A stretch of DNA of 64,000 nt from Spirochaetia bacterium (GTDB lineage: Bacteria; Spirochaetota; Spirochaetia; SP-2023): the NCBI GenBank assembly GCA_965225855.1, contig CBDDCK010000005.1, positions 544,001-608,000 of the forward strand, in the 5' to 3' direction. Every line of letters begins with the position of its first letter. Within the stretch, counting starts at the first letter, position 1. The notes below the pieces were generated by a model. That model saw only the letters and a list, made by a program, of their open reading frames with translations, had not been told where the DNA came from and did not search any database. The position numbers and the translations under genes are program-made. Positions 1 through 64,000 of this stretch are shown here, one piece after another.

Positions 1-596
1 AAAAAATTCAAAACAACCCTAAAAAAGCCCAAGCCAGATTATTAGAGATATTCAAAGATACCATACACGGCAATATTTTCAGTAGCGTATCTTATCAATT
101 TATGGAAACCTCCATTTACCCTAACGATTTACAAAATGAAGATGGACACAAAAAACCTAGCATTCCCTATACACTTTTGGGTAAGTCTTTTACAGAAAAA
201 GATATACCGGAGAACCTCCTCTACGATACTATTTGCTATGATTCAGACATAGAAGCAGAGATACAACAAGAGGACTTCCAAAAAGTCAATGGTAAAACCA
301 TCACTGTCTTTGCAAAGTTGCCCCAAATACCTATTCCAACGCCTTATAAAAACTACAATCCAGACTTTGCTTATTTGATAGATGAAGATAATCGCAAAAA
401 ATTATTTCTCATTGTAGAAACCAAAGGCTACAAAAATCAAGATGATATTCCGAAAGAAGAAAAGCAAAAAATCGACTATGCCAAGAAATTTTTTGAATCT
501 TTAAAAAATCAACTCAAAGATGAGAATATAGAAGTCCGATATAAAACGCGGATCAATGGGCAGAGTTTGAGTGATTTATTGCAAAATACCGGATAA
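1..596 (+). CDS. Type III restriction endonuclease (Res subunit) C-terminal nuclease region; 5' end lies outside the window
   Basis: Frame is open from base 3. The motifs VFAKLP..IPIPTPY..YNPDFAY..LIVETKG and E..KI..AKKFF match the PD-(D/E)XK C-terminus of type III Res proteins. Confidence 0.75.
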   Translation, partial: KIQNNPKKAQARLLEIFKDTIHGNIFSSVSYQFMETSIYPNDLQNEDGHKKPSIPYTLLGKSFTEKDIPENLLYDTICYDSDIEAEIQQEDFQKVNGKTITVFAKLPQIPIPTPYKNYNPDFAYLIDEDNRKKLFLIVETKGYKNQDDIPKEEKQKIDYAKKFFESLKNQLKDENIEVRYKTRINGQSLSDLLQNTG

Positions 597-603
597 ATGG
601 CAA

Positions 604-1167
604 TTACCTCGAAATTTTTTGTATTAGGCAAGATGCATAGGCTTCTAAAGCATTACCTTGGCCGACTGCTCCAACCCCTTCTTTGGTTTTGGCTTTCACG
701 CTAATTTGTTCTAACTGTAAAGCGGTCATCGAGCTAACATCAGTAGCAATGGGCGAAAAGCCTTTTAGCAAATGGCTGCGGATATCATCAATAATGGGTC
801 GCAAGCGAATTTTTTCCAATACAACAGTGCAATCGAGATTGACGAGATGAAAGCCTCTGACCTGTATCCAATCCCGATAGACAATTTGGAGCATTTCAAG
901 ACTGTTGGCGTTGTGCCAACAATTTTCTGAAGGCGGGAAATAGGTGCCTATATCGCCAAGGGCTAGAGCACCGAGCAAACTATCTATAACCGCATGGCAT
1001 AAAACATCACCATCAGAATGGGCAATTGCAGTATAGGCACAGGGAATAAAATAACCCCCTAAGTATAATCCATTACCATCTTTCAGGCGATGTAAATCAT
1101 AACCTTGGCCAATGCGTAAAGAAGATAGGCTATAAGAACAATCGCCAGGAACTGAAGAAACCGACAT
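604..1167 (-). CDS. ispF: 2-C-methyl-D-erythritol 2,4-cyclodiphosphate synthase
   Basis: RIGQGYDLHRL, HSDGDVLCHAVIDSLLGALALGDIG and SVKAKT motifs. Confidence 0.95.
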   Translation of the reverse strand: MSVSSVPGDCSYSLSSLRIGQGYDLHRLKDGNGLYLGGYFIPCAYTAIAHSDGDVLCHAVIDSLLGALALGDIGTYFPPSENCWHNANSLEMLQIVYRDWIQVRGFHLVNLDCTVVLEKIRLRPIIDDIRSHLLKGFSPIATDVSSMTALQLEQISVKAKTKEGVGAVGQGNALEAYASCLIQKISR

Positions 1168-1199
1168 GAAAATTTTATCAACTATTCTTAGCCAGACCC

Positions 1200-1739
1200 T
1201 TAGTTGTTACTATTTTCCAGGCGAGTATGCAGCAAATCTTCAATTTCCTCTTTCTCAAGATTCATAGCTAAAGCAATTTCTTCAACTAAAATCTTGAGGG
1301 CATTGTCGTAAAGCTTGCGCTCTAAAATCGGCAATTCTTTCACTTTACTTCGGTGATATAAAGAGCGAACCACAGTAGCTATATCCATAACTCCGCCTAC
1401 TTTTAATAAATCTAAATTATTCTGGTAACGCAACTTCCAATCACTGGTTAAAGGCTCATCTTTATTGGACATCGAAATCAATGCTTTCTCGGCATCTGCT
1501 TTGGCAACAACCGGGCGCAAACCCAACTGATTTGCTTTATTAATGGGTAGCATAATTGTCATATCCGTTGCATTAACATAAATCGTATAATATTCGACAT
1601 TCTCCCCTTTAAATATTCGGTTACTTCTTTCTGTAATTTTGCCAACTCCTTGCAACGGGTAGACAACATCTTGCCCAACTTTGAAGCTAAATTTTTTCTG
1701 GGAAGAATTTTTACTAGGAGCAGATCTGGATATTGGCAT
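1200..1739 (-). CDS. carD: CarD family transcriptional regulator
   Basis: FKVGQDVVYPLQGVGKI N-terminus, W-K-L-R-Y helix and ERKLYDNA..LVEE; adjacent to ispF as usual. Confidence 0.92.
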   Translation of the reverse strand: MPISRSAPSKNSSQKKFSFKVGQDVVYPLQGVGKITERSNRIFKGENVEYYTIYVNATDMTIMLPINKANQLGLRPVVAKADAEKALISMSNKDEPLTSDWKLRYQNNLDLLKVGGVMDIATVVRSLYHRSKVKELPILERKLYDNALKILVEEIALAMNLEKEEIEDLLHTRLENSNN

Positions 1740-2165
1740 ATACTTTGGCTATTTTGTTTTAGATTCTTGTAACATGTGGTTTTACTGATGTAGGTCTATA
1801 TGGAAGATACGGGCATGGCACTGATAATAAAGTAAACCAGCTCATTGAGCTAAACCGGAATGAAATGCATAGGTTGGGGATAACTCTGCCATATGGTTTG
1901 AATTATACTGCTAATCTCATCTTATGGATAATTTGTCTGGATAAGACCGAGCATAAATGGTTAAAGATCGCTAAACGAAAATGGCAAGTGCATAAAGGAA
2001 TATATAAGACCATAGATATAAAACTAAATTGATTATTATAATTATCAAAGAAAAGTCAAGTAATTTTATATCAAAATTAGATTTTTTGATCTTTGCTTGC
2101 CAAAGTATTATAAATCTTGATAAAATGCCATTTTTATAATTAGATTTCTTCGCTAATCCTTTAGC

Positions 2166-4472
2166 ATGGCGTTCCCTTTGAGTTTTGAGCTTGATTTTAA
2201 GTTTGTTTTTTTGTATTTGCAAAAGGGATTGTCTTATAAAAATGAGGTACTACGTTTGAATTATCGAATTTTCCGTTGGTTAATTACCGGCTCCATCGTG
2301 TCTTTACTCTTTACTGTTGTGTTGTCTTTGACAATGTTGTTTTCTGGCAATTTTGGCGATGATGAGAAAAATCGTGAAATTACTTTAGAGCTAAAACACA
2401 TTGTGCAGCAAATAGCGGATAACCAAAGTAAGCTAATTGCAGATTCTCATCAAGTTAGTAAATTATTAAATATTCCTGCAGAACAATACCGCCAGCTAAA
2501 TTCCTCTAGTTTTCTTCAAGAGCAGCCGGATTCTCAAGGGCCGAAAAAATTGGTGCATACAAATAACATGACCAATGAGATAGTGGTAGAACCATTGGAA
2601 AAAGCAGGTAATTCTTTGGAGATCGCTTTTTTTGATGCCTTGCGTTATCTAGACCAAAATTTGCAACAAGAAAAAATATGGAAAGAATTAAACGAATTGC
2701 TTGGTAGTAAAGACTGGAAAAATTTACTCAAAGAAATAAGATTGCGGCAAGAGCGCAATCACGATTCAGTATGGTTATTTCCCAGTAAAAAAAAATTATT
2801 ACCTAGTGGTCATATTGCTTCTAAATGGTTTGAGTTGCAAGCGGTTCAAGGGAAAAAAGCAGTACAGTTCAAATTGAGTAGCCCTTTTTCAAGTTATACT
2901 GGGGGGCTGGATATTAGCAAAGAATTACGTCTTTTTCTGCGTGAACAAAGTACGCAATTATATAGTTTGGCAACTCAATATGATAAAATGTATCAGTTTA
3001 TCAGTAGCCCTACCGTGCAAAAGCAATTGGCACGGCGTAAACTTTATATTAAGAGCTTGCAGCCTTCCAAAATAAAAAAAGACGCAACAACTGGAACTCG
3101 TATTTTAAATGTAGCCCAAACAGATTGGGAAGTGCGCACCCGTTATGAACAGATAGTAGCGCATTTTCATTTTGATGTGGATAACTATCAATTGCGGTGG
3201 AATGATAAAATCTACCAATCTGTACAGTTACTGCAATCTGATTGGAAGATATTTGTTGAAAATGTAGACACTCGTACAGAAGGCCAACGCCGCGAAGCAA
3301 AGATGCGTCAATATTTGTTGAAAATGTTTTCAGACTCCGCATTTTTATTGCAGATGGAGCAATACGGTTTTAAGCCAGCCAAAATGCCTCCGCGTGAAGA
3401 CCTTTATTACGAGTACTATGATTTGCTTGGTCAAAAAGGTCAGAAGATGGCGTCTTTTGCCTTACAAAAGCAAATTGGCGAAGCATATTTGATGGATCGC
3501 GATGATGTGAAAATTCGCGCTATCAAAAGCTTTTTAACAGGGGCTAGCGACTTACAAAGTTTGTTTAATGAAGATGATGTTGCGAGTATCGCTCAAAATA
3601 GTTCCTACTCTCCAAATGATGAGCAAGTTCAACAAAAAATTGCCAATACTTTCAATAACAAGAATACCAAGCAGAGGGATTTAGAAGTTATTTTGTTGAT
3701 TGGTACTCACTACAATATTGCCGATGTAATTATGCTTATATCCATTAATAAAGATACACAAACATTGACCATGATCAGCTTGCCCCGCGACCTTTACTAT
3801 AATAAAAGTAAAATTAATAATATTTACTCCATGTACGGGATTGCTACTTTTATGAAAGTATTGAGTGAGATAGCGGATATTGCCATAAGTAAATACATTA
3901 GCATTGATATGTATGCCTTTATTGAAGTTGTCGATTTGATTGGTGGTATCAATGTTTACCTGAAGGAAGATTTAATCGACCCAAGTTATAAAATAAAGCA
4001 AATGGGTAAATGGCAAACTTTGGTAATGCGCAAAGGCAAACAGCATCTTAATGGGCTAGGGGCTCTGCGTTATTCACGTTCGCGCCATACCAGTAATGAT
4101 TTTGAGCGTTCTGAGAGGCAACAATTGATTTTAAACCAAGTGTTGCAAAAGTTGAGTGGAGAATTGGGCAACCCTAAAAAATTGCTGCCATTTTTGAAAA
4201 TGATGCAAAAATATATTAAGACTAATTTCAGCACAACAGAAGCTTTGCGCTACTGGCTTTCATACGGCAAGTATAAACGCAACTTTGGCAATACCATAAA
4301 TACAAATAATGTGCTCTATTACACTTGGACAAATTATTTGCACTTGAATTCACAAGAATTAGCTAAAGCCAAACAAGATCAAAATTTTTCTCGTGGTGCA
4401 TTTATCCTACTGCCTAAACGCAATGATTGGAGTTTGATTCCCAATTATATTATGCAGTTGCAAAATAATTAG
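2166..4472 (+). CDS. LCP (LytR-CpsA-Psr) family protein with a long N-terminal extension
   Basis: C-terminal ILLIG..ADVIMLISIN..MISLPRDLY, LNGLGALRYSRSRH..NDFERSERQQ; N-terminal TM helix. True start uncertain. Confidence 0.85.
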   Translation: MAFPLSFELDFKFVFLYLQKGLSYKNEVLRLNYRIFRWLITGSIVSLLFTVVLSLTMLFSGNFGDDEKNREITLELKHIVQQIADNQSKLIADSHQVSKLLNIPAEQYRQLNSSSFLQEQPDSQGPKKLVHTNNMTNEIVVEPLEKAGNSLEIAFFDALRYLDQNLQQEKIWKELNELLGSKDWKNLLKEIRLRQERNHDSVWLFPSKKKLLPSGHIASKWFELQAVQGKKAVQFKLSSPFSSYTGGLDISKELRLFLREQSTQLYSLATQYDKMYQFISSPTVQKQLARRKLYIKSLQPSKIKKDATTGTRILNVAQTDWEVRTRYEQIVAHFHFDVDNYQLRWNDKIYQSVQLLQSDWKIFVENVDTRTEGQRREAKMRQYLLKMFSDSAFLLQMEQYGFKPAKMPPREDLYYEYYDLLGQKGQKMASFALQKQIGEAYLMDRDDVKIRAIKSFLTGASDLQSLFNEDDVASIAQNSSYSPNDEQVQQKIANTFNNKNTKQRDLEVILLIGTHYNIADVIMLISINKDTQTLTMISLPRDLYYNKSKINNIYSMYGIATFMKVLSEIADIAISKYISIDMYAFIEVVDLIGGINVYLKEDLIDPSYKIKQMGKWQTLVMRKGKQHLNGLGALRYSRSRHTSNDFERSERQQLILNQVLQKLSGELGNPKKLLPFLKMMQKYIKTNFSTTEALRYWLSYGKYKRNFGNTINTNNVLYYTWTNYLHLNSQELAKAKQDQNFSRGAFILLPKRNDWSLIPNYIMQLQNN

Positions 4473-4524
4473 TTTTACGGATTTATCATGACCAATACTA
4501 AAAGATTATAAGGATCTATCAATC

Positions 4525-5949
4525 ATGCTGGAGTCAGCCGAATCACCAATTTTAGGCCATATTGCTATTGTGGGCCGACCCAATGTTGGCAAGTCTACTT
4601 TATTTAACTCTTTACTGGGGCAGCGGCGCAGCATTACTTCGCCAGAATCCGGGGTAACACGCGATGTCATTACCGAGCAAATTAATTTTCAAGGCTTTGA
4701 AGTTTTGGTTTCCGATAGCGGGGGGATACGAGCGGATTTAAAAGGCCCCATTCAGCCTAAGGCACGTAAAGGGCAAGCCGATGATACGCTTTGTTCTTGG
4801 CCACAGCTCAATCAGTGTGTGCAATCGCGTAGCCTCGCCTTGCTCAAAAAAGTAGATTTAATTCTTTGGGTTTTGGCATTGAGTGAATTTAATGCAGAAG
4901 ATCAACAATTGTTGGAGCAATTGCAGCCATTGCGTGAAAAAGTAATTTTGGTGATCAACAAAGTTGATACTAAGGAAAAGCAACCCCAAGCTTATAATTT
5001 TTATGAGTACGGCTTTCCTAATTTAGTGATTATTTCTGCTCTGCACCGAAGGGGTTTTCAGCAATTAGAACAAAATTGCATTGCCTTTTTACAGCAACAA
5101 GTAAAAGTAATCCCAGAGCTTCAAGAAACAGCAAAGGATATTACAGGCTATAGCCAAAATCCGCAGATTCGCTTTACTCTGATTGGTAGGCCTAATACCG
5201 GCAAATCTACTTTGTGCAATGCTTTAGTGGGCCATGAAACTTCATTGGTGTCGGATATGCCGGGTACTACACGTGATGTTATTACCCAGCAATTTTGTTG
5301 GAAAGGGAAATTTTATCAATTGACAGACACCGCTGGCATTCGGCGCAAAAATAAAGTACAGGAAAATGTGGAATATTATTCGGTCAATCGGGCCATAAAA
5401 AATTTGGATAATGTCGATGTTGCCGTATTGCTCATTGATAGCCGTGAAGGTATCCAACAGCAGGACAAAAAAATTGCCCAGCAAATTATTAAACGCGGGC
5501 GGGGCTTGATTCTTGCTCTCAACAAAATAGATTTACTGGAAACAGGGGCTAAAGCTGCATTGCGGGAGCTGGAAGAAAATACTCGTGAGCTATTCCCTCA
5601 TCTGCGCTATGCGCCCGTTTGCACCATATCAGCACTTTCTGGTAAAGGTATGAAGCAGCTTTTACAGGTTATCGACCGTGTTTATCTCCAGTTAAATAAA
5701 CGAATTAATACTGGTTTGCTAAACCAAGCTTTGCAAGATTGGGTTCGCTATGAGCCACCGCCCAGCCATGGTTCTCTGCGTTTTAAGGTGCGTTATTTGA
5801 CCCAAGTGGAAGTAAACCCATTGCGTTTTATTTTGTTTGTCAACCGCTCTAAATCGTTCCCGCAAAGTTATTTGAATTTTATACAAAACAAAATTCGCAA
5901 AGAGCTAGGCTTTAAAGACGTTACCCTACATTTGCATCTTCATGAGTAG
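4525..5949 (+). CDS. der: Ribosome biogenesis GTPase Der (EngA)
   Basis: Two tandem GTPase domains (GRPNVGKS, GRPNTGKS, DTAGIRR, NKID) and a KH-like C-terminus. Confidence 0.96.
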   Translation: MLESAESPILGHIAIVGRPNVGKSTLFNSLLGQRRSITSPESGVTRDVITEQINFQGFEVLVSDSGGIRADLKGPIQPKARKGQADDTLCSWPQLNQCVQSRSLALLKKVDLILWVLALSEFNAEDQQLLEQLQPLREKVILVINKVDTKEKQPQAYNFYEYGFPNLVIISALHRRGFQQLEQNCIAFLQQQVKVIPELQETAKDITGYSQNPQIRFTLIGRPNTGKSTLCNALVGHETSLVSDMPGTTRDVITQQFCWKGKFYQLTDTAGIRRKNKVQENVEYYSVNRAIKNLDNVDVAVLLIDSREGIQQQDKKIAQQIIKRGRGLILALNKIDLLETGAKAALRELEENTRELFPHLRYAPVCTISALSGKGMKQLLQVIDRVYLQLNKRINTGLLNQALQDWVRYEPPPSHGSLRFKVRYLTQVEVNPLRFILFVNRSKSFPQSYLNFIQNKIRKELGFKDVTLHLHLHE

Positions 5950-6583
5950 TGTTCTCTGCAGTTTCTTCTGTGGAATGATGTTTCTTCTGTTGATAGTGTC
6001 GCCATATTTTGTTTACAGCATAGCCAACCATTCCGAGGAAAAACAGCAATAAAATCAATTGTACCGTGCGAATATCTTGCAGGATTTTATTGCTATAATA
6101 TCTGCTAAGTAAATAAATTACCGAAATACTCAATGAGCCGGATATTGTATCCAGCAATAAAAATTTCCAAACAGGGAAGTGTGTTATACCCGAAAACAAA
6201 GAGAGTGCGTTGCGAACTCCAAATGGAATTAGGCGGCCTAGCAGTATGGTTAAGGAGGCATGCTTAGCAAAGTGCTGGCTCAATAGGTCTAGCTTGCGCT
6301 GTGGCATTACGCGTTGGAATAAAGGCATTTTGAGTATCGAATCACCGGCTTTTCGCCCGATCACATAAGAAAGCATATCCCCTCCTACTGCCCCTGCAAT
6401 TAATGCCAAATGCATCCAGCCGATTTGTTGGGGCACCACATTGGAGACAAAAATTCCTGCGATAATTACCGTCAAGTCTTCAGAAATAGGGATATTCAAG
6501 GCGGCAATCACAAGAACGAAAAATATAATTAATGGTGCTATATTGGCATATTGATAAAGGATTTGCTCCAACCATTCTTGCAT
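5921..6583 (-). CDS. DedA family membrane protein
   Basis: PISEDLTVIIAG, GAVGGDMLSYVIGR and GRLIPFGVR motifs; hydrophobic. Confidence 0.9.
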   Translation of the reverse strand: MQEWLEQILYQYANIAPLIIFFVLVIAALNIPISEDLTVIIAGIFVSNVVPQQIGWMHLALIAGAVGGDMLSYVIGRKAGDSILKMPLFQRVMPQRKLDLLSQHFAKHASLTILLGRLIPFGVRNALSLFSGITHFPVWKFLLLDTISGSLSISVIYLLSRYYSNKILQDIRTVQLILLLFFLGMVGYAVNKIWRHYQQKKHHSTEETAENTTHEDANVG

Positions 6584-6621
6584 TGTGTTTCCTTATTTTT
6601 TGATTGTTTTGGGATTAGGCG

Positions 6622-7059
6622 TTATAAGTTATTTTTACTTGCATAAACAACGTAGCCATTATTTCGGCGCAGCAAGTACACTTCTGCTTGGGGAAAATAG
6701 AATAATGTTAGCATCTCATCACTGCCAGCTAGCATTCGGCTTTGACCCCATAGACTTTTGGCTAGCAAGCCATCATCTAAATGTTCTCCTACTAGCTGCC
6801 CTAATTCAGCCTCTGTAGGTTGTGAATTCTCCAAAACCGCTAGGGCTTCCTTGTTTGAGTTGTACTGGTCTAACTTGGAGGATTTTAGTTGCAAACGCAG
6901 ACCGATAATTACCCCCCCAAATATTAGGGTTGAAGCAATTAGCCAGGTATAGTTGCAGCGCAGGCGTTTTCGTACTAATAGTTTGCGTTCCCAGTATCTT
7001 TTCCAAGGTAGGGGTTCTGTTGCAAAGCATTCTAAATTTTCAGAAATATTTTTTTTCAT
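6622..7059 (-). CDS. Hypothetical protein with one TM segment
   Basis: 145-aa ORF co-oriented immediately upstream of dedA; hydrophobic segment WLIASTLIFGGVIIGL. Confidence 0.55.
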   Translation of the reverse strand: MKKNISENLECFATEPLPWKRYWERKLLVRKRLRCNYTWLIASTLIFGGVIIGLRLQLKSSKLDQYNSNKEALAVLENSQPTEAELGQLVGEHLDDGLLAKSLWGQSRMLAGSDEMLTLFYFPQAEVYLLRRNNGYVVYASKNNL

Positions 7060-7163
7060 ATAGATTAAAATTTTCGGTATATGTTTACAAGATTTTATTT
7101 AGATTTGCAGTTTATTACTGATTGTTCGTAGTATTTCAAGACAATCTAAATTAGAGAGCATAC

Positions 7164-7475
7164 ATGTTATCAAAAAATACAGCGAATATCAATCTTAGTG
7201 AAGACATTATCTCTGCGGACACCCGCTCGCGATACTGTTTTGTATGCGCTGCCTTTGTTTTAGAGCATTACAAGGAAATTATGAAAGATGGTGGCCAGAA
7301 ATCTTGCGATGTAGCGGTGCGTTGTGGCCATCTAAACCCACAAACGAAATATATTTTTTCGCGTTTGGGGATACAGCCTCTGCCACGCCAATACCGAACA
7401 AGCCACCCACCAACATGGGTCAAACTTGCAAGGTGTCAAACTGATGGGGTCTTCGATAACGCCAAAAAATGGTAA
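7164..7475 (+). CDS. Hypothetical protein or gene remnant
   Basis: 103-aa ATG-started ORF with no recognised motif. Confidence 0.25.
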   Translation: MLSKNTANINLSEDIISADTRSRYCFVCAAFVLEHYKEIMKDGGQKSCDVAVRCGHLNPQTKYIFSRLGIQPLPRQYRTSHPPTWVKLARCQTDGVFDNAKKW

Positions 7476-7556
7476 TGCCAAACATTAGGAATAAGCCCTA
7501 CCACCCTCCAAGCCTTCACAACAAAAACCAAACCATGCCATAACTATGTACTTTTG

Positions 7557-7602
7557 AAAAGTAACAATTATGGACTAGGTCGGCCCATAGTTATCGACTT
7601 GC
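7557..7602. repeat. Degenerate copy of a dispersed palindromic (REP-like) element
   Basis: tatggactaggtcggcccatagttatcgacttg matches the perfect hairpin at 13769-13813. Confidence 0.75.
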
Positions 7603-7779
7603 TGCGTCTATAGCTATGGATTGGTTGCTTTGATGGTTTATAGATTCAACTAATATGGAATGCAAATGGATTGGCATGGATTTTGAACCACCTTACAACA
7701 CAAAACAACACTAAGACACAAAAAAAGTGCCCAAACATAAAAAAGCACAAAAAAACTTACAAAAAGCCTTATAAAGGCC

Positions 7780-7868
7780 TTGACGCAACACCCCCCTAGC
7801 AAAATGGGGCACTGTACACTAGCCCGTATGGGTTGGCGAATCTTTATCCATTTTTGGAGGTATTGCTT
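7780..7868 (+). promoter_or_regulatory. Conserved lipoprotein-family promoter/leader: TTGACG, C6 tract, CAAAAT, leader hairpin, GGAGG RBS
   Basis: The same arrangement precedes the paralogs at 39726, 40276 and (minus strand) ~54787. Confidence 0.6.
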
Positions 7869-9641
7869 ATGTATAAGCTCAAACTACTTTTATTGCCTAT
7901 AGCCTTGCTACTGGCCTTTATGGCCTTTGCCTGCGCCCCACCCGATGACGATGATCGATCTTCTGGGCCGACTATCAATAACGCCATCTACGACTTTGCT
8001 ACGGCTATCTTAACCGTACAAGGCACTAACTTAAGTCCTACAGAAGCGCAAATCCAAACCATCGTGGTAGATGGCCTAGCCTTCAGTTCCTATACTGCAG
8101 ATGACGATGCCACTGGGGTAAATAGTAACGGTCTTGCAAAAGGTAAGTACCGTATTAAAAGCGATGGCACAGCGCTTTGGCTTAGACTTACCGATCAACA
8201 TAAAACTGTTCTTGAGGCCAAGCCCGGTATGGATAGCAATGGTCTAAAAAAAGGGTTGCTTAGCGTTGGTACTGGTGCTTGGGCGGGTTTAAATACAGCC
8301 AAAGACTTGGACGTTAGTAATATACCCGATAAGCAGTCTGAGACCGAATCCGAAGAAGAGTCGCCTAAGCAAACTGAAGAAGCTGAACAAGACGAACAAG
8401 CTGAAGAAGTCGAACAAGCTGAAGATAAGCAGTCGCCTGAACTACCCGAAGCCGAACAAACCGAAGAAGTCGAAGATAAGCAGTCTAAGACCGAAACCGA
8501 AGAGCAGTCGCCTAAGCAACCTAAAGCCGAAGAGCAGTCGCCTAAAGCCGCAATTACCGGTGCAACCTACAATGTTGGCACGGCTCTGCTAACCGTACAA
8601 GGTACTGACTTAGGTAGTGCGACCCAAGCCCAAATCCAAACTATTACGGTAGATGGTGTAGCCTTAAGTTCCTATACTGCAGATGGCACAGCCACTGGGG
8701 CAGATAGTAGCAGTCTTGCAAAAGGTAAGTACCGTATTAAAAGCGATGGCACAGCCATTTGGCTTTACCTTACCGATCAACATAAAACTACTCTGAATGG
8801 CAAGACAGGTATGGATACCAATGGTAGAAAAGTCGGGTTGCTTACTAGCACTGGTGCTTGGGCGGGTTTAGATACAGCCAAAGACTTAACCGTTAGTGGA
8901 CACCCCGAAATCACCAGTGCAAGCTATGATGTAGAAACAGGCGTGTTAGTGATTACAGGTGTCAATTTACCAAAAGCAGTTACAGGCTGGGACTTTAGGA
9001 AATTGAGGTTTGTCGCAGGTAATGGTCGTAAGAGTGAACCATTATTACCGCACCGCGTAACCGGTAAAAACACTAACAGAGGTTCTGCAGCAAGTGCAAC
9101 AAGCTTAACGATTACTTTAATCGGTCATCAAAAATTGACAGCCAATAGGATATTGGTTAAGAATGGTGATAGTGATGTTGATGGTGCATACAACCTGGAA
9201 GCAGCAGCAGGATTTGCAGGTGGTAGGGCAGCAGACACAAGCAATAACCCGATTACCGTTAGTGGGTATGTAGTCAGAATCAATGACGCAAACTACTCTG
9301 CTGATACAGGCTTGTTACGGATTTTCGGTCTCAATTTACCGACAACAATTGCAGAGTGGGACTTTAGCAAATTGACGCTTGTATCCGGTGATGGTAATAA
9401 GAGATACACATTACCCCAGCACGCAATAGGTGAAAACACAGCCACAGGTTCTACAGCAACTTTATACTTCTTATATATTACTTTAAGCGGTAGTGTAAAA
9501 GCCAAAGCCAATAGTATATTGGTTAAGAATGGTAAAAGTGATAATAATGGTGCATACAACCTGGAAGTAGCAGCAGGATTTGTAATTGGTGGTTCAGCAG
9601 ACCCAACCAATGCTATTAAAGTTGCAGGAGTTGTTGAGTAG
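7869..9641 (+). CDS. Modular surface lipoprotein, paralog 1 (signal, module A, E/Q-rich linker, A, B, B)
   Basis: GGAGG RBS then ATG at 7869; signal ending ..AFMAFA-C followed by PPDDDD; repeated ~120-aa beta-rich modules shared with three other genes. Confidence 0.88.
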   Translation: MYKLKLLLLPIALLLAFMAFACAPPDDDDRSSGPTINNAIYDFATAILTVQGTNLSPTEAQIQTIVVDGLAFSSYTADDDATGVNSNGLAKGKYRIKSDGTALWLRLTDQHKTVLEAKPGMDSNGLKKGLLSVGTGAWAGLNTAKDLDVSNIPDKQSETESEEESPKQTEEAEQDEQAEEVEQAEDKQSPELPEAEQTEEVEDKQSKTETEEQSPKQPKAEEQSPKAAITGATYNVGTALLTVQGTDLGSATQAQIQTITVDGVALSSYTADGTATGADSSSLAKGKYRIKSDGTAIWLYLTDQHKTTLNGKTGMDTNGRKVGLLTSTGAWAGLDTAKDLTVSGHPEITSASYDVETGVLVITGVNLPKAVTGWDFRKLRFVAGNGRKSEPLLPHRVTGKNTNRGSAASATSLTITLIGHQKLTANRILVKNGDSDVDGAYNLEAAAGFAGGRAADTSNNPITVSGYVVRINDANYSADTGLLRIFGLNLPTTIAEWDFSKLTLVSGDGNKRYTLPQHAIGENTATGSTATLYFLYITLSGSVKAKANSILVKNGKSDNNGAYNLEVAAGFVIGGSADPTNAIKVAGVVE

Positions 9642-9682
9642 GGTTTTGTTGTTACGGTAAGCAATGCTTACATTTGAAAATT

Positions 9683-9718
9683 GCAGCCTTGGTAAATTTT
9701 TTTATCAAGGCTGCTTTT
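9683..9718 (+). terminator. Probable rho-independent terminator
   Basis: gcagccttg...caaggctgc stem followed by TTTT, downstream of paralog 1. Confidence 0.65.
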
Positions 9719-9840
9719 GCTGTATAGCAAAGCTAGAAAAACTTTATTAAGGCTACAAACTTTTTTTAGTAATAGCTTTAAACAAAATCTTTGAACAAAG
9801 CCCTTACAATAATTATTGCCAGAACGTTGGCATAAAAATT

Positions 9841-10277
9841 AAGAGATTCTCTTAATGCCCAATAATAGAGTCTCTTAATGCCTAATAAGAGATTTTCTTA
9901 ATGCTCAATAAGAGATTTTCTTAATGTATAACAACAGAATTTCTTAATGCCTAACAAGAAAGTTTCTTAATACCCAATAAGAGAATTTCTTAATGCTCAA
10001 TAAGAGAGTTTCTTAATACCTAACAAGAGAATTTCTTAATGCCCAATAAGAGATTTTCTTAATACCCAACAAGAAAGTTTCTTAATGCCCAATAATAGAA
10101 TTTCTTAATGCTCAATAATAGATTTTCTTAATGTATAACAAGAGAATTTCTTAATGCCCAATAAGAGATTTTCTTAATGCCTAATAAGAGAATTTCTTAA
10201 TACCTAACAAGAGAATTTCTTAATACCTAACAAGAGAATTTCTTAATACCTAACAAGAGAATTTCTTAATGCATAAC
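9841..10277. repeat. Tandem array of 19 degenerate 23-bp units (consensus AAGAGAWTTTCTTAATRCCYAAY) with a palindromic core
   Basis: Units read off directly at exact 23-bp spacing; no unique spacers; the period is not a multiple of 3 and every unit carries TAA. Confidence 0.95.
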
Positions 10278-10440
10278 AAGAGATTTTTGTAACAAGATAA
10301 ACTTTGGCCAAGCCTTGCTGGCCTTTTGGGTGGGTACTATGGCTAGTAACCCACTACCAAGCGGGTAGTGGATTGCTAGCTTGGTAGTGGAATAATTTTG
10401 CTTATTCATAGTTATTACGCTTGGATTTTCTAAATACAGA

Positions 10441-11592
10441 TTAAAGAAATTCAAGCACTTCAATACTTAATTCTTCTAATCTTATACCAGCATAGCGGTG
10501 CAAACTATCGACAACATATGTTTGCAATTTATAAAGGAAGCTATTTAATTCTTTAGCATTTTCACCTTTTACCAAACAAAACGGTATTTTGATAAATATT
10601 TTCACCCTCTGCGATAATCGGCCAATGCGCATCCGCTCTATTTCAATATCTTGGTTGTATTCGTCAATACAGTGGACAATCATTTGCCGTAAAGCACTTT
10701 CGGTAATTTGAACTTTCCCTTGTTTTTGCGAATTATCTTCGAGGTCTTTGTTCATAAATTGGGGTTTTACCACCATTTTTTCAAAAACTTTTTCACCCTT
10801 TTTCCGCGTATACTTTTTTAAATAGTGCTTCATACCCAAACGCAAGTCCGAAAGAAATACACGAAAACTTTCTTTAAATAAGTAGTTGTACTCTCTGGAA
10901 ACTTCAATCGCAGGAACAGGGATAATATGATGCCCTCCGCGGCGACTCTTACGGGCTTTCTCTATTTCTTCTGGATTAGATATTTCTTCTATATAAGTTA
11001 TATCACTCTCGGCAATTTGGGGCAGGCCCAACCGGTCGGCAATTATATAGACCATTTTGGTCGAGGTACCCACCAACAAGATCCGTTGTACTTTATTTTC
11101 TTTTATTGCCGTTCGCACTTCGGCTAAATGTTCAGAGTCATCAAACAGGGCGGTTTTGATGGCCTTGATGTAAATTTGTTCATTTTTAGCCGAACGGCCT
11201 GCAACAATTCGGCTATTTTCTATTAAAATGCCGTCATCAATTAAAAATGGAATATTGTGGTTTTCGGCAAATAATAAGGCACGAAAACTTTTGCCCGTAC
11301 CGCTGGCTCCCACAAGGGCAAAAGGGCGGGGACGACCACCACGCAGTAATAAATCTATTTTTTGGACAACGACTTGATGTTGTCCAAAGTGCGCTTCGAT
11401 AATAGGCTCTGCACGTTCACGCAGCCGGCGCAATTTTTGACGCACATTGAATCGCTGTTTACCCGAGCCTTTTATATTTTTAGCTGCATCATTTTCACAA
11501 TGTAATGCCATTGCCCCACCCCTTTTTTCTTCCAAGGAACTTGGCTCAATTGCTTTTTCTGAACTTCTTGGTTTGGGCTTACGCAAGGGCAT
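10441..11592 (-). CDS. P-loop protein with a C-terminal Asp23/Gls24-like domain
   Basis: ALVGASGTGKSFRA, IDDGILI, AGRSAK and HIIPVPAIEV motifs; C-terminal GKVQITESALRQM. Confidence 0.7.
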   Translation of the reverse strand: MPLRKPKPRSSEKAIEPSSLEEKRGGAMALHCENDAAKNIKGSGKQRFNVRQKLRRLRERAEPIIEAHFGQHQVVVQKIDLLLRGGRPRPFALVGASGTGKSFRALLFAENHNIPFLIDDGILIENSRIVAGRSAKNEQIYIKAIKTALFDDSEHLAEVRTAIKENKVQRILLVGTSTKMVYIIADRLGLPQIAESDITYIEEISNPEEIEKARKSRRGGHHIIPVPAIEVSREYNYLFKESFRVFLSDLRLGMKHYLKKYTRKKGEKVFEKMVVKPQFMNKDLEDNSQKQGKVQITESALRQMIVHCIDEYNQDIEIERMRIGRLSQRVKIFIKIPFCLVKGENAKELNSFLYKLQTYVVDSLHRYAGIRLEELSIEVLEFL

Positions 11593-11663
11593 CGTCCACT
11601 TTTTTCATTAGGATACTAAAGAACAGAAATAACCAAACTCAAGTCTGCGGTATAACAATAAAC

Positions 11664-11975
11664 TCACGAAGCTGCTGAGCTGGTTTCATTCTTCGGAGCG
11701 TTACTTGCAGTATTAGCAGAAGAATTGCCCGATTCTCCAGTTTTTTCAGCTTTTCCTTTTGGGGTTTGTTTGTCCTTTGTTTGCTTTGTGTCTGCTTTTT
11801 TGCTATCGTTGACGTAAAAACCATCGCCCTTAAAAATAACCCCTGCGCTGGAAATCAAGCGGCGCAGTTTAGGCTCTTGGCAATGGGGGCAATCTTGCAA
11901 AGGCTGGTCGTGAATAGACTGAGAAGCCTCAAACTGGGCTTCACAAGAACTACACTGATAGTCATAAGTAGGCAT
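11664..11975 (-). CDS. FmdB family zinc-ribbon protein
   Basis: MPTYDYQCSSC...CPHC...FKGDGFYVND. Confidence 0.9.
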   Translation of the reverse strand: MPTYDYQCSSCEAQFEASQSIHDQPLQDCPHCQEPKLRRLISSAGVIFKGDGFYVNDSKKADTKQTKDKQTPKGKAEKTGESGNSSANTASNAPKNETSSAAS

Positions 11976-12053
11976 ATCTTCTCCTGTTTTTTTATCACTC
12001 TCACTATAGAAAGTATATTTCGCAAGTTTGGTACTGGTAAACCAGACCCTATT

Positions 12054-13352
12054 CTAGATAGTTCCCGGGATTAGCTTGAGAATTTCTTTGATGGAGAGGC
12101 ATTGCTCATCAACTTCAAAAGAACGGCCGTGTTCAAGAATTTTATGGGCTACGTCCCACATGGCAGGGTAGGCAGAACGCAACATGTGATTTGCGTAAAT
12201 ACAGACATTGATACCCTGATCGATTAATTCCCTCTCATAAACCTTGTTGTAACTGGTTGGCACCACGATAAGAGGAACAACTCTAGGCAAGCGGTGGAAA
12301 CGCTTACAAAACTCATAGATTTCAGCGGGGTCTTTATGGCGACTGTGTATCATAATCCCATCAACCCCAGCATTGATATAGGCATCGGCACGAGCAATTG
12401 CATCGGCCATACCAGCATCGAGAATTAGGCTTTCAATGCGGGCGACTATCATAAATTCTGGGTTGACCCTAGCGTGCAGTCCCGCTTGAATCTTGGTGCA
12501 AAAGCCTTCAATGCTATCCTGCTGTTGCGCAACTTCATTGCCCAACAGAGAATTTTTCTTCAGTCCAGTTTTATCTTCGATAATCACAGCAGAAACACCC
12601 ACACGCTCCAGCGTACGAACGGTGAAAGGAAAATGTTCCAACTTGCCACCCGTATCGCCATCGTAAATCATGGGCTTGGTGGTTACTTCAAAAATATCAT
12701 TGATGGTTACGAGCCTTGAAGTTATATCGACTGCTTCTATATCGGGCTTTCCCCTACTGGTGGAATCTGTGAGGGAGCTAGACCACATACCGTCAAAACA
12801 AACGGTTTTACTGTCTCGTTCCACCGCAGCATTTTCGGCAATTAAGCCCGAGAGGCCGTTATGAGTTTCTAACACGCGCACCATATCTTTAGCGGCTATC
12901 AAACGCTTTAGGCTTTGCAAGCGCATTGTCGGGGTAATGCCAGTACTGGAAATGTTTTTGATAATATCCGAGGAGCTAATATCTTTGGTATAGGGCACCT
13001 CTATTAGCTTACCACCCCATTGGACTAAAGCACTGATAACCCGATTGCGGAAAATATCCATCGGGGCTTTTTGCCAGTCATCACCGTGGATTACATAGTT
13101 TGGCTGTAGCTTGGCTACCATTACCGAATCGTCCCACTCTTCTTGGGGTACAACTTGGGATACACCTTTTAAATTCTCCAGCACTTGCCTGCGTTGTTCA
13201 AAATTGAGATAGGGTAAACGCTTGTAGTCAGCAATGGCTTTATCGGTCAATAAGCCAACCGTTACATCGCCGTACTCACGAGCTTTTTCGATAATGCGAA
13301 TGTGCCCATGATGGATAATATCACCACTCATAGATACATAGACCTTTTTCAT
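12054..13352 (-). CDS. aepX: Phosphoenolpyruvate mutase with an N-terminal cytidylyltransferase domain
   Basis: N-terminal HHGH nucleotidyltransferase motif; PEP mutase signature EDK-X5-NS (EDKTGLKKNS); GMWSSSLTDS..GKPDIE. Confidence 0.93.
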   Translation of the reverse strand: MKKVYVSMSGDIIHHGHIRIIEKAREYGDVTVGLLTDKAIADYKRLPYLNFEQRRQVLENLKGVSQVVPQEEWDDSVMVAKLQPNYVIHGDDWQKAPMDIFRNRVISALVQWGGKLIEVPYTKDISSSDIIKNISSTGITPTMRLQSLKRLIAAKDMVRVLETHNGLSGLIAENAAVERDSKTVCFDGMWSSSLTDSTSRGKPDIEAVDITSRLVTINDIFEVTTKPMIYDGDTGGKLEHFPFTVRTLERVGVSAVIIEDKTGLKKNSLLGNEVAQQQDSIEGFCTKIQAGLHARVNPEFMIVARIESLILDAGMADAIARADAYINAGVDGIMIHSRHKDPAEIYEFCKRFHRLPRVVPLIVVPTSYNKVYERELIDQGINVCIYANHMLRSAYPAMWDVAHKILEHGRSFEVDEQCLSIKEILKLIPGTI

Positions 13353-13510
13353 CAACTACTCCTAGCTATTCTTATTTTGACGTTGCAAAAGTAGGGGCAG
13401 ATTCTACTTATAGACCGAACAATCTGCAAGCACTTTAGATAAAAACCGTTTCATACAAAAATAAAAGCTTAGATTCTCTTTACTAAAAGAGCCGATAGGA
13501 TAAAGCTCTA

Positions 13511-13548
13511 CCCAAGAACCAAGAACCAAGGCCCAAGAACCAAGGCCC
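13511..13548. repeat. Short 7-8 bp tandem repeat (CCAAGAA/CCAAGGC)
   Basis: cccaagaaccaagaaccaaggcccaagaaccaaggccc. Confidence 0.7.
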
Positions 13549-13768
13549 ATAATGATAAACGAAGAAGCAAAAGAAAGGTTATACTACCAATATTCTATTT
13601 ATTACCCGAACTTACTTATTATTTATTGTATTCTAGCGATAATACGTATTGACCAGACAACCAAAAATTCCCTTTATAGTTCAACAACCGACTCTCTTTA
13701 CGACCTACAAGATTTACTCTACATTATTTTGACTTTGTTCTGCTGTAGTTTCATAGTTATGAATTGAG

Positions 13769-13813
13769 CAAGTCGATAACTATGGATTAGGTCGGTCCAT
13801 AGTTATCGACTTG
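13769..13813. repeat. Perfect 18-bp inverted repeat with a 9-nt loop (dispersed REP-like element)
   Basis: caagtcgataactatgga / tccatagttatcgacttg; second, degenerate copy at 7557-7602. Confidence 0.85.
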
Positions 13814-14325
13814 GCTGACTATCATTTTAGGATACAGGTAACCCAATAATTCATCCAGTAATTAAATTAGTATTCAATAGGCCCTCACCTGATCATTGAC
13901 TAGCTAAATATGGTTGCCATCTTGGTTTAGTAGAAATATGCCATTCGTCCGCGCTTGTTCTATCATCTCCTCATCGGTGATCAAAGTGCCAAAGCCAAAA
14001 TACAGCTTCTGATCGTTGTACTCAGGATAGCTTTCTCTAAACTGTTTAATTTTCTTTTCAACAAATTCCCCTTGGGTAAACCTTGGGTAAGGCCCAAGCT
14101 CCGCAATTATCTAACCACGGCAGGGGCCTCCTTATATAGTTTGGCAATTGTAGCGATTGGCCATAGTTGGCACTAGCTCCCAAAACTAAGGCCAAACTCA
14201 AGGCCCTAATTCAGAAATATTGTATTTATTTTTCATTTTCCAAGAGAATAAATATTTAGATGAATATTTTATATCTAATCTTGTATGGAACTCACAAAAT
14301 ATAGGTTGATAAATTTTGAGTGTGC

Positions 14326-14370
14326 TTGACAAGACTTTATTTCCCCTTATTATTATTGGTTATCAATATT
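14326..14370 (+). promoter_or_regulatory. Putative sigma70 promoter overlapped by a Fur-box-like site
   Basis: TTGACA at 14326 and TATTAT 16 bp later; attattggttatcaatatt (14352-14370) matches GATAATGATAATCATTATC at 12/19, upstream of an iron ABC operon. Confidence 0.45.
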
Positions 14371-14393
14371 ATTTGATTTTAAGGTTTAAGGTT

Positions 14394-15200
14394 ATGCTGT
14401 CGTGCTGTAATATTTCTTCAGGATATGGGAAAAACTCCCAAGTCTTTTTTGGATTAAATTTAAATTTTGAACCCAATAGATTTACCGTATTATTGGGTGC
14501 AAATGGCTGTGGCAAAAGCACATTATTAAAAACTATTATGGGTTTTTTGCCACTATCACAGGGCAAGATTTTATTAAACGATATTAATGTGCGTTCCATT
14601 AAACCGAAAAAATTGGCTAAGAAAATTTCCTATTTGCCGCAGCATCTCCATTGTCCCGATTATTTAACGGTGGGAGAATTAGTGGAATTGGGGCGTTATG
14701 CCAATTTAAAAGAAAGCGTTTTTGGGGCCATTAACAAACAGGAACGTGATTATTTCATCTATTGTTTAGAACAAGTTGGCTTGCAAGATATGGCAAGTAT
14801 TGCTGTCAATTCACTCTCTGGCGGGCAAAAACAACGAGCATGGATTGCGATGGTGCTAGCACAAGATAGCGATATTATTTTGCTGGACGAACCGGTCAAC
14901 CATTTGGACCCCAATTATCAATATTCAATCCTAAGCCTAGTTCGTAAAATTAGGATCGACAATAACAAAACAGTAATTGTAGTTCTGCATGATTTAAATC
15001 AGGCGTGTGTATTTGCCGATAACGCATGCTTACTAAAACAAGGCCAAGTTATTGCCAATGGTACAGTAACGCAATCTTTAACTGCTGATAATATTAAAAT
15101 CAGTTTTGATTTTGATATTGTTCCTATCGAACATCAAAGCCATAGGTTTTGTTTACCACAGACGCAAAGTTATCAGACCAACGCAACGGACAAAGCATGA
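14394..15200 (+). CDS. Iron-siderophore ABC transporter ATP-binding protein (FepC/FhuC/FecE-like)
   Basis: GANGCGKST, LSGGQKQRAWIAMVLAQ, LLDEP and VLHDLNQA motifs. Confidence 0.92.
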   Translation: MLSCCNISSGYGKNSQVFFGLNLNFEPNRFTVLLGANGCGKSTLLKTIMGFLPLSQGKILLNDINVRSIKPKKLAKKISYLPQHLHCPDYLTVGELVELGRYANLKESVFGAINKQERDYFIYCLEQVGLQDMASIAVNSLSGGQKQRAWIAMVLAQDSDIILLDEPVNHLDPNYQYSILSLVRKIRIDNNKTVIVVLHDLNQACVFADNACLLKQGQVIANGTVTQSLTADNIKISFDFDIVPIEHQSHRFCLPQTQSYQTNATDKA

Positions 15201-16213
15201 CCAGACACAAGAATAGCATATGGCTGTTTTTCGGTTTTTTATTGCTAGTCATAGCACTGATTATCAATATGTCTGTGGGGTCAAAATATATCCCCATATT
15301 TGATGTGCTACGCGTTTTTTATGATTTTAACGAAGACTCTTATTTTGACTATATGGTGCGAGATACCCGTTTCCCCCGCAGCGTGATTGCGATTTTTGTG
15401 GCGGCAAATATGGCTGTTTGTGGTTGTGTTTTACAAGGAGTCTCTAACAATCCATTGGCATCGCCATCGTTATTAGGCATTACATCGGGTGCCGTTTTTG
15501 CTGTGGTATTCTTGGGATTTTATCTAAGTATTCCTTTGGAGTATCATGGTTTTGTTGCCTTTGGTGGCGGCATTATGGGATTTGCCTGTTGCTATATTGT
15601 TGCCAAAATGGCTGGATTAAAAAATGACCCACGAGGAATGGTGTTAATTTTAGCAGGGGCCATTGTATCTTCTTTGTTAGGTACTATTGCCAATGCTTTA
15701 GTGCTTGCCGATCAGGGGTTATGGACATTATTGCGCAACTGGATTGCAGGTGATATCAACCATGTGTATATGGAACGCCTCAATGATCTATGGTTATTTG
15801 GAGTTATCCCCATTTTGATTTTGTTTTATATTTCCCGCCCTTTGACATTAATTATCTTAGGAACAGAAACTGCCCAAGCTACCGGGGTTAATGTGAAATT
15901 TTATATGATGGTGGCTCTGACTTGTGCCATTTTTGCATCGACTGCCGCAACTGCCGTAATTGGCCCAGTTGGATTTTTTGGCTTGGTTGTGCCCCATATG
16001 GTGCGCCCTTTGGTGGGGGTACATTTTCGATATGCTATCCCTATGAATATATTTGTTGGCAGTACAGTTGGGTTGGTGGTGGATAGCATTGCTCGCACTG
16101 CATTTTTACCTTTTATCGTCAATACCAGCGTTATTATGCAAATATTAGGGGGCATTGTATTTGTATTGATGGTGAGAAGGTACTACATCAATAAACAAGT
16201 GTCCAATAGGTAA
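15197..16213 (+). CDS. Iron ABC transporter permease (FecCD family)
   Basis: RFPR, NNPLASPSLLGITSGA and GFFGLVVPH motifs; ATGA overlap with the upstream gene. Confidence 0.92.
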   Translation: MTRHKNSIWLFFGFLLLVIALIINMSVGSKYIPIFDVLRVFYDFNEDSYFDYMVRDTRFPRSVIAIFVAANMAVCGCVLQGVSNNPLASPSLLGITSGAVFAVVFLGFYLSIPLEYHGFVAFGGGIMGFACCYIVAKMAGLKNDPRGMVLILAGAIVSSLLGTIANALVLADQGLWTLLRNWIAGDINHVYMERLNDLWLFGVIPILILFYISRPLTLIILGTETAQATGVNVKFYMMVALTCAIFASTAATAVIGPVGFFGLVVPHMVRPLVGVHFRYAIPMNIFVGSTVGLVVDSIARTAFLPFIVNTSVIMQILGGIVFVLMVRRYYINKQVSNR

Positions 16214-16215
16214 AT

Positions 16216-17277
16216 ATGATGATTCAAAAAACTATAGATGGTCGCCATCGTTTGCATCTGCTATATTTTAACATGGATACCCACAATTTATTCACATTGG
16301 TATGGCTTGCCTTAGGTATTATATTTGCTATGGGCTGGTCTATTCAATCTGGCACAGAAAGCGTCTCATTTATAGAAGTATTGCAATCTTTTGTGGGCTA
16401 CGATTTGGGGGCAGATAAAGAATTTGCCATTTATGATAACCGCATGCCCCGTATTATTATGGCAGGGTTAGTCGGTTGTTGCGTTGCGATGGTAGGGGCA
16501 ATTTTGCAATCGCTAATGCGTAATCCATTGGCAGACCCCGGATTATTGGGATTATCACAAGGTAGCATTCTCACGATTATGGTAACCATGTTTTATTTTC
16601 CCAACTTGCCCCATATTTATTATCCTTGGTTTGCCTTGTTGGGTGGTTTAGCTGTTGGCTTTCTATTGCTATTTTTAGTGGGCAAACACAATCAAGGAGG
16701 TATTGCTATATTGTTGATGGGAATTGCGCTAGAGACCGTATTATCATCTATTTCATCAATTATGATTTTGCATTTTGACGTGACCCGGTCTTATAACATT
16801 GCCCAATGGGCACAGGGCTCACTGTTTTATTCTAGCTGGGATTATGTGCTTGAATTTATGGTTTGGTTTACCCTAGCCTTGGCGGGACTGATATTTTTGT
16901 GTAAACCGCTGCGAGTTTACGACCTTGGCGACCAAATGGCTTTGTCTTTAGGCGAACGCATTACCGTTAGCAAACCAATTTTGCTTATTTTTACTGTTTT
17001 AATTACAGCGGCTAGTGTTTCTGCTGTTGGTCCAATGGCATTTTTGGGGGTGTTATGCCCCCATCTGGTAGATTTTGTTACCAAAGCTAGTGGTCGTTCA
17101 CGGGTATTTCTATCGGGTATGGTAGGAGCATTTGTTTTGATTATTGCCGATTACATCACCCGAACGAATTTAACCTATTTATACATGCCTATCGGTATGA
17201 CTATTATTATGGTAGGAGTGCCATTATTTATTGTTACACTACGTTTGAGGTATTTGCAGATAGCGCGCAGTCAATAA
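16216..17277 (+). CDS. Iron ABC transporter permease (FecCD family)
   Basis: RMPR, RNPLADPGLLG and AFLGVLCPH motifs. Confidence 0.92.
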   Translation: MMIQKTIDGRHRLHLLYFNMDTHNLFTLVWLALGIIFAMGWSIQSGTESVSFIEVLQSFVGYDLGADKEFAIYDNRMPRIIMAGLVGCCVAMVGAILQSLMRNPLADPGLLGLSQGSILTIMVTMFYFPNLPHIYYPWFALLGGLAVGFLLLFLVGKHNQGGIAILLMGIALETVLSSISSIMILHFDVTRSYNIAQWAQGSLFYSSWDYVLEFMVWFTLALAGLIFLCKPLRVYDLGDQMALSLGERITVSKPILLIFTVLITAASVSAVGPMAFLGVLCPHLVDFVTKASGRSRVFLSGMVGAFVLIIADYITRTNLTYLYMPIGMTIIMVGVPLFIVTLRLRYLQIARSQ

Positions 17278-17325
17278 TTTATATTCTTAATATCATAGAG
17301 AAAATAGAGAAAGGAGAAATATTCT

Positions 17326-18336
17326 ATGAAAAATTATATTCTAATTGCGTTAGTTTTAATACTACTGCTAGGTTGTTCTCGTCAGAAGCAAGAGCAAGCT
17401 GAGCCTTCAGCGGCTGCGGCTTCTTCGGCAGAATCTTCGGTGGAGATGAAAACTCTAACCGATGATGCGGGGCGCAACGTCAAAGTCCCCGTAAAACCGA
17501 AGGCCATTGCGGGTGGGCATGATGCGATTGTAACCCTGCCATTGTATGAGCTGGGTTTGCCTGTAATCGCTTCGCTTACGCGTAAAGACCCAGCAACAGG
17601 GGAGACAACTGTTTTTGGCCTCAAAGAGATTTTTGGTGTTACTGCTAAGCAAGCGGGAATTCAAAATGTGGCTGGCTATCAGGATATTGATGTGGAAAAG
17701 GTCCGTGCCTTAGGCGTTGACTTGTATATCGGTACTGAAGGTTCAGAAAAGACCGCCAACAAATTCAAAGGGGTTGCACCTTATTTTATCCAAAACAGTT
17801 ATTCAAAGGTCAGCGGTAATGCCAATCAAAAGATATTGGCAGAGCGTTTTGGCGCAATGGATAAATGGAACGAGCTGAATGACAAGTACCAAAAACGTTT
17901 GACAGAGGTTAAAGCAAAATTGCCCTTTGACCCATCTACGAAAACTTATATTGGGGTTATTATGTTTGACAAGCTAAGTGTTGGCAACAGCATTGGTGGG
18001 GTAAACCAAGCAATGGAAGATTTAGGTTTCCAAAAGGCAGATTGGCTTACTGGAGAGAAAAACTTAGGCTTTATGGTTCCAGTTGCCCCCGAAGAAATAG
18101 AAAAAATTGACCAAGATATTGTATTTATGATGGCAGGGTATTCATTTCCCGACCGTTCGCCAGCAAACACCCGAAAGCTGGTCCGAGCTTATGCTCCGGG
18201 CTGGGAGAAATTCCTAAAGGCAGCCACAGAAAACCGCATTATTTTTGTGGACAGTATGTTTACGGTTACCCCGACTTTTGCATCGAATATGTATATTCTC
18301 GATCAACTAGAACAATATTACAAGAGAGTCTCTTAA
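17326..18336 (+). CDS. Iron-siderophore ABC substrate-binding lipoprotein
   Basis: Lipobox LLG-C; TDDAGRNVKVPVKPKAI and DVEKVRALGVDL motifs; last gene of the FecCD operon. Confidence 0.88.
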   Translation: MKNYILIALVLILLLGCSRQKQEQAEPSAAAASSAESSVEMKTLTDDAGRNVKVPVKPKAIAGGHDAIVTLPLYELGLPVIASLTRKDPATGETTVFGLKEIFGVTAKQAGIQNVAGYQDIDVEKVRALGVDLYIGTEGSEKTANKFKGVAPYFIQNSYSKVSGNANQKILAERFGAMDKWNELNDKYQKRLTEVKAKLPFDPSTKTYIGVIMFDKLSVGNSIGGVNQAMEDLGFQKADWLTGEKNLGFMVPVAPEEIEKIDQDIVFMMAGYSFPDRSPANTRKLVRAYAPGWEKFLKAATENRIIFVDSMFTVTPTFASNMYILDQLEQYYKRVS

Positions 18337-18409
18337 TACCTAATAAGAGAGTCTCTTAATGCCTAATAAGAATTTTTTGCGTCCAGTGAAACTTTTGCCA
18401 AGTCTAGCT
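18322..18409. repeat. Second copy of the 23-bp-unit element (2 units plus conserved tail)
   Basis: aagagagtctcttaatacctaat + aagagagtctcttaatgcctaat, then a 42-bp tail similar to 10278-10319. Confidence 0.85.
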
Positions 18410-18460
18410 AAAACAGTCCAGCACTAGAAACTATCTAAAAAGGTTCGTTTTTACGTTATA

Positions 18461-18523
18461 AATTATGATTTTCATTTCTAAATATGGACTAAATTTTATC
18501 TTTAGGTTACAATTTTCATTATC
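18461..18523. promoter_or_regulatory. Two Fur-box-like sites upstream of the ECF/ABC operon
   Basis: 18461-18479 (12/19) and 18505-18523 (13/19) versus GATAATGATAATCATTATC. The AT-rich context lowers specificity. Confidence 0.4.
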
Positions 18524-18596
18524 TACTAGATTCTAGTGAGTAAATTCAATCACAAAAATAAAAGGATGGATAAAGGATTAATAAAAGGATGGATAA

Positions 18597-19204
18597 ATGA
18601 AAACTAAAGACTTTATTCTATGCGGCATACTAGCGGTAGTTTATTTTGTTATTATGATGCTAGTGAGTATGGTAATCACTCCAATAGTTGGGATTTTTGC
18701 CAACCTTGTGCATTTAGCTATACGCCCCTTATCACAGCAATTATTCCGTTACTGTTGGTTCGGAGAGCTCCTAAATTTGGAGTATTGACTATTTACACCG
18801 TTGTTTGGGTAACCCTTACTGCTTTGATGGGGCCTATCTTGCCTTGGATCATTACGGTGCTAGTTTGTACCCTAATAGCGGACTTAATTGCATTCTTCCA
18901 TAAATACAAGAAAATTTGGGTATTAGGTTTGGCCTTTGGAGTTATGGCATTGGGGCAATCCTTGGGATACATCATCACTATCAGATTCCTTTGGGATTCA
19001 TATAAAGGAATGTTTATCTCCAGAATGGGAGAGGAATGGGTGCAGAATATGACAGAGCTTTTCTACCAAAGTTCTATCCTAGCTCTTTTTGTTATAGTGC
19101 CTATAGTCTCCTCGTTAGTCGGTACGTTCTTGGCCGAGAAAATCTATAGCAAACACTTCCACAAAACAGCGATACAAGATAGCGATACGATACAAGACAG
19201 CTAA
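18597..19204 (+). pseudogene. MptD-like ECF transporter S component, frameshifted near 18713
   Basis: MKTKDFILCGILAVVYF N-terminus in one frame; PKFGVLTI...LAEKIYSKHFHK C-terminus in another. One extra base joins them. Confidence 0.75.
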
Positions 19205-19207
19205 ATC

Positions 19208-19947
19208 ATGATCAAACAAATAGACCCACGTACTTTATTTGTGGTAATTATGGCGGTTGGTATATTTCCTATTTTAACCATTTATTCTATTCGCTAGAAA
19301 AGATCTACCTATGTATTTTCCTAGCTATTTTGCTCGCGTTTTTCTTTGGTTTGGTTAGCGTAGCCTTAAAAGCCTTTGGCATCTTTATTTTAATTGGTTT
19401 AGTCAGAATCTCCATTGACTTTATAGATGCATATGCTGGATTTTACTCCCAAACCTTTGCGCAAATACTGGTGCTTTTTGTGTATCCATTGGATCTTTGT
19501 TTAATGTTAGCGCCTACATTTACCATAGGTTTTATCTTATTCCACAAAGTAGATACTTCTTTGTTGATAGCCTCGCTTAGAAAAATGAAATTGCCGCGTG
19601 GAGTGGTGCTATCTATTAGTGTGGCTTTACGCTATTTACCCACTATAAAAACAGAAATCATTTATATTCGCGAAAGTATGGCCATGCGCGGCTTGGATTT
19701 TGGAATAAAAAACTTTGTCTGTAAGCCGCTAAAGACTTTTGAATATGCCTTAGTGCCTTTGCTATTTCGTTCTCTAAAAATTGCAGAAGAACTTTCTGCT
19801 GCAGCCTTGACTAAGGGTTGGGAGTACCAAGGCAAAAAAAGTTTTTATGTGGATTGTCGTTTTACCAAAACAGACTTATTTACCGTCCTATATATTGTTT
19901 TGGGTTTAATACTAATTGATAGAATGCCACCTCTTTTTATATTTTAG
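19208..19947 (+). pseudogene. ECF transporter T component (EcfT/CbiQ), frameshifted near 19272
   Basis: MIKQIDPRT start stops at ~19297; the downstream frame has ALRYLPT..IRESMAMRG and EELSAAALTKG motifs. Confidence 0.75.
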
Positions 19948-19968
19948 CAGATTATATTTTAACAGAAC

Positions 19969-21441
19969 ATGTTACATTTAGAACGATTAAATTTTCGCTA
20001 TAATGGCATGCAACAACAATGCCTTTGTGATATTTCTTTAGAATTAAATGAAGGCCAATTTATCTTATTATGTGGTTGCAGTGGCTGTGGCAAAACGACT
20101 CTGACACGCTGCATCAATGGTTTAATTCCACGATTTTTTGAGGGCAAATTTAGCGGAAATATCCAGCTAGGCCAGCAAAGTTGCCATACTCTGGATATAC
20201 ACCATATTGCCCAAAAAGTCGCCAGCGTGTTTCAAGACCCACGCAGCCAATTTTTTACTACAGATGTAAGTTCCGAACTAACGTTTGGGCCAGAAAATTA
20301 TGGTATTCCAAGGGAACACATAAAACGCCGTATGGACGAAATTTCTGAACTTTTAGATATAGGGCATTTGCTGGGGCGCAGTTTGTTCTCTCTATCTAGC
20401 GGAGAGAAACAAAAGGTCGCTATTGCCTCTGCCTTAATTATGCAACCTTCCATTGTAATTCTCGATGAACCTTCGGCCAATTTAGACCCAGCGGCAATTC
20501 AAGAATTACAACAAGTGCTTGCTATTTTGAAGCAACAAAACTATACGGTAATTATTTCAGAGCATCGTTTTTTCTTTTTGAATAATTTAGTCGATCGAGT
20601 TTTATATTTTAAAGATGGCAAAATTCAGGAAAAATTTAGCAGAGAAATGTTTTGGGAATTTAGCGATACACAAGCCGAGCAGTATGGGTTGCGTTGCCCA
20701 AATTTTAAGGCATCTTTGCCAAGTGCCCCACCAAATATTGGCAATATTGGCGAAAGTTCTGCCCAAAATCAGTCTCTCAACAATGAGATAACAAAAAAGA
20801 CGGCACCAGCTTTGCAGTTAGAAAATCTATGTTATTCTTACAGTAAGAATGTTGTATTTAAAGGATTTTCTTGTATTTGCAATTTAGGGGAAATCGTTGC
20901 CCTTACTGGTAATAATGGGGTAGGCAAAACTACGTTGTTGCGAATTGTGGCAGGATTGGCTAAGGCAAATGCAAGCACCATAATTAAAATTAAAGGGCAA
21001 CGACAAAAGCCCAAACAACGAAAGTCTAATTGTACTTTTGTGATGCAAGATGCAGATTACCAGCTTTTTACGGAAAGTGTTTTCCAAGAGCTATACTTGG
21101 GCAACGAAAAACAAAAAGGCATTAAAGAAAAGGTCGAGCAAGCTCTCAAATATTTTAGCCTGTGGGAATTGCGCAATCGGCACCCAAGTTCTTTATCTGG
21201 TGGAGAAAAGCAAAGGCTGGTGATAGCTTTATCTATGGTGAATAATACCGACTTAATTTTAATGGACGAACCTACTAGTGGTTTAGACCGTGTCAATATG
21301 GAGCGTGTAGCAGCCTTACTACAAAAGCTAGCCTCCCTAAATAAAACAATTATTGTTGCCACTCATGATTACGAATTTATAGAAAAATGTTGTAACAGAA
21401 CTATATCTCTACCAGTGTTAAATCTGCCTTCCGCTAGTTAA
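19969..21441 (+). CDS. ECF/ABC transporter ATP-binding protein with two NBDs
   Basis: GCSGCGKTT and GNNGVGKTT Walker A; LSSGEKQ and LSGGEKQ signatures; VFQDPRSQFF. Confidence 0.92.
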   Translation: MLHLERLNFRYNGMQQQCLCDISLELNEGQFILLCGCSGCGKTTLTRCINGLIPRFFEGKFSGNIQLGQQSCHTLDIHHIAQKVASVFQDPRSQFFTTDVSSELTFGPENYGIPREHIKRRMDEISELLDIGHLLGRSLFSLSSGEKQKVAIASALIMQPSIVILDEPSANLDPAAIQELQQVLAILKQQNYTVIISEHRFFFLNNLVDRVLYFKDGKIQEKFSREMFWEFSDTQAEQYGLRCPNFKASLPSAPPNIGNIGESSAQNQSLNNEITKKTAPALQLENLCYSYSKNVVFKGFSCICNLGEIVALTGNNGVGKTTLLRIVAGLAKANASTIIKIKGQRQKPKQRKSNCTFVMQDADYQLFTESVFQELYLGNEKQKGIKEKVEQALKYFSLWELRNRHPSSLSGGEKQRLVIALSMVNNTDLILMDEPTSGLDRVNMERVAALLQKLASLNKTIIVATHDYEFIEKCCNRTISLPVLNLPSAS

Positions 21442-21508
21442 AAACTGTAAATATGTATTTCTATTCAAACATATAAGACTTTGTCAAATAAATCTGAGGA
21501 ATGAAGAT

Positions 21509-22288
21509 ATGGGTTTGAGCGATTTAAAACGGCTACTGCAGAATAAAAGCAAAATTGTGTTACAGAGCAAACAAAATCCTTTGGAAGATTATTGGATTTT
21601 TGATTTTTCGATAGAAAAAAATATACCGCCCAATCATAAAAAGATAACACAAGATATAACTTGGCTGCCAGGCGATTATTGCTTAATTAGTTTTGCCGAC
21701 AAACGAGTTACTAAAGGAATGAAGCATCGCTATATGAGTATTGTTTCTACACAGCAGCAGGGCTTTATACGCTTGGCGATGCGTATTGGTAGCCAGTCTA
21801 GTGCCTTTAAAAGTTGCATGGCAAATCTTGTAAAAGGTGAAACTATGGTTATGCGTGGTCCAACTGGCAGCTTCCATATTTGCGACTACCAAAACCCGAT
21901 TGTTATGCTAGCCGGAGGTATTGGTATAACGCCTATGCTGGCTATGATACGCCATCTAACAGAGGAAATCGAACAACCTGTTGTACATTCCAAAGTGCAT
22001 TTATTATATACAACAAAAGGGCAGCCTCTCTTTCGTGAAAATTTAGAAGCTTTAGCTGCGGACAATCCCAGTATTCAGCTTAGTTTTTTACAAGGAAGAA
22101 ATGCTATTCATTCTGCTTTAGCGGATTTACTGCAACAATTTTCTACTACCGCCAACTACTATATTGCTGGGCCTAAAGGTTTTTGCACAGACATTAAGCG
22201 AAAGCTCCGCCACAGCAAAATTCCCAATAAAAGAATATTTATCGATCGATTTTATGGTTGCCAGCCATTGTTTTTGAACAAAGGCTAG
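21509..22288 (+). CDS. FAD/NAD(P)H-dependent oxidoreductase (FNR-like, possible ferric-siderophore reductase)
   Basis: RYMSIVS, GPTGSF, AGGIGITPMLAM and YIAGPKGF motifs. Confidence 0.85.
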   Translation: MGLSDLKRLLQNKSKIVLQSKQNPLEDYWIFDFSIEKNIPPNHKKITQDITWLPGDYCLISFADKRVTKGMKHRYMSIVSTQQQGFIRLAMRIGSQSSAFKSCMANLVKGETMVMRGPTGSFHICDYQNPIVMLAGGIGITPMLAMIRHLTEEIEQPVVHSKVHLLYTTKGQPLFRENLEALAADNPSIQLSFLQGRNAIHSALADLLQQFSTTANYYIAGPKGFCTDIKRKLRHSKIPNKRIFIDRFYGCQPLFLNKG

Positions 22289-22319
22289 CGACAAGAGTTA
22301 CGGCGCAAGGACTAAGAAA

Positions 22320-24143
22320 ATGGCTAAAAAGAAAGAGGGTATATCTCGGTTGTTAGAAATTGCCGGAGAAAAAACAGGCTTACTTGCTTTGTCTTCGGTT
22401 CTTTCGTTTATTAGTGCGTTATTGCAGCTAGTGCCGTTTATCGCAATTTACTTTATTACTGCAGAAATTTTAAACAATGCAGCCGACCCAACTGCTATTA
22501 ATGTTGCGCACCTGAATGCTTGGGGTTGGGGCACGCTTGCTTCCCTTGTTTTATTCACCTTGATTTTTTTTGCCAGCATAATGGCATCGCATGTCGCTGC
22601 ATTTCGCATTATTTATACGCTGCGCCTGTCTTTGTGCCGCTATCTTGCGAGGCTCCCTTTGGGCTATCATACGAACAACGCTTCAGGGGTTATTCAGAAA
22701 ACGTTGCAAATGAATGTCGAAAATACGGAACAGTTTATTGCACACCAATTGCCGGACTTTATTACAGCGGCTGTTACTCCGTTGCTAATTTTTGCTGCTC
22801 TTTTTTGGCTCGATTGGCGGCTGGCCTTAGTTTGTCTTATTCCGATTGTTTTTTGTTTTGTGATTCAATTTTTGTGGTTTTTTTCTGCAAAATCAAAAGA
22901 CAATATGAAAATGTATCAAGATAAATTGGAACAAATGAATGCCGCTGGTGTTGAATATATTAGGGGTATGCCGGCAGTTAAAGTGTTTGGCCTTACGGTA
23001 GATTCATTTCTTTCGTTCCGCAACGCGATTCTCGGTTATCGGGACTGGGCTATCCGCTTTAGTATAGCCCATCGCCATAATTTTACTCTGTTTATGACCG
23101 TGCTTACTTCTTTGGGAACTTTTATTTTACCTATCAGTGGTATGATATTCAGCAAACAACCGCAAGATTTAGCCTTTGCCTTGACCTTAATACTTTTTTT
23201 GCTAATTGCTCCTGGTCTGGCACTTTCAGTTTTAAAGATAACCTATCTCGGAGGTCAAATGAGAATGATTAGTGAAGGAGTCAATCGAATAGATGCTATT
23301 TTTGACCAAAAACCAATAGCCGAACCTACAGCCACAACAGCTAAAATTCCGAGCAAAAGTAATTTGTCTTTTTATGAAGTTTCTTTTTCTTATCAAGATC
23401 ATAATGCGGCTATTCGCAATAAGGCATTGGATAACGTTAGTTTTAATGCACCAGAGGGTTGTATTACCGCTTTAGTAGGCCCGTCCGGCAGTGGCAAATC
23501 CACCATCGGCTCGCTTGCTGCACGATTTTGGGACCCAGATCAAGGGAGTATCACAATAGGAGATATAGATTTGCGAGAAATGGGTACAGATACACTGATG
23601 CAAAACCTATCTTTTGTCTTCCAAGATTCCCATTTATTTTATGATACTATTGAGGAAAATATCCGCATGGGCAATAAGAATGCAAGCCAAGAGCAATTGC
23701 TTGCTGTGGCCAAAGCGGCTTGCTGTGACGAGTTTATCAAACAATTACCCAAAGGCTATCAAACCAAAATTGGAGAGGAGGGCGTATATCTTTCGGGTGG
23801 CCAAACCCAAAGAATTTGTATCGCTAGAGCCATCTTAAAAGATGCTCCGATTTTAATTTTAGATGAAGCTACAGCTTATGCGGACCCTGAAAATGAACAA
23901 AAGATTGAGCAGGCACTCCAAGTTTTAATTCACAATAAAACCGTAATTATTATTGCTCATCGTCTTTCCACCATTCAGCATGCCGAGCAAATTATTGTGA
24001 TCAATGAAGGCAAGATAGAAGGTAGCGGGACTCATGCAGAATTGCTATCCAGAAACGGCCTTTACAGCCGAATGTGGCTAGCTCATAACCAAGCAGTCGC
24101 ATGGCAAATACATACCGGAGAACAAGATGAAACAATTTCTTAA
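22320..24143 (+). CDS. ABC transporter permease/ATP-binding subunit (YbtP/IrtA-like exporter fold)
   Basis: N-terminal TMD (FIAHQLPD, EYIRGMPAVKVFG); GPSGSGKST, LSGGQTQR and LDEATAYADPENE motifs. Confidence 0.88.
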   Translation: MAKKKEGISRLLEIAGEKTGLLALSSVLSFISALLQLVPFIAIYFITAEILNNAADPTAINVAHLNAWGWGTLASLVLFTLIFFASIMASHVAAFRIIYTLRLSLCRYLARLPLGYHTNNASGVIQKTLQMNVENTEQFIAHQLPDFITAAVTPLLIFAALFWLDWRLALVCLIPIVFCFVIQFLWFFSAKSKDNMKMYQDKLEQMNAAGVEYIRGMPAVKVFGLTVDSFLSFRNAILGYRDWAIRFSIAHRHNFTLFMTVLTSLGTFILPISGMIFSKQPQDLAFALTLILFLLIAPGLALSVLKITYLGGQMRMISEGVNRIDAIFDQKPIAEPTATTAKIPSKSNLSFYEVSFSYQDHNAAIRNKALDNVSFNAPEGCITALVGPSGSGKSTIGSLAARFWDPDQGSITIGDIDLREMGTDTLMQNLSFVFQDSHLFYDTIEENIRMGNKNASQEQLLAVAKAACCDEFIKQLPKGYQTKIGEEGVYLSGGQTQRICIARAILKDAPILILDEATAYADPENEQKIEQALQVLIHNKTVIIIAHRLSTIQHAEQIIVINEGKIEGSGTHAELLSRNGLYSRMWLAHNQAVAWQIHTGEQDETIS

Positions 24144-25890
24144 CGATATAACTTCTGGATTTCCCCAGAGACTTACACAGCCAATTATTGCCTCTTTTTT
24201 TGAAGGTTTGGCGCGCATTGTTCCGGCAATCATCACATACCAAATTTTAGAGCTCGTATATCAAGTATTTGCCCATAACACTCCGTTAAATATAAAGCAA
24301 TTGTGGTGGCTTATAGCTGTGGCCTGTGGCTGGTTGTTTGTGCAATATATTCTTTCTCTTATTGCTTATAACACAAGTTTTATTCAATGCTACATGACTT
24401 CGGCCGAGGGGCGAATATCACTGGCAGAACATTTGCGCAAATTGCCCTTAGGTTTTTTTGACCGCCGCAACCCTGCCGATATTTCTAACATGATTCTTTC
24501 TGACTATGCAGAACTCGAACACGCTATATCTCATCAAGTACCTCAGTTAATTAGTGCGATATTTTTCCCGATTATGGCTTTTATTTCTTTACTTTTTATT
24601 GAATACCGCCTAGCTTTTGCTTTGTTTTTGGGTGCGCCTGTGTGTCTCTTGGTTCTTTGGCTTAGCTTCCAATTGCAACATCGTCTTTGCCAGGCACACG
24701 TTAAAGCCAAAGTAGATGCTACAAGTAGACTACAAGAATATATTTTGGGAATCAAAGATATACGGGCGCACAACCTTGCCGGAGAGCGTTTTGAACGATT
24801 AGAAAAATCTTTTGCAAAACTCAAAAAAGAATCGATCCGCTTGGAGGGAATATTAGGCTCGGTAATGATGTGTGCCATTACTCTCATTCGTTCTGGCTTG
24901 GTGTTGACTGTATTTGTTGGCACTTTTCTATTGATGGAAGGCCAGCTATCATTACCTATCTTATTGTTATTCCTTATGATAGGCAGCCGTGTTTACGACC
25001 CTATTACCGTGGTGCTAATTAATTTTACTACATTGCGTTATGCAATGCACAGTGCAGCAAGAATCAAACAAATTAGAGAAACGGCTTTACCCTCTCAAAC
25101 CATTACGAAAAAATGTACCCAGGAAGTAGCAAAAAATAATAATGATACTACCCATTATATTTCATTAGAAAATGTTTGCTTTGCTTATAATGAAGAACCC
25201 GTATTAAAAGAAGTTCGTTTCACAATCCCTCGCAATAAAATTACGGCGTTAGTGGGCCCTTCAGGAAGTGGCAAATCAACTATTTTAAAGCTGCTCGCCC
25301 GTTTTTATGAGCCACAGAATGGTGCAATATTATTAGAACAAAAAAATATTTGCGATCTAGATTGCGAAGAACTGTTAAAAAATATTTCTATGGTGTTTCA
25401 AGATGTATATTTATTTCAAGATACTGTGGCCGCCAATATTGGCCTAGGTAAAAAAAATGCAAGCCAACAAGAAATAGAAAATGCTGCCCATAAAGCTTGT
25501 TGTAATGATTTTATTGCAAAATTACCCCAAGGTTACCAAACCCAAATTGGCGAGGGTGGTTGCACTCTTTCGGGTGGTGAGAAACAAAGGCTTTCTATCG
25601 CGCGGGCTTTTTTGAAAGATGCTCCGATAATTTTGTTAGATGAAGCTACTTCTTCGCTGGATCCAGAAAATGAAAATCGAGTACAAGAAGCAATTAGCAA
25701 TTTAATCAATAATAAAACGGTTTTGATTATTGCTCATCGTCTAAAAACAATCATGCGAGCAGATAAAATTGTAGTTCTGCAAAATGGAACAGTAGTTGAA
25801 ACTGGCAAACATGAAAAATTGCTGGAAAATCAAGGGTTGTATGCAAAACTATGGAATTTACAACAAAGTTCCACCCACTGGAAAAGGTAG
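24127..25890 (+). CDS. ABC transporter permease/ATP-binding subunit (YbtQ/IrtB-like)
   Basis: RISLAEHLRKLPLGFF, GPSGSGKST, LSGGEKQRLSIAR and LDEATSSLDPENE motifs. Confidence 0.88.
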   Translation: MKQFLNDITSGFPQRLTQPIIASFFEGLARIVPAIITYQILELVYQVFAHNTPLNIKQLWWLIAVACGWLFVQYILSLIAYNTSFIQCYMTSAEGRISLAEHLRKLPLGFFDRRNPADISNMILSDYAELEHAISHQVPQLISAIFFPIMAFISLLFIEYRLAFALFLGAPVCLLVLWLSFQLQHRLCQAHVKAKVDATSRLQEYILGIKDIRAHNLAGERFERLEKSFAKLKKESIRLEGILGSVMMCAITLIRSGLVLTVFVGTFLLMEGQLSLPILLLFLMIGSRVYDPITVVLINFTTLRYAMHSAARIKQIRETALPSQTITKKCTQEVAKNNNDTTHYISLENVCFAYNEEPVLKEVRFTIPRNKITALVGPSGSGKSTILKLLARFYEPQNGAILLEQKNICDLDCEELLKNISMVFQDVYLFQDTVAANIGLGKKNASQQEIENAAHKACCNDFIAKLPQGYQTQIGEGGCTLSGGEKQRLSIARAFLKDAPIILLDEATSSLDPENENRVQEAISNLINNKTVLIIAHRLKTIMRADKIVVLQNGTVVETGKHEKLLENQGLYAKLWNLQQSSTHWKR

Positions 25891-26009
25891 TAATAGCCAA
25901 GCCGTTTACAATGGACGTAGAAAAGGGACGTAGAAAAGCGCACGGACAACACCACGCTCTAGTATATCTGGGACGGGTGTTAGTGAAGTACTCGGGCAGT
26001 CCCTGGCGT

Positions 26010-26613
26010 TTAGTTAGATTGGGCAAGACGCAGACGTGCAAACCAACAAAAACCAAAAGGCGAGTTATAGCGGTTGTGTGGGGTTTGGGCGGAAAAGTAC
26101 GCCAAACTATAAGAAGCTTTATACGAATTGCACAGCCAAGCCTCCTCTTCTACAATCAATGACAATGACCGAGCTAAAGCCCTGGCAGAAGTGGCCGGGA
26201 TAAGTTTGCGGGAAGGCAGCGAGTCGGTACAAAAAGCGAAAATTCTTGCCACCTTGATCAGTAACCCCACTACATCTAAGCCCATGTTACTGTCCCCAAA
26301 GTTGGGATTTCCCGCTGGGTACTGCCTATAAATGTAGGGAAGTTCATTGGACTACCTCGGTAATTCTGTATTGAAATTCATTTCCTTCCTTCCATGTTTC
26401 TACTTCTACGGGCAAATGCGCTACGGCCTTTGTTTTTAGCTGGTTTACTTTGTGTAATTCGCTACCCATATTCGGGTTGGCAAACCAATCGCCTAGCTGG
26501 GTTTGTATGGCTATTTCTGTTTGCTGCTGTAGCGTGGGCTTAGTGAGACTTAGCATAAGTAAACGCTTCATTAATGTAATCGTAATGTTCTTTACGTTTA
26601 GTCCCCAGAACAT
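26010..26613 (-). pseudogene. Possible degenerate phage baseplate gene remnants
   Basis: GDWFANPNMGSELHKV resembles small baseplate wedge proteins. The overlapping next start MNFPTF and, after a shift, IYRQY..NPNFGDSN..LIPATS loosely resemble a baseplate J-like N-terminus. Confidence 0.3.
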
Positions 26614-26734
26614 AGCTTCTGTATTAATAATACCTTTTTTGTATTACAAATTTAGGGTCAGCACTTGGCTTTACTTATACTTTAGGGTATATTGGGGTAA
26701 ATCGTATTTACAATCGTTATAAAGGGCCAATACA

Positions 26735-27337
26735 ATGACTGATCAAGAATTAAAAGACTTAGTAGCAAGCTTAGCCATTGCTCAAGCCAAGACCGATAAG
26801 CAGTTGACTGAAACCGATGAGCAAATTCGCACTTCCCAAGCCAAAACTGATGAGCAATTGGCCAAAACCGACCAGAAAGTCGCTGAAACTACCCAAGGGC
26901 TCAATGATTTGAAAAAGCTGTTTGGTAGTGCCCAGAACAACCAAGGGCAAATCAATGAAGAATTTATATGCAACAGTATAACAACCAACGGCAAGGTGCT
27001 CTGGGGCGTTTGTTACGATTATATAGAGCGCAATGTCAAAAGCCGTTTTGGCCAGACCCAAGGCCAGTACGACTGCGTTGCCTACAATAGTAATAGCATT
27101 GCGATTGTCGAAGTCAAGAGCAAAGCCCATATCAACGATATAGCCAAATTCCCCACGATGATAAAGACGTTCCGCATTCTGTATCCGATGTACAAAGATT
27201 TTAAGATTTATATAGGCATTGCCTCTTTGCATATCAATAATGATGTAGTGAAGGAATGCCAAGACAATGGCTATGGTATTTTGCGTTTGTCGGGCAACAC
27301 ACTGGAAGAACTGACTAGCAAGCTTATCGCTCAATAA
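26735..27337 (+). CDS. Coiled-coil plus PD-(D/E)XK-like protein (DUF3782-like), copy 1
   Basis: Heptad repeats (AQAKTDK/QLTETDE/QLAKTDQ) followed by QYDCVA..IAIVEVKSK. Confidence 0.75.
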   Translation: MTDQELKDLVASLAIAQAKTDKQLTETDEQIRTSQAKTDEQLAKTDQKVAETTQGLNDLKKLFGSAQNNQGQINEEFICNSITTNGKVLWGVCYDYIERNVKSRFGQTQGQYDCVAYNSNSIAIVEVKSKAHINDIAKFPTMIKTFRILYPMYKDFKIYIGIASLHINNDVVKECQDNGYGILRLSGNTLEELTSKLIAQ

Positions 27338-27393
27338 GGCTCTACTAGCTCAAACGGATAAAGTCCAAGCCAACGTTGAGGCTGCACTACAAT

Positions 27394-27442
27394 CGATTTT
27401 CTGCTCCCAAAGCAGACGCCTTAGCCACTAGGCTACACCCCG
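27394..27442 (-). pseudogene. Truncated tRNA-Pro(TGG), 5' two-thirds only
   Basis: Matches 31809-31857 but lacks the T-arm and the 3' acceptor strand. Confidence 0.85.
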
Positions 27443-27652
27443 CGTTTAAGCACCGAAAATATAACCAACTTTAATCTTTCCCGTTTGTATATTCATGTAG
27501 GCGCTCCTTCAAATACCCCGATACTGCTCGCCAGCTGTGTGCTGTTTCTCTATCTCGCGTATGCTTACCCAAACTTCGCACTGTTTGGGCTTTGTGCCCG
27601 CATTACCGCTTCGATAAATAAATATTATTTTAGAAAAAATTTGCAAAAGTTC

Positions 27653-27681
27653 TTGACAAATTTTGCCCCCATTCATAAATT
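27653..27681 (+). promoter_or_regulatory. Putative sigma70 promoter of lipoprotein paralog 2
   Basis: TTGACA, 17-bp spacer containing C5, TAAATT. Confidence 0.6.
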
Positions 27682-27747
27682 GATATGTGATGGCAAAGCT
27701 TTTGAATTTGCTAACTTTAATTTTCTCTTTTTTTGGAGGTATTGCTT

Positions 27748-30700
27748 ATGAATAAGCATAGATTATTTTTATGGCCTATAGTTTTGCTATTGGGCTTGGG
27801 TATGGCGTTTTCCTGCGCCCCGCCCGATGATGATGATGGACCATCGAAGCCGTCTAAACCGACTATTAGTAGGGTTATGTACGATTTTCATACGGCTGAG
27901 CTAACTTTAAATGGTAGCAACCTGCCTACCACAGATTTGCAGTTGGATAAGATTTACGTTGGTCTTAAAGGCACTGAAATTGCTTTGAAAGATAGTTCTG
28001 GAGCAAAAGCTGAACAAGTGTCTATCACAACGAGTAAGCATATCTATAAAATTACGGATCCTGCTCTTGATTCAGTTTTTGAAAAAGATGGTAAATTGAA
28101 TGAGAGTGGTACGGCCTATAACCTAAAGCTGGAAGCAAATTGGGTAATGGCTGACACAGGTTCACAGCAGGATACAATTGAAATTTCGGTTAGAAATGTT
28201 ACCGATGAACCAGGTCTTACAAAAGTGCTTATGGAAAAATCAGGTAGCGATTATGATTTAACGCTAGAGGGATATAATCTAGGTACGGAAGAATTGCAGT
28301 TGGGTAAGATTTCCGTTTCTGTAGGTACTGATGAAAGTACCTTGGATGGCAAAGTATCTAAGGTCGGTTCCCCAACAAGTAGAATGCACAGCTATAGAAT
28401 TAATGATCCTACTCTTAAAGGCTACTTTGACAAAGATGGTGGAATGGCTGCAGATAATGATCAATACGAATTGAAACTAGAGGCAAATTGGGTAACGACT
28501 ACCACAGGTGCAGCTATAGAAAGTATCCAAATTGAGGTTAGTGGCTTTAGTACTAAAGTAAACGAGGCAAGCTACAATGTTAGCACTGATATCTTAACCT
28601 TAGAGGGTGCTAACTTAGCTAGTGCGACTGCGACCCAAGAGCAAATCCGAACTATCAGGGTAGATGGCGTAGCCTTAGATTCCTATACTTCAGATGTTAC
28701 AGCCAGTGGGCCGAATAGTGATAGTATTGTAGCAGGTAGCTACCGCTTTAAAAACGATGGCACAACGCTTTGGATTAAACTTACATCTGTAGATGCAACT
28801 GAGCTTGAGGACAAGCCAGGTATGGATTCTGATGGTACAAAAGCCGGTAAGCTTGGGGTTGGCGCTGGTGCTTGGGCTGGTTTAGATACAGCTAAAGACT
28901 TAATGGTTACTGGAAACTCATCACCATCTAGCCCTACCCCTGCAATCACCAGTGCAACCTATGCTACAAATACAGGCATGTTAGTGATTACAGGTACTAA
29001 TTTACCAACAGCAGTTGCAGGCTGGGACTTCACCAAATTGAAGTTGACCGCAGGTGTTGATGAGACCGCATTAAGTGAGCACCAATCTTCAGGTGCAAAC
29101 ATAGCTACAGGTACTTTACCAAGTACAACAAGCTTAACGATTACTTTAACGGGTACTGAAAAAACCAAAGCCGATGGTATACTGGATAATAATGGTCTTC
29201 GTGCTAAGGATGGTGATAAATACAACCTTAAAGCAGAAGCAGGATTTATTAAAGCTAGTACAAGCGCAGCAGACCTAACAGGTAATGATATTAACGTTAG
29301 TGGATACCCACCACCAGCTAACCCTACAATCACCAGTGCAACCTACAATGTTGGTACAGGTGAATTAGTGATTACAGGTACTAATTTACCATCAACAGTT
29401 GCAGGCTGGGACTTCACTAAATTGAAGTTTGTCAAAGGTGATGGTACTACTGAGAGTACTGCATTAAGTGGGCACCAATCTTCAAGTGGAGACACAGCCA
29501 CAGGTTCTAATCCAAGTTTAACAGGCTTAACAATTACTTTAACGGGTACTGAAAAAACCAAAGCCGATGATGTACTGAATATAAATGGTGATAGTGATGC
29601 TATTGGTAAATACAACCTTAAAGCAGAAGCAGGATTTGTACGTGCTAGTACAAGTGTAGCAGACCTAGCAGGTAATGATATTACCGTTAGTGGAAACCCA
29701 GCTAAAGTAGCCCAGGGAAGCTACGATGTTAGCACTGATATCTTAACCTTAGAGGGTACTAACTTAGCTAGTGCGACCCAAGGACAAATCCAAACCATCA
29801 GGGTAGATGGCATAGACTTAACTTCCTATACTCCAGATGACACAGCCACTGGGCCGAATAGTGATGGTATTGCAGCAGGTCGCTACCGCATTAAAACCGA
29901 TGGCACAGCGATTTGGATTAAACTTACCAATGGAAATGCAGGTACGCTTGAGGCCAAGGGAGGTATGGATTCTGATGGTAGCAAAGCCGATAAGCTTGAT
30001 GTTAGCACTGGTACTTGGGGTGGTTTAGGTACAGCCAAAGCCTTGGTCGTTAGTGGAATCCCTACAATCACCAGTGCAACCTACGATGTTGTTACAGGCG
30101 CGTTAGTGATTGCAGGTACTAATTTACCATCAACAGTTGCAGGCTGGGACTTCACTAAATTGAAGTTTGTCAAAGGTGATGGTACTACTGATAGTACTGC
30201 ATTAAGTGGGCACCAATCTTCAAGTGGAGACACAGCCACAGGTTCTAATCCAAGTTTAACAGGCTTAACAATTACTTTAACGGGTACTGAAAAAACCAAA
30301 GCCGATGATGTACTGAATATAAATGGTGATAGTGATGCTATTGGTAAATACAACCTTAAAGCAGAAGCAGGATTTGTACGTGCTAGTACAAGTGTAGCAG
30401 ACCTAGCAGGTAATGATATTACCGTTAGTGGAAACCCAGCTAAAGTAACCCAGGGAAGCTACGATGTTAGCACTGATATCTTAACCGTAGAGGGTACTAA
30501 CTTAGCTAGTGCGACCCAAGGACAAATCCAAACCATCAGGGTAGATGGCATAGACTTAACTTCCTATACTGCCGATGACACAGCCACTGGGCCGAATGGT
30601 GATAGTATTGTAGCAGGTCGCTACCGCATTAAAACCGATGGCACAGCGATTTGGATTAAACTTACCAGTGCAAATGCAATTGATCTTGAGGACAATGCAG

Positions 30701-30801
30701 GTATGGATTCTAATGGTAACAAAGCCGATAAGCTTGGGGTTAGGACTGGTACTTGGGCTGGTTTAGGTACAGCCAAAGTCTTGGTCGTTAGTGGAAACTG
30801 A
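27748..30801 (+). CDS. Large modular surface lipoprotein, paralog 2 (signal, two divergent modules, A, B, B, A, B, A)
   Basis: GGAGG RBS and ATG at 27748; ..GMAFS-C-APPDDDD; A and B modules shared with the other paralogs. Confidence 0.9.
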   Translation: MNKHRLFLWPIVLLLGLGMAFSCAPPDDDDGPSKPSKPTISRVMYDFHTAELTLNGSNLPTTDLQLDKIYVGLKGTEIALKDSSGAKAEQVSITTSKHIYKITDPALDSVFEKDGKLNESGTAYNLKLEANWVMADTGSQQDTIEISVRNVTDEPGLTKVLMEKSGSDYDLTLEGYNLGTEELQLGKISVSVGTDESTLDGKVSKVGSPTSRMHSYRINDPTLKGYFDKDGGMAADNDQYELKLEANWVTTTTGAAIESIQIEVSGFSTKVNEASYNVSTDILTLEGANLASATATQEQIRTIRVDGVALDSYTSDVTASGPNSDSIVAGSYRFKNDGTTLWIKLTSVDATELEDKPGMDSDGTKAGKLGVGAGAWAGLDTAKDLMVTGNSSPSSPTPAITSATYATNTGMLVITGTNLPTAVAGWDFTKLKLTAGVDETALSEHQSSGANIATGTLPSTTSLTITLTGTEKTKADGILDNNGLRAKDGDKYNLKAEAGFIKASTSAADLTGNDINVSGYPPPANPTITSATYNVGTGELVITGTNLPSTVAGWDFTKLKFVKGDGTTESTALSGHQSSSGDTATGSNPSLTGLTITLTGTEKTKADDVLNINGDSDAIGKYNLKAEAGFVRASTSVADLAGNDITVSGNPAKVAQGSYDVSTDILTLEGTNLASATQGQIQTIRVDGIDLTSYTPDDTATGPNSDGIAAGRYRIKTDGTAIWIKLTNGNAGTLEAKGGMDSDGSKADKLDVSTGTWGGLGTAKALVVSGIPTITSATYDVVTGALVIAGTNLPSTVAGWDFTKLKFVKGDGTTDSTALSGHQSSSGDTATGSNPSLTGLTITLTGTEKTKADDVLNINGDSDAIGKYNLKAEAGFVRASTSVADLAGNDITVSGNPAKVTQGSYDVSTDILTVEGTNLASATQGQIQTIRVDGIDLTSYTADDTATGPNGDSIVAGRYRIKTDGTAIWIKLTSANAIDLEDNAGMDSNGNKADKLGVRTGTWAGLGTAKVLVVSGN
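29323..30798 (+). repeat. Intragenic 738-bp tandem duplication (B+A module pair, two copies)
   Basis: cctacaatcaccagtgcaacctac begins at both 29323 and 30061; the B parts are nearly identical in DNA. Confidence 0.92.
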
Positions 30802-30875
30802 GCAGGATTATAATTATTGCTATAATCAATGATTGTCTGGCTTATTTTTAGCTTTTAGAGCATTATGCTTATTCA

Positions 30876-30923
30876 GCAAGCAAGGTTTTGGGTTTAATCC
30901 CAAGGCCTTGCTTGCCTTTTTTT
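30876..30923 (+). terminator. Rho-independent terminator
   Basis: gcaagcaagg...ccttgcttgc stem followed by T7. Confidence 0.8.
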
Positions 30924-31122
30924 GGGTGTAACCTATGGCTAGTAACAACAAACCAAGTTAGTAGTGGGTTGCGACTAGCTTGGTAGTGGAATGATTCGCT
31001 ACCAGAGTCTAGCTTTTAGAATGGACTGCCTTATTTGTGGGGTGCTAGTTAAAACCAAACTCTTGCTTTGTAGGTTATATTGGGGTAAATCGTATTTACA
31101 ATCGTTATAAAGGGCCCATACA

Positions 31123-31704
31123 ATGACTGATCAAGAATTAAAAGACTTAGTAGCAAGCTTAGCCATTGCTCAAGCCAAGACCGATAAGCAAATTCGCACT
31201 TCCCAAGCCAAGACCGATAAGCAATTGGCCAAAACCGACCAGAAAGTCGCTGAAACTACCCAAGGGCTCAATGATTTGAAAAAGCTGTTTGGCAGTGCCC
31301 AGAACAACCAAGGGCAAATCAATGAAGAATTTATATGCAACAGTATAGCAACCAACGGCAAGGTGCTCTGGGGCGTTTGTTACGATTATATAGAGCGCAA
31401 TGTCAAAAGCCGTTTTGGCCAGACCCAAGGCCAGTACGACTGCGTTGCCTACAATAGTAATAGCATTGCGATTGTCGAAGTCAAGAGCAAAGCCCATATC
31501 AACGATATAGCCAAATTCCCCAAGATGATAAGGAAGTTCCGCATTCTGTATCCGATGTACAAAGACTTTAAGATTTACATAGGGATTGCCTCTTTGCATA
31601 TCAATAATGATGTAGTAAAGGAATGCCAAGACAAAGGCTATGGTATCTTGCGGTTGTCGGGCAACACACTGGAAGAACTGGCTAGCAAGCTTATCACTCA
31701 ATAA
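31123..31704 (+). CDS. Coiled-coil plus PD-(D/E)XK-like protein (DUF3782-like), copy 2
   Basis: Near-identical to 26735-27337 but one heptad (7 aa) shorter. Confidence 0.75.
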   Translation: MTDQELKDLVASLAIAQAKTDKQIRTSQAKTDKQLAKTDQKVAETTQGLNDLKKLFGSAQNNQGQINEEFICNSIATNGKVLWGVCYDYIERNVKSRFGQTQGQYDCVAYNSNSIAIVEVKSKAHINDIAKFPKMIRKFRILYPMYKDFKIYIGIASLHINNDVVKECQDKGYGILRLSGNTLEELASKLITQ

Positions 31705-31784
31705 GGCTCTACTAGCTCAAACGGATAAAGTCCAAGCCAAAGTCGAGGCCGCACTACAGTTATAAATGAATGAAACAAGAAAAA

Positions 31785-31857
31785 TCGGGGTGGAGGGACT
31801 CGAACCCCCGATCTTCTGCTCCCAAAGCAGACGCCTTAGCCACTAGGCTACACCCCG
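31785..31857 (-). tRNA. tRNA-Pro(TGG)
   Basis: CGGGGTG acceptor, anticodon loop TTTGGGA, GGGGGTTCGAGTCCCTC T-arm. Confidence 0.96.
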
Positions 31858-31911
31858 TTTAAGTACCCAAAATATAACCAACTCATTGAATTGAGTCAAC
31901 GACAAAATAAA

Positions 31912-34548
31912 TTAATTTGCTACAATGTTTACTAACTTACCTTGCACTACAATTTCTTTGCGAATATTTTTACCAGCAAGTTGTTGTTGCACTTTCCGCT
32001 CATTTTTGGCGGCAGCCAGCATATCTTCTTTACTAATATCGGCTGGCAACAAAGCTTTACCGCGCAATTTGCCGTTGACCTGAAATACAATTTCTTTTTC
32101 GTCCGCTTGGCACAAAGCCTCATTCCAACTAGGCCAACTTTCATAAGCTAGCGACTGCCCCTTACCGACAATACCTTGCCACAATTCTTCAGCCAAATGC
32201 GGGGCATAGGGGCTAAGTAGTAAAACAAAAGGCCGCCACAACTCCAACGGGCAGAAATCGAGAGTGGCCAAACTATTACTGAAAATCATCATCTGGGCAA
32301 TAGCGGTATTAAATTCCAAATTTTGTGTATCTTGGGATACTTTTTTTACCGTTTGGTGCAGCAACCGAAATAGTTCTTTCGCCTGCGCTTCCCCCAATAA
32401 TTCGGGCAAGAGTTCTGTGCGCAAAGGTTTCTGCCCGATATTCCACATGCGGTTCAAAAAACGATGAATACCAGCTAAACCACCGGTAGCCCAAGTCTTC
32501 ACCATCTGCAGTGGGCCCATAAACATTTCGTATAGTCGTAGGGTATCCGCCCCGTATTCGGCAATTACATCATCTGGATTGATGACATTGCCCCGACTCT
32601 TCGACATTTTTTCGGCCTGAACCCGAACTTTAATGGAAGGTTGTTCCTTCAATACAAAGTCATTGCCTTTTTTAGTTACTTGCGATTCACTTAGTTTTAC
32701 AGCTTCTACAAATTCATTCAAATTATTTTCTAAATCTTCACGACTCAACCATTGCCCTGCTTTAGGCCCACTATTAGCTCCATTTAGGTAGCGATACGCT
32801 GTAAACTCCATTTCTCCCAGTATCATGCCTTGGTTGACTAAGCGAGAAAACGGTTCTTTATTGTGCACCAAACCTAAATCATAAAGCACTTTGTGCCAGA
32901 AACGAGCATACAATAAATGCAACACAGCGTGTTCTGCACCACCTACATATAAATCAACCGGCATCCAATATTTTTCCGCTTCTGGACTGACAAAGTTTTG
33001 CTTATCTTTGGGACTAAGATAGCGCAAGTAATACCAGCACGAACCAGCCCATTGTGGCATTGTATTGGTTTCGCGGCGTGCGGGTGCACTACATTTAGGG
33101 CAAATACAAGCTACCCATTCTTCAATGGCTGCCAATGGCGAATCACCGCTAGCAGTAGGTTGGTAACTTTCCACTTGAGGAAGACGCAAGGGCAATTCTT
33201 GTTCTGGTAGCAGAACAATACCGCAAGCAGAACAATGGACTATCGGAATTGGTTCACCCCAATAGCGTTGGCGGCTAAACAGCCAATCACGAAGTTTATA
33301 TTGTACGCTGCGTTCACCTAAACCTTTTTTTTCCAATAACTCAATGGCTTTAGCAATGGCATCTTCTTTGTTTAAACCGTTGAGCAAATCTGAATTAATA
33401 TGCTTGCCATCATTAGTAAAAGCTTCCTTGGCAATATTACCACCTTGCAATACTTCAACGATGGGCAGACGAAATTTTTTAGCAAATTCCCAGTCGCGCT
33501 GGTCATGAGCGGGCACCGCCATTATGGCCCCTGTACCGTAAGAAACTAAAACATAGTCGGCAATCCAAATCGGGATTTCTTTACCCGTCAGCGGGTTAAT
33601 GGCATATGAACCGCTGAAAACTCCTGTTTTGTCTTTGCTTAAATCGGTACGCTCCAAATCCGATTTATGGGCAACGGCTGTAAGATATATTTCTACATTC
33701 AGCTTTTGTTGTTCGCTAGTAAGTTCTTTGATCAGAGGATGTTCTGGAGCTAACACCATATAAGTAGCCCCATAAAGGGTATCCGGACGAGTGGTAAAAA
33801 CACGGATACTTTCTTGCTTTCTGTCTATACCTGCTAGGGGAAATTTAACGGTAGCACCTTCACTGCGGCCTATCCAATTTTCTTGCATAACCTTGACCGA
33901 ATTGGGCCAATCCAGCAACTCTAAATCATCGAGTAATTGCTGAGCATAAGCAGTAATTTTTAAAACCCACTGGCGTAAATTCCGCCGTTCTACTGGGCTA
34001 GCGCAGCGCTCACAGCAACCATTATCGACTTCTTCATTCGCTAGCCCCGTTTTACAGGAGACACACCAATTGATCGGGGCCTGGGTTTCGTAAGCTAAAC
34101 CCTTGTTGAACAACTGGATAAAAATCCACTGCGTCCATTTATAATAATCAGGTTCACTGGTAATTACTTCACGGCTCCAATCATAACTTAACCCCAAAGC
34201 ATAAATTTGTTCGTAAAACCGCTTGATATTTTGCTCTGTCGTAATTTGCGGGTGCGTACCCGTTTGGATTGCATAATTTTCCGCAGGCAGTCCAAAAGAA
34301 TCAAAACCCATAGGGTGCATCACGTTGTAGCCGTTCATGCGCAAATAACGCGAATAAATATCTGTGGCAGTGTAACCTTCCGGATGGCCTACATGTAAAC
34401 CACTACCTGAAGGATAAGGAAACATATCTAGCACATAACAACGTTTTTCGGGGGGATACTGTTGGTCTTCCGTAACTTCAAAAGTTTTATTTTCCTGCCA
34501 ATACTTTTGCCAACGCGGTTCTATTTCATGAAAGGGATAACGAGCCAT
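31912..34548 (-). CDS. leuS: Leucine--tRNA ligase
   Basis: [20 protein letters not shown] and QVNGKLRG motifs. Confidence 0.98.
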
Positions 34549-34636
34549 AATTGATTCTTTTGCCTCAAATTATTTTTATGTTTAAGCAGGGTATTATATT
34601 GACTGTTTACCAAAATGCCAACATGTTGAAAATAAT

Positions 34637-35746
34637 TCATGTTTCCAGATGCCCATTTTCAATTGCGCAAACAGTGATTTGGTTATGCCCCATTTGCCAG
34701 CGGCAGCCATGTGCTATCGTTTCTATAGGTTCTATACCAGAAGCTTTGATTGTTTTTTCCCATAGCTTTAGCAATTCCATAGTAAAGCCAAAAGGCAGCC
34801 GCCTGCGCCGTTGCTCACCGTGCCGCAATTGGTCAAACAACAAGAAAATCAATTCAATTTTTACTGGCTTAGGCAAACTGCCAAAATCACCAAGCCATTC
34901 TATTTGTAGTTGGTTTTCGGGATTAGTAGAAATTTCTAATTGAGTTTCTAGTAAATTGCATTGTTCTTGCAACCAATCTTCAAGCAATGCTAGATGCTTT
35001 TGGCTGCGCTGTATGCTCTGCAATAAATTGGGAACTAAACGTTTAAATTGAGGTAAAACTTGCCAACGGTAAAAATTGCGCAACGTTTCTTGTTGAAAAT
35101 TACTAGAGTCTTCCCAATGTGGAATTTGCCGAGCTTCCGCCCAAGATTGCAAATCTTGTCGGCTCCAAGCCAATAACGGCCGCCACAGTAACAAATTTTC
35201 TAGGCTTTGCTGCCACTCGCGCATACCGGCAAGGGCTTTTAAGCCGCTGCCCCGTCCCAGATTCATAAAAAAATTTTCGGTCTGATCGTCTGCATGATGA
35301 GCTAACACTATGGCTGACCATGTTTCATGATATTTTTGGAGTGCAATTCTTTGGCAATGTTGCAAACGGCGGTAGCGTTCTTGCCGAGCTAAATCTTCTA
35401 AACTCAAGCAACGCCGGGTTGCTTCCTGATGCAACCAACCTTTTTGAATATGATATGAATACAATTCTAACCCAAAACTTTGGCAATATTTAGGTAAAGC
35501 AATCGCTTCTGGTTGTTCAAAGCGGATACCGTGCTCTACATAACAAGGTAGCAATGGATTTTTTCGTGGGTCAATAACTTGACATAACAAGTCTAAAAGC
35601 ACACAAGAATCAAGTCCGCCAGAAATCCCGATAACAAGGGGGCCCGGCAGCAGTGAACGAGCTTTATCCTGTAATTGGGCAAACTTTACTTTTCTATTTT
35701 TGTTATCAAAAGAAATATTCTTTCTCATTAAAAGATACTTAGGCAT
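34637..35746 (-). CDS. tilS: tRNA(Ile)-lysidine synthetase
   Basis: SGGLDS PP-loop, AHHADDQTE, RPLL and EDSSN motifs. Confidence 0.93.
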   Translation of the reverse strand: MPKYLLMRKNISFDNKNRKVKFAQLQDKARSLLPGPLVIGISGGLDSCVLLDLLCQVIDPRKNPLLPCYVEHGIRFEQPEAIALPKYCQSFGLELYSYHIQKGWLHQEATRRCLSLEDLARQERYRRLQHCQRIALQKYHETWSAIVLAHHADDQTENFFMNLGRGSGLKALAGMREWQQSLENLLLWRPLLAWSRQDLQSWAEARQIPHWEDSSNFQQETLRNFYRWQVLPQFKRLVPNLLQSIQRSQKHLALLEDWLQEQCNLLETQLEISTNPENQLQIEWLGDFGSLPKPVKIELIFLLFDQLRHGEQRRRRLPFGFTMELLKLWEKTIKASGIEPIETIAHGCRWQMGHNQITVCAIENGHLET

Positions 35747-35751
35747 AACTT

Positions 35752-36393
35752 TTAATCAGGCAAATTCAGTGGCAAGCTAGGCAGTGATTTGCGATTGATT
35801 TCTGCTACCAAATCTTGTGGTTGGACGCCACGCAAAATTTCAGTTAAAGCCCATTTGGCTCGTTCCAAAGATGCTGTATATGGTTTACTATCGGCTTTCC
35901 GCGGTTTGCACAATACATAATGGCTAACTTGTTCAGAGCTGCTCGGGTGTCCTATACCAATAAAAAAACGCCAAAAATTAGCCTGTAGTCCACAATCACA
36001 CAAAGAGCGAAGACCGTTATGGCTGGAAAAGCCCCCACCGAATTTCAAGCGCAACCTACCGGGCGTTAAATCTAAATTATCTAATAAGACAATGCATTGT
36101 TCTGGTTTAAATTGATAACGCTTGCGCAATTTAACTAAGACTTGCCCGCTAAGGTTCATATAAGTTTGCGGTTTTACTAACAAAACATTACACTTCACGC
36201 TTCGAAGTTCGGCAAACAACATTTTATTAGCAGAATGCCACGATTGGCATTGTTCTTTTAACAAAAGGTCTAATACATCAAACCCCGCATTGTGCAGGCT
36301 ACCTTCATATTTTTTGCCCGGATTCCCCAAACCAATAACTAAATTGTCTAATATCATCAAAGGGCTATATAAAGACAAAGCTTTATAATTCAA
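35752..36393 (-). CDS. pth: Peptidyl-tRNA hydrolase
   Basis: GLGNPGKKY, HNAGF, KPQTYMNLSG and HNGLRS motifs. Confidence 0.95.
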   Translation of the reverse strand: MNYKALSLYSPLMILDNLVIGLGNPGKKYEGSLHNAGFDVLDLLLKEQCQSWHSANKMLFAELRSVKCNVLLVKPQTYMNLSGQVLVKLRKRYQFKPEQCIVLLDNLDLTPGRLRLKFGGGFSSHNGLRSLCDCGLQANFWRFFIGIGHPSSSEQVSHYVLCKPRKADSKPYTASLERAKWALTEILRGVQPQDLVAEINRKSLPSLPLNLPD

Positions 36394-36432
36394 AACTAGG
36401 ATTTCAAAGAAAATATGAAACCGATCACTTGC

Positions 36433-37017
36433 CTAGGAATCCAAAGCCTCTACAGCAGCTAATCCACGAGGGATTGAGATATGCGCTACAATCTGTTCCA
36501 TTGAGCTTAAAATACGAATAGCAGGATCATGCTCTAAAGCACTCAATGCCATTGACTCACCCAATTTTAAATGCGCAATATCCATGTGAAATTCACTAGG
36601 CAAATCTTTTGGCAAACACTCCACTTCAATTGTTTCACACTGATGTTCTAGCATTCCGCCTTTCTTAACTCCAATGGGAACCCCATCGAGAATTAATGGA
36701 ACATGTGTCTTTAAGACATGGCCTTCCATAACTTCCAAAAAATCAATGTGAATAATCTGTTCTGTGAGAATATCAGATTGGAAATCTTTTACCAAAACAT
36801 TGATAGCTCTATCACCAACTTGAAGATTGATAATCGAATTTTCTGAAATATGTCCGTGGAATTCATGGTAAAATTGACTAGCATTGACGGCAACATGAAT
36901 GACTTCTCTTCCATAGACAACCGAAGGGATCAAACCTTTTTTACGCATACGATTACTTGCACTAGAACCAAATTCAGTGCGGGGTTGTACTTTTAACTCT
37001 TTCATTTCTGTGCTCAC
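36433..37017 (-). CDS. rplY: 50S ribosomal protein L25 / general stress protein Ctc
   Basis: R..G.IPSVVYG, IIHIDF, GVKKGG and VECLPKDLP motifs. Start is probably GTG 37017 or ATG 37005. Confidence 0.93.
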   Translation of the reverse strand: MSTEMKELKVQPRTEFGSSASNRMRKKGLIPSVVYGREVIHVAVNASQFYHEFHGHISENSIINLQVGDRAINVLVKDFQSDILTEQIIHIDFLEVMEGHVLKTHVPLILDGVPIGVKKGGMLEHQCETIEVECLPKDLPSEFHMDIAHLKLGESMALSALEHDPAIRILSSMEQIVAHISIPRGLAAVEALDS

Positions 37018-37144
37018 AGGCAATTCTCCAACGGGCCCCTTTTGCTTTTTCTCTTGCTCTAAAACGCAAATATGCAAATATTATAAGCCACTGAATTTAT
37101 AAACATACACGCCTTTTAATATAGATATAGCCATGCACTACAAA

Positions 37145-37216
37145 CTTGGACGGCAGGATTCGAACCTGCGATGCTGGGATCAAAACCCAGAGGCTTAACC
37201 ACTTGCCGACGTCCAA
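37145..37216 (-). tRNA. tRNA-Gln(TTG)
   Basis: TTGGACG/CGTCCAA acceptor, CTGGG-TTTTGAT-CCCAG anticodon arm, GCAGGTTCGAATCCTGC T-arm. Confidence 0.94.
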
Positions 37217-37221
37217 ATGTT

Positions 37222-38301
37222 TTAACCATTAGATAGCATAGGATTAGCGATAAACACATCTAAAGGATTAGCAAAATCTGCTAGCCTAGCAAATATCATA
37301 GATGAGCTTTTATCTTGCGGAAACCAAGCAAAGAATGCTGAACCACTGCCTGACAAAGCTACCCAAGAGGCAGAAAGACTATACAGATATTCCGATAAGA
37401 TGGCAAGTACTTTCCATGCTTCTGTTCTCTCTTTTTGAATTTTTTGGGATAAATTCCCTGCTTTGTTATAGTGCTGCCTGATTACAGATTGAAAATCATT
37501 ATAGAAGAGCTTGCTAATTGGGGCTTTATCTACCGAGAGCTTTTGTTCTAATTGCCGGTAATCAAATTCTATAGGCTGATTTGGTCTTGCATCTAGTATT
37601 TGATACATTTGCCGCGTATTACAAGCAATCGCCTGCGGTTTGATCAACCACAATTGGTGTTGGGCTTGGAATTGCTTTAAAGCAGTTATCAACTCCACAG
37701 AAGGTGCTACGATTTTTTCACCACGGCCTAAGCCCCAAGCAATACTGTCTGCAAAATGGCAAAAGTCTTGTAGGAAAAATGGTATATCCGTGCCTAAAGA
37801 TGCGGCTAATGCTTGCATGGCCGTTTGATCTAGGCGTAGATTCTGTTGGCCACAATAGTCTGGTAGGCATTGATTGAGCAATTTTAAGGTAGCAGCAGCA
37901 TTACTAGAACCACCACCAAGCCCAGCTTGTTGCGGTATAACTTTCTGTAGAGTGAAACAAATGGTTTGTGGCCAATCTATAGGGTTACAAACACTAGCTA
38001 TGGATTTTTGGCTAACTATATCAAGGTAGGCTTTTGCCGCCCGATAGACTAAGTTTTGTTGTTGTTTGCAAGGGGCTTGTGGTTGCACTTGCAATTGGAT
38101 TTGGATTGCACTGGCTTTGTCTACCGATTGAGAGCTCAAGTGTATTTGCAAACGATCATTGCTTGCTTGCAAATACACGGCTTGTATTAAGGTGCAAACT
38201 CGGTGAAACGTTTGCTGACCTTGGCTAAAGAGCCTGCCTACTTGCAGGTGTAAATTGATTTTGGCAGGGCAGTATAATTGTGCTTTCCGATAGTTTACCA
38301 C
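37222..38301 (-). CDS. ispE: 4-diphosphocytidyl-2-C-methyl-D-erythritol kinase
   Basis: PAKINLHL, IPQQAGLGGGSSNAA, LGTDIPFF and LSGSGS motifs. Confidence 0.93.
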   Translation of the reverse strand: MVNYRKAQLYCPAKINLHLQVGRLFSQGQQTFHRVCTLIQAVYLQASNDRLQIHLSSQSVDKASAIQIQLQVQPQAPCKQQQNLVYRAAKAYLDIVSQKSIASVCNPIDWPQTICFTLQKVIPQQAGLGGGSSNAAATLKLLNQCLPDYCGQQNLRLDQTAMQALAASLGTDIPFFLQDFCHFADSIAWGLGRGEKIVAPSVELITALKQFQAQHQLWLIKPQAIACNTRQMYQILDARPNQPIEFDYRQLEQKLSVDKAPISKLFYNDFQSVIRQHYNKAGNLSQKIQKERTEAWKVLAILSEYLYSLSASWVALSGSGSAFFAWFPQDKSSSMIFARLADFANPLDVFIANPMLSNG

Positions 38302-38364
38302 CGATAGTTTACCGCAGAGAATCGATTGGCCATAGCCTAGCTATAGCCTAACTAGCTAAAGCTT

Positions 38365-39381
38365 TTAGGGTAGGTTCTTTTGCCTTGCTGCCAATAGCAA
38401 TTGGTACCATTCTGGTTTGGTCAATTCAATATCGCAAGCTTTGCAGTAGTCGGCAAGGCGTTCAGGCTTGGTTGTCCCCAATATGGGTTGGATACCCGCA
38501 GGGTGGTGCAGTAACCATGCAATAGCTATTACGCCTGGGCTACAATCCTTAGCTTGGGAAAATTGTTCTAACACCTCTTGCAAGTGGGTTTTGGCTTTGC
38601 TTGCATGGCTAGAATAAAATATTTTACCGCGTGATACAGGAGCCCAAGCTTGCAAACGAATATTGTTGAGCCGGCAATAGTCTACTGTGTCAAAATACCA
38701 AGCAATAGGATTTTTAGTGTTGAACTCTAGGCCCGCACTTAGCAATTCATGGTGCATTAAACTCATTTCTATCTGGTTGTAGGCAAGCTGAAACGGTAGC
38801 CCACTTTGCAATAAAGCTATTTGCCCGCTACTTTGGTTGCTGACGCCAAAGGCAAGCACTTTGCCTTGCTGCTGCAACTTGGTAAAAGCTTCGGCTATTT
38901 CTATTGGGATAAATAGGGCATCGGGGCGGTGCAATAGCAATACGTCTAAGTAGTCTGTTTGCAAACGGCGCAAACTGCCTTCCACTTGGGAGACAATATG
39001 ATCACCTGAAAAATTATAGTAGGCAGATTCTACTGGGTTGTTGGGCAGGATAATACCGCATTTACTTTGCAGTACATATTGCTCACGAGGGACTTTCATT
39101 TGCTTGATGGCTTGGGCAAATATCTCTTCGCACTTGCCACGGCCGTAAATATCGGCATGGTCAAAGAAAGTAATACCATGTTCTAAGCAGCATTCAATAA
39201 TATTTATCGTTAGCTCTATTCGTTCTTTGGCTTTACTTGGTGCCATTTCGGCAAGGCTGCCTTTATCCCAAGTGCCGGCTAAGTCCATACAGCCGCAAAT
39301 AAGTGCACTGACGCTGCGGCTTTCGCTAAGGTTATAAGACTGTCTATCTAAATATTCGGGGTGTCCAAAGTAATAGTTCAT
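38365..39381 (-). CDS. Aldo/keto reductase (YdhF-like)
   Basis: GITFFDHADIYG, LQSKCGI, LLLHRPD and FGVSN motifs. Confidence 0.92.
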   Translation of the reverse strand: MNYYFGHPEYLDRQSYNLSESRSVSALICGCMDLAGTWDKGSLAEMAPSKAKERIELTINIIECCLEHGITFFDHADIYGRGKCEEIFAQAIKQMKVPREQYVLQSKCGIILPNNPVESAYYNFSGDHIVSQVEGSLRRLQTDYLDVLLLHRPDALFIPIEIAEAFTKLQQQGKVLAFGVSNQSSGQIALLQSGLPFQLAYNQIEMSLMHHELLSAGLEFNTKNPIAWYFDTVDYCRLNNIRLQAWAPVSRGKIFYSSHASKAKTHLQEVLEQFSQAKDCSPGVIAIAWLLHHPAGIQPILGTTKPERLADYCKACDIELTKPEWYQLLLAARQKNLP

Positions 39382-39546
39382 ATTTTATCCTTCCTTTTAT
39401 CAATGATAATGAGAGACCGTAAAGGGCCATCAAGCTATATTATCGGCAGTATAATTGTTTTAATGATATTTAGTCTAGTTCGTCTAGCTGAAATTACAAA
39501 AATATTTGCTGCCAATTTTGGCAATCGTTGCCAAGCCCCCACCCCA

Positions 39547-39955
39547 AACCAACAAACCCGATCGACACTGTATGGCCAAAGTTGTTTGCGCAAAGCGCTT
39601 TCGGTATATACCCAGAAGAGCCCCAGCTAAATACGGGAAGAGCCCCAGTTAAATAAAGAGAAGCCCATATAGCCCAAGCTAAAGTACCCTAACACACAAA
39701 AACTTACAAAAAGTTTATATGGGCCTTGACTCTCCTCCCCCCTAACACAATAGGGCTCTATGCACTAGCCCGTATGGCTTGGCCAATCTTTATCCCTTGT
39801 TGGAGGTATTGCTGTATAAGCTCAAACTACTTTTATTGCCAGTAGCCTGGCTACTGGCCTTTATGGCCTTGGCCTGCACCCCACCCGATGACGATGCGCC
39901 GTCTTCTGGGCCGTATGGTCCGTCTGGTCCGACTATTAATAAGGCCATCTACAAT
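39547..39955 (+). pseudogene. Decapitated lipoprotein paralog: promoter, signal peptide and start of module A; ATG lost
   Basis: ggaggtattgctgtataagctc versus ggaggtattgcttatgtataagctc in paralog 1. Homology stops at aaggccatctacaat; the region duplicates ~40120-40503. Confidence 0.85.
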
Positions 39956-40115
39956 ATATTATAGCAAGTTGGAGCAAGGTATTGATCCAAGGCGGAACGC
40001 TATATTATAGCAAGTTGGAGCAAGGTATTGATCCAAGGCGGAACGCTATATTATAGCAAGTTGGAGCAAGGCATTGATCCAAGGCGGAAAGTTATATTGT
40101 AGCAAGTTGGAGTAA
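39956..40115. repeat. 46-bp tandem repeat, ~3.5 copies
   Basis: atattatagcaagttggagcaaggtattgatccaaggcggaacgct starts at 39956, 40002 and 40048; partial copy at 40094. Confidence 0.93.
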
Positions 40116-40365
40116 AAAGCAACAAACCCGATCAACACTGTATTGTCAAAATTCTTTGCGTGAAGAGCCGCAACTATATAGTGATAAGAGCCCCAGCTAA
40201 ATAAAGAGAAGCCCATATAGCCCAAGCTAAAGTACCCCTAACACAAAAAAAGCTCACAAAAAGCTTGTATAGGCCTTGACGCAACACCCCCCCTAGCAAA
40301 ATAGGGATTTACAGACTAGCCCGTATGGGTTGGCTAATCTTTATCCATTGTTGGAGGTATTGCTT

Positions 40366-42435
40366 ATGAATAAGCACAAACTACTTTTATGGCCTGTAGC
40401 ATTGCTACTGGCCTTTATGGCCTTGGCCTGCGCCCCACCCGATGACGATGCGCCATCTTCTGCGCCGTCTTCTGGGCCGACTATCAATAAGGCCATCTAC
40501 AATGTTGGCACGGCACTGTTAACCTTGCAAGGTTCTAACTTAAGTCCTACAACTGCGACCCAAGAGCAAATCCAAACTATCACGGTAGGAAGCCGAACAA
40601 ATGGCCTAGCCTTCAGTTCCTATACTGCAGATGACCCAGCTACTGGTGAAGATAGTAGCGATCTTGCAAAAGGTAAGTACCGTATTGCAAACGATGGCAC
40701 AGCGCTTTGGCTGAAACTTACCGATCAACATAAAGATGCTCTGAATGGCAAGGTGGGTAGCAATGGTCTAAAAAAAGGGTTGCTTAGCGTTGGCACTGGT
40801 GCTTGGACGGGTTTAAATACAGCCAAAGACTTGGTCGTTAAGTATATACCCGAACAAGCTGAACAAGCCGAACAAGCTGAACAAGCCGAACAAGCTGAAC
40901 AAGCCGAACAAGCTGAACAAGCCGAACAAGCTGAACAAGCCGAACAAGCTGAACAAGCCGAACAAGCTGAACAAGCCGAACAAGCTGAACAAGCCGAACA
41001 AGCTGAACAAGCCGAACAAGCTGAACAAGCCGAACAAGCTGAACAAGCCGAACAAGCTGAACAAGCCGAACAAGCTGAACAAGCCGAACAAGCTGAACAA
41101 GCCGAACAAGCTGAACAAGCCGAACAAGCTGAACAAGCCGAACAAGCTGAACAAGCCGAACAAGCTGAACAAGCCGAACAAGCTGAACAAGCCGAACAAG
41201 CTGAACAAGTCGAAGAGCAGTCGCCTAAGCAACCTCCTAAGCAACCTCCTAAGCAACCTAAAGACGAACAAGCTGAACAAGCTGAACAAGCCGAACAAGT
41301 CGAAGAGCAGTCGCCTAAAGCTGCAATTACCCGTGCAAGCTACCATGTTGGCACGGCGCTGTTAACCTTGCAAGGTTCTAACTTAAGTGCTACAACTGCG
41401 ACCCAAGCCCAAATCCAAACCATTACGGTAGATGGCTTAGCCTTAAGTTCCTATACTGCAGATGGCACAGCTACTGGGCCAGATAGTCGTGGTCTTCCAA
41501 AAGGTAAGTACCGCATTAAAAGCGATGGCACAGCACTTTGGCTGAAACTTACCGATCGACATAAAGCTACTCTTCAGGCTAAGACAGGTATGGATAGCAA
41601 TAGTCTAAAAGATGGGTTGCTCAGCGTTGGCACTGGTGCTTGGGCGGGTTTAGATACAGCCAAAGCCTTGGCCGTTAGTGGAAACCCACCCGCAATTACC
41701 AGTGCAAGCTACAATATTGCTACAGGCGTGGGCGTGTTAGTGATTACAGGTACTAATTTACCAAAAGCAGTTACAGGCTGGGACTTCACCAAATTGAGGT
41801 TTGTCGCAGGTAATGGTCGTACTAAGAGTCAACCATTAATACCGCACAAACCAAATTCAAATATAAACTTTGCCATAGGTTCTGCAGCAAGTGCAACAAG
41901 CTTAACGATTACTTTAAAGGGTACTGAAAAAACCAAAGTCGAGGCTATACTGGTTAAGAATGGTCAAAGTGATGATGCTGGTGCATACAACCTGGAAGCA
42001 GCAGCAGGATTTGCCGGTGGTAGCGCAGCAGACACAAGCAATAACCCGATTACCGTTAGTGGGTATGTAAGCTATATCACCAACGCATTCTACAATTCAC
42101 GTACAGGCGTGTTAAGTATTAGTGGTCAAAGTTTACCGGACTCAGTTGAAGACTGGGACTTTAGCAAATTGAGGTTTGTCGCAGGTGATGGTACTAAGAG
42201 TCTCCCATTAAAAAAGCACGCCACCGCAGGTGCAGACAAAGCCACAGGTTCTGGTGCAAGTAGAACAAGCTTAACGATTACTTTAGCCGGTACTGAAAAA
42301 GCCAAAGCCGATGCTATACTTGATACGGTTGGTCTTCAAGATGCTGATGGTTATTACAACCTGGAAGCAGCAGCAGGATTTGTAACTGGTAGTCCAGCAG
42401 ACACAAGCGATAACATTATTTTTGTTCGTAATTAG
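40366..42435 (+). CDS. Modular surface lipoprotein, paralog 3 (signal, A, (EQA)39 stalk, A, B, B)
   Basis: GGAGG RBS and ATG at 40366; ..AFMALA-C-APPDDD; shared modules. Confidence 0.9.
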   Translation: MNKHKLLLWPVALLLAFMALACAPPDDDAPSSAPSSGPTINKAIYNVGTALLTLQGSNLSPTTATQEQIQTITVGSRTNGLAFSSYTADDPATGEDSSDLAKGKYRIANDGTALWLKLTDQHKDALNGKVGSNGLKKGLLSVGTGAWTGLNTAKDLVVKYIPEQAEQAEQAEQAEQAEQAEQAEQAEQAEQAEQAEQAEQAEQAEQAEQAEQAEQAEQAEQAEQAEQAEQAEQAEQAEQAEQAEQAEQAEQAEQAEQAEQAEQAEQAEQAEQAEQAEQAEQVEEQSPKQPPKQPPKQPKDEQAEQAEQAEQVEEQSPKAAITRASYHVGTALLTLQGSNLSATTATQAQIQTITVDGLALSSYTADGTATGPDSRGLPKGKYRIKSDGTALWLKLTDRHKATLQAKTGMDSNSLKDGLLSVGTGAWAGLDTAKALAVSGNPPAITSASYNIATGVGVLVITGTNLPKAVTGWDFTKLRFVAGNGRTKSQPLIPHKPNSNINFAIGSAASATSLTITLKGTEKTKVEAILVKNGQSDDAGAYNLEAAAGFAGGSAADTSNNPITVSGYVSYITNAFYNSRTGVLSISGQSLPDSVEDWDFSKLRFVAGDGTKSLPLKKHATAGADKATGSGASRTSLTITLAGTEKAKADAILDTVGLQDADGYYNLEAAAGFVTGSPADTSDNIIFVRN
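40852..41202 (+). repeat. In-frame VNTR, 39 x 9 bp (alternating gaacaagct/gaacaagcc) encoding (EQA)39
   Basis: Perfect 18-bp higher-order period over 351 bp. Confidence 0.95.
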
Positions 42436-42494
42436 TTTGACTGCGCTTGCCCAATAGCTTTTAGAGCATAGGCTAAGTGAAAGCTAGCGGGCAG

Positions 42495-42538
42495 GCCAAC
42501 CAAGTAAATGCTGTAAGCAATGCTTGGTTGGCTTTTTT
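42495..42538 (+). terminator. Rho-independent terminator
   Basis: gccaaccaag...cttggttggc stem followed by T6. Confidence 0.75.
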
Positions 42539-42588
42539 GTTGGGTCGTTGTTAGGTAAAGGCTTGGCAACCCTAGCAAATAGGCTAAC

Positions 42589-43203
42589 TTATAAAAAATT
42601 TGGTTTTAGTAAAGAGCGTAACTTAGCACAGGCTAAGCTGCGATGAGACAATGTTTGCTTTTGTTTGGCCGATAATTCAGCTACAGTTTTGCCTGCCAAT
42701 TCAAGGTCAGGATAGAATGATTCAGCCAACTCAAATATAGGATCATAGCCGAAGGCATTTTCCTGCAAGCTCCGTGGTTGCATGGCAATACGGCCTTGTG
42801 CTATGGATTGAGCTGCATAGCATTCATTCACCGCTATAGGGCTTAGCAACACTAGACAACAGACGAAGCGCGCGCTGCGCATTTCCATATTTGGAAAGCT
42901 AGCCAGCTCTTGTAGCAATAGCGCATTGCGTTCTGATGCAAGCTTTAGCCCCCCGTAACGAGCACTAAAAATCCCGGGACGATTTTGTAAAGCAGCCACT
43001 TCTAAGCCAGAATCGTCTGCCAAAATCCAATTGCTAGGGTGTTCTTTTTGTACGGTTTGGGCTTTGAGCATGGCATTACCCAAATAGGTATTGGCATACT
43101 CTTCACAGTAAAATGCCGGTGCCGTGTGTAATGACCAATTTGATAGTAGCTCGTTAAATTCTTGGCATTTATGCTGATTTTGGCTAGCCAATATCACTTC
43201 CAT
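42589..43203 (-). CDS. rdgB: Non-canonical purine NTP pyrophosphatase (RdgB/HAM1)
   Basis: ASQNQHK, LADDSGLEV, PGIFSARY, FGYDPIF and SHR motifs. Confidence 0.93.
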   Translation of the reverse strand: MEVILASQNQHKCQEFNELLSNWSLHTAPAFYCEEYANTYLGNAMLKAQTVQKEHPSNWILADDSGLEVAALQNRPGIFSARYGGLKLASERNALLLQELASFPNMEMRSARFVCCLVLLSPIAVNECYAAQSIAQGRIAMQPRSLQENAFGYDPIFELAESFYPDLELAGKTVAELSAKQKQTLSHRSLACAKLRSLLKPNFL

Positions 43204-43276
43204 TTTTTACCCAAATCCAATCATCAAGCCAACAAAAATAGACAAATCCAAAATATACAAATAAGGGAGAACAAAA

Positions 43277-43382
43277 ACTCTGGGAAAGGGACATTAAATT
43301 CCTGAGCAAACAATCGACCGCTGCTTCCTTCCAGACCTGACGGGGTTGAACTGCCGCTCATAACCTAAGCCCTAACCAGAGC
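43277..43382 (-). ncRNA. ffs: Signal recognition particle RNA (4.5S)
   Basis: Minus strand carries GTCAGGTCTGGAAGGAAGCAGC (SRP domain IV) inside a long hairpin closed by gctctgg/ccagagt. Confidence 0.88.
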
Positions 43383-43443
43383 TTGAGCATACTATAATAA
43401 ATCTTTATTCTATGTCAATTGGTAGGATTTATATTTCCAGTTT

Positions 43444-43498
43444 GTTTTCAGAAGGCATATTGAAATACTTGAGGTTTTTCAATATGCCTTCTGAAAAC
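43444..43498. repeat. Perfect 22-bp inverted repeat with an 11-nt loop
   Basis: gttttcagaaggcatattgaaa / tttcaatatgccttctgaaaac. Confidence 0.85.
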
Positions 43499-43871
43499 TC
43501 TGATTGTTAGGGCATTTCCGCTAGTTTGGACTTACACCCATTCTTGATTCTAATTGTTAGCTATTAAAAGTTGATAATACAAGATAAATAGCTGAATATT
43601 GCTTGATATGAGAACAAGGAAATAGGTCGTCCTAGATGGTTGTTCTTATAACCAGCGTATAATATAGGGCAAGCGTAATAGGTTATAGCTACTTACAGTA
43701 ATAGCTGAAAAGCATTTGATGGTCTTGTATATTTACCTCTTCCTCTAATCTTGTCTCGACTCTTGAAAAAGAGAAAATGATTTTTTCTTTTTTAGAACAC
43801 AATATCTTGACATACTTTTAGTTTTCACTAATATGTTTTCCTAATAAATTCTATATGTTATAATTTTATTT

Positions 43872-43945
43872 GGAGGTGTGGTGAAGCTGGTTATCACGTC
43901 GCCCTGTCAAGGCGAAGGCCGCGGGTTCGAGCCCCGTCACTTCCG
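43872..43945 (+). tRNA. tRNA-Asp(GTC)
   Basis: GGAGGTG acceptor, TCGCC-CTGTCAA-GGCGA anticodon arm, GGTTCGAG T-loop. Confidence 0.95.
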
Positions 43946-43953
43946 TTTAAATA

Positions 43954-43980
43954 GAAGGCCGGTATTATCCGGTCTTTTTT
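43954..43980 (+). terminator. Rho-independent terminator after tRNA-Asp
   Basis: gaaggccgg-tattat-ccggtc followed by a T-run. Confidence 0.7.
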
Positions 43981-43994
43981 ATTGAACATTTTTG

Positions 43995-44023
43995 TTGACA
44001 GCTCTAAAATTTTTCGGTATTTT
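43995..44023 (+). promoter_or_regulatory. Putative sigma70 promoter of the tRNA cluster
   Basis: TTGACA, 17 bp, TATTTT. Confidence 0.55.
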
Positions 44024-44044
44024 GCGTTATCTTTAAAAATACAT

Positions 44045-44118
44045 GGTGAATGTAGTTCAGTTGGTAGAATGCCAGATTGTGGTTCTGGTTGTCGCGGGTT
44101 CGAGTCCCGTCATTCACC
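44045..44118 (+). tRNA. tRNA-His(GTG)
   Basis: 8-bp acceptor with G-1; CCAGA-TTGTGGT-TCTGG anticodon arm. Confidence 0.95.
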
Positions 44119-44126
44119 CGTGATAT

Positions 44127-44200
44127 GCGTCCATAGCTCAGCTGGATAGAGTGCCGGACTTCGAATCCGTAGGTCGCAGGTTCGAGTCCTGCTGGGCGCG
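44127..44200 (+). tRNA. tRNA-Arg(TCG)
   Basis: CGGA-CTTCGAA-TCCG anticodon arm; GCAGGTTCGAGTCCTGC T-arm. Confidence 0.94.
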
Positions 44201-44209
44201 TAAAATTGA

Positions 44210-44282
44210 GGGCCGTTAGCTCAGCTGGTAGAGCAGCAGACTCTTAATCTGCGGGTCAAAGGTTCGATCCCTTTACGGCTCA
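44210..44282 (+). tRNA. tRNA-Lys(CTT)
   Basis: GCAGA-CTCTTAA-TCTGC anticodon arm. Confidence 0.95.
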
Positions 44283-44292
44283 TTATACCCAC

Positions 44293-44373
44293 GCGAGAGT
44301 GGTGGAATTGGTAGACACGTCAGATTTAGGATCTGGTGCCTTTGGTGTAAGGGTTCGAGTCCCTTCTCTCGTA
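44293..44373 (+). tRNA. tRNA-Leu(TAG)
   Basis: TCAGA-TTTAGGA-TCTGG anticodon arm and a long variable arm. Confidence 0.94.
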
Positions 44374-44456
44374 ATTTTAAAAGCTCATATAGAGTTTAGC
44401 AGGTAGCAATCCAAGTCAGTTGCCCCATAAAATAAATAAAAGTAAACAAGGATTGT

Positions 44457-45941
44457 ATGGTGGTTGAACAATATGCAATAAAGGCTCTTGAAGGGGCAAA
44501 AGCACAAGTTACATTTCAAATTAGCGGTGATAATACGGCCAATGAATACCAAAAAGTGTTTAAAAAATATTCCAAAAGCATAGAGTTAAAAGGTTTCCGT
44601 AAAGGAAAAGTCCCTATTGATTTATTAGAGCGAAAATTTGGTAAAGAATTTCGTAGAGAAACTTTTCAGGAAATATTTAAATATTGTATCAATGAGATAT
44701 TGCCAAAATTAGAAACCAAGCCTTTGCCTTATAGTAATCCTTATCTTTGCAATCAAGATGGTAAAGAATTAGTCGACAACGAAGCTAATTCTTTAATTGT
44801 AAATCTCCAGCCGGGCAATCACTTAGAATTTGCTATAGGTTTTGATACGATGCCGGAAATTCCTTTGCCTAGCTTGGAAAATATCGTGTTAGAGAATTTT
44901 GAAGCGGAATTGTCTGAAGATGATGTAAACCAAGAGATTGAAAAATTGCGCAAGCAAAATGGCATAATGGTCGCTAAAAAAGATGAGCAAGGGAAAAAAG
45001 GGGATATATTATCTGTACGTTTTGCCTTACTTGAAGAAGGTAAGGCAGAGCTAGATGATAATAAAAAAGGTTTGGTTGCTATTGTGCGTATCGGAGAGCA
45101 AGATGTATATGGTTTCCACGATAAAATAAAACATATGAAAGAAGGAGAGAATCAGATTCTCTATGACCATAGTTTTTCTGATTCAGATGAAATGGATGCC
45201 GAATTGCGTGCTAAAAATGGCAATGTATGGATTGAAATAAGTAGTATCCGTTCAACGGAATTGCCCGATTTAGATGACGATTTTGCTCAAGATATAGATG
45301 AAAATTATAAAACTTTGGATGATTTGAGAAAAGCTATTCGCGATAAATTAGAGCATAGTCTTATTCATGCTGTAGAAAATTATTCTTTATTCCAAATTTA
45401 TCAGTCTTGGATTGAGCATTTAGAATTTGATATTCCCCAAGTAATGGTAGTGCAACAAACCCAAAGTATGTTAGAACATATAAAGAAAAATGTGGGTGGT
45501 AATGAGCAGGCTATGTTTATGTATTTAGGAATGCAGCACAATGGTGATGTGCGCAAAGGTATGCAAACTTTAGAAAAAGATGCTGTCCTTAAAATTTTTA
45601 TTAGTTTAGTGCGCGATAAGCTTTTGGCAAGCAAAGCTTGGGAAGCTAGCCATGATGATATCGATAATGAATTGGCCCACATGGCTCAACACCAAAGCAC
45701 TACTGTAGAAAGCATCAAAGATAAATATAGCGATCAGTGGTCTCAAGTTTGCGAGCATTTTGCCCAAATGGCATTGTCTTCACGATTGACTAGAGAAGTA
45801 ATAGCGGAAGCGAAAACGAATAGTAAAGCAGAATCTCCTTCATTGGTAAAATTTACGATTTCAGAATTGAATGAAAAGCTCAACATTCTGGAAAAAACTT
45901 GTCAGGAACTTGCTTACGAAAAATTTTCACCATTACAATAG
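44457..45941 (+). CDS. tig: Trigger factor
   Basis: Ribosome-binding motif GFRKGKVP and LPDLDDDFAQ; follows tRNA-Leu. Confidence 0.92.
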   Translation: MVVEQYAIKALEGAKAQVTFQISGDNTANEYQKVFKKYSKSIELKGFRKGKVPIDLLERKFGKEFRRETFQEIFKYCINEILPKLETKPLPYSNPYLCNQDGKELVDNEANSLIVNLQPGNHLEFAIGFDTMPEIPLPSLENIVLENFEAELSEDDVNQEIEKLRKQNGIMVAKKDEQGKKGDILSVRFALLEEGKAELDDNKKGLVAIVRIGEQDVYGFHDKIKHMKEGENQILYDHSFSDSDEMDAELRAKNGNVWIEISSIRSTELPDLDDDFAQDIDENYKTLDDLRKAIRDKLEHSLIHAVENYSLFQIYQSWIEHLEFDIPQVMVVQQTQSMLEHIKKNVGGNEQAMFMYLGMQHNGDVRKGMQTLEKDAVLKIFISLVRDKLLASKAWEASHDDIDNELAHMAQHQSTTVESIKDKYSDQWSQVCEHFAQMALSSRLTREVIAEAKTNSKAESPSLVKFTISELNEKLNILEKTCQELAYEKFSPLQ

Positions 45942-46002
45942 TTTATTGTAAATATGGGGCTAGATTCTATATTTTGATTGGACTTTACTTTATAGAAAAC
46001 AA

Positions 46003-47112
46003 ATGGCTCACATGATAGGCAAAAATTTCTCTCAAAACTCAAAAACGCTGATAGAGAATTATCAATTTGGAAATTTTCGCAGTCAATTGTTTTTGTATCC
46101 TCTGGCAGAAGTTACTGAAAATGCTGATTTTGTTGTGGCAGACTCCAATACAGCAAAGCTTTTCGATGTATCGCCAGATTTAATCTTATTGCCAGGAGAG
46201 TCTAATAAAACTTTAGCACAGCTAGAAATAATCATAGAGGCTTTCGTAGTAAAGAATTTAACTCGTAATTCAACCGTGTTGGCCTTTGGCGGTGGATTGT
46301 TGTGTGATCTAGTTGGTTTTGCTGTCGCAAGTTATATGCGTGGCTGTGGCTTAATACTGGTACCTACGACCTTATTGTCCATGGTGGATGCCGGATTAGG
46401 TGGTAAAACAGGTTGTAATTTCCAAAATTACAAAAATTTGGTCGGAGCTTTTTATCCTGCTCGTGAGGTGCGGCTTGTACCACAAGTACTCTCTAGTTTA
46501 CCTGTCCGCCATTTTCGTAGTGGCCTAGCCGAACTTTTAAAACATGCTTTAATCAGTGATACAGAGTTTTTATTGCTAAATTTACAGGAGCAGCAAAACA
46601 AACTACAGCCGCCAATCCTTAAAGCACAAACCAAAACTGCCGCATTAGAGTTAAGTACTTTGATCATTGAAGGAATACGGGTAAAAGGTCGTATAGTTGA
46701 ACGGGATTTATACGAAAAGGGAGAAAGAGCCTTTCTGAATCTGGGGCATACGTATGCTCATGCTTTGGAAAAAATTTCGGATTTTTCTTGTACACACGGT
46801 GAGGCTGTCGCATGGGGTATCAACCAAGCTCTACATTTAAGTGCAACTTTGAACTATTGTAGAGAAGATTACGCTATGGAAATCCGAAAAATGCTGGCGT
46901 CTATGGGTTTTATCTTGGAATTACGGGAACTATGCCCCCATTTATTTCAACAATCGAAAAATGCTGCTGTGGCAGAGATGTTGGTTGCTGCAATGGCACT
47001 CGATAAAAAACGACAACAATCTGGTATTTGTTTGGTATTGCAACGAGGCAGAGGTCAAACGTTTTTACAAGAATTACCAAGTAAATTGATTATAAAAAAC
47101 TTACAGTTGTGA
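46003..47112 (+). CDS. aroB: 3-dehydroquinate synthase
   Basis: GGGLLCDLVGF, PTTLLSMVDAGLGGKTG, KNLVGAF, LNLGHTYAHALE and HGEAV motifs. Confidence 0.95.
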   Translation: MAHMIGKNFSQNSKTLIENYQFGNFRSQLFLYPLAEVTENADFVVADSNTAKLFDVSPDLILLPGESNKTLAQLEIIIEAFVVKNLTRNSTVLAFGGGLLCDLVGFAVASYMRGCGLILVPTTLLSMVDAGLGGKTGCNFQNYKNLVGAFYPAREVRLVPQVLSSLPVRHFRSGLAELLKHALISDTEFLLLNLQEQQNKLQPPILKAQTKTAALELSTLIIEGIRVKGRIVERDLYEKGERAFLNLGHTYAHALEKISDFSCTHGEAVAWGINQALHLSATLNYCREDYAMEIRKMLASMGFILELRELCPHLFQQSKNAAVAEMLVAAMALDKKRQQSGICLVLQRGRGQTFLQELPSKLIIKNLQL

Positions 47113-48134
47113 CAAAAAACAGTTATTTATGGTTGCCATTTGAATATTATTTGCGAAAGAATTCTTGCCATAATAAAAATTATATTCTAAAAAATTCTAA
47201 ATTACATAATTTTTTATCTAGTGCCGAGTGGCAGCACCTTCATTTAAGTTCTATGTTGGTGTCTCAATGCCATGAATATGCAAGAAAGCAACATCAGTTT
47301 TCGGCAAATATAGTGGATTCAAACGCTTTTATATATAGTATAGGAAATTATTTAGGGGAAGAGATACAGGCATTTTTATTCTGGACGGAGGAAGAGCGAC
47401 TATTGTTTGACTGCAGAAAATTACGAGAAGAAAGCTGGAATTTTGATAAAAATATACTACCTGGTTTCATTTTGCAGGGATTAAAAAGATTGCTAAGTAA
47501 ATATAATACACGACAATTTATTGGCACATATAGACACTATCAATTTTTGTGTTCGCATTGCGAATGGACATTTCAACCACAACATTACTGGATTATGGTA
47601 CGTAAAAAAAATCAACAAAAATTACAAAGCCAATCGCTAGAACAGCAGTCTATGCCAATAGATAAAACTAACCTTTACAGTTTATCTCATGATCTAAAAT
47701 TGTTACGTTTAGAAACTAAGCATTTTCAGCAATTGTTGACGTTAGAGCTAGCTTATTATTCTGAAGAAATAACACAGAATAAAATATTAAATCCCCTTTT
47801 GAAACAGGTTTTAGAAAAGAATTGTGGTAAACGCCTAGAGCAATATTTACAATACGGTATTTTTGCAAAAAATGAGTTACTAGCTCGCGCAATGATCAAT
47901 CGTTATGGCCTAAATTATTGGCAAATAGGAGGCATTTATACTGTGCCTCGCTGGCGCAGACAAGGGCTAGCGAATATATTACTACATAAACTATGCCAAA
48001 CGATTGAAAAAGCGGGTCGCCAATCGATGCTATTTGTCCGTATAGAAAATAATGCCGCTATTAATTTGTATAGAAAAAACTCATTTGAGCAATTAGAACG
48101 GATGGTAATCGCTCAAAACACTACGGCGGAATAA
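47109..48134 (+). CDS. GNAT family N-acetyltransferase (C-terminal GNAT domain)
   Basis: IGGIYTVPRWRRQGLA and NNAAINLYRKNSF motifs. Confidence 0.85.
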   Translation: MTKNSYLWLPFEYYLRKNSCHNKNYILKNSKLHNFLSSAEWQHLHLSSMLVSQCHEYARKQHQFSANIVDSNAFIYSIGNYLGEEIQAFLFWTEEERLLFDCRKLREESWNFDKNILPGFILQGLKRLLSKYNTRQFIGTYRHYQFLCSHCEWTFQPQHYWIMVRKKNQQKLQSQSLEQQSMPIDKTNLYSLSHDLKLLRLETKHFQQLLTLELAYYSEEITQNKILNPLLKQVLEKNCGKRLEQYLQYGIFAKNELLARAMINRYGLNYWQIGGIYTVPRWRRQGLANILLHKLCQTIEKAGRQSMLFVRIENNAAINLYRKNSFEQLERMVIAQNTTAE

Positions 48135-48156
48135 AAAATTTCCACTTTCATTAACT

Positions 48157-48306
48157 CTATCTAATCATTCCTTTTACAGCAAAAAATAAAGCTACTGCAA
48201 TTCCTACAATTGCTAAAACTTTTAGTATTGCTACTAACAGTTTAAAAGCTAATATAGCAAAGCCTATACAAACTATGATAATTACAATGTTTATAAAATT
48301 TTCCAT
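48157..48306 (-). CDS. Small hydrophobic membrane protein (~49 aa)
   Basis: MENFINIVIIIVCIGFAILAFKLL...; its upstream region duplicates that of the gene starting at 49297. Confidence 0.6.
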   Translation of the reverse strand: MENFINIVIIIVCIGFAILAFKLLVAILKVLAIVGIAVALFFAVKGMIR

Positions 48307-48462
48307 TCTATTTTCTTTTTGAATAAATATGGTATGCTCCCGCATATTTTATTATATACAGGTAAGCATAGCATAATCCTATATATTTAGTTTATAATTA
48401 GAAATTTAGGGATTATAAAGCGATTGATAAAAATAAACATATACCCAAGATTATGCATCAAT

Positions 48463-48843
48463 CTAAGCTTCGTAAAACTTTTCTATGTGCTCTTGCACCC
48501 AAAGAGTTTCAGACCACTCTTTCAGCGAGTTTAAAGCCACTGTAACAACGCCTAAATCATCAAGCCAACCAATCATGGGGATTGCGTCGGGAATAATATC
48601 TAAAGGAAGAACGACATAGCCTAAAGCTGTAAGACAGAGGGCTTTTTCCTTAGTCGTAATACCAGGGGACTTCATAATATAGTATAAAGTTACAAATGGC
48701 CGAGTTGTTGCTTCTGGTAGTTTTTTGACAATTTTTAGAAATACATTCTCATCATACTTTTCAGCGTATTTATCTTGATTTTTTTCAAAATCATTTTGAG
48801 CCATAGCAATTTTCTTAGCGTGTTGGTTATCTATGGGTTTCAC
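48463..48843 (-). CDS. YkvA/DUF1232 family protein
   Basis: ALGYVVLPLDIIPDAIPMIGWLDD. Confidence 0.9.
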   Translation of the reverse strand: MKPIDNQHAKKIAMAQNDFEKNQDKYAEKYDENVFLKIVKKLPEATTRPFVTLYYIMKSPGITTKEKALCLTALGYVVLPLDIIPDAIPMIGWLDDLGVVTVALNSLKEWSETLWVQEHIEKFYEA

Positions 48844-48874
48844 AATAAGACTCCTTTTTTAGTGGTTTCTAATC

Positions 48875-49297
48875 TTAACTAACTTCCGTATCATTTTTTG
48901 TAGATTCTTCCCATTGTTGAAAGTCAGTAATATCTTTTTTTATCAACTTTAAACACAGGCTAACCATTGCTGCATCATCAAAATAACCAACAAGTGGTAT
49001 TTTATCTAAGATCAAATCAATTGGAGAAGCAAGATACAAAAATGAGACAGCAACCGAGACCATTGTTGAAATCGGCATATTTGTATAATCCTTATTAATA
49101 TAAGATTTTGTCAAACGCGATAGCACTTGAATATCGCCCCATAATTCTTTAAGTGCTTGAAGTGTATCTTGCTTTAATTTTCCCAACGGTTTAGCCATTT
49201 TTTTGCTAAACGGCTCTAAATCGCTAGGGTTTACATCTTCTGCTTCTTGTAGCTTTTGCTTTAGTGCTTTCTTTTGATCTTTTTCATGTTCAGACAT
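48875..49297 (-). CDS. YkvA/DUF1232 family protein
   Basis: FLYLASPIDLILDKIPLVGYFDD; AAGGAG RBS before ATG 49297. Confidence 0.88.
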   Translation of the reverse strand: MSEHEKDQKKALKQKLQEAEDVNPSDLEPFSKKMAKPLGKLKQDTLQALKELWGDIQVLSRLTKSYINKDYTNMPISTMVSVAVSFLYLASPIDLILDKIPLVGYFDDAAMVSLCLKLIKKDITDFQQWEESTKNDTEVS

Positions 49298-49533
49298 TCT
49301 ATTCTCCTTTTGGAATTTAAAATCTAAAAAAATACTATTTAAGTATTGCTTTAAGTAGAGCTTCATATTATGCTGCCCTCATATCTAATTTAATATGTAG
49401 ATAAGTATAGCATAATCCTAAAATTCAGGGAATATTATATGCAGATTTTTATGATATTCCTAATATATTTCATTTTAAAATTAGAGCTTTAGGAATTATG
49501 CACATCTTTTTTATATTATTGGTGAATTTGCCC

Positions 49534-49857
49534 ATGACTACAAACGATAGAAACAATGCCGATGAGCTACGGAAAATATTACAAAATAACATTAAAGCTC
49601 TGCGGAAACAAAGAGGTTTTTCACAACAAAAATTAGCTGAAACCTCTGGCTTAAGTCTTGCTTATATTGGTGGTATAGAAATTGCCATTAAATCTCCTTC
49701 ATTTGACAGCCTATGTGCTATTGCAAATGCGCTAGATGTTCAAGTTTATCAGTTATTTTTATCTCTTAACCATCAAGATGACAAACTGAAAGCTTTTTCC
49801 AAAGACATTGAAATTGAGTTTCAAGAGGTTTTGCAAAAGGTTCTCGAACGTTATTAA
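49534..49857 (+). CDS. XRE-family helix-turn-helix transcriptional regulator
   Basis: NIKALRKQRGFSQQKLAETSGLSLAYIGGIE..PSFDSL..IANALDV. Confidence 0.9.
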   Translation: MTTNDRNNADELRKILQNNIKALRKQRGFSQQKLAETSGLSLAYIGGIEIAIKSPSFDSLCAIANALDVQVYQLFLSLNHQDDKLKAFSKDIEIEFQEVLQKVLERY

Positions 49858-49903
49858 GAATAAAGATTTCGTATCTACAATTCTGGTTGCATTCTAAACA
49901 GCA

Positions 49904-50923
49904 TTATTTTTCAAAAGATTTTCTCTTGATGAACAATCGAGAGAAACGTTGCCAAAGACTAGCTGGTTTGCTTTGGCTGTAGCTAGTTACAGCATCTTCC
50001 AGTGGGACGTCTTGTCCATGCAAATCTTTGAGGTCTTGCCAATGAGAAATCAACCAAATGTATAGGTCGGCTGCTGTTCGTTCGGGGAATTGGGCTAAAA
50101 GGCCTTCTTGGTGGATGAGTTTTAAAATTGGCTCAAATAGATTTTCATACCAAGATTGGGCTGCTTGACTGAAACTTATGGTAATATCGTTAAGTTCGGC
50201 AAGTACGGGATTGAGCTGGCTGATTTGTGCTACTTCGCAGGATTCAGCTTGTGGGGGATTGCTTTGTGTATTTTCTCGGTACTCTTGTTCGACAAAATGT
50301 TTATGGCCCATGATATGCTGTATAATAATGGAATAAGAGCCAGTGGCTGTTACCACAAGCTGCGTTGTATCAATAAAATTTGCTAAACGAGTTTCCTTTA
50401 AAATCATATTCTTTTCGTATTCCAACATACGGTGCAGAATCTTATTTGGGGTCATGTTCGCGCTAAGATAAATAGAAGAAATCACTTCTGTAACTTCGGC
50501 ATCAATCATTTCCATACCACTGGTACGGGCTACCGAAACCCGGTGGTTGCCATCGCGTATGAAATAAGCATCTCCCACCTTAAAAAGCTGGATTGGCGGC
50601 AGGATAATATCTTGTTGTGTTGCTGTTTTTATTCGAACCCAACGCTCCTGAAGGTGATTGGCTTTTGGTAAAAACGATCGGGTAAAATCTTGGTAACGCC
50701 CTTCACTACCAACAATATTTTTTATGGGAATAACTTGTAAACCTAAGTATTTTTCTTGTTTTTTATCACCTAGTAGTTTACGAACATCGTAAAAAGATAA
50801 TAGTTTATTGTGTTCATTGGGCCTGATTATATTGACAAGGCTGTTGAGCAAGGCTTTCTGGCGCAGTTTATAGAAATTTTCTCTAGCTTGAATCTTGAGT
50901 TGACTTTCATCGATAGGGCCCAT
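49904..50923 (-). CDS. ParB/Srx-like N-terminal domain protein (DUF4032-like C-terminus)
   Basis: IVGSEGRYQDFTRSFLP, LPPIQLFKVGDAYFIRDGNHRVSVAR and FPERTAADLYIW motifs. Confidence 0.75.
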   Translation of the reverse strand: MGPIDESQLKIQARENFYKLRQKALLNSLVNIIRPNEHNKLLSFYDVRKLLGDKKQEKYLGLQVIPIKNIVGSEGRYQDFTRSFLPKANHLQERWVRIKTATQQDIILPPIQLFKVGDAYFIRDGNHRVSVARTSGMEMIDAEVTEVISSIYLSANMTPNKILHRMLEYEKNMILKETRLANFIDTTQLVVTATGSYSIIIQHIMGHKHFVEQEYRENTQSNPPQAESCEVAQISQLNPVLAELNDITISFSQAAQSWYENLFEPILKLIHQEGLLAQFPERTAADLYIWLISHWQDLKDLHGQDVPLEDAVTSYSQSKPASLWQRFSRLFIKRKSFEK

Positions 50924-50942
50924 TGGTTACCTTAGCTCTAGC

Positions 50943-51686
50943 TTATAATTCCAGTTCGTATCGGCTATAAATATTGATAACTTTTGTATTTTTATATTCT
51001 GCAATGCGAGGGCTATTGATGTCGTACAGGTGAATATGGCCGTGTAGTAGATATTTCGGTTTAAATAATTTCATAAACCATAGGAAGACTTTAAAACCTT
51101 TGTGGCATGGGTCATTGCGGTCATTGATACCTTTGGGTGCGGCGTGGGTCAATAAAATATCTAAGTAGCGCCCGTGAAAGATACGGTTCCACAGCATGCG
51201 TGGTGTTAGCAAAAGTATTTTCCAAAGCATCTGGTATTCTGAAAATTGGTTAGCTCCGTTGCTATAGCGTTTGCAGCCTCCTAAACCAGCAATGATCAGT
51301 TTGTGCTCTTTTAAATGGAGTACCCTGCCCCCAACGTAAATACCGCCGCTAACTGTTTTTTGTGATTCATCGTTACAATAAACTATGTTTTGCATCGATT
51401 TGCGATAATGAGATAAAAACTTGAGGTTATGGTTGCCAAAGACAAAATACAGGGGCTTATTGAGCATAGTTACAATGTAATTGTAGTAGTTAAAATAAAG
51501 GTCTCCAGCACTCAAGATAATATCCACATGGGCAAAACGCTGCTCTATACCATTAGAATACACAAGCGGGTCGACATCATCGGCAATGCAAAGAAGACGA
51601 ATAGGAGGAGTGCGATCTATGGCATTTGATTTTTCTATATTATTTTCTAGCAGGTTTATATTATGCATTCGGCCATTATATCCCAT
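50943..51686 (-). CDS. Calcineurin-like metallophosphoesterase
   Basis: IADD, AGDL, VFGNH, LLTHAAP and HGHIH motifs. Confidence 0.9.
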   Translation of the reverse strand: MGYNGRMHNINLLENNIEKSNAIDRTPPIRLLCIADDVDPLVYSNGIEQRFAHVDIILSAGDLYFNYYNYIVTMLNKPLYFVFGNHNLKFLSHYRKSMQNIVYCNDESQKTVSGGIYVGGRVLHLKEHKLIIAGLGGCKRYSNGANQFSEYQMLWKILLLTPRMLWNRIFHGRYLDILLTHAAPKGINDRNDPCHKGFKVFLWFMKLFKPKYLLHGHIHLYDINSPRIAEYKNTKVINIYSRYELEL

Positions 51687-51799
51687 CTATTGTATCGCGC
51701 AAACAAAAAGTAGTGGAATGGAAAAATTTGTTGATGAGTCAATTCAACTCAAGGTTAAGGGGTTTTTTGTTCTAGCCGTTTGTGTTAGAATCCGCCACT

Positions 51800-53008
51800 A
51801 TGGTTTTTAAGTATATATTATTGCTGGTACTGGCTAACTGGCTGGGCTCACTTACAATAGAGGCCAAACAATTGCCCCCTTTACGCTTTAGTTTCGTTGG
51901 GGACATTATGGCCCACGATAGTAATTATAAGATGCGAGATTTTTCACGGATATATCAGTATATCAAGCCGTTATTGGAGCAAACGGAGCTAAATTTTGCC
52001 AACCTTGAATTTGTGATCGATAATAAACGGCCTTATTCTACTTATCCAGTCTTTAACGTCCATACAGAATATGTAGAGGCAGCTATTGATGCGGGCTTTA
52101 ATATCTTTTCTTTAGCCAACAACCATACTGCAGACTTTGGTTTAACAGGGGTTCGAGCCACAGAACAAAACAGTTATCGGCTGAAACAGCAATATCCTAG
52201 TTTGAGTTTTTCTGGCCTGCGCAGTGAAGGTAAAGCGCTTGACAGTTTTGCCATGGAGGCCATTGAGCAAAAGGGCTGGAATATTGGTTTTACTGCTGTA
52301 AGCATTTTAAGCAATAGCCAAAAGGGCATCGCTGGTATCCAGTATATTGATAGTAATGATGAAGATAAATTAAATGTATTCTACCACTGGCTGGCTAAGC
52401 AGCGGCCTAAATATGATTTGGTTGTAGTGAGTGTCCATGGAGGGTTGGAATACCAGTTCCAACCTTCTGAGAACAAACAGAAAATCATGCGGGCACTGGC
52501 ACGCTATGGGGCAGATATTGTCTGGGGACACCACCCGCATGTACAACAACCTTGGGAGATTTACCAAAACTTTGCCCAAGGCAATCATCAAGTCAATCAT
52601 CAAGTCAATCATCAAGTACAACAGCCAAAACGCAATTGGGCTTTGATTATGTATTCTCAAGGCAATTTCATTTCAGCCCAAACTATACGCACCAAGCCTA
52701 CAAAGCCGCAAGGTTTTTGGGCTGCTACGGGGGATTCGGTTTTATTACAAGTAGAAATTGCAAAAATAGACAGCAAGCTGCAATTGCGTAGTTTACAGCC
52801 ACAATTGCTTTCTACCATACGCTTAAAACCTTTTGCCTTTGCCGTTGTACCTATGGCAAACGCTGCCGAACAAATAGCCAAGCAAGGCTATTCTGGTTGG
52901 GCTAATTTTTATACACAACGACAACGTTGGCTAAAACAACGGGTAGCCCTTTGGCCCAAGCGTTACCACCCTAGTTTGTTCCAGCCTCTGGCTGTTCCAA
53001 TGCAATGA
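51800..53008 (+). CDS. CapA/PGA_cap family metallophosphatase-fold protein
   Basis: FVGDIMAH, FANLE, SLANNH, SVHGG.EY, GHHPHV and YSQGNFIS motifs. Confidence 0.9.
   Translation: MVFKYILLLVLANWLGSLTIEAKQLPPLRFSFVGDIMAHDSNYKMRDFSRIYQYIKPLLEQTELNFANLEFVIDNKRPYSTYPVFNVHTEYVEAAIDAGFNIFSLANNHTADFGLTGVRATEQNSYRLKQQYPSLSFSGLRSEGKALDSFAMEAIEQKGWNIGFTAVSILSNSQKGIAGIQYIDSNDEDKLNVFYHWLAKQRPKYDLVVVSVHGGLEYQFQPSENKQKIMRALARYGADIVWGHHPHVQQPWEIYQNFAQGNHQVNHQVNHQVQQPKRNWALIMYSQGNFISAQTIRTKPTKPQGFWAATGDSVLLQVEIAKIDSKLQLRSLQPQLLSTIRLKPFAFAVVPMANAAEQIAKQGYSGWANFYTQRQRWLKQRVALWPKRYHPSLFQPLAVPMQ
52583..52618 (+). repeat. In-frame 12-bp x3 repeat encoding (NHQV)3 in the CapA-family gene
   Basis: aatcatcaagtc repeated three times. 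Confidence 0.85.
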
Positions 53009-53114
53009 TCAATAGCTTTGGCGCTTTGGCTATATTGGGGCTATATTGGGCTTCCCTTTATTTACCAAGGCTGCAATAGGCCAACCAAGCATTGCTTACC
53101 GCAACAACCAAACC

Positions 53115-54704
53115 CTACTTAACTACTCTAATAGGATTGGTTGTGTCTTCTTTACTACCAGGTACAAATCCTGCTGCTGCTTCAAGGTTATATGGACCAT
53201 TAGCATCACGAACACCAGCCTTAACCAGTATCTTCTCGGCTTTGGCTTTTACAGTACCGCTTAAAATAATAGATAATTCTCCGTCGTCTATATTTTCTTC
53301 ATAAGAACCTGTGGCTGTGTTTTCACCTATTGAGTGCTTAGGTAATTGGTATCTCTTACTACCATCACCGGATACAAGCGTCAATTTGCTAAAGTCCCAC
53401 TCTTCAACTAAGTCCGGGAAACCGCTACCCTCAATATATAACTCGCCTGTATTAGCATAGTATTCTGCTCTGGTGATGCTGGCTGTATACCCAATAACGG
53501 TAATAGGATTGGTTGTGTCTTCAGCGCTACCACCTGCAAAGCCTGCTGCTGCTTCCAGGTTGTATGCACCATTAGCATCACTATCACCATCGTTAACCAG
53601 TATCTTATCGGCTTCCGCTTTTACACTACCCCTTAAAGTAATCTTTAAGCTTGTTGCACTTGCTGCAGAACCTGAGGCTATGTTGCTACCTAAAGTTGAG
53701 TGCCGGGGTAATGGGTATCTTTTACTACCATCACCGGATACAAGCGTCAATTTGCTAAAGTCCCAGCCTGTAACTGCTTTTGGTAAATTAGTACCTGTAA
53801 TCTTTAAGAAGCCTACACCAGCGAAGCCTGTAACAGCATTGTAGGTTGCACTGGTAATTGCGGGTGGGTTTCCACTAACGGCCAAGTCTTTGGCTGTATT
53901 TAAACCCGCCCAAGCACCAGTGCCAACGCTAAGCAACCCTTTTTTTAGACTATCGCTATCCATACCGGGCTTGCCATTCAGAGTAGCTTTATCGTCATCG
54001 GTAAGTTTCAGCCAAAGCGCTGTGCCATCTCTTTTAATACGGTATTTACCTTTTGCAAGACCACGACTATTTAGTCCAGTGGCTGTGGCATCTGCCATAT
54101 AGGAACTTAAGGCTAAGCCATCTACCACGATGGTTTGGATTTGTGCTTGGGTCGCACTACCTAAGTTAGTACCTTGTACGGTTAACAGAGCCGTGCCAAC
54201 ATCGTAGGTTGCACGGGTAATTGCGGAGTTACCACTAACAGTTAAGTCTTTGGCTGTATTTAAACCCGCCCAAGTACCAGAGCTAGTAAGCAACCCGACT
54301 TTTCTACCATCCTTATTCATACCGGGCTTGGCCTGAAGAGCAGCTTTATGTCGATCGGTAAGTCTAAGCCAAAGCGCTGTGCCATCGCTTTTAATACGGT
54401 ACTTACCTTGTTCAATACCGCTACTATCTGGCCCAGTCGGTTTGGCATCTGCAGTATAGGAATTTAAGGCTACGCCATTTCTTTGGCTTCCTACCACGAT
54501 GGTTTGGATTTGCGCTTGGGTCGCACTACCTAAGTGAGTACCTTGTACGGTTAACAGAGCCGTGCCAACATCATACATGGCGTTATTGATAGTCAGCTTA
54601 GACGGCCCAGAAGATGGCTTATCGTCATCGGGTGGGTCGCAGGCAAAGGCCATAAAGGCCAGTAGCCAGGCTACAGGCAATAAAAGTAGTTTGTGCTTAT
54701 TCAT
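53115..54704 (-). CDS. Modular surface lipoprotein, paralog 4 (signal, A, A, B, B; no E/Q stalk)
   Basis: GGAGG RBS and ATG at 54704; ..AFMAFA-C-DPPDDD; shared modules. Confidence 0.9.
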   Translation of the reverse strand: MNKHKLLLLPVAWLLAFMAFACDPPDDDKPSSGPSKLTINNAMYDVGTALLTVQGTHLGSATQAQIQTIVVGSQRNGVALNSYTADAKPTGPDSSGIEQGKYRIKSDGTALWLRLTDRHKAALQAKPGMNKDGRKVGLLTSSGTWAGLNTAKDLTVSGNSAITRATYDVGTALLTVQGTNLGSATQAQIQTIVVDGLALSSYMADATATGLNSRGLAKGKYRIKRDGTALWLKLTDDDKATLNGKPGMDSDSLKKGLLSVGTGAWAGLNTAKDLAVSGNPPAITSATYNAVTGFAGVGFLKITGTNLPKAVTGWDFSKLTLVSGDGSKRYPLPRHSTLGSNIASGSAASATSLKITLRGSVKAEADKILVNDGDSDANGAYNLEAAAGFAGGSAEDTTNPITVIGYTASITRAEYYANTGELYIEGSGFPDLVEEWDFSKLTLVSGDGSKRYQLPKHSIGENTATGSYEENIDDGELSIILSGTVKAKAEKILVKAGVRDANGPYNLEAAAGFVPGSKEDTTNPIRVVK

Positions 54705-54928
54705 AAGCAATACCTCCAAAAATGGGTAACGATTAACCAACCCATAACGTACTAGTGTAATATCGTGTTAGGGGGGAATTGAGTCAAGGTCCATATAAGA
54801 TTTTTGTAAGTTTTTTACAAGTTTTTGTGTGCTTTTTTTATGTTTGGGTACTTTTTTTGTGTGTTAGTGTTGTTTTTTAGTGTTATAAGGTGGTTCAAAA
54901 TCCATGCCAATCAAAAGGCTTAAGGGTG

Positions 54929-54960
54929 TTGGCCTTTGTTTGGCCTTTGTTTGGCCTTTG
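54929..54960. repeat. 11-bp x3 tandem repeat
   Basis: ttggcctttgt repeated three times. Confidence 0.8.
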
Positions 54961-55173
54961 GGGGGTGGGAAAGTGTAGAATTGAATAAAATACTTGATTA
55001 CACCTCAATTACACTATCGGGCAATCTCCAAAAGGTGAAACATTTAATGAAAATGAAAACGGGATATTATTCTTTCAGGGGCGTTCAGAATTTGGCCAAC
55101 GATTGCCGATGATTGTTGTATAGGTCCTTGATTATGTGCCGATGTAGAAAATTTCATTAAAGACTAGGGTATT

Positions 55174-55295
55174 AATAGGTGGGAAGTAAATCTATGGATA
55201 GATTTAGGTCAATTCTATCAATAGGTGGGAGGTAATTCTATGGATAGATTTAGGTCAATTCTATTATATAGATGCGAGATAATTCTATGGATAGA
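55174..55295. repeat. 46-bp tandem repeat, ~2.6 copies
   Basis: aataggtgggaagtaaatctatggatagatttaggtcaattctatc starts at 55174 and 55220; degenerate third copy. Confidence 0.85.
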
Positions 55296-55654
55296 GGGGG
55301 CTGGGGTATTTATTTATCGGTATTGTTCTGCTTTAGCCTTAGCTAAAATTTCTTTTACCAGCCGATTATTAATAATCGGCTGGCTATGTTTTAGGGTTTT
55401 TTTATCTGAAGCCCTTTCGCCTTTACCTTGCGGCTCTTCTGGGTATTTAGTCGGGGCTCTTCACGCAAAGAATTTTGACAATACAGTGTTTCTTGGTTTG
55501 TGGCTTTGGTTTGGGCTCACTGCGAAAATGGTCAGAATGGCAACAACCTAGCTGTTTTGCATTTCTGCAAAATAAAATTGACAGGAAACCTTTTTATCAA
55601 ATACTCACAAAATCAAAGTCTTTACTTGTTGGTTTTGAATTGGGGAGTGCAATT

Positions 55655-58600
55655 GTGAATATTTTGGCAGGTTTGATGTTGCTTATCCAAGTATTGCTAG
55701 ATTTTTATTTACGCTTCAGTAGCCCATTTATAGCATTGAGCCTACTTAGTTTAACTATTTTTATCACTATGCTGCCATTATATACATTGGGTGATTGGCT
55801 ATTGGCCCAAGAAAAGCAACGCAAAAGCAAAGTGCAACCAGAGCTTGATTCTATTGCAGGCTTGCCTAGTGGAAACCGCAAATATTTCTATACCAAAGAA
55901 ATATATCGCAGACATGGCTATAGCCCACTATATGCTTTAACAGGATTATTTGGTTTAGCTGTGCAAGTGCCGTTTTTCTTTGCTGCATATCGTGTACTGC
56001 ATGATTTTCAACCATTTGCAGGTTTCACTGTTGGCCCTTTCCATTTATCCAAACCAGATGCTTTATTACGATTTTCAGGGCTAAGCATCAACTTACTACC
56101 TATCATAATGACTTTGACCAATGTACTCTCATCATACTATCACGCAGAAAGTACCGAAGAAAAACGCAAAATTTGGTTTTTTCCTACATTGTTTTTGCTG
56201 TTGTTGTACCAGGAACCTGTGGCCTTGGTGTTTTACTGGAGCATGAACAATCTGTTTTCATTAATCAAAAACATATGCCATCGGCGCACGTTTGCAATTT
56301 CTGAATGTACTTGGGGCAAATTGCGCCGTATATTGAGCAGCGATATTGCGCTGGGCGCACACCTTGGGCTTTGTTGTTTTGCTGTAATCTTTGCTCTGCT
56401 GTATTTTCTATACACGGACAGCGATAACAACATACCTTCACTATGGATCAATACAGCTCTAATCCTACTGTTTTACTTAGGGCTCTACTATTTTTGTTTG
56501 TCTAACAGATATTATGTAAATAACGTAGGGGTTGAACTTATCAATCTTCAGCAATTTGGGAAAACCGCCAATTTATTGGTTTTGGCTCGGTGGTTGCAGA
56601 TAATATGCCTACTAGGTTCTTTGATTTTACAATTTGGGCTACTGTGCCTTGCTTGGTTGAGCGCACAAAGTGTACTGCAATTTGAGCTACAGCAAATTCT
56701 AAAATTTAGGCAAACAGTACAAACTTTGCGGCCTGTGGCCTTATTGCTAGAATTTTCTGCTGTTGTTCTGGGTTTGCTTTTGTTTGGCTATAAAAATGCC
56801 TTACTTTGGCCTGAAGTACATAATAAACTATTAAAAAAATCCCGCAGGAAGAGTACCAAATACCAAAAACTACAAAGTAATAATTTACGGCGTTATTTTC
56901 TTGCAGTAATGAGCATTTTAATTGCTATTTTTTGGGTTGTGCCTGCTCGTGTGTTTTCTAGCGACCCTGAAACTTTTGAAGGCAATACCAATTTGGCTTC
57001 TTTAGTAGCTAGCTTATTTTTATTCTTTCTTATTGTGTTGCTATTCTTTAGTATACTATATTTTATCTTACCGTTTAGTGCTAAATTTTACAGTTCTTAT
57101 TTGGCCACTATAGGGGCTTGGTTTCTCAATATCAACGTATTTTTGTTACCAGGACACTATGGAGCGATGGAGTTTACTTCATTTAAAAAACCATTGGAAA
57201 TTAGCAATAATACCATTGCAGCCAGTGCTTTGTTATTAGCTCTGTTATTTTTGATTTTACCGGCATTATATTTAAGCTGGCAGAAAAGTGCAGTACTAGA
57301 GAAAGTAAAACGCTTAGATCAAGCTTTAATCTTTTTCTTGGTGTTGCATGGCATCTCTATCATTACTAGCTTTTACAAAATAATCCAGTATCAAATGCAA
57401 ACGCAAAATATTGCTAAAGAAAAACTAGCCAAGGAAGCAAAAGGAGAATCTGAAAAAACGGTGGAGACCAACCAAAATTTAATTCAGTTGAGCCAAAATG
57501 GCCAGAACGCAATTATTTTGGTGTTGGACAAATTTATAGGAAGCATGGTGCCTGAAATCCTAAATGCTAACCCAACACTAGCCAAAATGCTGGACGGCTT
57601 TACTTATTATCCCAATACCGTTTCGCAGTCAAACCAAACTTATGGGGGCTTCCACCCGATTGTCGGGGGCAGTGAATATACCATAGAAAAAATGAACGAA
57701 AATGAACGTTCTTTGGCTACCGACATTGTGGAAGCCTTGACCATGATACCTAAAGCACTTAGCCAAAAGAGTCAAGCCCAGAACCAAGAGAACCAAGCAC
57801 AAGCCCAGCAATTTAATTTTTACTTTGTCAACGTGAAATACTTAATTATGCCTCGTGCACGAGGAGCGTTACAAGAACGCTTTGCTAGCTTGAAAATTAA
57901 AGAGCTGGAAACCAGTTTAGATTACAGCTTGTTGCCCAATCCAAAACAGGTGCGCAGCAACGCAGGAGGCAAACTCAAATGGCAAAACTTTCTGGCAATG
58001 CTTGGAGTCTTCCAAGTATTTGGCCCTATTTTTCGTGAAAAAATTTATGATGATGGCCGCTGGCTAAATACCCTGGGTAGTACAGATTTATGGGCTTCTA
58101 TTGCTTTTTGGGAACCCTACATTCAACTGTTGGGGTTACTACAATGGTTTGAGCCCGACAACAGTCTTGATGGTGCTTATGTTTTAATACATAACCATCT
58201 ACCACACAACACGACTTTTCATGATTCTTATAGTTATTTTGCCAACCAGAAAAATTTTGCATTTCCTTTGTCAAAAATACCCAATGCTTTGCAGCAAGAA
58301 GATACCAAGAATGGAAATAAAAGATTAGCTACGCTGTTTTTAGCCAATTATCAAACTTTGTATCTTATTGCCCAGTGGTTAGAAACATTAAAACAGCAAA
58401 GGCTCTACGACAATACCATAATTTATCTAGTATCCGATCACGGTGAACGCATAAAACAGCGATCGGCGAAAATGCCGTACCAATCGGCTTGGCACAGTTT
58501 GTACATGCATAAAGGGCTCAATGCCCGTGGGCAATTGAAAATTTCCAATGAGTTTCGCACGGTTGCCGATATTCCCGCAGAGTTTCTGCCCGAGTTTGGC

Positions 58601-58795
58601 GTTAGCTATAACCCTTATAGCGGCAGGAAATTAGAGCCTGTGCGCAGCGAGCCTATACCGCTCTATGATATTGTCAGCAACTTGGCCCGCAATGAACAAA
58701 AAGCAGGAAATGACCGCAAATATTTTATTAACGGTTTGTATTATTTGCACAATCGCAATATTTTTGACAATGCCAACTGGCAAAAACAAAAATAA
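55655..58795 (+). CDS. YidC/Oxa1-like membrane domain fused to a multi-TM region and a sulfatase/LtaS-like (alkaline phosphatase superfamily) domain
   Basis: N-terminus: QVPFFFAAY, KPD, LLPIIM, ALVFYWSMNNLFS (YidC core). C-terminus: IILVLD, GFTYYPNT, YDNTIIYLVSDHG. GTG start after GGGGAG. Confidence 0.8.
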   Translation: MNILAGLMLLIQVLLDFYLRFSSPFIALSLLSLTIFITMLPLYTLGDWLLAQEKQRKSKVQPELDSIAGLPSGNRKYFYTKEIYRRHGYSPLYALTGLFGLAVQVPFFFAAYRVLHDFQPFAGFTVGPFHLSKPDALLRFSGLSINLLPIIMTLTNVLSSYYHAESTEEKRKIWFFPTLFLLLLYQEPVALVFYWSMNNLFSLIKNICHRRTFAISECTWGKLRRILSSDIALGAHLGLCCFAVIFALLYFLYTDSDNNIPSLWINTALILLFYLGLYYFCLSNRYYVNNVGVELINLQQFGKTANLLVLARWLQIICLLGSLILQFGLLCLAWLSAQSVLQFELQQILKFRQTVQTLRPVALLLEFSAVVLGLLLFGYKNALLWPEVHNKLLKKSRRKSTKYQKLQSNNLRRYFLAVMSILIAIFWVVPARVFSSDPETFEGNTNLASLVASLFLFFLIVLLFFSILYFILPFSAKFYSSYLATIGAWFLNINVFLLPGHYGAMEFTSFKKPLEISNNTIAASALLLALLFLILPALYLSWQKSAVLEKVKRLDQALIFFLVLHGISIITSFYKIIQYQMQTQNIAKEKLAKEAKGESEKTVETNQNLIQLSQNGQNAIILVLDKFIGSMVPEILNANPTLAKMLDGFTYYPNTVSQSNQTYGGFHPIVGGSEYTIEKMNENERSLATDIVEALTMIPKALSQKSQAQNQENQAQAQQFNFYFVNVKYLIMPRARGALQERFASLKIKELETSLDYSLLPNPKQVRSNAGGKLKWQNFLAMLGVFQVFGPIFREKIYDDGRWLNTLGSTDLWASIAFWEPYIQLLGLLQWFEPDNSLDGAYVLIHNHLPHNTTFHDSYSYFANQKNFAFPLSKIPNALQQEDTKNGNKRLATLFLANYQTLYLIAQWLETLKQQRLYDNTIIYLVSDHGERIKQRSAKMPYQSAWHSLYMHKGLNARGQLKISNEFRTVADIPAEFLPEFGVSYNPYSGRKLEPVRSEPIPLYDIVSNLARNEQKAGNDRKYFINGLYYLHNRNIFDNANWQKQK

Positions 58796-58796
58796 A

Positions 58797-60410
58797 CTAA
58801 TGGCCGTAAACTTTCATTAATATTTGTACTTCCCTAAAGTATTCGCCTAATTTGCCATGGTTCGTAGTTTCACCACCGATTGTTTCGTCAGTACGTTCTA
58901 GGGTAACTTTCCACTGGCCACCATTCGCTGCGGGGGAATGGGACCCTAAGTACAAATTATAGCCGGTAACAAATTTGAATTTTGGGTCTGGTATGGTAAA
59001 CCAAGCTGCATTGGTTGTTCTAATTAATTCATGTTTTTTATCTTTAGCGTCTGTTACGGTGATTGTGGCAAAATTGAGTCCAAGAGATCGCAGCTTATCT
59101 TTGACCAGGAGGAAATCCATGGTAAACTGGATAAATTCCACAAACTGAATCGTACTAGAACTTACAGGAATATCCACTTCCACGGTGTTCTGATTTGATT
59201 TTATGCTCATTTTTCTCGGTTGGTAATCTTCTACTATGATTGGCTGCGTGAGTGGCTGCCAAGTTTTAGCTAATGTTACCGCTGCGCCAGCATCGACAAG
59301 TCCAAAACCCAAATAAATATTGTATTGATAATTAGCAGATGAATATTTCTTTTGCCCCGTATCAGTCCAAGTGTATGTACTGAATTTACCGCTTTCTTTA
59401 CTGGCTGTTTCGGCTAGTATCAATTTGACATCTCTATAGGTTTAATTGGGATTGGCCTGCCGAATTAGTGCAGCTACCCCCGCAACCATAGGGCTAGCCG
59501 AAGATGTGCCGCCAAAATCTTTTCGGTAATTGCTTTTAGGTTCATCTCCGTCCGGGGCCATATTATCTGTGGTAATAATATCATCAGCGAAGGCAAAAAC
59601 CCAATGCTGAAGACTGAATTTTACCCTAAATGGAACTATGTTTCCCGTTTTATCTATACCCGAAACACTGATAACGCCATGGTGCGCTCCCATTATTTCG
59701 CCAGAACCATGGGAAAAAGAGAAATTGCCGCTTGAAGTTACATAGGAAGAACCTAAACCATTCCAGCCATTTTGAATACCTTTATCCAAAATGGTGAGAA
59801 TCGGCAAATCTTTCTCATCATATCTGCCGACATTGTTGAGCCCAAAGCTAAAATTGTACACGGCAATATCTTTACTACCTTGCGAAAAATAATCCCAATG
59901 ATCTCTCTGGTGGCCTTTGGGAGTAGTAAAGCCAAAGCCATAAATCTTGGCATGGGGGCAACGCCTATAATGCCTTTATCATTATGTTCTGCGGCGATAA
60001 TTCCCGCAATACTCGTTCCATGGTTTTTATCTGCTTGATAAGCACCCGCAGAGCCGATAGGGCAGGCTTTAGCTAGATTATTGCTATAATCCTCATGCCG
60101 AATATCCAGCATGTTATCAAAAACCGCTACCGTTATGCCTTTACCCATATAGCCTTGCAGCCAAGCACTTTCTACATTGATGTCTAAGCCCGCAGTGGCC
60201 CCATCTTGGCCGGTATTTTTTAAGTACCATTGTTCTGCATATAAAAGATTATTATTAAGTGTGTTAAAGTCTAAGCCCCCTTCACAGATGTCATTTATGG
60301 GCATTTTTTAGCAGATTTACTTTTGTAGGGTCTATTTTGGGCGAACGATCATCGTCCGAATCTAAACGATCACAAGAAAGTATAACCGAGATGACTATTA
60401 AAGCTTTCAT
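58797..60410 (-). pseudogene. Subtilisin/kexin-like (S8) lipoprotein protease with a P-domain-like C-terminus; two frameshifts and one nonsense codon
   Basis: Signal MKALIVISVILS-C at 60410. Triad VAVFD, HGTSIAG and GTSSASP is split over fragments. Breaks at ~60305 (A6), ~59954 (C5) and an in-frame TAA at 59442. Confidence 0.85.
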
Positions 60411-60435
60411 GAGGGTTACCTTCTTTAAAGAAAAG

Positions 60436-61116
60436 CTAAAATGAAACAAATGGATTATACTTCATCTCATAATCTATTGTGGTCTGCTCTCCATGCCCTG
60501 TAAACACAATCGTTTTTCTGGGCAAGCAGTATAAAGATTGCCGAATAGAAGCCGCAAGCAATTCAAAATCCCCACCAGGAAAATCACTGCGACCAACAGA
60601 GCCACGAAAAAGCTGATCACCAGCCATAACGCAAGCCGCTTTAGGGAAATAAAAAGCAACACCACCAGCCGTATGCCCCGGCATGGCATACACTTCAAAT
60701 TCAATTTTTCCAATGGAATGTTGTAAAAACAATTGATTCTCAAGCTTAGCATCAAATTCAATATCCAAAAAATGATCGATGCCAACGGGTTCAAAACTCA
60801 AACTGCCGGCAAATGCACTCATGATGTCAGGGGACTGGAATAGCAGACTATCATTGCGGCTGCCCCAAGTTTCAATTTGCAGAGCTTGCTTCATTGCGGC
60901 TGCCCCAGCCATATGATCCCAATGTCCATGCGTCAACAACAACGCCAGAGGTTCAAGCTCTTGTTGTTGCAGGAAATGTTGCACAAACCCCAAAGAATTT
61001 AATGGGGCATCTATAATCAAAGCTAGTCTGTTGGTATACAAAATATGAACATTGGTATTTATCGGCTCAAGTGCCATACTGGCAACATAAAAGCCGTTTT
61101 TCAGTTTAGTAATCAT
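60436..61116 (-). CDS. MBL-fold metallo-hydrolase (glyoxalase II/YcbL-like)
   Basis: THGHWDH, PGHT, GDQLFRGSVGRSDFPGGD and GHG motifs. Confidence 0.92.
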   Translation of the reverse strand: MITKLKNGFYVASMALEPINTNVHILYTNRLALIIDAPLNSLGFVQHFLQQQELEPLALLLTHGHWDHMAGAAAMKQALQIETWGSRNDSLLFQSPDIMSAFAGSLSFEPVGIDHFLDIEFDAKLENQLFLQHSIGKIEFEVYAMPGHTAGGVAFYFPKAACVMAGDQLFRGSVGRSDFPGGDFELLAASIRQSLYCLPRKTIVFTGHGEQTTIDYEMKYNPFVSF

Positions 61117-61138
61117 ATAATTTATAAAACTTTAGGAT

Positions 61139-61924
61139 TCATATATTTTCCTGTCTGTTCATTGTATAAGGCATTGTATGATAAACAAAACATAAAAGTA
61201 GTATCGCCAATAAAATTAAGCTAATGTTCCAGTATGCATTAAATATCAAGGCAACAGAGGAAATTATACTCAATAAAATAAAAGCAAGTGCAAGGTAAAG
61301 TAAAGTAAGGCAAATAGAACGGATACGAATTACCAATTGGGGATACCTTACGGATTGTAAAGACGTAATTGCAAAGGCACAAAATTGTGCAAATAACAGT
61401 CTTGAAAGAGGTTGAAAAAATAAATCTTTTTCTGTGGGTATAGGGCTAAGCAACAAAAAATCGTGGAAATTCGCCGCAAAAAAATAACCCGAAGCCCAAC
61501 TAAAAATTTCATTGAAACGAGCTACTGTATATTGAAATTTTTTAGAAGGCTTTCCATTATTTGGTTGTATTGTCGTAGTGTTATTAGAATCATTGCGGGC
61601 AGCTTGATTGTAGCGATGCAAAATAAGCAACAACAACATTATCAGAGCAAAGAGACGAAAATAAACTTCCCTAGATGTGAACAATTGTGAAAAAAGTATT
61701 GTGGAAATATTCCAGCTAAAAGAAACTACATCAGGTATAATTCGAGAAAAAATAAATACGGGTATGTAAGCTAACATACCCCAAAAATAATGCCGCAAAA
61801 CACAAACAAAATGAATTGGATAAAAGTGCTGGAGAGAACAAATAAAAATATAAAGATAGAAAGGAATACAAATTAGCAGAAACAAAGACATAAAATAGCA
61901 ATATACTTGATGTTCAGTAATCAA
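61139..61924 (-). CDS. Hypothetical integral membrane protein
   Basis: 261-aa ORF with several hydrophobic segments, co-oriented between tRNA-Val and the MBL gene. Confidence 0.65.
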   Translation of the reverse strand: MITEHQVYCYFMSLFLLICIPFYLYIFICSLQHFYPIHFVCVLRHYFWGMLAYIPVFIFSRIIPDVVSFSWNISTILFSQLFTSREVYFRLFALIMLLLLILHRYNQAARNDSNNTTTIQPNNGKPSKKFQYTVARFNEIFSWASGYFFAANFHDFLLLSPIPTEKDLFFQPLSRLLFAQFCAFAITSLQSVRYPQLVIRIRSICLTLLYLALAFILLSIISSVALIFNAYWNISLILLAILLLCFVYHTMPYTMNRQENI

Positions 61925-61937
61925 TAAGCAATACGAA

Positions 61938-62011
61938 TGGGCAATATCGGATTCGAACCAATGACCCCCTGCTTGTAAGGCAGGTGCTCTAACCAGCTGA
62001 GCTAATCGCCC
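61938..62011 (-). tRNA. tRNA-Val(TAC)
   Basis: GGGCGAT acceptor, CCTGC-CTTACAA-GCAGG anticodon arm, GGTTCGAATCC T-loop. Confidence 0.95.
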
Positions 62012-62243
62012 TAAAATAAATTAGAAACAAATAATTTTCGACACTTATAATGTTGGCAATAAAACTTGTCAATACTTTTATCATAATTTCATTGTAATAT
62101 TTAATTTTTTCTTAAAGTTAAAATTTTTTGCATTTTTTTATCAATAATGTCAAAATTTATATTGCTAAGATTATTACAAATTTGTATGATAAGCTAAACT
62201 TTAATAAGTAAAATTGCAAAATTATCATTTGGAGGTTATTTTA

Positions 62244-63122
62244 GTGAAAAAGTTTGAAAAATTTTTTTGCTTTCTTTGTATTATATTTTTGCCTTTGGGT
62301 TTATTGCCCTTAGGTTTATTTGCGCAGCAAGTATCGTCAGCATCGTCAGCACAGCTGAAAGATATAATGAATGGCGACTATTCAGAAGATAGTCACTTTA
62401 AAAAGATACAAAAACGTGGTGTATTAATTGTAGCCATTATACAAAAAGATCAATACCCGTTTTTTTATAAAACTAAGGCAGGCAGCCTAGTTGGATTGGA
62501 CATCAAAATTGCGAAGAATTTAGCTGAGAGCTTACAAGTAAGACTACAGATCGATCGAACAGCAAAATCTTTTAACGATTTAATTCCTTTAGTGGAAACA
62601 GGGGAAGCAGATATGGCCCTTTCTAAATTAAGTAGGACACTGGTCCGATCTCGCAGAGTACTTTTTAGTAATCCTTACATAGTTTTTCGCCAAGCCCTTT
62701 TGGTAAACCGTATTGAATTGGCAAGAGTGAGCTCTAGTGATGCCGAAACAAAAAATGTGATCCGAGACTTTGCGGGAAGTTTGGGAGTGATTGGTAATTC
62801 ATCATACGAGCAATACGCGAAAGTGAATTTTCCACAAGCAGAGATAGTCTCTTTCCCCACATGGGAAGATACTCTGCAAGCCGTTGCTGATTCTAAAGTT
62901 TTTGCTATTTATCGAGATGAAATGGAAATCAGCCGATATATTAAAGATAATCCGGCTCAAAACTTCTATTTCCAGTCTGTGGTTATTGACGATAGACAAG
63001 ACCCTATTTCTATTGCCGTGCCCGCTCAAGCGCAACACTTTTTGTTCTATTTGAACCTATTTTTATTGACTTTAGATTTTTTGCCAAAAGACACATCTGA
63101 GCTGTTAAATAATTTTGGCTAG
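62244..63122 (+). CDS. Amino-acid-type substrate-binding protein (SBP family 3)
   Basis: KIQKRGVLIVA, YPF, GLDIKIAKNLA, LIPLVETGEADM and FSNPY motifs; GGAGG RBS before GTG. Confidence 0.88.
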   Translation: MKKFEKFFCFLCIIFLPLGLLPLGLFAQQVSSASSAQLKDIMNGDYSEDSHFKKIQKRGVLIVAIIQKDQYPFFYKTKAGSLVGLDIKIAKNLAESLQVRLQIDRTAKSFNDLIPLVETGEADMALSKLSRTLVRSRRVLFSNPYIVFRQALLVNRIELARVSSSDAETKNVIRDFAGSLGVIGNSSYEQYAKVNFPQAEIVSFPTWEDTLQAVADSKVFAIYRDEMEISRYIKDNPAQNFYFQSVVIDDRQDPISIAVPAQAQHFLFYLNLFLLTLDFLPKDTSELLNNFG

Positions 63123-63165
63123 ATGTAAAAAACTAAAGATACTTATTTTTCAATACAGGAATTTT

Positions 63166-64000
63166 ATGATTACTAAATTTTTAAAGCACCCCTCTACTTC
63201 ATTTTTGGCTATTTTATTGGGGGTGATCTTCGGTATTTATTTTCCCGAAAATGCCAAAAATATGAAGGATCTTGGTAGTACTTATGTGCTATTAATCCAA
63301 ATGACTATTGTGCCAATTTTGGTTTCAGCCATCATTGCCGGTGTGGGTCGTTTTATCCAAGACCCTAAGTTTGTTGATATTCTCTCTCGAGCATTGAAAG
63401 CCATTGCTGTTGCAATGATTATTACTGTGACTTTAGCTTTGAGTTTAAGCTTCATTCTGAAACCTGGTTCTCTATCAAAAGAAGGTTCGGATTTCCTATC
63501 TATTTATATTGGAGATCAAATAGATATTGTTAGTGTAAATTTAGATGAGAGAGTAGAGACAGAATACACAAAAAGTTTAATCGGTACTTTTTTTGAATCG
63601 CTTATTCCCGCTAATTTTTTCAAAGCTTTATCAGAAGGAGAGACTTTATCTCTAGCATTTTTTTCTATTCTTGTTGGTATTGCTGCTGGTTTTTACCAAA
63701 TGCGTTGTGTAAAAATTCATCGCAAAGAAGATGACAAAGATAATCAAAAAACTCTATTTAATAGTCGTGAGCTATTAGGTCTTTGCGATAATGCCTTTGC
63801 AGTTTTTCAGATAATAATTAGTATTGTTTTAATTATACTTCCTGTTGCTTTAGTCTTTATCACAGCGGCTATGGTCGCCGAAAATGGTTTAGGTGTTTTT
63901 GCTGCAGCGATTCGCTTGATTATTTCGTTCTATGTCCTTAGCTTTCTTTTCGTACTATTGGGGACTTTGCTTTTGTCTTTAACATCTAAAATAAGTTTTA
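63166..64000 (+). CDS. Dicarboxylate/amino acid:cation symporter (DAACS) family, 3' end outside the window
   Basis: Own translation: MITKFLKHPSTSFLAILLGVIFGIYFP..LG..YVLLIQMTIVPILVSAIIAGV, LKPG, LIPANFFKALSEG, FFSILVG. Confidence 0.85.
   Translation, partial: MITKFLKHPSTSFLAILLGVIFGIYFPENAKNMKDLGSTYVLLIQMTIVPILVSAIIAGVGRFIQDPKFVDILSRALKAIAVAMIITVTLALSLSFILKPGSLSKEGSDFLSIYIGDQIDIVSVNLDERVETEYTKSLIGTFFESLIPANFFKALSEGETLSLAFFSILVGIAAGFYQMRCVKIHRKEDDKDNQKTLFNSRELLGLCDNAFAVFQIIISIVLIILPVALVFITAAMVAENGLGVFAAAIRLIISFYVLSFLFVLLGTLLLSLTSKISF

Follow-up and report, generated by a model that had tools for sequence, protein, structure and literature searches.

The vlp genes of Mycoplasma hyorhinis form a small cluster. 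They encode surface lipoproteins, each from its own transcript, that are switched ON and OFF by indels in a promoter homopolymer and vary in size in a repeat region, as set out in PMC10502178. In Mycoplasma gallisepticum, up to 70 full-length vlhA genes carry a promoter each, and few are at the active repeat length (PMC4534519 and PMC6258824). A G/C run between the -35 and -10 elements, as in the poly-G promoters of Treponema pallidum tp0126 and tpr and in Neisseria porA, sets promoter spacing, for which 17 nt is optimal according to PMC7864442. The vmp and vls lipoproteins of Borrelia are diversified by gene conversion and have conserved flanking sequence (PMC4534519).

We analyzed a 64,000-nucleotide stretch of spirochete DNA, referred to as the window, in which four intact lipoprotein genes and a decapitated fifth had been predicted to share a signal peptide and two modules, A and B. 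All four genes proved to be open over their predicted extents. The fifth has lost its ATG, as proposed, and retains its promoter and signal region; its body is missing as well. The features are as follows.

7780..7805, + strand: paralog 1 promoter; -35 TTGACG, C6 run at 7791-7796, CAAAAT at the -10 position, 14-nt spacer; predicted OFF
7869..9641, + strand: paralog 1, 590 aa; signal peptide, A (35-150), E/Q/K/P-rich linker, A (228-345), B (346-467), B (470-587)
9642..10410 (approximate ends), + strand: repeat flank downstream of paralog 1; inverted-repeat hairpin (z -6.1) and tandem array of ~21-nt units
27653..27681, + strand: paralog 2 promoter; TTGACA, 17 nt, TAAATT; canonical spacing, different leader; predicted ON
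27748..30801, + strand: paralog 2, 1017 aa; divergent type C-C-A-B-B-A-B-A
39726..39964, + strand: fifth copy; promoter (C6, spacer of 14) and signal region, 49-codon remnant without ATG, then a stop
40276..40302, + strand: paralog 3 promoter; TTGACG, C7 run at 40287-40293, CAAAAT, 15-nt spacer; predicted OFF, one slip from 16
40366..42435, + strand: paralog 3, 689 aa; signal peptide, A (39-159), EQA-repeat linker (about 40843-41322), A (320-440), B (442-567), B (570-689)
53115..54704, - strand: paralog 4, 529 aa; signal peptide, A, A, B, B, no linker; modeled as four tandem Ig-like domains
54759..54787, - strand: paralog 4 promoter; TTGACT, C6, family -10 position at a spacer of 14 and GATATT at a spacer of 17, through which it is possibly ON by prediction

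A genome-wide family of predicted modular lipoproteins

A genome-wide count yielded 109 signal-peptide genes of the family in the source genome, a scale well beyond the window. The assembly is 94% complete with 0.68% contamination. Family DNA accounts for 219,909 of 2,712,625 bp (8.1%), and the genes are dispersed singly, 58 on the plus and 51 on the minus strand, with a median spacing of 16.9 kb on contig C5. Full-length genes number 106, no two coding sequences are identical, and the ribosome binding site and signal are conserved across the family. The predicted sharing of a signal peptide was borne out by a lipobox cysteine at residue 22 in 106 of the 109 genes. Both this family scale and the poly-C promoter spacer described below had escaped the original prediction.

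No relative was detected in 40 other genomes with paralog 4 as the query, in 400 other genomes of the phylum with a module B profile, or in five order-level genomes with A and B profiles, the last search giving one match at an E value of 0.06 in a 77-codon frame. Hidden Markov models of modules A, B, and C matched nothing in 2.37 of the 2.41 Mb of a relative's genome (G003). Searches of three congeners did not find the family expansion, patterns of the poly-C promoter and of the leader did not rise above background in congeners, and scans of the genome collection for the family confirmed no locus. In the literature searched, which takes in few subscription papers, no description of it was listed. 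The nearest named relative of the source spirochete is Candidatus Haliotispira prima, which is mollusc associated.

The modules had been expected in different numbers and orders. Their number does vary; their order is A modules followed by B modules in 102 of 109 genes and differs only in the paralog-2 type, which comprises two of the 109 genes and has the extra module C. Sequence diversity is high, with 234 distinct modules among 250 of type A and 244 among 251 of type B. Where B comes first, 42 of 103 modules are of the RF type; where it comes last, 65 of 103 are of the TL type.

Both A and B are predicted to be Ig-like domains, and module B was modeled by AlphaFold with a pLDDT of 93.7. Foldseek returned generic Ig-type matches only (TM 0.3 to 0.43), and sequence searches of the PDB gave no match at E < 0.04. 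The best structural match was the S-layer protein SbsC (Z 8.3, rmsd 2.7, 96 aligned residues), at a Z near the common-fold level; Sap and EA1 gave Z scores of 6.2 and 5.3, again a matter of common fold. The suggestion that module B resembles repeats of giant adhesins was upheld: it is 33 to 42% identical to repeats of giant DUF4347/DUF4214 proteobacterial surface proteins, to which, on sequence grounds, it is homologous. SWM_repeat (PF13753) gave no Pfam match at E 0.01; in the Atlas, SWM_repeat clusters appeared at 0.91 and 0.93 (ranks 25 and 19) with 161 to 162 shared features and low recognition scores.

The last B module showed a pN/pS of 1.67 (bootstrap 1.34 to 2.12) versus 0.87 to 0.88 for A modules, this ratio being a rough measure where sequences recombine. 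The excess in terminal B was concentrated on one predicted sheet face, where pS was also raised (0.41, versus a pN of 0.61), and high-entropy positions alternate with an invariant structural core. The family proteins are putatively surface exposed and may act as an adhesin or coat.

Recombination among dispersed copies

Gene conversion among the dispersed copies, as originally proposed, is strongly supported by linkage decay, half-module trees, and long identical tracts. Among 97 first-A modules, r2 fell from 0.40 at 3 to 5 nt to 0.03 at 21 to 40 nt, so that linkage decays within about 20 nt; none of 500 permutations was as extreme. For the last-B class the decay was not significant (54 of 500 permutations), and pooled module classes gave mixed permutation results. 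Trees built from half modules were incongruent, having 6 of 94 splits in common versus 52 to 64 in six clonal simulations, and the far four-gamete fraction was 0.86 versus 0.35 to 0.46 in clonal simulations. An identical tract of at least 300 nt was common to 21 of the 109 genes and another gene, and the longest between distant genes measured 1,944 nt. Of 196 identical tracts of at least 100 nt, 191 paired the same region class and the other five paired B with B. The postulated module shuffling stands as recombination, not as reordering: by these sequence comparisons, mosaicism is family-wide and exchange is in register, with module order nearly fixed.

The four mosaic blocks quoted in the original prediction are all present, with one reading in A2 of paralog 4 being SLKKG rather than GLKKG. 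They represent frequent alleles, drawn from some 250 modules of each type, and do not prove that the window genes themselves exchanged sequence; the longest tract that any of these has in common with another gene measures 77 to 110 nt. The original interpretation is partly supported.

Conserved flanks with an inverted repeat extend a median of about 590 nt upstream and 270 nt downstream of family genes. Copies coincide with breaks in synteny, since only 1 of 95 intervals at family copies is conserved in G003 versus 161 of 471 comparable intervals. Strand-skew correlations were 0.40 and 0.19 within blocks and -0.04 and -0.05 across family genes, values with large errors and confounded by distance. 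The synteny breaks, together with the failure to find the expansion in the three congeners, would fit a largely neutral or selfish expansion, in which repeat-flanked units spread by ectopic recombination and homogenize without adaptive switching. However, nearly every reading frame is intact, the structural core does not vary, B alone has a pN/pS above 1, and no IS200-type transposase or reverse transcriptase was found in the genome; we regard this explanation as very unlikely.

Several specific mechanisms were rejected or gained no support. No RVT_1 domain was found in the 94% complete genome, leaving a diversity-generating retroelement unsupported, and mobilization of the IS200/RAYT kind was likewise unsupported, no IS200-type transposase being found there. 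CRISPR targeting of the family was discarded because the 2 of 11 distinct self-matching spacers that match it correspond to about its share of the genome.

The poly-C promoter spacer

One common full promoter and leader precedes 107 of the 109 genes; the other two have their own promoters. Between the -35 and -10 of each gene's own promoter sits a poly-C run, which among the 107 is C7 in 84, C6 in 20, and C5, C8, and C9 in one copy each. Spacers measure 13 to 15 nt in 102 of 109 genes, and, as expected of spacers of 14 to 15 nt, a consensus promoter scan of positions 39500 to 42600 did not include the family promoters among its matches. The C8 copy has a spacer of 16 nt and the C9 copy one of 17 nt, and in three copies 17-nt spacing is reached through other sequence changes. 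Only seven of the 109 genes have an nAnnnT hexamer 16 to 18 nt from the -35.

The family -10 position was fixed by homology to non-expanded genes with the same leader. Four of these carry TATAAT, TATAAT, TACAGT, or CATAAT at the homologous position, 16 to 17 nt from the -35; in three of them the C-rich spacer is interrupted, and one lacks an ATG. One remnant that shares the leader has a spacer of 13 nt. Across 1,379 upstream regions outside the family, TAnnnT peaked at spacers of 16 and 17 (76 and 74 occurrences) versus 35 to 39 at spacers of 12 to 15, and both 16- and 17-nt spacings are used in this genome. A spacer one or two cytosines too short suggests that the gene is likely off until the run slips longer, and on this sequence basis we infer that the copies with 13- to 15-nt spacers are silent.

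Run length differs within 12 of 22 otherwise identical promoter haplotypes, and two C7 promoters match the C9 promoter in all but run length. The genome holds three C/G runs of at least 8 in all, two of which are the C8 and C9 family promoters. As error controls, 209 C/G runs of 6 to 7 lie in intact long open reading frames whereas a single one looks frameshifted, and almost no A/T run in a fixed context varies (202 of 203 are constant). One near-identical pair differs in an upstream C-run too, and C-runs in this genome may thus be labile in general.

It is hardly credible that mixed strains or faulty polishing of the assembly created the mosaics and run lengths. Some contigs do end within or close to family genes, the terminal 6.9 kb of contig C4 duplicates C5 at 99.3%, and the longest identical tract involves a gene near a contig end; against this, contamination is 0.68%, homopolymer error is low, nearly all modules are distinct, mosaic members occur also on other ENA contigs, and depth summed over contigs at one gene is hundreds of times the single-copy depth.

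A poly-C promoter spacer points to ON/OFF switching in place rather than to a Borrelia-type expression site. We consider it probable that the family is a dispersed 109-gene library undergoing in-register recombination, with each gene likely switched in place by slippage of its promoter C-run. In the 84 C7 copies, one extra base would bring the spacer to 16 nt and two would bring it to 17 nt. Since longer runs would shorten again more easily, the number of genes ON would stay low; a cell would expose few variants at any one time and alter its coat by slippage. New sequences and module numbers would arise alongside, through gene conversion and unequal crossover. A handful of copies whose spacing is fixed at 17 nt, namely both paralog-2-type genes, the eight-A gene, and perhaps paralog 4 and one relative, may be constitutive. 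In the protein, the A modules and acidic linker could form a stalk, with the hypervariable outward sheet face of terminal B being the part recognized by a host receptor, phage, or ligand. The chromosome is probably rearranged as well, by crossovers from one copy to another. Against the switching model, a tract of C7 is short for phase variation and the genome has intact MutS and MutL, so ON rates may be low; the family -10 (CAAAAT/CACAAT) agrees at only 4 of 6 positions, and a second -10-like box lies further downstream without a -35.

Conceivably, most copies are instead active at once, either weakly or under regulation, by means of an activator or the downstream box; the coat would then be mixed or the adhesin set broad, and run length incidental. 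Phased A-tracts about 10 to 11 nt apart lie upstream of the -35 and could strengthen a poor promoter. The 106 full-length genes with conserved ribosome binding site and signal also fit co-expression, as does the expression of vlhA genes without 12 GAA repeats (PMC6258824). However, short spacing and an uninterrupted run are typical of the expanded family whereas relatives have 16 to 17 nt, three copies reach 17 nt by other changes, and conversion alone can keep silent copies intact; we judge co-expression unlikely. A riboswitch-like role for the leader was set aside, its hairpin folding only weakly (z -1.2 and -1.8).

Alternatively, the arrangement could be that of Borrelia vmp/vls or Neisseria pilE: the C9 locus or another would be a fixed expression site, and short-spacer copies would form an archive of donors copied into it via conserved flanks. 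The flanks with their inverted repeat do resemble UHS/DHS as described in PMC4534519, and long recent conversion tracts exist. But donors carry whole promoters, the C9 gene is absent from the 40 longest tracts (all at least 156 nt), no coding sequence is duplicated, long tracts join many different gene pairs rather than one hub, and the C9 promoter differs from two C7 promoters in run length alone. An expression site is quite improbable.

If in-place slippage and gene conversion do operate together, two processes usually met apart would be joined at 8% of a genome, in an unclassified protein family, and would possibly account for the scrambled gene order of the source genome. About 100 natural variants of one promoter would then test directly how a short C-run can keep a library silent yet reachable, and the hypervariable face of one domain, present in about 100 variants, would show what is recognized. 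We advance only tentatively the fuller reading of spirochete antigenic variation with about 100 intact dispersed genes, 84 of them one cytosine from ON, near-free gene conversion, and copies as chromosome breakpoints. Were it true, in a lineage not known to face antibodies, phage or innate receptors would become testable as its drivers; in a source host without antibodies, the driver would be phage or invertebrate receptors.

Comparison with known systems

The family can be considered a variation on Mycoplasma vlp/vlhA-type variation, in that its genes have their own promoters with a variable-length homopolymer. As in vlp, the products are lipoproteins, each gene would have its own transcript, and size varies, here by module number. 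The homopolymer is poly-C rather than poly-A, about 109 genes are dispersed rather than clustered, and the modules are predicted to be Ig-like folds subject to family-wide gene conversion. In vlhA, GAA repeats lie upstream of a non-sigma-70 promoter and the genes form 3 to 5 tandem cassettes; the present genes are single and dispersed, and their C-run falls within a spacer of the sigma-70 type. The position of the run, with spacers of 13 to 17 nt, is that of tp0126, tpr, and porA, which are single or few outer-membrane proteins; here the predicted switch is multiplied about 107 times on lipoprotein genes. In contrast to Borrelia vmp/vls, there is neither a promoterless archive nor a duplicated expression-site copy.

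The four window proteins had no Pfam or NCBIfam match indicating homology to Vlp or to Vmp/VlsE, and none pointed to Tpr/Msp, the model here being of tandem beta-sandwich domains. This agrees with the original view of a system analogous but not homologous to vls/vmp or tpr. The family is also like LigA/LigB, described in the available literature as spirochete surface adhesins with tandem Ig-like repeats, and the window proteins gave no Big-family Pfam match. The Lig proteins of Leptospira are encoded by few genes. Relative to the giant proteobacterial surface proteins, the repeats are carried here on short lipoproteins in a gene library.

Window genes and the lipoprotein library

The four lipoprotein genes of the original prediction have open reading frames and contain the mosaic sequence blocks quoted for them, and the decapitated fifth copy was confirmed. 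Window features were as follows.

7869..9641, plus strand: paralog 1
27748..30801, plus strand: paralog 2
40366..42435, plus strand: paralog 3
53115..54704, minus strand: paralog 4
39726-39964: fifth copy, with ATG lost, promoter and signal region kept, and a stop after 49 codons
12054-13355: fusion of a cytidylyltransferase with a PEP mutase, suggestive of phosphonate synthesis
14316-25890: iron-siderophore ABC, MptD-type ECF and paired ABC exporter cluster
43870-44375: tRNA-like gene cluster with canonical 16-17-nt promoters, judged by eye
59442-60304: subtilase gene split over two overlapping frames that both match Peptidase_S8; probably frameshifted

Three FlaA matches, against zero in 14 control genomes, mark the source genome (G000) as that of a spirochaete. 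Among named organisms, its L25 was closest to that of Candidatus Haliotispira prima (72%), an organism of mollusc origin.

The family is a real, unclassified and very large library of variable lipoproteins; our literature search found no published account of it. Searching G000 yielded 114 loci by tblastn and 117 frames by module HMMs. Later counts use the 109 frames with a signal peptide and start, leaving out eight fragments or divergent frames lacking the signal peptide. These genes, 106 of them full length, occupy 219,909 of 2,712,625 bp and lie singly, not clustered, on both strands. Repeats flank every unit, with median lengths of ~590 nt on the upstream side and ~270 nt on the downstream side. 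A-modules precede B-modules in 102/109 genes, most commonly as AABB (35), AABBB (20), ABBB (15), AAABB (14) and AAAABB (9); interleaved modules, together with an added module C, occur in just two genes, paralog 2 and its twin. The linker after the first A is E/Q/K-rich (median, 72 aa). In paralog 3 it contains a long near-perfect EQA repeat of 9-nt units (window 40843-41322), likely of variable length.

A 200-aa coiled-coil ORF with a weak YraN-type match occurs on either side of paralog 2 (26735-27337 and 31123-31704), the two copies being 92.5% alike. A further copy directly follows the second paralog-2-type gene (G000 contig C5:357941), and others occur elsewhere. Paralog 4 alone in the family has Asp after the lipobox Cys (54639-54641), as do outside homologues. 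Since this residue is an inner-membrane retention signal in E. coli, paralog 4 may be sorted differently from other members.

The family was not found in three congeners or in 400 sampled genomes of the phylum. On ENA contigs, at least seven close members absent from G000 were detected. One fragment (P0125) shares 86% identity with paralog 4 across 181 aa, against 76% for the next-best match, and its A runs directly into B; this suggests, from a fragment whose locus is unproven, that module number may differ between strains. Related lipoproteins on these contigs have other module orders (B-A, C-C-B-B-B); true order shuffling therefore predates the present expansion. Lipoproteins with the family leader or module B and different payloads occur in G000 at C5:206266-209289 and 1104040-1106635, both with 16-nt promoters, and at C4:210671-211942.

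Recombination, module structure and chromosome order

Recombination within the family is virtually certain. Among 97 distinct first-A modules, r2 reached background by 21-40 nt (0/500 permutations as extreme), and later A and first B decayed similarly (0/500 each). Decay in last B was below significance (54/500), and pooled module classes gave mixed permutation results. Trees of the two module halves had 6/94 splits in common, versus 52-64 when clonal evolution was simulated six times along the same tree, and far-site incompatibility was 0.86 versus 0.35-0.46 in the simulations. Identical tracts of at least 100 nt were shared by 89/109 genes and of at least 300 nt by 21/109; tracts between distant genes included ones of 1,944, 894, 825, 781, 756 and 659 nt. 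Identical tracts join like region with like region. Linkage decay, half trees and tract pairing thus argue for homologous conversion family-wide; this upholds the gene conversion originally proposed but not free shuffling of modules. Changes in module number would arise by unequal exchange.

The AlphaFold model of paralog 4 comprised four beta-sandwich domains (pLDDT 81, pTM 0.51), and module B alone reached pLDDT 93.7. Modules A and B show a distant likeness to each other (hhalign, 83.6%). Foldseek matches were generic tandem Ig proteins, and the widest structure search ranked SbsC first (Z 8.3, rmsd 2.7, 96 aligned). The suggested resemblance of module B to giant-adhesin repeats was borne out by 33-42% identity to repeats in giant DUF4347/DUF4214 proteins. 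Outside the family, the A profile had full-length matches only in a small number of related lipoproteins. In last B, ~3-bit positions alternate with an invariant hydrophobic core across the first two strands, one later strand and the C-terminal strand. From this alternation, rather than from coordinates, we infer a variable outward face. pN/pS was 0.87-0.88 for A, 1.28 for first B, 1.47 for middle B and 1.67 for last B, whose variable face was picked after the entropies were known and has a raised pS as well.

Only 1/95 intervals of consecutive orthologues containing a family gene were syntenic with one congener, versus 161/471 operon-boundary-like intervals without one; with a remaining gap below 3 kb, the count was 0/65. 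GC skew was two-phase in the congener and weak and broken on C5. Crossover between family copies likely caused the synteny loss, in a single comparison that leaves the order of events unset. The right end of C4 duplicates C5:1285627-1292521 (6.9 kb at 99.3%) near a seven-A gene, and the C3 start matches nearby; the duplicate is a haplotype bubble or a rearrangement.

C5 also carries very long CRISPR arrays at 1074336-1094687 (323 repeats) and 662641-675947 (202 repeats). The first adjoins ORFs of 1573 and 1208 codons, putatively Cas12a-like from their N-termini, and the second a 1188-codon ORF, presumably Cas9-like. Self-matching spacers (C5:1091722, 671128) numbered 13, of which 11 were distinct; two match family module A, at 118 and 93 places (at least 92% identity). 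Such spacers may reflect uptake of kin DNA.

Promoter poly-C run and predicted switching

In 107/109 genes the promoter reads TTGAC(G/T), 5 bases, a C-run, 3 bases and CAAAAT/CACAAT, with phased A-tracts upstream of the -35. C-runs were C7 (84), C6 (20), C5, C8 and C9 (1 each), and spacers 15 (84), 14 (19), 13 (1), 16 (1) and 17 nt (4). Three lines support placing the -10 at CAAAAT/CACAAT. Spacers of other G000 promoters peak at 16-17. In four non-expanded genes with the family leader, the homologous position, 16-17 nt from the -35, holds TATAAT in two and TACAGT or CATAAT in the others (one of the four has no ATG, and an additional leader-sharing remnant has a 13-nt spacer). An eight-A gene attains 17 nt through a 3-base insertion. 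A usable hexamer 16-18 nt from the -35 was present in 7/109 genes, namely the C8 and C9 genes, paralog 4 with one related copy, the two paralog-2-type genes and the eight-A gene.

C-run length appears to change independently of surrounding sequence, because it varies inside 12/22 shared promoter haplotypes and a C8/C6 pair is otherwise identical for 565 nt on the upstream side and 223 nt on the downstream side. Assembly errors seem too rare to account for this variation, a judgement made above read level, and polishing may be poorer in repeats than in unique genes. In-place poly-C switching, predicted from promoter geometry, is the best-supported control mechanism and rather probable. Within the window, this model predicts that paralogs 1 and 3 are silent and that paralogs 2 and 4 are active. 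Fast switching is less favoured because the genome encodes both MutS and MutL and the C-run is short. The available text of PMC11868660 gives general switching rates only.

Comparison with known systems

As far as the available text of the sources goes, the family follows the same spacer rule as tp0126 and porA (PMC7864442) but falls outside them by sequence or layout. In its predicted working it most resembles M. hyorhinis vlp (PMC10502178) and M. gallisepticum vlhA (PMC6258824, PMC4534519), from both of which it likewise differs in sequence or layout.
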